The notes: generated by a model from the letters alone, not told the origin. DNA of 32,000 nt from Nonlabens ponticola (GCF_003966335.1 NZ_CP034549.1:2820001-2852000), one strand, 5' to 3'. Positions 1 to 32,000 are shown, counted from the stretch's first letter. Program-made: numbers and translations.

Positions 1-216
1 TTCTTTCATGTCATCATTGCGATGTGGATGATGCTTGGAACGCTGTTCCATGGTAACACAAATTTGCTTGCCATGCGCGAGATCGATCTCTCCTTCATCG
101 AGCAGTCTCTCAACTTTTTCCACGCTTTCTTCGGCTTTTTCTTTATCCTTGAAGCCTAAGCCTTCGACGGTGCTTGCTGGGTTATCGTCTGTGTAAAGGT
201 TTTCTGATTTTGACAT
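1..216 (-). CDS. Hypothetical small protein, N-terminal part only; the gene runs off the left edge
   Basis: The reverse strand has an ATG at 216-214 and stays open to position 1. It translates as MSKSENLYTDDNPASTVEGLGFKDKEKAEESVEKVERLLDEGEIDLAHGKQICVTMEQRSKHHPHRNDDMKE. It is missing from the ORF track because it is truncated. I did not recognise a family. Confidence 0.45.
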   Translation of the reverse strand, partial: MSKSENLYTDDNPASTVEGLGFKDKEKAEESVEKVERLLDEGEIDLAHGKQICVTMEQRSKHHPHRNDDMKE

Positions 217-284
217 TTTTTATTTTCAAGCTACAAACAAACCCAAAATCTGAACTTCTACTTTTCAGACATTTAACGTGAGGC

Positions 285-314
285 AATAAAAAAGGCCTCT
301 GAAATTCAGAAGCC
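285..314 (-). terminator. Rho-independent terminator after the YqeY gene at the end of the dcw transcription unit
   Basis: On the minus strand, GGCTTCTG and CAGAGGCC form an 8-bp stem with one mismatch and a 5-nt loop, followed by TTTTTTATT. It lies 23 nt downstream of the stop at 337. Confidence 0.7.
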
Positions 315-336
315 CTTATCACTTTACTTGTTCGAT

Positions 337-786
337 CTATGAATTCAGTTTTTGCTTGACGATGGTGCTTATCGTGCGACCATCTGCCTTACCTGCCAGC
401 AATTGATTTGCTCTGCCCATGACTTTACCCATGTCTTTCATTCCATTAGCACCAGTTTCATCTATGACTTGTTGCACGACTGTAGCAATCTCGTCTTCAG
501 ACATTTGCTCTGGTAGGAATTGCTCTAGTACTGCAGCTTGCGCTAGCTCTGGTTCTGCGAGATCATTGCGGTCTTGCTCAGTAAAGATTCTTGCGCTGTC
601 TTTTCGTTGTTTTACCAACTTCTGGACGAGTTTTATCTCTTGCTCTTCACTTAACTCTGCCGCGTCACCCGATGTTTTAGCAAGCAATAGCTCACTCTTT
701 ACAGCTCTTAGTGATGCAAGCGCTACTTGATCCTTACTTTTCATGGCCTCTTTCAAGGCTGTCATGACTTTCTTTTCTAAACTCAT
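337..786 (-). CDS. GatB/YqeY domain-containing protein
   Basis: 149 aa. The N-terminus MSLEKKVMTALKEAMKSKDQVALASLRAVKSELLLAK and the size are typical of the YqeY family. Confidence 0.85.
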   Translation of the reverse strand: MSLEKKVMTALKEAMKSKDQVALASLRAVKSELLLAKTSGDAAELSEEQEIKLVQKLVKQRKDSARIFTEQDRNDLAEPELAQAAVLEQFLPEQMSEDEIATVVQQVIDETGANGMKDMGKVMGRANQLLAGKADGRTISTIVKQKLNS

Positions 787-823
787 TTCTTCAATTTCTA
801 ATTATTAGCAACAATCAAATACA

Positions 824-2803
824 TCAATCTGGATTGTCGTGCAAAAAGGAATTATTGTTAGATCGCAACTGGATCTCATTGTTCTCATCAGTATTCAAGG
901 TGGTTCTTGAGATCGAGGTTCCCGATGGATTCTCGTCTAGCTCTACACCATGACGCTGAAATGCAGGCTTGCTTTCAAGCTCTTCTAACCTGTGTGTTGA
1001 TTTAAACTTGAAGTTATAGGCATGCATTTTTCTCTTGCGCTCTTCCGCTCTCAATTTCAACACCTCATTGATAGGCATCTCAGTTGGATCTAATTCTTGA
1101 TCAACAGGTTGAATTGTGGCTGGCGCAGGTGCTTCTGTGACCTTTTTGGTCATGATTTCAACCTCAGCTTGCTCATTTTTTGTTGGCTGTGCTGCGTTCA
1201 AGTTTTCCTCAACTTCCATGTAATCGTCTAGTGAGTACTTGCGTATTCCATCATCGGAAACCTCGGTCACTGGGATCACTTCAACGGCATCATTGACCTC
1301 GATATCCTCTAATTGGTAGGTGATTTTATCTTCTGGTGCATTTGCGTTCTCATCCTCATGCAGCGGCATATCAAAGTCAAAAAGGATTTGTTCCTTTACC
1401 TCAATTTGATCTTCTTCCTGTGGCTGCGTTGCTACTGGTTCTTCTTCTCTTATCGTATAATTGATGGCATCTTGATCCAGCACCTCATCATAAACGACGT
1501 TCAGATTCTTGATAAATTCAGTCGTTGGGATCAATGGATTTTCCATGACTGGTGGCATGATCTCTTCTGGCTCTTCATCGCCTAGCTCGTGCAATATGAT
1601 GACTGGTTCCTCGACCTTTTTTATTGGTTGTGATGGTTGTGGTGTTTCAGCTTTCGCGAAAGCGGAATCATCAACATTATCTTCTTCCTGATCGTCTTGA
1701 TCCATAATCAATTTGCCTGGTTGCACGTTGCCATTACCGTTGTCCAACACCTGTGTGGTGCGCTGCTCTTCTTCCAGCGTGTGGATGATGCGACGCGTCT
1801 CTGTATTTGATATCTCATTTTGCTGTTCTGCATCAAAGCCTGTGGCAATAACAGTCACCGCGATGGCATCACCTAATGATTCTTCCTCGCCTACACCCAT
1901 GATGATGTTTGCGCCGCCGCCGGCCTCGTTCTGGATATGCTCGTTGATCTCACCTATCTCGTCAATTGTGATCTCCTCAGTTCCAGAAACAATGAGTAGC
2001 AACACGTTTTTGGCGCCTGTGATCTTGTTGTCGTTAAGCAATGGGCTGTCCAGCGCCTTGAGAATTCCTTCCTGAGCACGGTTGGATCCAGTTGCCTGGG
2101 CACTACCCATGATGGCAGTTCCCGAATTTGACAATACAGTTTTTGCATCGCGCAAGTCAATATTTTGTGTGTAGTGGTTGGTAATAACCTCGGCAATACC
2201 TCTTGAGGCCGTAGCGAGTACCTCATCAGCCTTAGAAAATCCAGCCTTAAATCCTAGATTACCGTAAACGTCGCGTAGTTTGTTATTATTAATGATGACC
2301 AGCGAGTCCACATTCTTGCGGAATTTCTCAATACCTAATTGCGCCTGCTCGTTTCTCACCTTACCCTCAAACTGGAATGGCGTCGTGACAATACCTACTG
2401 TCAATATCTCCATCTCACGAGCGACCTGAGCAATGACTGGCGCCGCGCCTGTACCGGTACCACCACCCATTCCTGCGGTGATGAAAACCATCTTTGTCCT
2501 GCGATCCAGCATGTTGCGCACGTCCTCAATACTTTCCTGTGCAGCGCGCTCACCAACTTCTGGATTCGCGCCAGCGCCTAGACCTTCTGTCAAGGTGACG
2601 CCTAGTTGTATTTTATTGGGAACTGGGCTGTTCTCGAGTGCCTGTGCATCTGTATTACAAATTACAAAATCCACGCCCTTGATGCCCTGCTGGAACATGT
2701 GTTTGATGGCGTTGCTACCACCACCACCTACTCCAATCACCTTGATCACATTGGACTGGTTTTTAGGTAGATCAAAATCAAAATTGCTGAAATCCTCGCT
2801 CAT
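824..2803 (-). CDS. ftsZ: Cell division protein FtsZ with a long acidic C-terminal linker
   Basis: It has the tubulin signature GGGTGTGAAPVIA, IKVIGVGGGGSNA near the N-terminus, and a core ending in VIATGFD at about aa 324. About 335 further residues follow, ending in SFLHDNPD. It occupies the last position of the dcw cluster. Confidence 0.97.
   Translation of the reverse strand: MSEDFSNFDFDLPKNQSNVIKVIGVGGGGSNAIKHMFQQGIKGVDFVICNTDAQALENSPVPNKIQLGVTLTEGLGAGANPEVGERAAQESIEDVRNMLDRRTKMVFITAGMGGGTGTGAAPVIAQVAREMEILTVGIVTTPFQFEGKVRNEQAQLGIEKFRKNVDSLVIINNNKLRDVYGNLGFKAGFSKADEVLATASRGIAEVITNHYTQNIDLRDAKTVLSNSGTAIMGSAQATGSNRAQEGILKALDSPLLNDNKITGAKNVLLLIVSGTEEITIDEIGEINEHIQNEAGGGANIIMGVGEEESLGDAIAVTVIATGFDAEQQNEISNTETRRIIHTLEEEQRTTQVLDNGNGNVQPGKLIMDQDDQEEDNVDDSAFAKAETPQPSQPIKKVEEPVIILHELGDEEPEEIMPPVMENPLIPTTEFIKNLNVVYDEVLDQDAINYTIREEEPVATQPQEEDQIEVKEQILFDFDMPLHEDENANAPEDKITYQLEDIEVNDAVEVIPVTEVSDDGIRKYSLDDYMEVEENLNAAQPTKNEQAEVEIMTKKVTEAPAPATIQPVDQELDPTEMPINEVLKLRAEERKRKMHAYNFKFKSTHRLEELESKPAFQRHGVELDENPSGTSISRTTLNTDENNEIQLRSNNNSFLHDNPD
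1650..1663. repeat. Iterated palindrome GCTTTCGCGAAAGC, copy 1 (inside the ftsZ linker, encodes AFAKA)
   Basis: An exact 14-mer was read directly from the sequence. FtsZ reads DSAFAKAE here. Confidence 0.99.
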
Positions 2804-2853
2804 AGATTGCTACTTTTACTATTCAATATGTTTATGCGCTTGAGTGGTTTTAC

Positions 2854-4200
2854 CTACTCTGCGTTGTCTAAAAAATCTTTTATTTTTCCTGCCCATCCTT
2901 CTAGAAAACCTTTCTTCTGGCTGGGTTGTGTTACAGATGGCCCGTTTGTTTCTGGCTCTTCTTGCTGCTGCTCTTCTTCCAGATTTACTGACTCTGTTTC
3001 AATTATTTCTTCTTCTTTATTTGCTTGTGCCTGTAGAGAATTTGCTTCAAGTCCCTTAAGAACCAGACCTACTGCCGTTGCGAATAATGGACTGGTACTT
3101 TCTGTATCGCTGTCGCCTGCTAGGTGCTCGTTAGGGTATCCTATACGACTGGGCATACCCGTCACATATTCTGCTAATTGCTTGATGTGTTTTAACTGGC
3201 TGCCACCACCGGTAAGGACCACACCAGCGATAAGTTGCTTCTTAGGCTCCTCATGACCGTAGTTCTTGATCTCCACAAATACGGTCTCCAGAATCTCAAT
3301 CACTCGAGCATGGATAATCTTACTCAAATTCTTGAGTGTGATTTCCTTAGGCTCACGACCACGCAAACCTGGAATGGAAACGATCTCATTTTCTTTATTC
3401 TCACCAGGCCATGCACTACCAAATTTTGTCTTGAGAAGCTCTGCCTGCTTTTCAATAATGCTACAGCCTTCCTTAATGTCTTGTGTGATGATGCCACCAC
3501 CTTGAGGTATCACAGCCGTGTGGCGTATGATTCCATCCTTGAAAATGGCAAGGTCTGTCGTGCCACCACCTATATCGATGAGTGCCACGCCAGCTTCTTT
3601 TTCTTCTTGGCTAAGGACAGCTTCGGCACTTGCAAGTGGCTCCAGCGTTACATCAGTAAGATCTAGACCAGCGCTTTTAACACAACGACCTATGTTCTTG
3701 ATGGATGCAATTTGCCCTACTACCACGTGAAAGTTAGCTTCAAGCCTACCACCGTACATACCAATAGGCTCCTTGATCTCTGATTGACCATCGATCTTAT
3801 ATTCTTGTGGCAAAACGTGAATGATAGCCTCGCCTGGCAACATAACTAGCTTGTAAACCTGCTGGCATAATTTGTCAATATCTTCTTGGGCGATCACCTG
3901 CTCACTATCTGCTCTAGTGACATAATCGCTGTGTTGCAAACTGCGTATATGTTGCCCTGCTATACCTACAGTGACTCGCTCTATCTTCATGCCGCTTACA
4001 GCTTCTGCCTGAGTGACCGCTTGCTGGATGGATGTAATGGTTTGGGTGATATTGTTCACCACGCCGCGGTGAACGCCTTGACTTTTTGATCTTCCTACAC
4101 CTAGGATCTCAAGCTTGCCGTACTCATTTTTGCGACCTATCATAGCAACAATCTTAGTCGTTCCTATGTCCAGTCCTACCGCATATTCCTGTGTATCCAT
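2854..4200 (-). CDS. ftsA: Cell division protein FtsA
   Basis: Actin-like ATPase motifs are present: GLDIGTTKIVAMIG, ALIDIGGGTTDLAIF and VLTGGGSQL. The C-terminus GFLEGWAGKIKDFL is amphipathic. It sits directly upstream of ftsZ. Confidence 0.95.
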   Translation of the reverse strand: MDTQEYAVGLDIGTTKIVAMIGRKNEYGKLEILGVGRSKSQGVHRGVVNNITQTITSIQQAVTQAEAVSGMKIERVTVGIAGQHIRSLQHSDYVTRADSEQVIAQEDIDKLCQQVYKLVMLPGEAIIHVLPQEYKIDGQSEIKEPIGMYGGRLEANFHVVVGQIASIKNIGRCVKSAGLDLTDVTLEPLASAEAVLSQEEKEAGVALIDIGGGTTDLAIFKDGIIRHTAVIPQGGGIITQDIKEGCSIIEKQAELLKTKFGSAWPGENKENEIVSIPGLRGREPKEITLKNLSKIIHARVIEILETVFVEIKNYGHEEPKKQLIAGVVLTGGGSQLKHIKQLAEYVTGMPSRIGYPNEHLAGDSDTESTSPLFATAVGLVLKGLEANSLQAQANKEEEIIETESVNLEEEQQQEEPETNGPSVTQPSQKKGFLEGWAGKIKDFLDNAE

Positions 4201-4207
4201 TTCTATC

Positions 4208-4924
4208 TTACTTTTTTATTACTACTACCTGATTATCAAAACGTAAATCCAACCGCTTCACTTCATCCATAGCTTCATTCTTTTCTAGCTGAGCCATCAT
4301 TGCCTTAAAGTTGTAGAACTTAGTTTGCAAGTCCTCAACATTTCCAAGTGCTATATCAAAATCCAATGCTCTCAAACTACAAATGACATTCTCGCTATTA
4401 CTCATATCGATTTGCGTCACCATGCTTTCCATGTACTCGTCGTTTCTCAAAAAGCTTATCAATTCATAAACCTCATCTTGATCGCTGGAATGATATCCCA
4501 TTACTAACGGCACCCTTGCGGCGTATTCTTGGGACAAAGGCATGATCTTATTTTCTTTATCCAGGTAAAAACTAGAGTCCGCGATGATCCTAGCGACAGG
4601 CACTCGTTGCTCTACAATCACGTGCATCCTACCTTTCAAATCAACCGAAACCTGTGCAGCCCTGATCATTGCGTTATTTTCAAGGCTTAACTCGCTTCTA
4701 TTCAAATCTAATTTTTCTACCGTGAGATTTTGTAAGGTATCCTCACTTTGTATCAACAGTTTATTAACGTTTTCCTGCGATATCAACGGCTCTTTATAAT
4801 CAGTAAATGAGACAGTTACATCTTCTACTTTTTGCGATTCATGACGATGATCTGCAAAGCCGTAAAGTGCTATAATGGCAACTAAAACTAGGCTTAAAAT
4901 AATATGGTTTTCATACTGTTTCAT
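4208..4924 (-). CDS. ftsQ: Cell division protein FtsQ (single N-terminal TM plus POTRA-like region)
   Basis: 238 aa with the N-terminal hydrophobic helix IILSLVLVAIIALYGF. It lies between murC and ftsA and shares a 4-nt overlap with the murC stop. Confidence 0.8.
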   Translation of the reverse strand: MKQYENHIILSLVLVAIIALYGFADHRHESQKVEDVTVSFTDYKEPLISQENVNKLLIQSEDTLQNLTVEKLDLNRSELSLENNAMIRAAQVSVDLKGRMHVIVEQRVPVARIIADSSFYLDKENKIMPLSQEYAARVPLVMGYHSSDQDEVYELISFLRNDEYMESMVTQIDMSNSENVICSLRALDFDIALGNVEDLQTKFYNFKAMMAQLEKNEAMDEVKRLDLRFDNQVVVIKK

Positions 4925-6282
4925 ACGGCTAGTTTTTCTTGAAGTTTTTCTGCCTCGACACCTATATCACCAGCACCTAAAATGAGTACAATGCGATTAT
5001 TCATTTCTTCAATGAATTCTGCAATATCTTCCTTGCCTACTACGGCGCTTACTTGCGGCGGCGCGCCTAATGATCTAATATTCTCGCATAGGGCTTGAGA
5101 ATGTACTCCATCAATAGGCTGCTCGCGCGCAGGGTAGATATCTAGAATGCCAACCTTGTCAAATTGCGCAAGACTTGCGGCAAACTCATCCATAAAATCA
5201 CGCGTGCGTGAGAATAAGTGCGGTTGGAATATTACGGTACACATTTCATCAGGATACATCTCGCTCACCGCTTGATAAACCGCATTTATTTCTTGTGGGT
5301 GATGTGCATAATCGTCAATTACTACACGATCTAGACTGTCAATCTTATAGCTAAAACGGCGTTTGACGCCGGGAAAACTCGCCAACGCTGTTTTCAATAA
5401 TTGTGGCTCGACACCATATTCTATCGCCATAGAAAGCGCTAGTAATGCATTTGATAGATTGTGCTGTCCTGGCAATTTGAGCATAAAATCGGCGTAAGTC
5501 TTACCGTTAGAAATCAGATCAAAATGATAAGCACCGTTGACTATGGTCAAGTTTTCCACATAGGTATCACCACTCGCAATTCCTACCGTTTGGGCGTTGT
5601 CAATATCTAGCGACTCATTGACAAATAGCTTGTTGCGGTCAACGAGATCTGCAAATTCATGGAATGCTTGTTCAAAATCCTCAACAGTTTTATAGATATC
5701 GAGATGGTCTGCATCCATGGATGTAATACCACTTATATCAGGCGATAATTGCAAGAAACTACGATCAAATTCATCTGCCTCAACGACCATGACATCTGTT
5801 CCCGTACTCAAATAATTGGTCTCGTATTCCTCAAGGATACCGCCTAAAAACGCAGTCACTTTTACATCGCTTTTATATAATAGATGCGCAAGAATGGCAC
5901 TTGTGGTAGTCTTTCCGTGAGTTCCAGCCACCGCTAGACAGGTCATGGTTTTTGAAATGGAACCTAGTAATTGTGCACGTTTGTTGATGGGTATTCCGCT
6001 TTCGCGAAAGCGTAACAACTCACCAAAATCCTGAGGCACGGCAGGCGTATAAATCACTTGAGACTTCTCGATATCCTTGAAAGCATCAGGAATTCGCTCG
6101 AAGGCATCATTATAATGAATATCGATACCTTCATCTTCCAGCTTCTTGGTGAGGCTTGTAATCACACGATCATATCCAGCAACGTTCTTGCCCAGTGATT
6201 TGAGGTAGCGTGCGAGGCTGCTCATCCCTATACCGCCTATGCCGATAAAGTAAAAATGGCTTATATCCTTTATATCACGCAT
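4921..6282 (-). CDS. murC: UDP-N-acetylmuramate--L-alanine ligase MurC
   Basis: It has [14 protein letters not shown] and the Mur ligase P-loop [17 protein letters not shown]. Its position in the dcw cluster fits. Confidence 0.95.
5998..6011. repeat. Iterated palindrome GCTTTCGCGAAAGC, copy 2 (inside murC, encodes RFRES)
   Basis: An exact 14-mer, palindromic over 16 bp when the flanking C and G are included. MurC reads LRFRESG here. Confidence 0.99.
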
Positions 6283-7372
6283 CGTGTAGTAATTTTTCCA
6301 TGTGATTTACTATGTCACTGGTAGCATTAGGCAACGCGAGCTTTTTGAAATTATCGCTTAGCCTTTGTTGTAATTTTTTGTCCTCTAGTAATTGATTCCA
6401 GACCATTGTAAAATTCTCGTCCAGATCCTTTTCCTGGATCATGAGTGCTGCGTCGTTGCTTACCACCGCTAGTGCATTTTTTGTTTGGTGATCCTCTGCA
6501 ACGTGCGGTGATGGTATGAATATCACTGGCTTTGCCACCAGAGCCAACTCTGATATAGTTCCAGCACCTGATCTTGAAATGATAACGTTTGCAGCAGCGT
6601 ATGCTAGATCCATGCGGTCGATGAAAGCCATGACTTTTACGTTTTCAGTCTCTGCATCCTTGTATTGATCATAATAAATTTTGCCACATTGCCAGATCAC
6701 CTGAATATCCTTGAACAATTCCAGATTTTTGAAGATGAGTTGGTTGATCCTACGTGAACCTAAGCTGCCACCTAAAACCAATAATGTTTGTTTACCAGAA
6801 TCAAGATTGAAGTGCTCGATCGCTGTCGCTTTATCATGATTCATGCTTACCAGATCCTGTCGTACTGGATTTCCTGTGAGGACGATCTTGTCCTTAGGAA
6901 AAAATCGTTCCAGTCCATCGCTTGCCGTACAGATAACATCTACCTTTTTTCCTAATAATTTATTTGTAATTCCTGGATAGGAATTTTGCTCTTGAATAAG
7001 CGTCTTGATACCCTTGCGATTTGCCATGAACAGCAACGGGCCGCTGGCATAACCGCCAGTACCAATCGCTATGTCTGGCTTAAATTCTTTAATGATCTTA
7101 CCTGCATCTTTGAGACTCTTAATCACCTTGAGTGGAAACATCAAGTTTTTTCTACTGAGACTTCTTTGCAGACCACTGATCCATAAACCTTTTATATCAT
7201 ATCCTGCTGCGGGAACCTTTTGCATTTCCATACGATCATTGGCACCAACGAAAAGTATCTCACAATCGGACCAACGATTGCGGCACTCGTTAGCAATCGA
7301 GATCGCTGGATATATATGACCACCTGTGCCACCACCTGATATGATGATTTTATAAGGCTTCACTGAGTACAT
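6275..7372 (-). CDS. murG: Undecaprenyldiphospho-muramoylpentapeptide beta-N-acetylglucosaminyltransferase MurG
   Basis: The N-terminal motif [18 protein letters not shown] is present, the size is 365 aa, and the dcw position fits. Confidence 0.95.
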
Positions 7373-8549
7373 CTAAAGGGTTCATCTCTTCATCAGGTGT
7401 TTCCTGAGCTTTTATCGCCTGTCGCTTTGCACTTACACTTAATATGATACCTATCGCCATGCAGGTCATCCATATTGAGGTACCACCGCTGCTTATTAAT
7501 GGTAATGTTTGCCCAGTTACAGGAAATAGATTCACGGCTACTGCCATGTTGATCAAGGCCTGCAACACAATCGGGAATCCAACGCCTATTACCAGCAGGG
7601 TTCCAAAAATGGTATCTGATTTATTTGCTATTACCACTACTCTAAACAGTACAAGCAAGTAAACGGCAAGTACCACTAGACCACCGATGATCCCAAATTC
7701 TTCAATAATTATTGCGTAAATAAAATCACTGCTGGACTGCGGTAAAAAATGCTTTTGTTGACTTTTTCCTGGGCCAACACCGGTTACATAACCTGTGGCT
7801 ATGGCAGTTTTTGCTTTTTCAACTTGATAAACAGAATCTGAATCACCGTCACCAGAGAAACTCTCTATACGGCTTACCCAGGTGTCAACGCGATTAGGAA
7901 ACATTCCAGGAAAGGCCTTTGCCATAAGAATGAATAAGGTCAAGGTCAATAATCCTGCACCAACGATTCCCAGTAAGTATTTCCACGGATAACCGCCGAT
8001 GAAGCATAGCAACAAAACCATTGAAAATATGATAGCCGTTGTGGAAAAGTTTGATGGCAAAATAAACATCAATACCGCCGCCACTGGAAGCCATAAGGGA
8101 ACGATGGATTTTTTGAATTCTATGATTTTGTCGCGCATCGCGTTAAGGTAGCGTGCTACCCAAACCATGAGCACCACCGCCGCCAAGGTACTTGTTTGAA
8201 ACCCGATGCCCACAAACGGAATGCGTATCCATCGACTGGCGTTTGCGCCACCCATTTCGGTTCCTTGAAAGGCAGTAACTATAAGTAATACCACCACTAC
8301 AGGTAACATGATAATACTTAATCCCTTGAAGTAATTGTAGGGTATTTTGTGAACCGCATACACGATGCCTATTCCCAAAACTAAGTGCGCAAAATGTTTC
8401 AAAATATACTTGAGCGTGTTGCCTTCACCACCATTCAGATATGCGAGATTGCTGCTCGCACTATACACTGGTAAAAACGAAAATATCGCCAGCATAAGCA
8501 CTAGTGCCCACAAGAATAAATCACCTGATATGTATTCTTTAATCTTCAA
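7350..8549 (-). CDS. ftsW: FtsW/RodA/SpoVE (SEDS) family protein, FtsW by context
   Basis: It is a polytopic membrane protein with SEDS-like motifs ([23 protein letters not shown]). It lies between murD and murG. Confidence 0.9.
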
Positions 8550-9911
8550 TTATAATCCTCTTACAGCGTTTTTAAATTGTCGACCACGATCCTCATAATT
8601 TTCAAACAAATCAAAACTTGCACAAGCTGGACTCAACAACACGTTATCGCCAGCGCTAGCCAATTTATAAGCCACACGTACAGCATCTTCCATACTGCTA
8701 GTCTCTACCATTTGGTCCACACAATTGCCAAAGGCCTCAACAATCTTAGAATTATCAGTGCCCAAGCAAATGATTGCCTTTACATGCTTGTTGACAAGGC
8801 GATACAACTGGCTGTAATCATTACCCTTATCTACGCCACCCACGATCCACACAGTGGGCTGTTCCATACTATCTAGCGCATAGAAAGTTGCGTTGACATT
8901 GGTCGCTTTAGAATCATTAATGTACTGAACTTTGTTGATCTTGAGCACTTGCTCCAATCGATGTTCCACACCTTGAAACGATTGTAGGCTTTGACGTATC
9001 GTCTCCTTTCTTATTTTCAATAATTTGGCAGTGGTAGCGGCTGCCATCGCATTTGCTGTGTTGTGTTGACCCTTAACGGATAGTTGCTGTATAGGCATAG
9101 TAAAAGTTGATTGTTCTAATTGAATATGTATGGAATCATCGACGATGCTAGCGCCGTGATCTAATTGTTTTTCTAGTGAAAATGGTATGCGTTGTGACTT
9201 GATGTCACTTTGCTCTAAAGCATTTGTAATAGCAGGATCGTCTGCGTTATAGATTAGGTAATCACCGGCGTCTTGATTAAGTGCAATGCGCATTTTTGAC
9301 GCTAGGTAATTCTCAAACTTGTAGTCATAGCGATCCAGATGATCTGGCGTGACATTGAGTAAGACTGCTACATGAGGTTTAAATGATTTGATACCATCCA
9401 ACTGGAAACTGCTTACCTCAAGCAATCTATGACTTGCTTCACCTTGCGCCACTTGCTGGGCAAAACTCTCGCCTATGTTGCCACCCATCGTGTAATCGGC
9501 CTCATCGGTTTTAAGAATGCGCCCTATCATGCTGGTGACCGTCGTTTTCCCGTTGCTGCCAGTAACTGCAATGATATTCTCGTTGCTGTGTGCTGCCGCA
9601 AACTCAATTTCAGAAATTACGGGAACGTTTTGTGCAGTGAATTTTTGCACCACTTCTGCAGTGTCAGGAATTCCTGGGCTTTTCACTACCAGACTTGCAT
9701 TGCTGATTGTTGACCATGTGTGTTGCCCTGACTCGTAGGGAATGTTGTTGGTTTGTAACGCTTTCGCGAAAGCTGACTTAAAATCACCCATATTGCTCAC
9801 AAATACATCGTACTGCATTTCATGAGCCAGCAAAGCCGCGCCCAAGCCGCTGATGCCGCCACCAAGAATAATGACGCGCTCATAATTATATGTTGTGTTA
9901 GCCTGTGGCAC
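8550..9911 (-). CDS. murD: UDP-N-acetylmuramoylalanine--D-glutamate ligase MurD
   Basis: It has the Rossmann motif ILGGGISGLGAA and the P-loop VTGSNGKTTVTSMIG. The track ORF starts at 9968, inside mraY. I prefer the in-frame GTG at 9911-9909, which overlaps the mraY TAG by one base (TAGTG), because no ATG precedes the Rossmann motif downstream of the mraY stop. Confidence 0.9.
   Translation of the reverse strand: MPQANTTYNYERVIILGGGISGLGAALLAHEMQYDVFVSNMGDFKSAFAKALQTNNIPYESGQHTWSTISNASLVVKSPGIPDTAEVVQKFTAQNVPVISEIEFAAAHSNENIIAVTGSNGKTTVTSMIGRILKTDEADYTMGGNIGESFAQQVAQGEASHRLLEVSSFQLDGIKSFKPHVAVLLNVTPDHLDRYDYKFENYLASKMRIALNQDAGDYLIYNADDPAITNALEQSDIKSQRIPFSLEKQLDHGASIVDDSIHIQLEQSTFTMPIQQLSVKGQHNTANAMAAATTAKLLKIRKETIRQSLQSFQGVEHRLEQVLKINKVQYINDSKATNVNATFYALDSMEQPTVWIVGGVDKGNDYSQLYRLVNKHVKAIICLGTDNSKIVEAFGNCVDQMVETSSMEDAVRVAYKLASAGDNVLLSPACASFDLFENYEDRGRQFKNAVRGL
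9760..9773. repeat. Iterated palindrome GCTTTCGCGAAAGC, copy 3 (inside murD, encodes AFAKA)
   Basis: An exact 14-mer. MurD reads KSAFAKALQ here. Confidence 0.99.
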
Positions 9912-11143
9912 TAGCGTAATTTTAGGGTTATGACGGTGAGAATTGCGAGTAGAATTCCAACAATCCAAAAGCGAACGACAATTTTACTCTCGTGAAAACC
10001 TCGTTTTTGATAATGGTGATGTAGCGGTGACATGAGGAAAATACGTCGACCTTCTCCGTATTTTTTTCTTGTGTATTTGAACCAACTTACCTGCATGATC
10101 ACAGATAGATTTTCCATAAAAAAGATTCCGCACAGGATAGGAATAAGTAGTTCCTTGCGCGTTGCAATAGCAAGTACGGCAATGATACCACCTATGGTCA
10201 AACTGCCGGTATCACCCATAAATACTTGTGCAGGAAATGTGTTGTACCATAAAAATCCTACCAGCGCACCAGCAAAAGCAGCAGTAAAAACCACCATCTC
10301 ACCAGAGTTGGGTATGTACATGACATTGAGATAATCAGAAAACACGATGTTACCAGATATCCATGCAAATAGCGCTAGTGTCAATACTACAATAGAACTT
10401 GTTCCTGCGGCAAGACCGTCAATACCATCAGTAAGATTTGCGCCGTTTGAAACGCCTGTTACAATTACAATGACGACTGGAATAAATATGAGCCAGGCCC
10501 ATTTTGCTAGCGATGGATCGATCCACGTGAGCAATGACGCATAGTCAAACTCATTTCCCTTGACAAAAGGAATGGTTGTTTTGGTAGATTGTTCCGCTGG
10601 CTCAAATTCTCTAGGTGAATTTTGTGTGATGAGCTCTTGACCGCTTTTAGGGTTAGTAATTTCTTCTTTGATGGTGACACCTGGATGAAAATACATGGTG
10701 GCACCAATGATGCATCCCAAAACCACCTGACCCAAGACCTTGAATTTACCATGCAGGCCGCCTTTATCCTTCTGGAATATCTTGATATAATCATCTGTAA
10801 AACCTATCAATCCCATCCAAACAGTTGTGACGATCAACATGATGACATAGATATTGTCCAATTGTGCAAACAGCAATACTGGAACTAGCGTCGCGAGAAT
10901 AATTATGATACCACCCATGGTAGGCGTACCGGCCTTTTGAGCCTGTCCTTCAAGACCTAGATCTCTTACCGTTTCACCTATCTGCATGCGTTGCAAATAC
11001 TTGATGATGCGCTTACCGTAAATCGTAGAAAATCCTAGCGATAGCACAAATGCAATCGCAGCCCTAAAGGTGATAAACCCAAATAGGGAAGCACCAGGAA
11101 ACTGGAACTCGCTTTCTAAATAATCAAATAGGTAATACAGCAT
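9911..11143 (-). CDS. mraY: Phospho-N-acetylmuramoyl-pentapeptide-transferase MraY
   Basis: It is a polytopic membrane protein with [21 protein letters not shown] and the C-terminal SPLHHHY motif. Confidence 0.96.
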
Positions 11144-11144
11144 G

Positions 11145-12611
11145 TTACTTTTCTAGTTGGTTGAGTATGGTGGTAATCTTCTTGCGGTCGTCAAAATCGT
11201 GACGCACGCCATTTATCTCCTGATAGGTTTCATGGCCTTTTCCAGCGATGAGTATGATGTCGTTTTTGTTTGCGATGTTTGCCGCCGTTTTAATGGCTTG
11301 TTCTCTATTGACAATAGTCATTGATTTCTGGAAGTTTTGTGGCTGGACGCCAGCTTCCATGTCTTTTAAGATGGCTTCAGGATCTTCTGTACGTGGATTG
11401 TCACTGGTTAGGATGACTTTATTGCTCAAGCTGGTTGCAATATCTGCCATGATAGGCCTCTTTGATGTATCACGATCGCCACCGCAGCCTACTACGGTGA
11501 TCAATTGCGCATTTTTAGTACGTATGGCATTTATAGTCTGCAATACATTCTTGAGCGCATCTGGCGTGTGTGCATAGTCAATTATAGCGGTGATATTCTG
11601 CGCCTTTGTAGTGAAATATTGGAATCTACCTGAAACCCCATCGAGCTTTGAAATGGTTTCTAGCACCTCTAGTTCTTCCAATCCTAATTCAACGGCACAT
11701 GCATAAATCGCTAACACATTATAAGCGTTGAACTCGCCTATCATTTTAGTCCACAATTCCTGACCGTTGACTTTAAGCAGCAATCCACCAAATTGATTTT
11801 CTAGAATATTTCCCTGATAATCTGTATAGGTTTTTAAGGCATAACCTAGTTTTCTGGCCTTCGTATTTTGTACCATGACTGGTCCATTCTTATCATCCTT
11901 ATTATAGATAGCAAAAGCACATGTAGCCAACTCGTCAAAAAAACGCTTTTTGACATCGCGGTATTCTTTAAAGGAGTTATGATAATCGAGATGGTCGTGA
12001 GAAAGATTTGTGAAAATACCGCCTGCAAAATGTAGACCTGTGACACGCTCTTGAGAAATCCCATGGCTACTTACTTCCATAAAACAGTAATCCACACCAG
12101 CGTCTCTCATGCTGGCTAGATGCTTATTGATCGTCAATGGATCTGGTGTGGTATGCTTTGTAGGAACTACTACCTCATCGATTAATATCTCCACAGTACT
12201 GATCAAGCCAGTTTTATAACCACAATTTTTGAATAGCTGGTATAGCAAACTTGTGGTAGTGGTCTTACCGTTGGTTCCAGTAACGCCTATCAGTTTCAAA
12301 TCAGCTGATGGATTGTCATAAAAGTTTGCAGCCATCAGAGCCAAAGCCTTGTGTGAATTATCTACAACGACATAAGTAACTTTATTAATTTGAGTTACGG
12401 GCAGATTCTCGACAATCACTGCTGTAGCTCCATTTTCAATAGCCTTGTCGATATACTCATGGCCATCCATTTGAACACCTGTCAAAGCAACGAATACATC
12501 ATTGCCAGCAACAGATCTTGAGTCAAAATGAATATTCTCGATGGAAACATCTGTAGAGCCGATCACTTTTTCTAGGCTAACCTTATATAATATGTCCTTG
12601 AGCTGCATCAT
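11145..12611 (-). CDS. murE: UDP-N-acetylmuramoyl-L-alanyl-D-glutamate--2,6-diaminopimelate ligase MurE
   Basis: It has the P-loop [18 protein letters not shown]. The DNPRTEDP motif is characteristic of meso-DAP-adding MurE. Confidence 0.95.
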
Positions 12612-14587
12612 GACAACGTCAATATTATTTGTTGGGATTTAGATATAGGAAGACCAGCTTTAATGCTTTGACCCTTTACTTTTCCTTTACCTTTTATGAT
12701 TACTCTAGCTCCCAAATTCTCCAGAATCGTGATCGCATCCATCGCATCCATTCCTGTGACATCGGGAAATGTTTTGTGTTCTTTCTGTACGCTGGTGTAG
12801 TAGGCGTTGATGTTCTCAATTACTGGTTCTGGCTGAGATTGTGGAATAGCAACCTCATTGGATTGTGGATTGCTGGCATAAATTTTCTGGGCAATCTTCT
12901 TAAATACTGGTCCAGCAACGATATTACCGTAATAACCTTTTTTTACGTCTGGTTTATGTATCACCACAATGCAGCTATATAAAGGTTTATCTGCTGGAAA
13001 GTAGCCAGCAAAAGATGCGATGTAATTTCCAGAACTTTTCCAATATTCTGTTTGACAGGTTCCTGTTTTACCAGCCATCGAGAAATCTTTAGAATACAGA
13101 TTGTCTGCCGTACCGCGACGCACGACATTCTCCATCATGACCTTTACCTTATCAATTGTCTCCTGACTACAGATTGACGGGTTCAAAATCTCGCGATCGT
13201 ATTGCTCAATAGTTTTTCCTTTTGAACGAACCTCTTTTATCAATCTAGGCTTTACCATGACACCATCGTTAGCGACCGCATTATAAAAAGTCAAGGTTTG
13301 CAAAGGCGTTAATTGAACACCGTAACCAAAGCCCATCCATGGCAGTGACAAACCGCTCCACGATTGATCATCTGGATGTGGTATAAATGGCCTGCCTTCT
13401 CCTATAATAGGTAACTCTAATTTTTTGTGCAGATTCATACTATACAAGCGATCCACATAACGTTCTGGACCACTGGAATAGTTATCCTGTATCATTTGAA
13501 CGAGTGCAGTATTTGAGGATACTTCAAAAGCTTTGGCAACGCTTATTTTGCCATAACCACCATATTTGGAGTCACGCACATTGCGACCGTAATAAGATAT
13601 TTTACCACCTTGTGTATCAAACACTGTACTTGTATCGACAACCTTGTCTTCTAATGCTGCGATGACGCTCATTAATTTGAAAGTAGAACCAGGCTCGTGC
13701 GATTCCCATAAAGCGTAATTGCGCTTTTCATAATACTTTCCACTTGATGCACGACCTAGATTTGAGAGTGCTTTGATCTCACCAGTGGCGACTTCCATAA
13801 CGACGGCTGTCCCATGATCTGCCTCAAAATATTCTAGTTGCTCAAGTAATGCATGATGCGCTACATCCTGCATGTTGACGTCGATCGTACTGTAAACATC
13901 CAGCCCATCTTGAGGCTCAATCTCATTCACATTATCAATGGGTTTCCACTGGTTTCCCGAGATTTTCTGGACGAGTCTAGATCCATTTTCACCTTTTAAA
14001 AATGTTGAATACGCACCTTCTAGACCTACACCGGCTTTGCCTGGCTCGTCATAGCCTACGAGGCGTTCGGCCATTTTTCCTAACGGATATTCTCTCACCA
14101 CATGCGGTTCTACAATCAATCCACCACGATAGGCACCGCGATTAAATAGCGCAAAACTCTTGATCTCCATAAGATCAGAGTAGCCTACATCGCTGGCGAT
14201 CTTGAGATACCTAGAATTGGTGGCTCTCGCCCTACGGAATTTCTTGAGGTAAAATGATTTTGGTTTATTTAGCTTTCGCGAAAGCTGACTAGACAACTTG
14301 TCCACACCTGCGTTAAAGTCTTTATCGCTAGGTGCCACCGCATCAAACCTGATGTCGTATTTTGAAATAGAGGTTGCAAGTAGCTGACCGTTTGCATCGT
14401 ATAGATTACCACGATTAGCGTCTACTACCTGCGTGCGGAATATGCGTTGCTCGGCTTTGGCGCGGTATTCATCACCTTCTACGAATTGTATACGTGCAAT
14501 TTGAGCGGCAATGGCTAGACCCATGATGCCAAAAAAGATGCTCACGACATAGATACGGCTCAGTATTTTTTTATCAGTCGTTGCCAT
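12608..14587 (-). CDS. ftsI: Penicillin-binding protein / peptidoglycan D,D-transpeptidase FtsI with a C-terminal PASTA-like domain
   Basis: It has the transpeptidase motifs STFK and KTGT and an N-terminal TM helix. The likely start is the ATG at 14587 (MATTDKKILSRIYVV), not the ORF-track start at 14665, which lies deep inside ftsL. Confidence 0.92.
   Translation of the reverse strand: MATTDKKILSRIYVVSIFFGIMGLAIAAQIARIQFVEGDEYRAKAEQRIFRTQVVDANRGNLYDANGQLLATSISKYDIRFDAVAPSDKDFNAGVDKLSSQLSRKLNKPKSFYLKKFRRARATNSRYLKIASDVGYSDLMEIKSFALFNRGAYRGGLIVEPHVVREYPLGKMAERLVGYDEPGKAGVGLEGAYSTFLKGENGSRLVQKISGNQWKPIDNVNEIEPQDGLDVYSTIDVNMQDVAHHALLEQLEYFEADHGTAVVMEVATGEIKALSNLGRASSGKYYEKRNYALWESHEPGSTFKLMSVIAALEDKVVDTSTVFDTQGGKISYYGRNVRDSKYGGYGKISVAKAFEVSSNTALVQMIQDNYSSGPERYVDRLYSMNLHKKLELPIIGEGRPFIPHPDDQSWSGLSLPWMGFGYGVQLTPLQTLTFYNAVANDGVMVKPRLIKEVRSKGKTIEQYDREILNPSICSQETIDKVKVMMENVVRRGTADNLYSKDFSMAGKTGTCQTEYWKSSGNYIASFAGYFPADKPLYSCIVVIHKPDVKKGYYGNIVAGPVFKKIAQKIYASNPQSNEVAIPQSQPEPVIENINAYYTSVQKEHKTFPDVTGMDAMDAITILENLGARVIIKGKGKVKGQSIKAGLPISKSQQIILTLS
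14272..14285. repeat. Iterated palindrome GCTTTCGCGAAAGC, copy 4 (inside ftsI, encodes LSRKL)
   Basis: An exact 14-mer, palindromic over 16 bp as AGCTTTCGCGAAAGCT. FtsI reads QLSRKLN here. Confidence 0.99.
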
Positions 14588-14903
14588 CTTGCTGTGATTT
14601 AACGGTGATCTTTTGTGGTGGACTGCTAGGCGGCTTGATACCAGTAGGCTTGAGATTACTAGCAATTGTGGATTCCATTTGCAAAAACATAAGCTCGCGC
14701 TGACCTTCTACATATTGACTGCGCAACTCATTTACTTCCTCGTTGAGTTGTGAGATGTAATGTGATTTTCTTTCTAGCGAGTGCCCGCTGTAGATCATGA
14801 TGAGTGCTAGCATTGCTGAAAACAGCATGAACTTCCAGTTCTTGAGCGCATCATCGTTGGTAAGGAAACTACCGCGCAATATGTTTGTGAATCGATTTGC
14901 CAT
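14574..14903 (-). CDS. ftsL: FtsL-like small bitopic cell division protein
   Basis: It is about 109 aa starting MANRFTNILRG, with one TM helix (FMLFSAMLALIMIYSG) followed by a coiled-coil-like stretch. It lies between rsmH and ftsI. Its ATG sits 1 nt after the rsmH TAG (TAG C ATG). Confidence 0.75.
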   Translation of the reverse strand: MANRFTNILRGSFLTNDDALKNWKFMLFSAMLALIMIYSGHSLERKSHYISQLNEEVNELRSQYVEGQRELMFLQMESTIASNLKPTGIKPPSSPPQKITVKSQQDGND

Positions 14904-14904
14904 G

Positions 14905-15825
14905 CTAGTCTTCCTCGATTTTTGTAGCGATGCGCAGTTTTGCACTGCGAGCACGGCTATTCTCTTTTAGCTCTTCTTGAGATGGCACAATGAGTCCACC
15001 AACTTTTTTAAAAGGCACCTCAACCCGACCGAAAACATCTTTCTCTGGTTCACCTTCAAAAAGACCATTGCGTATAAATCTCTTAACTGGCCTATCCTCT
15101 AGAGAATGATAGGATATCACGCTCAATCTACCGCCAGTTTTAAGCACCTCGCGAGATTGCTGGAGAAATGCATAAAGCGCCTCCATTTCTTTATTGACCT
15201 CTATACGTATGGCTTGAAAGATTTGCGCCATCTGTTTATTCTCAATACGCGCAGGTACTAGCGGCGCACAGACTTTTCGCAAATCGGCAACGGTCAAAAT
15301 AGCTTGCTCTTCTCTGGCTTTGGTAATTTCTCTTGCAATGCGCGGCGCATTGCGCAACTCTCCATAATGCTTGAATATGCGCTGTAAATCCTCGACAGAA
15401 TAATCATTGACTATCTGTACAGCATCTACAGCAGCTTTTTGATCCATGCGCATATCTAGTCGAGAATCAAATCGTGTTGAAAAACCACGGCTAGGTTCAT
15501 TGAACTGGTGTGAACTCACACCAAGATCTGCTAGAATCCCATCCACTTTTTTGACTCCGTAAAGTCTAAGAAACCGCTTGAGGTATTGAAAATTTTGAGG
15601 TATGAGTTCAAAGCGTGGATCATCAATAGCATTTGCCTGCGCATCAGGATCTTGATCAAAGGCATATAATTTGCCGTCATCGCCTAATCTATTGAGTATC
15701 TCGCGAGAATGACCACCACCACCAAAGGTGACATCGACATAAACACCATCGGGTTTTATATCGAGTCCATCAATGGATTCCTGTAATAAAACAGGATTAT
15801 GATAAGAGGTCTGTTGTGTCATCAC
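14905..15825 (-). CDS. rsmH: 16S rRNA (cytosine1402-N4)-methyltransferase RsmH (MraW)
   Basis: It has YHNPVLLQESIDGL and the SAM-binding DVTFGGGGHS motif, and it is the second gene of the dcw cluster. Confidence 0.95.
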   Translation of the reverse strand: MMTQQTSYHNPVLLQESIDGLDIKPDGVYVDVTFGGGGHSREILNRLGDDGKLYAFDQDPDAQANAIDDPRFELIPQNFQYLKRFLRLYGVKKVDGILADLGVSSHQFNEPSRGFSTRFDSRLDMRMDQKAAVDAVQIVNDYSVEDLQRIFKHYGELRNAPRIAREITKAREEQAILTVADLRKVCAPLVPARIENKQMAQIFQAIRIEVNKEMEALYAFLQQSREVLKTGGRLSVISYHSLEDRPVKRFIRNGLFEGEPEKDVFGRVEVPFKKVGGLIVPSQEELKENSRARSAKLRIATKIEED

Positions 15826-16264
15826 CCATTACTTCTTGTGCGAGGTCTGCAAAATCTACTGATGCATCGTCAATCGCTTTTTCATATTTATCCTTATCCC
15901 ATATCTCGATGATATTGATCGCGCTCGAGATGGTGAGCTCCTTTGAGATACCAGCTTTTTCAATTAGATCTTTTGGGATAAGCAGACGGCCGTTAGAATC
16001 AATCTCGACCACTTTGGCGCCAGCTGTAAATCGACGTATAAAGTCATTATTCTTTTGCTTAAAGCGGTTGAGCTTACCCATTTTGGCCATGACAAGATTC
16101 CATTCTTCCATAGGATATAATTCAATACACGGCTGGAAGACACTGCGTCTCATGACAAATCCTTGCTCTATCATAGGAAGCAATTGCTTCTTGATAGCAG
16201 CAGGCATCATGAAGCGACCCTTGGCATCTGCCTTGCACTCGTATGTTCCTATGAAATTGGTCAT
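15797..16264 (-). CDS. mraZ: Transcriptional regulator MraZ
   Basis: 155 aa. It starts FIGTYECKADAKGRFMMPAAIKKQL and has a second SpoVT/AbrB-like repeat, DSNGRLLIPKDL. It is the first gene of the cluster. Confidence 0.95.
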   Translation of the reverse strand: MTNFIGTYECKADAKGRFMMPAAIKKQLLPMIEQGFVMRRSVFQPCIELYPMEEWNLVMAKMGKLNRFKQKNNDFIRRFTAGAKVVEIDSNGRLLIPKDLIEKAGISKELTISSAINIIEIWDKDKYEKAIDDASVDFADLAQEVMGDDTTDLLS

Positions 16265-16292
16265 TGAAATAGCTCTATTGCGCTGATCTAAT

Positions 16293-16300
16293 CAAATATA
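16293..16300 (-). promoter_or_regulatory. Putative Bacteroidota -7 promoter box TATATTTG for the mraZ/dcw operon
   Basis: The minus strand reads TATATTTG, an exact match to the TAnnTTTG consensus. It ends 28 nt upstream of the mraZ ATG. Confidence 0.55.
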
Positions 16301-16310
16301 GAAAAGTTAT

Positions 16311-16336
16311 CTCCACAATTTACCACTTTTTACCAC
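16311..16336 (-). promoter_or_regulatory. Putative MraZ operator: three direct GTGG(T/A)(A/G) repeats with 10-bp phasing
   Basis: The minus strand reads caatGTGGTAaaaaGTGGTAaattGTGGAGataac. The repeat starts are exactly 10 bp apart, immediately upstream of the -7 box. Confidence 0.6.
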
Positions 16337-16489
16337 ATTGTTAATAAAACGCACCATATCTGAATAACTACGGCAGTTATGAACAATGAAAAATCACGAC
16401 TCAGATTATTCGTGCCTGGTTAATCAGACGTCTTTAAGATGGACTTTTTAATCTTTGTGTGCTGCTCAATGGCATTAGAGCAATTGCCC

Positions 16490-16497
16490 TATATTTG
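16490..16497 (+). promoter_or_regulatory. Putative -7 promoter box TATATTTG for the hydrolase-engB unit
   Basis: It matches TAnnTTTG exactly and ends 18 nt upstream of the ATG at 16516. It falls inside the GTG-initiated ORF-track extension, which argues for the ATG start. Confidence 0.5.
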
Positions 16498-16515
16498 TCT
16501 TTGACAACGATTTCT

Positions 16516-17280
16516 ATGGCTCAAGAATTAATAAAGGATGGTAAGTTTGAGTATTACTCAAAAGGAGAAGGAACTCCTATCATCATTTTACATGGTCTCA
16601 TGGGCGGCTTGAGTAATTTTCAAGGCGTTATTGATTTCTTTCCAGAAAAAGGCTATCAGGTCATTGCGCCATCTTTACCACTTTACACCATGCCTCTGGT
16701 TAAAACTAGCGTAGGCACGTTTGCAAAACACATCAAGAAATTCATTGACCATCTAGGGTTGGAAGATGTCATTCTTTTAGGCAATTCGCTAGGCGGACAC
16801 ATTGGTTTAGTGACTACAAAACTGTATCCAGAAAAAATCAAAGCACTCGTTATTACTGGAAGTTCTGGTTTGTATGAAAGTGCTATGGGCGAGAGCTACC
16901 CTAAACGTGGTGACTATGAGTATATCAAGAAGAAGAGTGAAGATGTATTTTATGATCCTGCGGTAGCGACTAAGGAAATTGTAGATGAGGTTTTTGGAGT
17001 GGTGAACGATCGTAAAAAATTGATTAAAACCTTGGCCATTGCAAAAAGCGCCATACGCCACAACATGTCAAAGGACTTGCCTAACATGACTACGCCTACC
17101 TGTATCATTTGGGGAAAGCAGGATGGCGTAACGCCACCAGATGTTGCCATTGAGTTTGATGAAAAGCTACCTGACAGCAAACTGTACTGGATTGATAAGT
17201 GCGGCCACGCAGCGATGATGGAGCATCCAGACGAGTTCAACGAGGTGCTGTATAGCTGGTTGCAAGAGCGACAATTCTAG
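16516..17280 (+). CDS. Alpha/beta fold hydrolase
   Basis: It has the nucleophile elbow GNSLGG, an N-terminal HG motif (IIILHGLMGG) and a C-terminal catalytic His context (KCGHAAMMEHPDEF). The start is moved to the ATG at 16516. Confidence 0.85.
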   Translation: MAQELIKDGKFEYYSKGEGTPIIILHGLMGGLSNFQGVIDFFPEKGYQVIAPSLPLYTMPLVKTSVGTFAKHIKKFIDHLGLEDVILLGNSLGGHIGLVTTKLYPEKIKALVITGSSGLYESAMGESYPKRGDYEYIKKKSEDVFYDPAVATKEIVDEVFGVVNDRKKLIKTLAIAKSAIRHNMSKDLPNMTTPTCIIWGKQDGVTPPDVAIEFDEKLPDSKLYWIDKCGHAAMMEHPDEFNEVLYSWLQERQF

Positions 17281-17305
17281 AGATTATTCTTTTACTTACT
17301 GAGTT

Positions 17306-17911
17306 ATGAAAATCAACACGGCAGAGTTTGTTATATCCAATCAGGACGTATCAAAATGCCCTAAGAACCGTATACCTGAATATGCCTTTATAGGTAGATC
17401 CAATGTGGGTAAATCTTCCTTGATCAATATGCTGGCAGACCATAAAAATCTAGCCAAAACATCTGGAAGACCTGGAAAAACACAACTCATTAATCACTTC
17501 TTGATCAACAAGGAATGGTATCTGGTAGATCTACCAGGTTATGGATATGCACGAGTTTCAAAGTCAAATAAGAAGAAGTTCCAGAAATTCATTACGAATT
17601 ATTTTGAGCAACGCGAGCAACTGGTAAGTGCATTTGTTCTTGTCGATATACGCCACGAGCCACAGCCTATTGACATGGAGTTCATGGAATACCTTGGTGT
17701 TAATGGCATACCATTCAGTATTATATTTACTAAGGCTGATAAGTTGAAACCTAATGCAATAGATCGTAATGTAGAGGTCTACAAGAACATTTTGCTAGAA
17801 AGCATCTGGGAAGAGATACCACCTTACTTTATAACAAGCTCCAGCCATAAAACGGGTCGCGATGAGGTGCTTAACTACATCCAATCGATTAATGAGAACA
17901 TGAATCAGTGA
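17306..17911 (+). CDS. engB: Ribosome biogenesis GTP-binding protein YihA/YsxC (EngB)
   Basis: It has the G1 motif [13 protein letters not shown]3 DLPGYGYA and G4 TKADK, with the typical size of 201 aa. Confidence 0.92.
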
Positions 17912-18135
17912 TCGTTGATGGTATTCTTTCTTATATCCTTTAATAAGTACTCGATACCTTCAACTTTCATATCGCAAACGGTTTGAAGATATCTACCTAG
18001 CTTACCATCAGGAAATCCCTTGCGGCGATACCAGATATAATAAGGCTCTGGAATATCGCTCAAGAACTGTCCTTTGTATTTGCCATAAGGCATCTTGTAC
18101 CATGCAAGTTCAACAAGCGACTTTGGATCTAGCAC
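17905..18135 (-). CDS. DUF3820 family protein (QSregVF_b-like)
   Basis: 76 aa with the pattern [33 protein letters not shown], which I recognise as DUF3820. It begins 9 nt after the gldC stop. Confidence 0.75.
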
Positions 18136-18144
18136 AATGTCGCT

Positions 18145-18489
18145 TTAGGAATCCTTCTTAAGATCCAGCTTCTCTGCAAAGTAGTCGCAAAAGTCAAGCA
18201 TCGTATCACGCATCTTCTCATCGTTGGTTGCTCGATGATAGGTATCTGCCATGCTTACCAGTGTCTGGTGAAAGAAGACACGCATCTCGTCAACAGGCAT
18301 ATCCTTTGTCCATAAATCAATACGGAAGCTCTCTTTCTCGACGCTATCCCACATGGATACCATCATGGCTTTTGAAACGGCAGTATCCACGCCACCATCT
18401 GGCGCGCTCCACACGATGTTCTCGGGAACTCGATTCTCATCCAGCTCAATTCCTATACGTATCTCTGATCTTTTGCTCTTCTTACTCAT
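18145..18489 (-). CDS. gldC: Gliding motility protein GldC
   Basis: 114 aa. The stretches IELDENRVPENIVWSAPDGG and RIDLWTKDMPVDEM match my memory of GldC. It lies immediately downstream of gldB, as in Flavobacterium johnsoniae. Confidence 0.85.
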   Translation of the reverse strand: MSKKSKRSEIRIGIELDENRVPENIVWSAPDGGVDTAVSKAMMVSMWDSVEKESFRIDLWTKDMPVDEMRVFFHQTLVSMADTYHRATNDEKMRDTMLDFCDYFAEKLDLKKDS

Positions 18490-18491
18490 TA

Positions 18492-19469
18492 CTATCTTGC
18501 TGGTTTATATTTTGAATCGTTGAATAAAGTCGTTGCTGGCACACTAATTAAATCTTCTAGCTGTATAACGTTGTTATCCATATAAGCTGATACGATCTTG
18601 TAACCTATGAATCGTGCAATCGCACCTGGAGTCTGGTTATCTATTTCTAGATAAAATTTAGAAAAAGGTCCAGGTGCCATAAATCTAGCTTGTAACTGTT
18701 GGTCGGTGCTGTACAACACATCATTATCAATGAAGTATCGCCACACTTGTTCCTCGCTATTGACCGCAAAATCATATTTCTCTTGAGAATATCCCAATCG
18801 ATATGAAGCTGCCGTAGTTGGCGCAAATTGTTCCTGCAGGTACAGCAACTTACCGTGATAAATCATCTGGTCTAGAAATGTGCGGCCTTGAGCTGGTGGC
18901 ACAAATAGTTGTGCATACTCCATGGCAACATCAGGTACGATATTCTCGGGATTCATGCGAGCAGTTTTGTACCTACTTATACCAGCATAAAGTTCATGGT
19001 CGCTGCCCAGATAGTTATCGATACCTATGATAAGATATTGCGGCGTGGCTACTACATTAAGATCGTCATCAACTTCAGTCAAGACAGTGACGACATTAGT
19101 CTCTTTAAATTCTGGAAAGTAATACTTGACATGGCGCATCACATCTTCTACCTCATCCTGTAGTTGATCGTATTTAAAATCGGCCTCATTCACGGCATTC
19201 ATGAGTAGATTGTGGATGGTGTCGCGACCTTGAAGTTTTGCTAGCCAGATGCTATCGGGAACTGATGCAGGAAAAAAAACCGGATACTCACTTTGAAAAG
19301 TTGGTAATTCTGCGGGTTTTAAATTGTCAAACTCTTGATGAAATTTGATAAACTCAACTTGCAATGGGATATTTGATATCTCGGCTTCTTGTTTGCTTGA
19401 AGATGTGCATGAGGATAACGCTTTCGCGAAAGCTAACACTACAAAAACCCTTAGCATCTTGTTAATCAT
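18492..19469 (-). CDS. gldB: Gliding motility lipoprotein GldB
   Basis: 325 aa with a lipoprotein signal peptide and lipobox (LAFAKALSSC). Its size and gldB-gldC synteny next to nadE fit GldB. Confidence 0.8.
   Translation of the reverse strand: MINKMLRVFVVLAFAKALSSCTSSSKQEAEISNIPLQVEFIKFHQEFDNLKPAELPTFQSEYPVFFPASVPDSIWLAKLQGRDTIHNLLMNAVNEADFKYDQLQDEVEDVMRHVKYYFPEFKETNVVTVLTEVDDDLNVVATPQYLIIGIDNYLGSDHELYAGISRYKTARMNPENIVPDVAMEYAQLFVPPAQGRTFLDQMIYHGKLLYLQEQFAPTTAASYRLGYSQEKYDFAVNSEEQVWRYFIDNDVLYSTDQQLQARFMAPGPFSKFYLEIDNQTPGAIARFIGYKIVSAYMDNNVIQLEDLISVPATTLFNDSKYKPAR
19420..19433. repeat. Iterated palindrome GCTTTCGCGAAAGC, copy 5 (inside the gldB signal peptide, encodes AFAKA)
   Basis: An exact 14-mer. 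GldB reads VLAFAKALSSC here. Confidence 0.99.
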
Positions 19470-19500
19470 AAGAACGTTGAAAAGAGATTGAATATTTTTA

Positions 19501-19508
19501 CAAAAATA
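19501..19508 (-). promoter_or_regulatory. Putative -7 box TATTTTTG for gldB
   Basis: The minus strand reads TATTTTTG (TAnnTTTG), ending 31 nt upstream of the gldB ATG. It sits within the 44-bp gldB/nadE divergent spacer. Confidence 0.45.
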
Positions 19509-19513
19509 CGATT

Positions 19514-20302
19514 ATGAAGGTAGATCTAGTAGCACAGGCTATTGCAAAATGGCTTAAAGATTATGCTGATAACGCAGGCGTCAAAGGATATGTTGTTGGA
19601 GTAAGCGGTGGTATTGATAGCGCGGTGACCTCATCTCTTTGCGCACTAACAGGGCTGGATGTCTTGTGCGTTGAGATGCCTATACATCAGCATAAAGATC
19701 ATGTAACGCGTGCGCAGGAACATATCAAACAACTCAAAGCGCGATTTGACAACGTGCGTGACGTGCGCAGTGACCTTACACCAGTATTTGACAGTTTTAT
19801 AGCTGCCATGCCTGAGAGTGAGATGAATGACCTGGTGGCACTAACCCAAGGAAACACGAGAGCACGATTAAGAATGACTACACTTTATTATCACGCAGGG
19901 ATCAATGGACTATTAGTCGCAGGTACGGGAAATAAAGTAGAAGATTTTGGTGTAGGATTTTACACCAAATACGGTGATGGTGGCGTCGATGTAAGTCCCA
20001 TTGCCGATTTATTAAAAAGTCAAGTATATAAATTAGGGAAATATTTACAGGTTCCTGAAAGCATCATGACTGCAGCTCCCAGCGACGGACTTTATGGTGC
20101 AGAAAAAACCGATGAAGACCAGATAGGCGCGAGTTATGATGAGCTTGAATGGGCTATGAAACAAGTAGATAAGGATAAAACTGTAGATGCTTTTAAAGGA
20201 CGTGAAAGAGAAGTCTTAAACATATATTTAACGTTGAATAGACGTAACCAGCACAAGATGAAACCTATACCTGTTTGGGAATTTCCAACTCAATTACAAT
20301 AA
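19514..20302 (+). CDS. nadE: Ammonia-dependent NAD(+) synthetase NadE
   Basis: It has the PP-loop GVSGGIDSAV. The size (262 aa) and C-terminal pattern are typical of NadE. Confidence 0.92.
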   Translation: MKVDLVAQAIAKWLKDYADNAGVKGYVVGVSGGIDSAVTSSLCALTGLDVLCVEMPIHQHKDHVTRAQEHIKQLKARFDNVRDVRSDLTPVFDSFIAAMPESEMNDLVALTQGNTRARLRMTTLYYHAGINGLLVAGTGNKVEDFGVGFYTKYGDGGVDVSPIADLLKSQVYKLGKYLQVPESIMTAAPSDGLYGAEKTDEDQIGASYDELEWAMKQVDKDKTVDAFKGREREVLNIYLTLNRRNQHKMKPIPVWEFPTQLQ

Positions 20303-20373
20303 GTTTAACCATAAAGTGCTGTGAAGTACGTATTTACCTACGAATATTAACGGTAAAAAGTGTTTATTGATTC

Positions 20374-20381
20374 TATCTTTG
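20374..20381 (+). promoter_or_regulatory. Putative -7 box TATCTTTG for the response regulator gene
   Basis: It matches TAnnTTTG exactly and ends 10 nt upstream of the ATG at 20392. Confidence 0.45.
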
Positions 20382-20391
20382 TATCAAACAA

Positions 20392-21024
20392 ATGTTCATG
20401 AAAGTTCTTTTGGCAGATCATCATCCTCTATTTAGGCGTGGTATCAAAAGCATGATGAAAAGCAGTAAGAAATTCAACTTTAAAGGTAAGGTTGAAGATG
20501 GACGTTTCTTGATATCTGAAATTCAAAAATTATCTCCAGACATTCTTGTTCTTGAAGTTGATCTACCTAACTCTAATGGAGTAGGCGTTCTAAGAGAATT
20601 GAGAACCGAGTTTCCAGATCTTAAAGTACTAGTAGTAAGCTGTCATCCAGAAGAGATTTATGCTCATTCATCCATAAAAGCTGGAGCTAACGGGTACATT
20701 GCCAAAACAAGATCAGTCAAGGAAGTGAAAAAAGCTTTTGAGACTGTTGCAGCTGGGAAGAAATTTCTATCAGAGAATATTAAAAGAAAAGAAAGCAATA
20801 AAGCCACTAGCGCTGAAGTGCTGAGATTTAAAACACTTTCTACCAGAGAGATTGAGGTCCTTAACCTACTTTCAAGAGGTAAGCGCAATAAAGAGATCGC
20901 TCAATCACTAGCCATCAATGAGAAAACTGTAAGTACTTATAAGACTCGTTTACTCAAAAAGTTGAATGTAGATAACATTGCAGAGCTGATCCACCAGTCT
21001 CGATTGTTGCAAATTACCAACTAG
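20392..21024 (+). CDS. NarL/FixJ (LuxR C-terminal HTH) family response regulator, orphan and apparently atypical
   Basis: It has an N-terminal receiver-like domain and a C-terminal LuxR HTH (LSTREIEVLNLLSRGKRNKEIAQSLAINEKTVSTYKTRLLKKL). There is no histidine kinase in the window. Confidence 0.88.
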   Translation: MFMKVLLADHHPLFRRGIKSMMKSSKKFNFKGKVEDGRFLISEIQKLSPDILVLEVDLPNSNGVGVLRELRTEFPDLKVLVVSCHPEEIYAHSSIKAGANGYIAKTRSVKEVKKAFETVAAGKKFLSENIKRKESNKATSAEVLRFKTLSTREIEVLNLLSRGKRNKEIAQSLAINEKTVSTYKTRLLKKLNVDNIAELIHQSRLLQITN

Positions 21025-22979
21025 ATTACCCTATTCAATCGTTTACCTAGATCACGATAAAGAGCTTGATAGTTCTTTATTTGTGTTAATACTTCGAGAT
21101 TAGAAGCTTCTGGATCGCTGGATATATCATCCATAGCAGCATTCACTTTCTTATCAATCAATAACCTACGGAAGTTTAGAATCGTTTCAGTCAAATACCG
21201 ACTAATCATATCTTCTTTTTGAGTGACAAAAATTTGCTTGTCTTCCCAACGACTCAATGCATGTCTATCTTCATCCATAATGAGATCTGCTACCAGTTGT
21301 GCTTCTTGATCATCAAGCTCTGTCATGACGATGTTCATATCAATCTTGCCTTGCAGCAGCATCATATCGATGAGCTTAGGATAAAGATTCTTGAAGTAAG
21401 TATTGCTGAACTCAAACTCATCAGACTGTAGTTCTAGAAACATTTTTTCATACACTGGTCGCTCAGACTTCATCTGTTCCATCTCAATTTCACCTTCTAC
21501 GCTATCTTGATAAAACACCTCTTCAAACACCTCGCTGCGATCACCATACATGAGTAAGATTTTGATGAGCGTGCGCTCCAGTACTTCTCTTCTATCGACA
21601 GTCTCGCTGGCTACGGTCTCTACTTTTTTGAGTCTATCGACCTCTTTATCGCGACGCTGTTTATCTCTTGTTTGCGTTACGGATGCGTTGCGCACCTGGG
21701 CGAGAGTCGAGAACAGCACGTCTTCTCCTATTTCAAGGATCTCAGCACTTTCTCGCACAAATATCTCTCGTGAGATATCGTCTGGTATTTTGGCAATGCT
21801 TTGTACGATCTCGCGTATCATACTTGCCTTTTTTATGGGATCGCCTGCAGCCTCATCCTTGAGCAAGCTGGATTTGAACCTGATAAAATCTACCGCATTC
21901 TCACTTAAAAATTCCTGTATCTCGCTTTGTGTGTGAGATTTTGCAAAACTATCTGGATCTTCTCCTTCAGGAAACGTGCATACGCGCACATTCATCCCAG
22001 CTTCAAGAATAAGGTCAATACCACGTATAGCCGCGCGCATTCCAGCGGCATCACCATCATATAAAACAGTGATGTTTTTAGTAAGTCTGCTTATGAGCCT
22101 TATCTGGTCTGTCGTGAGCGCTGTACCAGAGCTGGATACCACATTTTGAACGCCAGCCTGATAGAGCTGGATGACATCCGTATAGCCTTCAACTAGATAA
22201 CATAGGTCCTCTTTGGCAATCGCCTGTTTTGCTTCATAGATGCCGTACAGTACTTTGGACTTGTCATAGATCTCACTTTGCGGCGAGTTGAGATATTTCG
22301 CTGCTTTTTTTGAACTGTCTAATATCCTGCCGCCAAAACCCAGCACACGACCCGACATACTGCGTATAGGAAACATCACGCGCCCCTTAAAGCGATCAAA
22401 TTGCTTATCTTCCTTAACAATCGTGAGACCTGTTTTCTCAAGAAACTCTAGCTTGTAGCCAGCCTTGATAGCAGCATCTGTAAGCGCACTCCAATTATCT
22501 GGAGAGTATCCCAGCTGGAAAAATTCAATGGTCTCATCACTAAAACCACGCTCTTTGAAATAGCTGTAGCCTACTGCTTTGCCTTCGCCGGTTTTAAGTT
22601 GATCATGAAACCACTGTGCCGTATATTTTGAGACCATAAACATGGACTCCTTCTCGTCCTGTTGTTGTTTTTGCTCATCAGTCTGCTCAGTCTCCTCGAT
22701 CTCAATACCGTACTTTTTGGCGAGGTATTTTATGGCTTCGGGATACGTGAGATGCTCGTGCTCCATGATAAAGGATACTGCCGTACCGCCTTTACCTGAT
22801 GAAAAATCCTTCCATATTTGCTTGACGGGCGACACCATAAAACTAGGTGTGCGCTCGTCTGAAAATGGGCTCAGGCCCTTGAAGTTGGATCCTGATTTCT
22901 TGAGCTGCACAAAATCACCTATCACCTCTTCTACCCTTGCGGTGTCAAAAACGGCATCTATGGTAGCTCTTGATATCAA
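21021..22979 (-). CDS. dnaG: DNA primase DnaG
   Basis: The N-terminus reads EEVIGDFVQLKKSGSNFKGLSPFSDERTPSFMVSP, which lacks the usual CHC2 Cys/His zinc ligands. The TOPRIM region has LVEGYTDV and YDGDAAG. The start codon is TTG at 22979, with an in-frame TAA two codons upstream. Confidence 0.93.
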   Translation of the reverse strand: MISRATIDAVFDTARVEEVIGDFVQLKKSGSNFKGLSPFSDERTPSFMVSPVKQIWKDFSSGKGGTAVSFIMEHEHLTYPEAIKYLAKKYGIEIEETEQTDEQKQQQDEKESMFMVSKYTAQWFHDQLKTGEGKAVGYSYFKERGFSDETIEFFQLGYSPDNWSALTDAAIKAGYKLEFLEKTGLTIVKEDKQFDRFKGRVMFPIRSMSGRVLGFGGRILDSSKKAAKYLNSPQSEIYDKSKVLYGIYEAKQAIAKEDLCYLVEGYTDVIQLYQAGVQNVVSSSGTALTTDQIRLISRLTKNITVLYDGDAAGMRAAIRGIDLILEAGMNVRVCTFPEGEDPDSFAKSHTQSEIQEFLSENAVDFIRFKSSLLKDEAAGDPIKKASMIREIVQSIAKIPDDISREIFVRESAEILEIGEDVLFSTLAQVRNASVTQTRDKQRRDKEVDRLKKVETVASETVDRREVLERTLIKILLMYGDRSEVFEEVFYQDSVEGEIEMEQMKSERPVYEKMFLELQSDEFEFSNTYFKNLYPKLIDMMLLQGKIDMNIVMTELDDQEAQLVADLIMDEDRHALSRWEDKQIFVTQKEDMISRYLTETILNFRRLLIDKKVNAAMDDISSDPEASNLEVLTQIKNYQALYRDLGKRLNRVI

Positions 22980-23058
22980 CTCTTAATTTTTGCTGGTTCA
23001 CCCCAATTTTTATATCAACACAGATAGTTGACGTCCCAAAAAGTAGGATCGTAAAAAT

Positions 23059-23113
23059 AGGGATTATTGATGGTCACGCTTTCGCGAAAGCGTAAAAACC
23101 ATTAACAATCCCT
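23059..23113 (-). terminator. Long imperfect inverted repeat with the iterated palindrome at its apex; probable terminator of the beta-barrel gene
   Basis: Outer arms AGGGATTATTGATGGT (23059-23074) and ACCATTAACAATCCCT (23098-23113) pair over 16 positions, with one G-U wobble and one mismatch when read as minus-strand RNA. The inner part is the 18-bp perfect palindrome ACGCTTTCGCGAAAGCGT. ATTTTTA follows on the minus strand. Confidence 0.5.
23078..23091. repeat. Iterated palindrome GCTTTCGCGAAAGC, copy 6 (intergenic, between the beta-barrel gene and dnaG)
   Basis: An exact 14-mer, palindromic over 18 bp as ACGCTTTCGCGAAAGCGT, nested in a 55-bp inverted repeat. Confidence 0.99.
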
Positions 23114-23133
23114 GCAATAAAAAGGCTGTTGTC

Positions 23134-23907
23134 TTATCTAAATCTAAAGCCGATGCTGGCGTACTGTTGATCTACAGGTGAATCCTTAAAAATACTATTG
23201 AGACCATATTTTGCAAAAATTTGTAATGCGCCGTTACCAACGTAGGCACTAAGACCATAGACAAAATCTTCCATCTCATAATCATTGTAACGTCGCGTGG
23301 TGACGTCGCGCCCTTCATTCTCAAACTTGAGCAATTGGTTTGTCGCGGCATTGATACCTAAGTATCCACCCAATCCTATCGTCCAACTTTCAACATCATC
23401 GTACCTAGTAACACCGTTGTCATAGGTTATTTTATCCTGCTTACCGAATTCAAGATGCACCGGCGCAATGATGGTAAGCTGTTCAAATTTTGATTTATCA
23501 ACGTTGAATCCGACTGGTTGTAATCTAGTAACGTCACCGCTAGTCTCAAACTCTTTATTATCGTTAATGCGCAGCGTTTGCCATTGAAACGACAAACCGT
23601 AATTGAAACGTACGGTGTTTGCCTTGTTTACTTTAGTGCTGAACTCCAATCCAAGCTCCCATATCCCAGAACCCCAAAAGCGGTAGTCCTCGCCAATACC
23701 GTTGTCATCGCCTAATGCTTGATTCCAGCCAACAGCAAAAACACCATTGGTGACCGTTTTTACATCGCGGTCCTCTCGTGAGCTATCAAAAGCGTCTAGA
23801 AAGTCGCTAGGCACTTCTTGAGTGTCCTGATCGTCATCGTTATCATCCTGCGCGTAGGACAGTGTAAATGCAAGTAAGCAAATTGATGAGAGAAAGAATT
23901 TTTTCAT
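23134..23907 (-). CDS. Outer-membrane beta-barrel-like protein (hypothetical), paralogous to the C-terminal half of the upstream gene
   Basis: It has the signal peptide MKKFFLSSICLLAFTLSYAQ, alternating beta-strand-like sequence, and an aromatic-rich C-terminus ASIGFRFR. The start is moved to the ATG at 23907 because the ATG at 23928 lies in the upstream terminator T-tract. Confidence 0.7.
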   Translation of the reverse strand: MKKFFLSSICLLAFTLSYAQDDNDDDQDTQEVPSDFLDAFDSSREDRDVKTVTNGVFAVGWNQALGDDNGIGEDYRFWGSGIWELGLEFSTKVNKANTVRFNYGLSFQWQTLRINDNKEFETSGDVTRLQPVGFNVDKSKFEQLTIIAPVHLEFGKQDKITYDNGVTRYDDVESWTIGLGGYLGINAATNQLLKFENEGRDVTTRRYNDYEMEDFVYGLSAYVGNGALQIFAKYGLNSIFKDSPVDQQYASIGFRFR

Positions 23908-23936
23908 AGGTTTTTGTTTTAATTTCATTAAAGATA

Positions 23937-23969
23937 AAAGAACCCTTGCGATAATTGAAAGGGTTCTTT
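23937..23969 (-). terminator. Rho-independent terminator between the two beta-barrel paralogues
   Basis: An 11-bp perfect stem, AAAGAACCCTT / AAGGGTTCTTT, encloses an 11-nt loop. TATCTTT follows on the minus strand. It lies 35 nt downstream of the stop at 24004. Confidence 0.6.
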
Positions 23970-24003
23970 ACTAGCTAACATGAAAACTTATCTTGGTCTT
24001 ACC

Positions 24004-25155
24004 TTAGTCTGTCTGTAATCTAATACCAAAAGCCACGTACTGCCCATCAACAGATCCGGATTGAAATATGTCATTTAAGCCAAGCCTACCAAATAATGAC
24101 CATGAGTCAAACCCAACATATGCATCAACTCCATAGACCAGTACTTGATTGTCAAATGCATTAATTGTAGTCTGTTTGATATCTGCGCCTGCTAGATCAT
24201 ATTTATACTTAAGTCTGCTACTCAAATTGAAACCAGCATAACCACCTATACCAAATTTGAGCTGATCATAATTGTAATATCTCTCGCGACCATCCTCGTA
24301 GGTTTTTTTATAGCGTGGACCAAATTCCAAGTGCATAGGAAATACGAATTGATCTTGTCTGAACTTCGCTTTATCCGCGTTAAAAGTCAATCGCTCAATC
24401 TGGGTATTATCAGGATCATCAATCGTAAAAGCTCTATTTCCATTAAGCTCAGTTCCTTGTGTTTGGTATTCTACACCGTATCGCCAGCGTATCGTCTGAC
24501 TCTTATTCAATGCAGTGATCCAAGTTATACCTAGGGAAAAGTAGTTGTTGTTTCCATAACTGAAATCGTCAATTCCTAAGTCATTACCATCAATAAAGTT
24601 ATACCCAAAGCCTAAAGACAAGCCAGATGTAGTTTTGATTTGCTTTTTATATTTATTAGTGTTCTTACCTATTTCAAACTCCATTGCCGTGTTGTTCAAT
24701 AGCTTTACGCCATCACTGCCAAGGGAAGCATAATTCAATTCAGTAGATTCAAATTTTAACTTTGCTTCAATAAGCTTATTGTATGCGTCAATTTTATCTG
24801 CATAAGTCTGTGCGGTAAGCTCTTTATCTCTGCTTGCCATCGCGGCTGTGTAAGCATCATTTTGCTCCTGACGCTGATTTATCTTTTCTATTTTCTCGGC
24901 TAATTCAGTGCGCTGATTAGATTCGTAAAGACGTCTATCTTCCTTAAGTTCATCAATGCGTTCCAATCTTTTGGTTTCACTTCTCAAGAAAGCCTTTTCA
25001 GAATTATAATAAAACTTCGAAACTTTTCCATCTACGGTGTCGGTAACCACGTAATATTCACCTTCCTGAACTCCCGTTTTTAAATTCTGCGAACGGCTTA
25101 AAAGGATGCCAGCAAATGATAAAGTTAATGTGATAAGTAATTTTTGATTTTTCAT
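24004..25155 (-). CDS. Hypothetical secreted protein: signal peptide, coiled-coil region, C-terminal beta-barrel-like domain
   Basis: It has the signal peptide MKNQKLLITLTLSFAGILLS and a charged, heptad-like region at about aa 60-150. The C-terminal domain aligns by eye with the 23134-23907 product (FNADKAKFRQDQFVFPMHLEFG vs FNVDKSKFEQLTIIAPVHLEFG, and YVAFGIRL vs YASIGFRF). Confidence 0.7.
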   Translation of the reverse strand: MKNQKLLITLTLSFAGILLSRSQNLKTGVQEGEYYVVTDTVDGKVSKFYYNSEKAFLRSETKRLERIDELKEDRRLYESNQRTELAEKIEKINQRQEQNDAYTAAMASRDKELTAQTYADKIDAYNKLIEAKLKFESTELNYASLGSDGVKLLNNTAMEFEIGKNTNKYKKQIKTTSGLSLGFGYNFIDGNDLGIDDFSYGNNNYFSLGITWITALNKSQTIRWRYGVEYQTQGTELNGNRAFTIDDPDNTQIERLTFNADKAKFRQDQFVFPMHLEFGPRYKKTYEDGRERYYNYDQLKFGIGGYAGFNLSSRLKYKYDLAGADIKQTTINAFDNQVLVYGVDAYVGFDSWSLFGRLGLNDIFQSGSVDGQYVAFGIRLQTD

Positions 25156-25232
25156 GATGCTTGTTTTTTTGATATTGAATTCCTGTCGGCACTAATTAAA
25201 ATGCTGATTATTATTGATTTATGTATTGTGGT

Positions 25233-25991
25233 TTAATTTCTGCTATCGATAAGCGCTACCGCTTCACGTTTCAAAATTTTAAAGCCGTCCTCGACAATAT
25301 TTTGAAGCCTGTCCTGTCGTCTCGCTTCCAGATCCCATTCCGTTTCTCGCAGTAGTTGTTGAGGATTTATTGACGCGTTGGTGATCATGGTTTTCGTTGC
25401 CTTGCTTTGTAAGGCTTGATCTAATAATCTATTAGCTTCGTCCTTTGGTGAGAGTGCAACATCAGCTGCTTTAGAACTAACGATGTCATCTGCGGGTTCA
25501 TCCATTGTGGATGGCTCTTCAATGATGGCAATGGCTTCTATCGGTTCAGATTGCGTAGCAATTGAAGATTTGTATGATTGTGATTTCGATTTGTTTCTTT
25601 CTTTGACAGTGCTTGTGGATCGTTTGGTGTCTTTTTTTATTCGCTTGGGTTCTGCAACAACTATAGCTTCTTGTAGGAACGGCTTTCTTTTACTTGACTT
25701 AACTTCTTCCGCATCTGGTTCAGTTGTTATGACTGATTCGCTACTAACATCATTTTCCAATACAACTGTATTTTCTGGTGACGAGCTCATTTCATTATTT
25801 GAAGTAATCACTGGTACTGCAATCAATCCTAAAATCAATATGGCCGCTATCGCGCCTAGCCAATAAATCACCGGTTTTTCATTGGTGCTTTTCTGTTCTG
25901 CATCTAGCATTCCTGATAATCGATCCCAAGAGTCTGCGCTAGGCTGGATCTCACGGTTATCAAATTTCTTCTTCATATTCTCAAGCTTCAT
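25233..25991 (-). CDS. Putative anti-sigma factor (single-pass membrane protein)
   Basis: It overlaps the 3' end of the ECF sigma gene by 11 nt. It has a short cytoplasmic N-terminus, one TM helix (IYWLGAIAAILILGLIAVPVI) and a low-complexity S/T/E/K-rich extracytoplasmic part. The call rests on context and topology only. Confidence 0.6.
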   Translation of the reverse strand: MKLENMKKKFDNREIQPSADSWDRLSGMLDAEQKSTNEKPVIYWLGAIAAILILGLIAVPVITSNNEMSSSPENTVVLENDVSSESVITTEPDAEEVKSSKRKPFLQEAIVVAEPKRIKKDTKRSTSTVKERNKSKSQSYKSSIATQSEPIEAIAIIEEPSTMDEPADDIVSSKAADVALSPKDEANRLLDQALQSKATKTMITNASINPQQLLRETEWDLEARRQDRLQNIVEDGFKILKREAVALIDSRN

Positions 25992-26544
25992 AATGTTTCT
26001 TCTTTAATAGGGTCAATTGTTCTTGTAACATCAATCGCGCCTTGCGGTATTGACTTTTGCTGGTATTCTCACTTATGGATAGCATGATGGCAATCTCGCG
26101 ATGTTTTAAACCGTCTAGTGCAAACATTACAAAAACACTTTTATAACCATCTGGCAAGGTGTCGATGCATTGCTGGATTTGATCAAGTGGCACATCTTCA
26201 CTATCATCTTCAACCACATCTTCAAACTGATCGTCATCGATCTCACTACTCCATTTATAGGTTTGCTTTTTACGTAGGCAGTTAAGACATTCACGTATCA
26301 TGATGCGTCGCACCCAACCTTCAAAACTTCCTTCGTGGTTAAAAGTATCCAGCTTAGTAAACACCTTTAAAAAACCATTGAGCATGATTTCTTCTGCGCT
26401 CTCTATAGGTGAGATGTATTGGCGGCAAACACTCAGCATTTTACCAGCGTGCTTATCGTATAGTCGACGTTGCGACTTGCGATCACCCTTTGCGGCTCGC
26501 TCGATAAGTTTTTTCTCGTTAGTGTATAGCTGAATCACCTTCAC
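25981..26544 (-). CDS. RNA polymerase ECF-type sigma-70 family factor
   Basis: 187 aa with region 2 (GDRKSQRRLYDKHAGKMLSVCRQYI, FEGWVRRIMIRECLNCLR) and region 4 (DGYKSVFVMFALDGLKHREIAIMLSISENTSKSQYRKARLML). The start is GTG at 26544, with an in-frame TAA two codons upstream. Confidence 0.9.
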   Translation of the reverse strand: MKVIQLYTNEKKLIERAAKGDRKSQRRLYDKHAGKMLSVCRQYISPIESAEEIMLNGFLKVFTKLDTFNHEGSFEGWVRRIMIRECLNCLRKKQTYKWSSEIDDDQFEDVVEDDSEDVPLDQIQQCIDTLPDGYKSVFVMFALDGLKHREIAIMLSISENTSKSQYRKARLMLQEQLTLLKKKHYEA

Positions 26545-26792
26545 AATTTACATGCTTTCTATTTACATAGACACAGGTGCATTTGAAAGGTTGTCTGGTG
26601 AGGTGAAAAAATGATAGTATTCTCTGCTTACTCTTACGTGAGCTCGGTTGTAACGGCTGCGCCGTGGCATTTCCCAAGAGGGAAAAGTTTATTTTTCTAA
26701 TGGAAACTTGGACGTTGAGAGGCGCGGTCCTCAATTTTAAACCTAAACTTGAAAATCCAAGGAAACATGAAACAGACCATCAACTAAAAAGC

Positions 26793-27683
26793 CTACTTGT
26801 TATCACCTTTATAGCCAAAACGCCTTAATTGTTTCTCATCACTACGCCAGTTCTTATTCACTTTTACATACAACTCAAGATGGACTTGCTTGCCGAAGAA
26901 TTTCTCAAGATCCTTCCTTGCCTCAACGCCTACGCGTTTTACCGCTGTCCCTTTATGACCTATAATGATTCCTTTTTGAGTCTCGCGCTCCACCATAATA
27001 ACTGATCGTATGCGGATGATATTCTCGTCCTCAAAAAACTCCTCAGTATCAATTTCTACTGAATACGGAATTTCTTTCTTGTAATGAATCAGGATTTTCT
27101 CGCGTATGCTCTCATTGACAAAAAAGCGTTCTGGCTTGTCAGTAAGAGCATCCTTGGGATAATAAGCCGGAGAAACTGGTAGTAATTCTATAATGCGGTT
27201 AAGCAATTGCGGTACACCAAAGTTTTCAAGTGCACTTATGGCAAAAATCTCAGCATTAGGCAAACGCTCTTTCCAATGGGACAAAGCTTCTGATAATTGG
27301 TTCTCGTCGCCTTTGTCAATTTTGTTGATGAGTACAATAACCGGAACTTCCGCAAAGGTTAATCGCTTTTCAAAGTCTTCATTTTTGAGCTCTTTCTCAC
27401 CTAGCTCTACCATATACAAGATGCAGTCTGCATCTTCAAAAGCATTCTTGACAAAATCCATCATGCTCTCTTGCAGCTTGTAAGCTGGTTTCATAATACC
27501 AGGTGTATCGCTCAATACCATCTGGAAGTCATCACCATTTACAATACCTAGAATCCTATGTCTAGTAGTTTGAGCCTTACTAGTAATGATAGACAAACGC
27601 TCACCTACCAGAGCATTCATGAGCGTGCTCTTACCTACATTAGGGTTTCCTACAATATTTACAAATCCTGCCTTGTGTTCCAT
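26793..27683 (-). CDS. era: GTPase Era
   Basis: It has G1 GNPNVGKSTLMN, G3 DTPG, G4 NKID and a C-terminal KH domain (VERETQKGIIIGHKGTAVKRVG). Confidence 0.95.
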   Translation of the reverse strand: MEHKAGFVNIVGNPNVGKSTLMNALVGERLSIITSKAQTTRHRILGIVNGDDFQMVLSDTPGIMKPAYKLQESMMDFVKNAFEDADCILYMVELGEKELKNEDFEKRLTFAEVPVIVLINKIDKGDENQLSEALSHWKERLPNAEIFAISALENFGVPQLLNRIIELLPVSPAYYPKDALTDKPERFFVNESIREKILIHYKKEIPYSVEIDTEEFFEDENIIRIRSVIMVERETQKGIIIGHKGTAVKRVGVEARKDLEKFFGKQVHLELYVKVNKNWRSDEKQLRRFGYKGDNK

Positions 27684-27778
27684 ACTGTAAAGTTAGTCCA
27701 ATTAAAAATCAATGACGCCAGCGTTATCACCAAGCGGTAAAATATTGTTAAGCGCATAGTATCATGGATTCAAAAAAT

Positions 27779-27786
27779 TATTTTTG
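27779..27786 (+). promoter_or_regulatory. Putative -7 box TATTTTTG for the MscS-family gene
   Basis: It matches TAnnTTTG and ends 6 nt before the first ATG (27793). This implies a leaderless or very short-leader mRNA, or use of the next ATG at 27796. Confidence 0.35.
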
Positions 27787-27792
27787 AAAGAT

Positions 27793-28842
27793 ATGATGTT
27801 GACAATTTTACAATTAGCCCAAGCGGCTCAAGATAAATCCAAAGAAAATTCAGGCGGATCTGGATCAGGCGGTTCAGAGTCTGGTGGTAGTGCAGCCGAT
27901 AAAGCTGCCAATGGTGCCGAGAAAGGTAAAGATGCCGTTGAGCTTATTCTAGGACAGCTAGAATCGTGGTACACCAGTTTTATAGAAAACCTACCCAACC
28001 TTGCCGTAGCGATCGTATTTCTAGTAGTAGCATTTTTTGTTTCTAGATGGGTCAATACAGGTGTTCAAAAATTACTTAACCATCGAGTACCACAAAAAAG
28101 CATCAAGAGAATCGCAGGTAAGTTTGCAGCGGTCATCGTTGTGCTTGCAGGTATTTTTATAGCGTTGAGTGTCATGAACCTAGACGATCTAGTAAGCGGT
28201 ATCATCGCCGGTGCTGGTATATCTGGTCTAGTGGTAGGTCTTGCCTTGCAAGGCACATTATCTAACACCGTTAGTGGTGTAGTGTTATCCTTCCGTAAGC
28301 AAGTGCGCATAGGCGATTGGGTAACCACAAATGGTTATGAAGGCGAGATCGTGGATATAAAATTGAGCACCACCGTAGTAAAAGAGCCTGACAATAATCT
28401 AGTCATCATTCCCAACAAGATGGTATTAGAAAACCCTATGAAGAACGCATCATTGACTGATAAAATGCGTATCATCATTGAGTGCGGTGTTGGTTATGAG
28501 ACAGACTTACAACATGCCAAGGATGTTGCGTGTAAAGCAATAAGCGATGCGTTTGAAGATGTAGAAAAGCCAGAAGATGTAGAGTTTTACTACCGTGAAT
28601 TCGGCGACAGTAGTATCAATTTTATGTTGCGATTTTGGTACAATGCAGAGCGTGGTATCGAACGATTAACATCGACCAGTAAGGCTATCATGGCAATTAA
28701 AAAGGCTTATGATAACGAGGATATTAATATTCCATTCCCAATACGTACGCTGCAATTTGACAACGAGCTCACAATGAACCAACCGTCAAAAAGCAAGAAG
28801 AAAGGAAATGACAAGACCCAATCTTCTGCTGAAGAAGAGTAG
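27793..28842 (+). CDS. Mechanosensitive ion channel (MscS) family protein
   Basis: TM helices are followed by the MscS beta-domain signature (VRIGDWVTTNGYEGEIVDIKLSTTVVKEPDNNLVIIPN). The track ORF begins at a TTG at 27784, and I use the first ATG instead. The N-terminus is Gly/Ser-rich and low in complexity. Confidence 0.88.
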   Translation: MMLTILQLAQAAQDKSKENSGGSGSGGSESGGSAADKAANGAEKGKDAVELILGQLESWYTSFIENLPNLAVAIVFLVVAFFVSRWVNTGVQKLLNHRVPQKSIKRIAGKFAAVIVVLAGIFIALSVMNLDDLVSGIIAGAGISGLVVGLALQGTLSNTVSGVVLSFRKQVRIGDWVTTNGYEGEIVDIKLSTTVVKEPDNNLVIIPNKMVLENPMKNASLTDKMRIIIECGVGYETDLQHAKDVACKAISDAFEDVEKPEDVEFYYREFGDSSINFMLRFWYNAERGIERLTSTSKAIMAIKKAYDNEDINIPFPIRTLQFDNELTMNQPSKSKKKGNDKTQSSAEEE

Positions 28843-28869
28843 CAACTTGTTATAAATTATTTGAGATTA

Positions 28870-28898
28870 AATCCTGCTTGTAATAAGCAGGATTTTTT
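28870..28898 (+). terminator. Rho-independent terminator of the MscS-family gene
   Basis: A 10-bp perfect stem, AATCCTGCTT / AAGCAGGATT, encloses a 5-nt loop and runs into TTTTTT. Confidence 0.85.
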
Positions 28899-28907
28899 GT
28901 GAATTAC

Positions 28908-28921
28908 GCTTTCGCGAAAGC
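28908..28921. repeat. Iterated palindrome GCTTTCGCGAAAGC, copy 7 (intergenic, 10 nt after the MscS terminator)
   Basis: An exact 14-mer with flanks ttac and aaaa. Confidence 0.99.
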
Positions 28922-29034
28922 AAAATCATCACCAAAACCATGACATGAATAATCAATCTTAACAAAAGAATAAGCATGTCAACAAAATAAGCGAGCCAAA
29001 AAAAGGTTGTAACCATACCTTAAAACCCTAAAAA

Positions 29035-29892
29035 ATGAAAAACTACCCAAAAGTAGTTGCTGCATCCCTTGTAGCTGCTGCAATGACAGTAAGTTGTGTA
29101 TCAAAGAAAAAATACACAGAACTTGAAAACGATTACAATAACACTCGATCAGAGCTTGTGAAAACTCGAGTAGCTAAAGAAGATCTTGAGGCAAGATTTG
29201 AGGCTATCGAACAACGCGTGGATCGCTACAACGAGAAAATCGCATCTCTACAAGCATCGCAAGAAGGCATGATGGTCAAGACTGCAGATGGTGACCTTGT
29301 GTTAAGCGATAAGAACAAGGCGGCCATGCGTCGTACATTACAAAATGTGCCTAGCGAAAAATTATCAGGAGCCACAACACTCAAGGACAGTGTAAATCTT
29401 GCCATATCATATAAAATGAGCCAGCGACTATCTGGCGTCAATGAAGGCAAGAACATTGACATGAAGATAGAAAACACCGTAGTCATGATTGAGATCGCCG
29501 ATGAAATGCTATTTAACGACAGTAGTTACCGTGTTGGCAACAAGGCGGATGATATCCTTGAAAAAATCGCACAAGTCGTCAATAGCGAGCCGTCACTAGA
29601 GGTTCTAATTGAAGGACATACCGATAGTCGCACTGTGCGAGAAGGCAGCTACATCAAAGACAATTGGGACCTGAGTACAGAACGTGCTGCGGCAATCGCT
29701 AGAAGATTGTCAACTAAATTTGAGGTGCCCAACGAGCAATTAATCGTTGCAGGTAGAGCAAGTTATGATCCAGTTGCAGCAAACGATAGCAATGAGAATC
29801 GAGCGCGCAACAGGAGAACCCAAATCATCATCATGCCAGATCTCGATAAATTCTTTGGAATGCTAGAAAGTGAGACTCAAATTGTTAATTAG
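29035..29892 (+). CDS. OmpA family lipoprotein with an N-terminal coiled-coil
   Basis: It has the lipobox MTVSC and a coiled-coil-like N-terminal region. The C-terminal OmpA-like domain has IEGHTDS, WDLSTERAAAI and NRRTQIII. Confidence 0.88.
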   Translation: MKNYPKVVAASLVAAAMTVSCVSKKKYTELENDYNNTRSELVKTRVAKEDLEARFEAIEQRVDRYNEKIASLQASQEGMMVKTADGDLVLSDKNKAAMRRTLQNVPSEKLSGATTLKDSVNLAISYKMSQRLSGVNEGKNIDMKIENTVVMIEIADEMLFNDSSYRVGNKADDILEKIAQVVNSEPSLEVLIEGHTDSRTVREGSYIKDNWDLSTERAAAIARRLSTKFEVPNEQLIVAGRASYDPVAANDSNENRARNRRTQIIIMPDLDKFFGMLESETQIVN

Positions 29893-30046
29893 CAATTCTT
29901 TTTAATTTTCATTGATCTTGTATTTAACACGCGGCCAGCTGACTCATGTATAACGCGCCGTTAAAGGCAAGGTCTAAATTGTTAAATATCCTTTAATCTA
30001 TTGGTAAACAAACGTTATGAGCGATGCGTGCGAGCGCATCCTCATA

Positions 30047-30054
30047 TACCTTTG
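30047..30054 (+). promoter_or_regulatory. Putative -7 box TACCTTTG for the fasciclin gene
   Basis: It matches TAnnTTTG and ends 22 nt upstream of the ATG at 30077. A 6-bp stem hairpin, GATGCG-N6-CGCATC, lies just upstream at 30023-30040. Confidence 0.4.
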
Positions 30055-30076
30055 ATTCACAATTAAATCAACAATT

Positions 30077-30730
30077 ATGAATTTTACAAAAGTATTGAGT
30101 ATCGCATTGATCGCAGGAACAGTTACACTTGTTTCCTGTAATGATGCAGAGAAAGAAAAAGCAGAAAAAGAAAAAATGGAAATGGAGCAGCGCGCAGCAG
30201 ACTCTGTAGCCATGGAAGAGCAAAAAATGAAAGAGCGTGAAGACAACGCAATGATGGTAGGTGGTGCAAAAATGTACCAAGATCAGACTATCGTTGAGAA
30301 TGCTTCAAAAGCTAACAACTTGACAACTCTTGTAGCGGCAGTAAAAGCAGCTGGTCTTGTAGAGACTCTTAACAGTGATGGTCCATTTACAGTATTTGCA
30401 CCGGTAGATGATGCATTTGCAGCACTACCTGATGGAACTGTAAGCACATTATTGAAGCCAGAGAACAAAGAAACTCTTTCTGGTATCTTAACTTACCACG
30501 TGGTAAGCGGTAACGTTGATGCAGCATCATTGACTAAAATGATTCAAGACAACAACGGTAGCGTAACTGTGGACACGGTAAACGGTGGTAAACTAACAGC
30601 AGCTATTGAAGGTGGTAATGTAGTTATTACTGATGCTAAAGGTGGAAAAGCAACTGTAGTAGTTGCAGACATCAAGCAATCTAATGGTGTAGTACATGCA
30701 GTAGATGCAGTATTGATGCCAGCTAGCTAG
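30077..30730 (+). CDS. Fasciclin (FAS1) domain lipoprotein
   Basis: It has the lipobox TLVSC. FAS1 motifs are present: GPFTVFAPVDDAF, LTYHVV and NGVVHAVDAVLMP. Confidence 0.9.
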   Translation: MNFTKVLSIALIAGTVTLVSCNDAEKEKAEKEKMEMEQRAADSVAMEEQKMKEREDNAMMVGGAKMYQDQTIVENASKANNLTTLVAAVKAAGLVETLNSDGPFTVFAPVDDAFAALPDGTVSTLLKPENKETLSGILTYHVVSGNVDAASLTKMIQDNNGSVTVDTVNGGKLTAAIEGGNVVITDAKGGKATVVVADIKQSNGVVHAVDAVLMPAS

Positions 30731-30755
30731 GAGTTAACGTCCTTTTAAAAATTAG

Positions 30756-30786
30756 AAAGCCTGAAGCGATGCTTCAGGCTTTTTTT
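30756..30786. terminator. Bidirectional rho-independent terminator between the convergent fasciclin and M16 peptidase genes
   Basis: A 12-bp perfect stem, AAAGCCTGAAGC / GCTTCAGGCTTT, encloses a 3-nt loop. TTTTTT follows on the plus strand, and the A-rich left flank gives a weaker T-tract on the minus strand. Confidence 0.85.
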
Positions 30787-30807
30787 ATGGTACACAATTA
30801 ATTGCTC

Positions 30808-32000
30808 TTACTTGATCAACTTTATATTCTTGATGTTAAGTTGTTTAAGTCGTTCAAATTGTGTGGCTGCATCGCCTACAATAACATAATACATAGCATC
30901 TGGATTGATGTACTGCTGGGCGAGAACCTTCACTTGCTCTACCGTTAAATTTCTAACATATTGTTGTTGCTGTAAGGCATAGTCTGCAGGTTTGTCAAAT
31001 GACTGCATCGTATTAAGTAATTGCAATTTTGCTCCTGCGGTTTCATACTCTCTGGCACTTGATTTGACCATGTAGCTCTTTGTCACCTCAAGATCCTGGT
31101 CACTATAAGAATTGGCATAGTTTCTCAATATATTTCTTATTAGAGCAGTTGACTCTAACGTGACATTGCTGCGCACACCACTGCTCAATGTAAATTCACC
31201 TAGGTCCTCGTTTCCTGTAAATCTAGAGCCTATGCCATAGGTGTAACCTTTTGCTTCACGCAACTGTTGCATCAATTGGCTTGCAAATCCACCACCGCCT
31301 AAACGATAGTTCATGACCTCTACCGCATAATAATCTGGATGCATCGCAGAAATTGATGGGTTCCCGAATCTCAATACCGATTGTTTTGCACCAGGAACAT
31401 CATAAAATAAAACGATTGGCTCACTAATGGCTGGTGCTGGGTCATAAACCGGTATTTCCATACCAACGGTCGTCCAGCGCTCATTTAAACTGGTTAATGA
31501 CTGACCGATGGAATCTTGATCTATATCACCTACCACCATAAAAGATGTATTTGATGGTGCCATCGCCGTTGCATAGTATTGCTTAAGGTCATTGATCGAC
31601 AAACTGCCAACTGTTTCTACTGTTCCTAGGCCGCTGTGTGATAATACGTGATCGTCACCGTAGAGCGCCTTATAATATTTAGAAGACGCGATGGCATTAG
31701 GATTACCCAGCTGCTCTTCAATAGCGCTCAAGGCTTGTTTCTTGAGTATTTCAAACTCTTCTTCATCCCAACGTGGTTGTAGCAGTATTTCTTCAACAAG
31801 CTCCATGGTTTTATCATAATTGCGTGCCAATGTGGTACCCGTAGTAGTGACTGATTCATTTCCTGCAAAAATATTGATGCTCGTTCCCAGATCATCAAGC
31901 GCTTCTTCTAGCTGTTGCACACTTTTATCTTGAGTTCCTTTAAGCATTAACAAGGCAGTTAGTCTAGCGGCACCAGCCTTATCTGCAGGCTCTAATAATT
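30808..32000 (-). CDS. M16 (insulinase/pitrilysin) family peptidase, C-terminal part; the gene continues past the right edge
   Basis: The sequence is typical of an M16 non-catalytic domain. The frame stays open upstream of the track's Met (LLEPADKAGAARLTALLMLMLKGT) all the way to position 32000. Confidence 0.8.
   Translation of the reverse strand, partial: LLEPADKAGAARLTALLMLKGTQDKSVQQLEEALDDLGTSINIFAGNESVTTTGTTLARNYDKTMELVEEILLQPRWDEEEFEILKKQALSAIEEQLGNPNAIASSKYYKALYGDDHVLSHSGLGTVETVGSLSINDLKQYYATAMAPSNTSFMVVGDIDQDSIGQSLTSLNERWTTVGMEIPVYDPAPAISEPIVLFYDVPGAKQSVLRFGNPSISAMHPDYYAVEVMNYRLGGGGFASQLMQQLREAKGYTYGIGSRFTGNEDLGEFTLSSGVRSNVTLESTALIRNILRNYANSYSDQDLEVTKSYMVKSSAREYETAGAKLQLLNTMQSFDKPADYALQQQQYVRNLTVEQVKVLAQQYINPDAMYYVIVGDAATQFERLKQLNIKNIKLIK

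What the first reader, a model, noticed from the sequence alone, without database searches (positions are those of the whole stretch)
1650..28921. The perfect 14-bp palindrome GCTTTCGCGAAAGC occurs seven times in 32 kb
Exact copies start at 1650, 5998, 9760, 14272, 19420, 23078 and 28908. For one specified 14-mer at roughly 40 percent GC, my rough estimate (0.2^8 x 0.3^6 x 32000) gives about 1e-4 expected copies in this window, so seven identical copies cannot be chance. The flanks diverge almost immediately. There is only a weak preference for T(A/T/C)AC before the core and its mirror GT(A/T/G)A after it. The copies are therefore not pieces of a larger duplicated or mobile element. I found no degenerate copies by eye. 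The core contains TCGCGA (an NruI-type site) and CGCG. The behaviour resembles HIP1 (GCGATCGC) of cyanobacteria, DNA uptake sequences (DUS/USS), or dispersed sites for a dimeric DNA-binding protein such as Noc or SlmA. I do not recall such an element being described for Flavobacteriaceae, but I cannot search the literature from here.
Basis: seen in the sequence. Interest (0 to 1): 0.82.

Follow-up and report, generated by a model that had tools for sequence, protein, structure and literature searches.

The report
Genus-wide evenly spaced 14-bp palindrome
The marine bacterium Nonlabens and its relative Dokdonia carry one exact 14-letter DNA palindrome about every 4,000 bases, unchanged at the same places inside essential genes across species, which points to an undescribed genome-wide DNA signal whose reader is still unknown.

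Summary
GCTTTCGCGAAAGC occurs 7 times in the window, with no copy at 1-3 mismatches and about 7e-5 expected by chance. The window is Nonlabens ponticola: the dcw cell-division cluster plus gldBC, dnaG and neighbours. Five copies lie inside genes (ftsZ, murC, murD, ftsI, gldB), in all three reading frames.

The same 14-mer sits at orthologous positions in five other Nonlabens genomes and in Dokdonia. The flanks there are only 45-69% identical. The peptides it encodes are fixed across the clade: RFRES in MurC, and AFAKA in the GldB signal peptide. A syntenic Winogradskyella locus has none.

Density is 1 per 4.2 kb in 194 kb of Nonlabens DNA, which extrapolates to about 680 copies per genome. Sites are spaced more evenly than random. 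Each carries a symmetric flank signal reaching about 19 bp per side (phased T, few C). Sites also occur in temperate-type phage contigs and in a mobile island, but not in lytic Nonlabens phage P12024S.

It is not a mobile element, a structured RNA, a terminator or an artefact. Its function is unproven. My best guess (about 0.4) is a self-DNA tag read by a symmetric protein during DNA uptake or recombination. The main rival is a chromosome-architecture binding site. I found no description in the literature.

The parts
1650..1663 (.). Motif copy inside ftsZ (824-2803, minus strand), in the variable C-terminal linker. It is read as AFAKA (frame 0).
   Evidence: Orthologous exact copies are in N. 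marinus, N. dokdonensis and N. tegetincola. A Nonlabens MAG has a one-mismatch copy there.
5998..6011 (.). Motif copy inside murC (4921-6282, minus strand). It is read as RFRES (frame 1).
   Evidence: RFRES is present in 80 of the 120 listed MurC homologues, covering nearly all Nonlabens and all Dokdonia-type ones, and is absent in other Flavobacteriaceae. The DNA is 14/14 invariant in 6 genomes, with flanks 69% identical.
9760..9773 (.). Motif copy inside the N-terminal domain of murD (ORF 8550-9968, minus strand). It is read as AFAKA.
   Evidence: It is orthologous in 6 Nonlabens genomes: 14/14 invariant, with flanks 61% identical.
14272..14285 (.). Motif copy inside ftsI/PBP3 (12608-14665, minus strand). 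It is read as (Q)LSRK (frame 2).
   Evidence: It is orthologous in 5 Nonlabens genomes and absent in N. dokdonensis.
19420..19433 (.). Motif copy inside gldB (18492-19469, minus strand). It encodes AFAKA within the lipoprotein signal peptide, which puts a Lys in the hydrophobic core.
   Evidence: AFAKA is present in 48/48 Nonlabens-clade GldB homologues and 0/72 others. Exact DNA copies are in N. marinus and N. ulvanivorans.
23078..23091 (.). Intergenic copy about 100 bp upstream of dnaG (21021-22979, minus strand). It is embedded in a longer inverted repeat (about 23061-23111).
   Evidence: The strand fold is -11 kcal/mol, z = -4.1. Orthologous intergenic copies lie upstream of dnaG in N. marinus (L129:6366) and N. 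ulvanivorans (L130:6274).
28908..28921 (.). Intergenic copy between mscS (27784-28842, +) and ompA (29035-29892, +), just after a terminator-like hairpin.
   Evidence: N. marinus has a copy in the corresponding place, downstream of mscS (L129:48).
1631..28940 (.). The symmetric flank signal that belongs to each copy, reaching about 19 bp on either side of every core. On the 5' side of each strand it reads approximately T-K-N-T-K-N-T-K-R-T-T-H-C, with almost no C. The mirror image lies on the 3' side.
   Evidence: 56 half-sites from chromosomal loci. 48 half-sites from phage contigs. 428 half-sites from metagenomes, including 168 from non-coding sites.

Best explanation
SHOWN: GCTTTCGCGAAAGC, together with about 13-19 bp of phased T/G-rich, C-poor flank on each side, is a DNA-level signal. 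It is kept by selection or biased conversion at roughly 680 places per genome in the Nonlabens-Dokdonia clade. It occurs inside genes in any reading frame and between genes, with neighbouring copies avoiding each other.

INFERRED, fairly safe (about 0.85): it is read as double-stranded DNA by a two-fold symmetric (dimeric or higher) protein with a footprint extending to roughly 40-50 bp.

INFERRED, my committed but uncertain mechanism: the protein uses the site as a tag for the clade's own DNA during DNA exchange. The most likely form is an uptake/recombination signal analogous to the DUS/USS of Neisseriaceae and Pasteurellaceae. A fragment that carries a tag is preferentially taken up or recombined. 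Alleles with an intact tag therefore replace decayed ones (molecular drive). That would keep each copy exact at its ancestral position for very long times. It would also give a second tag close to an existing one no extra advantage, which would produce the even spacing of about 4 kb.
For: DNA-level constraint:
- The 14 bases are invariant at orthologous sites, while the flanks are 45-69% identical.
- The same DNA is used in three reading frames and in intergenic DNA.
- It fixes RFRES in MurC and a Lys-containing AFAKA in the GldB signal peptide throughout the clade only.

Clade specificity: the motif is present in six Nonlabens genomes and in Dokdonia, and absent from syntenic Winogradskyella.

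Genome-wide density: 46 sites in 194 kb, at chromosome positions 0.2-2.3 Mb, and 215 sites in 831 kb of marine metagenome stretches.

USS/DUS-like signatures:
- Over-representation is graded: 1.4e5-fold with 0 mismatches, 125-277-fold with 1, and 3-13-fold with 2. This has the same shape as reported for USS/DUS (PMC1939737).
- Intergenic DNA is enriched about three-fold, yet half of all copies are in genes.
- There is an extended flank consensus.
- Spacing is under-dispersed: 8% of gaps are under 1 kb against 28% expected, with 0 of 5000 simulations as extreme.

Further points: isolated half-sites are not enriched, so the whole palindrome is the unit, which fits a symmetric reader. Natural competence exists in Flavobacteriia, with a preference for own DNA reported in Riemerella columbina (PMC7965970).
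Against: - No known uptake sequence is a palindrome. Known ones are about four times denser, roughly 1 per kb (from memory).
- Competence has not been reported for Nonlabens or Dokdonia (one search found nothing).
- I could not inspect competence genes or any candidate receptor.
- One-mismatch copies are much rarer relative to exact ones (about 1:13 to 1:23) than in Haemophilus (764:1471).
- Positional conservation looks stronger than I recall for USS.
- Copies at host-like density in phage structural modules (3 in 12 kb) and in an integrase-flanked metal-resistance island are explained more naturally by a tag that protects or stabilises resident DNA than by uptake.
- The 3-nt phasing of T in the flanks is not explained by this model.
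Confidence: 0.4

Rival explanations
1. Chromosome-architecture site. A dimeric nucleoid-associated or ParB/Noc/SlmA-like protein binds every copy. It organises the chromosome at regular intervals, for example as loop or domain anchors, membrane tethers or loading sites. Each site is kept by ordinary purifying selection.
For: - The core is a perfect palindrome, with no excess of isolated half-sites.
- The symmetric footprint extends to roughly 40-50 bp.
- Spacing is regular.
- Positional conservation is very high, even where it costs a Lys in a signal peptide.
- Density is similar at several chromosome positions.
Against: - Known systems of this kind have tens of sites, tolerate degenerate sites and are regionally biased (from memory). 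Here there are about 680 exact sites.
- Loss of one site among 680 should be nearly neutral, yet sites are almost never lost.
- A lytic Nonlabens phage replicates without any copy, which is only weak evidence.
- The half-site register does not match parS or the Noc site (my own comparison).
Confidence: 0.28
2. Chi-like self marker. The site, or a protein bound to it, stops or switches a processive helicase-nuclease (AddAB/RecBCD type or a defence translocase). DNA carrying a tag every few kb is then repaired by recombination, and untagged DNA is degraded.
For: - Density of 1 per 4.2 kb resembles E. coli Chi (about 1 per 4.6 kb, from memory).
- The T/G-rich, C-poor sequence lies 5' of the site on each strand. 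That is the strand that would become the 3' tail. E. coli Chi is reported to lie in GT-rich islands (from memory).
- The motif is present in temperate-type phage contigs and in a mobile island.
- It is absent from phage P12024S, which encodes its own ERF recombinase and YqaJ exonuclease. This mirrors the Chi dichotomy of Bobay et al. 2013 (PMC3784561).
Against: - All known Chi sites are 5-8 nt, asymmetric and read as single strands (from memory).
- Here half-sites alone are not enriched and the unit is a 14-bp palindrome with symmetric flanks.
- Even spacing and deep positional conservation are not known features of Chi.
- The phage comparison rests on one lytic phage, which also avoids CGCG for other reasons.
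Confidence: 0.12
3. HIP1-like by-product. The palindrome is generated or maintained by a methyltransferase-linked short-patch repair or another biased repair process, without a reader that uses it.
For: - It is palindromic and hyper-abundant, and occurs both in and between genes, like HIP1.
- Its centre is CGCG/TCGCGA.
- A Nonlabens phage strongly avoids CGCG (9 against 43 expected), so a CGCG-specific restriction-modification system probably exists in some hosts.
Against: - Short-patch repair acts on 4-6 bp contexts. It cannot explain 14 exact bases plus about 19 bp of symmetric flank.
- It cannot explain the mutual avoidance of neighbouring sites.
- CGCG and TCGCGA outside the motif are at about the expected frequency in the host.
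Confidence: 0.07
4. RNA-level or strand-folding element, such as a hairpin, terminator or processing site.
For: The sequence is self-complementary. The copy at 23078 lies in a strong extended hairpin.
Against: - The core hairpin is only about -2.7 kcal/mol. Six of seven sites fold no better than the best 4% of their shuffles, and three of them no better than average.
- On both strands the motif is followed by A-rich rather than U-rich sequence.
- Half the copies lie inside genes in all frames.
- There is no Rfam match.
Confidence: 0.03
5. Chance, assembly artefact, or remnant of a mobile element (MITE/REP).
For: None beyond the repetition itself.
Against: - None of 100 shuffles gave a single copy.
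- The motif is present in many independent assemblies.
- The repeat family does not extend beyond the motif and its weak flanks.
- Copies replace codons without insertions in MurC.
- 54% of copies lie in long ORFs.
Confidence: 0.01

Closest known systems
DNA uptake sequences (USS of Pasteurellaceae, DUS of Neisseriaceae)
   Same: One exact word is over-represented about 1e5-fold in one clade. It occurs in genes in particular frames, and more often between genes. It has an extended flank consensus. Over-representation of mismatched forms is graded (PMC1939737). Orthologous positions are kept.
   Different: This motif is a perfect palindrome with symmetric flanks. It is 14 bp rather than 9-12 bp. 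Density is about 1 per 4.2 kb rather than about 1 per kb. There are far fewer one-mismatch copies. The phylum (Bacteroidota) is different. Neither competence nor uptake bias has been shown.
HIP1 (GCGATCGC) of cyanobacteria
   Same: A highly iterated palindrome found in and between genes and shared by a whole clade, with its function still unsettled.
   Different: HIP1 is 8 bp and several times denser (from memory). Here the unit is 14 bp plus flanks, sites are evenly spaced, and almost no degenerate copies occur.
Chi sites (RecBCD/AddAB)
   Same: Similar density, GT-rich context, exactness, and a contrast between phages that carry the word and a recombinase-encoding phage that lacks it.
   Different: Chi is short, asymmetric and strand-oriented. 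This motif is palindromic, and its half-sites are not enriched.
Palindromic sites of chromosome-organising proteins (parS/ParB, Noc NBS, SlmA SBS, MatP matS)
   Same: A 12-16 bp palindrome suited to a dimer. The Noc site is also a 14-bp palindrome containing TTTC...GAAA (from memory).
   Different: Those systems have about 10-70 sites, often degenerate and confined to or excluded from one chromosome region. Here there are about 680 exact sites at about 4-kb intervals at several chromosome positions. The position of TTTC relative to the dyad differs.
REP/BIME and other MITE-like palindromic repeats
   Same: Hundreds of palindromic copies per genome.
   Different: REPs are intergenic, longer, imperfect and often clustered. 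Here half the copies are inside genes and no larger unit is repeated.

Membership tests
DUS/USS uptake sequences | One exact short word is hugely over-represented throughout the genomes of one clade | tested here: met
   Over-representation is 1.4e5-fold. There are 46 sites in 194 kb of Nonlabens DNA. The word is present in Dokdonia and absent from Winogradskyella.
DUS/USS uptake sequences | Over-representation falls stepwise with the number of mismatches | tested here: met
   1.4-1.7e5-fold with 0 mismatches, 125-277-fold with 1, 3-13-fold with 2, and about 1-2-fold with 3. The pattern is as in PMC1939737 but steeper.
DUS/USS uptake sequences | Competent cells take up DNA carrying the word in preference to DNA without it | not testable with these tools
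   This needs uptake or transformation competition assays.
DUS/USS uptake sequences | The organism is naturally competent and has a surface DNA receptor | not tested
Literature searches found nothing for Nonlabens or Dokdonia. Competence is known only in Riemerella among Flavobacteriia.
DUS/USS uptake sequences | Asymmetric word at about one copy per kb (a property of the two known families) | tested here: not met
   The word is a perfect palindrome at 1 per 4.2 kb.
Chi | A short (5-8 nt) asymmetric word that is active as a single strand, so single oriented copies are enriched | tested here: not met
   The half-sites CGAAAGC and GCGAAAGC outside the palindrome are at or near expectation.
Chi | Strand orientation bias with respect to replication | not testable with these tools
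   A palindrome has no orientation. The origin and terminus are not known here.
Chi | Attenuates RecBCD/AddAB degradation and stimulates recombination | not testable with these tools
   This needs biochemical or genetic assays.
HIP1-type iterated palindromes | A short palindrome that is hyper-abundant in coding and non-coding DNA of a clade | tested here: met
HIP1-type iterated palindromes | Co-occurrence with a methyltransferase that recognises the core | not tested
   No genome-wide gene inventory or methylome was available. There is only indirect evidence: phage P12024S avoids CGCG.
ParB-parS / Noc-NBS / SlmA / MatP sites | A palindromic site fit for a dimer | tested here: met
   The core is a perfect 14-bp palindrome with symmetric flanks.
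ParB-parS / Noc-NBS / SlmA / MatP sites | Tens of sites, confined to or excluded from one chromosome region | tested here: not met
   Density is about 1 per 3-5 kb at positions 0.19, 0.33, 0.83 and 2.27 Mb of 2.8-3.2 Mb chromosomes.
ParB-parS / Noc-NBS / SlmA / MatP sites | A cognate binding protein | not tested
   No candidate could be identified with the loci available.
REP/MITE repeats | Intergenic, imperfect, longer repeat units, spread by a transposase | tested here: not met
   54% of copies lie in long ORFs. No similarity extends beyond the motif and its weak flanks. Codons are replaced rather than inserted in MurC.
Restriction-modification target | The recognition word is avoided in host and phage genomes | tested here: not met
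   The word is enriched 1e5-fold in the host. TCGCGA and CGCG outside it are near expectation in the host.

The most novel reading that the evidence does not exclude
The palindrome and its phased flanks are the docking sites of an unknown symmetric protein. That protein marks resident DNA at intervals of about 4 kb and acts as a checkpoint for a processive DNA enzyme (a nuclease, translocase or loop extruder). This would be a double-strand-read, palindromic functional counterpart of Chi that separates the clade's own DNA, including its tolerated prophages and islands, from foreign DNA. The 3-nt phasing of T on the strand that ends at the site would then be a nucleation track for a RecA- or AAA+-type filament.
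Probability: 0.15. Interest if true: 0.95.

Novelty: new variant of a known kind. Interest (0 to 1): 0.8.

Why it matters
Only a handful of genome-wide signal words are known in bacteria: USS/DUS, Chi, KOPS and HIP1. Each of them revealed a basic DNA transaction. This word is longer, palindromic and evenly spaced. It is conserved strongly enough to dictate amino acids in FtsZ, FtsI, MurC, MurD and GldB across a genus. It occurs in a phylum where no such signal is known.

If it is an uptake signal, it would be the first outside Proteobacteria, and it would imply sequence-selective gene exchange among abundant marine flavobacteria. If it is a chromosome or self-DNA tag, it points to an undescribed system.

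It is also of practical use. It is a taxon marker for Nonlabens and Dokdonia DNA in metagenomes. It may help in assigning phages and islands to these hosts. It may also be a sequence to include, or avoid, in genetic tools for these bacteria.

Tried and rejected
- Planted or artefactual motif: rejected. The window's MurC and GldB are 99-100% identical to the NCBI N. ponticola proteins, and the motif recurs in independent assemblies.
- Larger repeat or MITE: rejected.
- Structured RNA: no Rfam hit, and the folds are weak.
- Codon periodicity as the cause of the phased flank T: rejected, because the pattern persists in non-coding sites and in all three frames.
- Restriction avoidance of sub-words in the host: not seen. 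An apparent TTCGAA deficit disappears under a maximal-order Markov model.
- Similarity to parS or the Noc site: the TTTC block sits one base closer to the dyad, so the register differs (my own comparison).
- A 'dialect' in Winogradskyella: no iterated word was found in 21 kb.
- ERF/YqaJ homologues in the motif-bearing phage contigs: none were found, but coverage was partial.

Searches that yielded little:
- The N. ponticola genome itself could not be fetched, so no whole-genome count or origin/terminus map was possible.
- Full-text searches for the 14-mer, its 8-mer core, and uptake or palindrome terms combined with Flavobacteria, Nonlabens or Dokdonia found nothing relevant.

Full report
OBSERVATION. 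GCTTTCGCGAAAGC occurs exactly seven times, at 1650, 5998, 9760, 14272, 19420, 23078 and 28908. None of 100 dinucleotide-preserving shuffles gave a single copy. Allowing up to three mismatches adds nothing. The successive distances are 4348, 3762, 4512, 5148, 3658 and 5830 bp. They are far more even than for seven random points in 32 kb (CV 0.17; P about 3e-4 for the minimum gap and for the CV).

WHERE IT IS. The MurC and GldB proteins of the window are 100% identical over 100% and 99% of their length to the NCBI proteins of Nonlabens ponticola, on a 2,872,100-bp contig. This also rules out a planted motif.
- Positions 337-16264 on the minus strand carry yqeY and the dcw cluster: ftsZ, ftsA, ftsQ, murC, murG, ftsW, murD, mraY, murE, ftsI, ftsL, rsmH and mraZ.
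- The rest of the window encodes an alpha/beta hydrolase, engB, gldC, gldB, nadE, a LuxR-type response regulator, dnaG, three ORFs without Pfam hits, an ECF sigma factor, era, mscS, ompA, a fasciclin protein and an M16 peptidase (gene order as).
- Five copies lie inside genes, in all three reading frames. ftsZ, murD and gldB read AFAKA, murC reads RFRES, and ftsI reads LSRK. Two copies are intergenic, one upstream of dnaG and one between mscS and ompA.

CONSERVATION.
- In MurC, RFRES is present in 80 of the 120 listed homologues. These include essentially all Nonlabens proteins (59-70% identical to the query) and all Dokdonia-type proteins (about 54%). Other Flavobacteriaceae have variable residues there, such as YFKEK or FFKNN.
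- In GldB, AFAKA lies in the hydrophobic core of the lipoprotein signal peptide. It is present in 48 of 48 Nonlabens-clade homologues and in none of 72 others, although the rest of the signal peptide varies freely.
- At the DNA level the 14-mer is exact at the orthologous ftsI, murD, murC, ftsZ, gldB and dnaG-upstream positions in N. marinus, N. dokdonensis, N. tegetincola, N. ulvanivorans and a Nonlabens MAG. There are only a few losses or single mismatches.
- In ungapped alignments the 14 columns are invariant, while the 90 flanking columns are 45-69% identical.
- Dokdonia has the murC copy, a copy in the mraY-murD spacer, and three two-mismatch copies.
- The syntenic 21 kb of Winogradskyella maritima has no copy and no other iterated word.
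- The constraint therefore acts on the nucleotide sequence. It dates back at least to the common ancestor of Nonlabens and Dokdonia, and it overrides protein preferences.

GENOME-WIDE BEHAVIOUR.
- Loci reached through an unrelated gene (an ABC1 kinase) show 4 and 7 copies per 21 kb. They lie at 2.27 Mb of a 2.85-Mb Nonlabens chromosome and at 0.83 Mb of the 3.23-Mb contig of Nonlabens sp. YIK11.
- Across 194 kb of Nonlabens DNA fetched through proteins there are 46 copies, or 1 per 4.2 kb. This extrapolates to about 680 per genome, which is an inference and not a count.
These hold 215 exact, 17 one-mismatch and 18 two-mismatch copies in 831 kb.
- One stretch tested by homology is 96% identical to an uncultured Nonlabens protein, and another encodes a Nonlabens-type MurC.
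- Over-representation is 1.4-1.7e5-fold for exact copies, 125-277-fold for one mismatch, 3-13-fold for two, and about 1-2-fold for three.
- Conditional on the number of sites per stretch, gaps are under-dispersed. 8% are under 1 kb against 28% expected, and the CV is 0.53 against 0.85, with none of 5000 simulations as extreme. The evenness is statistical and not absolute. Gaps of 0.6-1.5 kb and site-free stretches of more than 10 kb also occur.
- 54% of sites lie in long ORFs, against 84% of random positions, so intergenic DNA is enriched about three-fold. Frame use is 55:27:25.

ANATOMY.
- Each half-site, read 5' to 3' towards the dyad, has C at -1, no G at -2, T at -3 and -4, and T again at -7, -10 and -13 (about 54% against 31% background).
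- Cytosine falls to 4-9% from -19 to -4 (background 19%), and G is raised at -6, -12, -16 and -18.
- The pattern is seen in 56 half-sites from chromosomal loci, in 48 from phage contigs, and in 428 from metagenomes. It persists in the 168 half-sites of non-coding copies and in each reading frame, so it does not come from codon structure.
- The unit therefore extends to roughly 40-50 bp and is two-fold symmetric. The 3-nt phasing is unexplained.
- Isolated half-sites are not enriched beyond decayed copies.
- As a single strand the core folds weakly (about -2.7 kcal/mol). Only the copy at 23078 lies in a strong extended hairpin.
- There is no Rfam match, and no longer repeat contains the motif.

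MOBILE DNA.
- The viral-contig scan gave mostly single chance hits in unrelated phages. It also gave a set of low-GC contigs with 2-3 copies and the proper flanks.
- Two of these were checked and carry portal, protease, major head and HNH genes.
- A metagenome stretch with three copies encodes copper and efflux resistance genes next to a phage-type integrase.
- In contrast, the lytic Nonlabens phage P12024S (35.7 kb) has no copy within two mismatches. It encodes an ERF recombinase and a YqaJ exonuclease. It also avoids CGCG strongly, with 9 found against 43 expected.

INTERPRETATION.
- Shown: this is a clade-specific, DNA-level, selection- or conversion-maintained signal with a large symmetric footprint, at regular intervals throughout the chromosome.
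- Inferred with good confidence: it is read as duplex DNA by a symmetric protein.
- The function is not shown. I favour (0.4) a self-DNA tag used in DNA exchange, working like USS/DUS. Several features resemble those systems (PMC1939737): the size of the over-representation and its graded fall with mismatches, the mixed genic and intergenic distribution, the extended consensus, and the clade specificity.
- A conversion drive acting on each copy separately would explain why single copies among about 680 are almost never lost. It would also explain why a second copy close to an existing one is not maintained. Competence with a preference for own DNA exists in the same class (PMC7965970).
- Against this reading: the palindromic form, the four-fold lower density, the rarity of one-mismatch copies, the lack of any competence data for these genera, and the copies in phage structural genes.
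- The main rival (0.28) is a chromosome-architecture protein site. It fits the symmetry, the spacing and the conservation. It does not fit the numbers and exactness known for parS, Noc, SlmA or MatP sites.
- A Chi-like self marker (0.12) fits the density, the GT-rich 3'-tail polarity and the phage contrast described for Chi by Bobay et al. (PMC3784561). However, known Chi sites are short and asymmetric, and half-sites are not enriched here.
- A HIP1-like repair by-product (0.07), an RNA or hairpin role (0.03), and a mobile element, chance or artefact (0.01) are poorly supported.

NOVELTY. Full-text searches for the 14-mer and its 8-mer core found no description. Neither did searches combining uptake-sequence or palindrome terms with Flavobacteria, Nonlabens, Dokdonia or Bacteroidetes. 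The library does not cover all journals, so this absence is not proof. I rate the finding a new variant of a known kind (genome-wide signal words). There is a real chance (about 0.15) that it belongs to a system with no described counterpart.

LIMITS.
- The N. ponticola genome itself could not be fetched.
- No gene inventory, methylome or origin/terminus map was available.
- Orthologous sites are not independent observations.
- The metagenome sample was ascertained on copies with consensus flanks at -1 and -3.

Noticed in passing
L127 (Nonlabens phage P12024S, JQ823122), whole genome: The phage has 9 CGCG where about 43 are expected, and no TCGCGA. It also encodes its own DNA methyltransferase. 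This suggests a CGCG-specific restriction-modification system in its Nonlabens host. The centre of the 14-mer is CGCG.
   Followed up: partly
window 23061-23111; L129:6350-6395: The copy upstream of dnaG lies in a much longer inverted repeat (-11 kcal/mol, z = -4.1). In N. marinus the orthologous copy is the centre of a 30-bp perfect palindrome, TTGAGTTCGCTTTCGCGAAAGCGAACTCAA. This may be a terminator for the upstream gene or a stronger version of the site.
   Followed up: partly
flanks of all copies (half-site positions -13, -10, -7, -4): T recurs every third base on the strand running into the site, and cytosine is nearly absent. This holds in non-coding copies too. A 3-nt period is what RecA- or AAA+-type filaments impose on single strands. 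No explanation was tested.
   Followed up: partly
L184 (metagenome contig Ga0207897_100003), 518-14424: A copper ATPase, a multicopper oxidase and an RND efflux system sit next to a phage-type integrase. This looks like a mobile metal-resistance island. It carries three motif copies only 0.9 and 2.1 kb apart.
   Followed up: partly
L128 (Dokdonia sp.) 3470, 7683, 16320: Dokdonia has fewer exact copies than Nonlabens. It has three two-mismatch copies that keep the inner TTTCGCG. This suggests weaker maintenance or a shorter core in that genus.
   Followed up: no
window 19420-19433 (gldB signal peptide): The motif forces a lysine into the hydrophobic core of the GldB lipoprotein signal peptide in every Nonlabens homologue. 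This is a visible protein-level cost of the DNA signal.
   Followed up: yes
window 23134-25991 (three ORFs, minus strand) next to the ECF sigma factor at 25981-26544: Three consecutive ORFs of 264, 383 and 252 aa have no Pfam match. They are syntenic downstream of the ECF sigma gene in N. marinus and N. ulvanivorans. They may form an anti-sigma or envelope module.
   Followed up: no
window 8550-9968 (murD ORF): The listed ORF (472 aa, TTG start) overlaps the end of mraY. MurD is 452-453 aa in other Nonlabens, so the true start is probably about 20 codons downstream.
   Followed up: no
window 28869-28897: A terminator-like hairpin followed by a T run (AAATCCTGCTTGTAATAAGCAGGATTTTTT) lies directly before the copy at 28908, downstream of mscS.
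   Followed up: no
Nonlabens loci and metagenome stretches: TCGA-containing words (TCGA, TTCGAA) are 2.5- to 4-fold rarer than base composition predicts. TTCGAA is not depleted once its sub-words are accounted for.
   Followed up: partly
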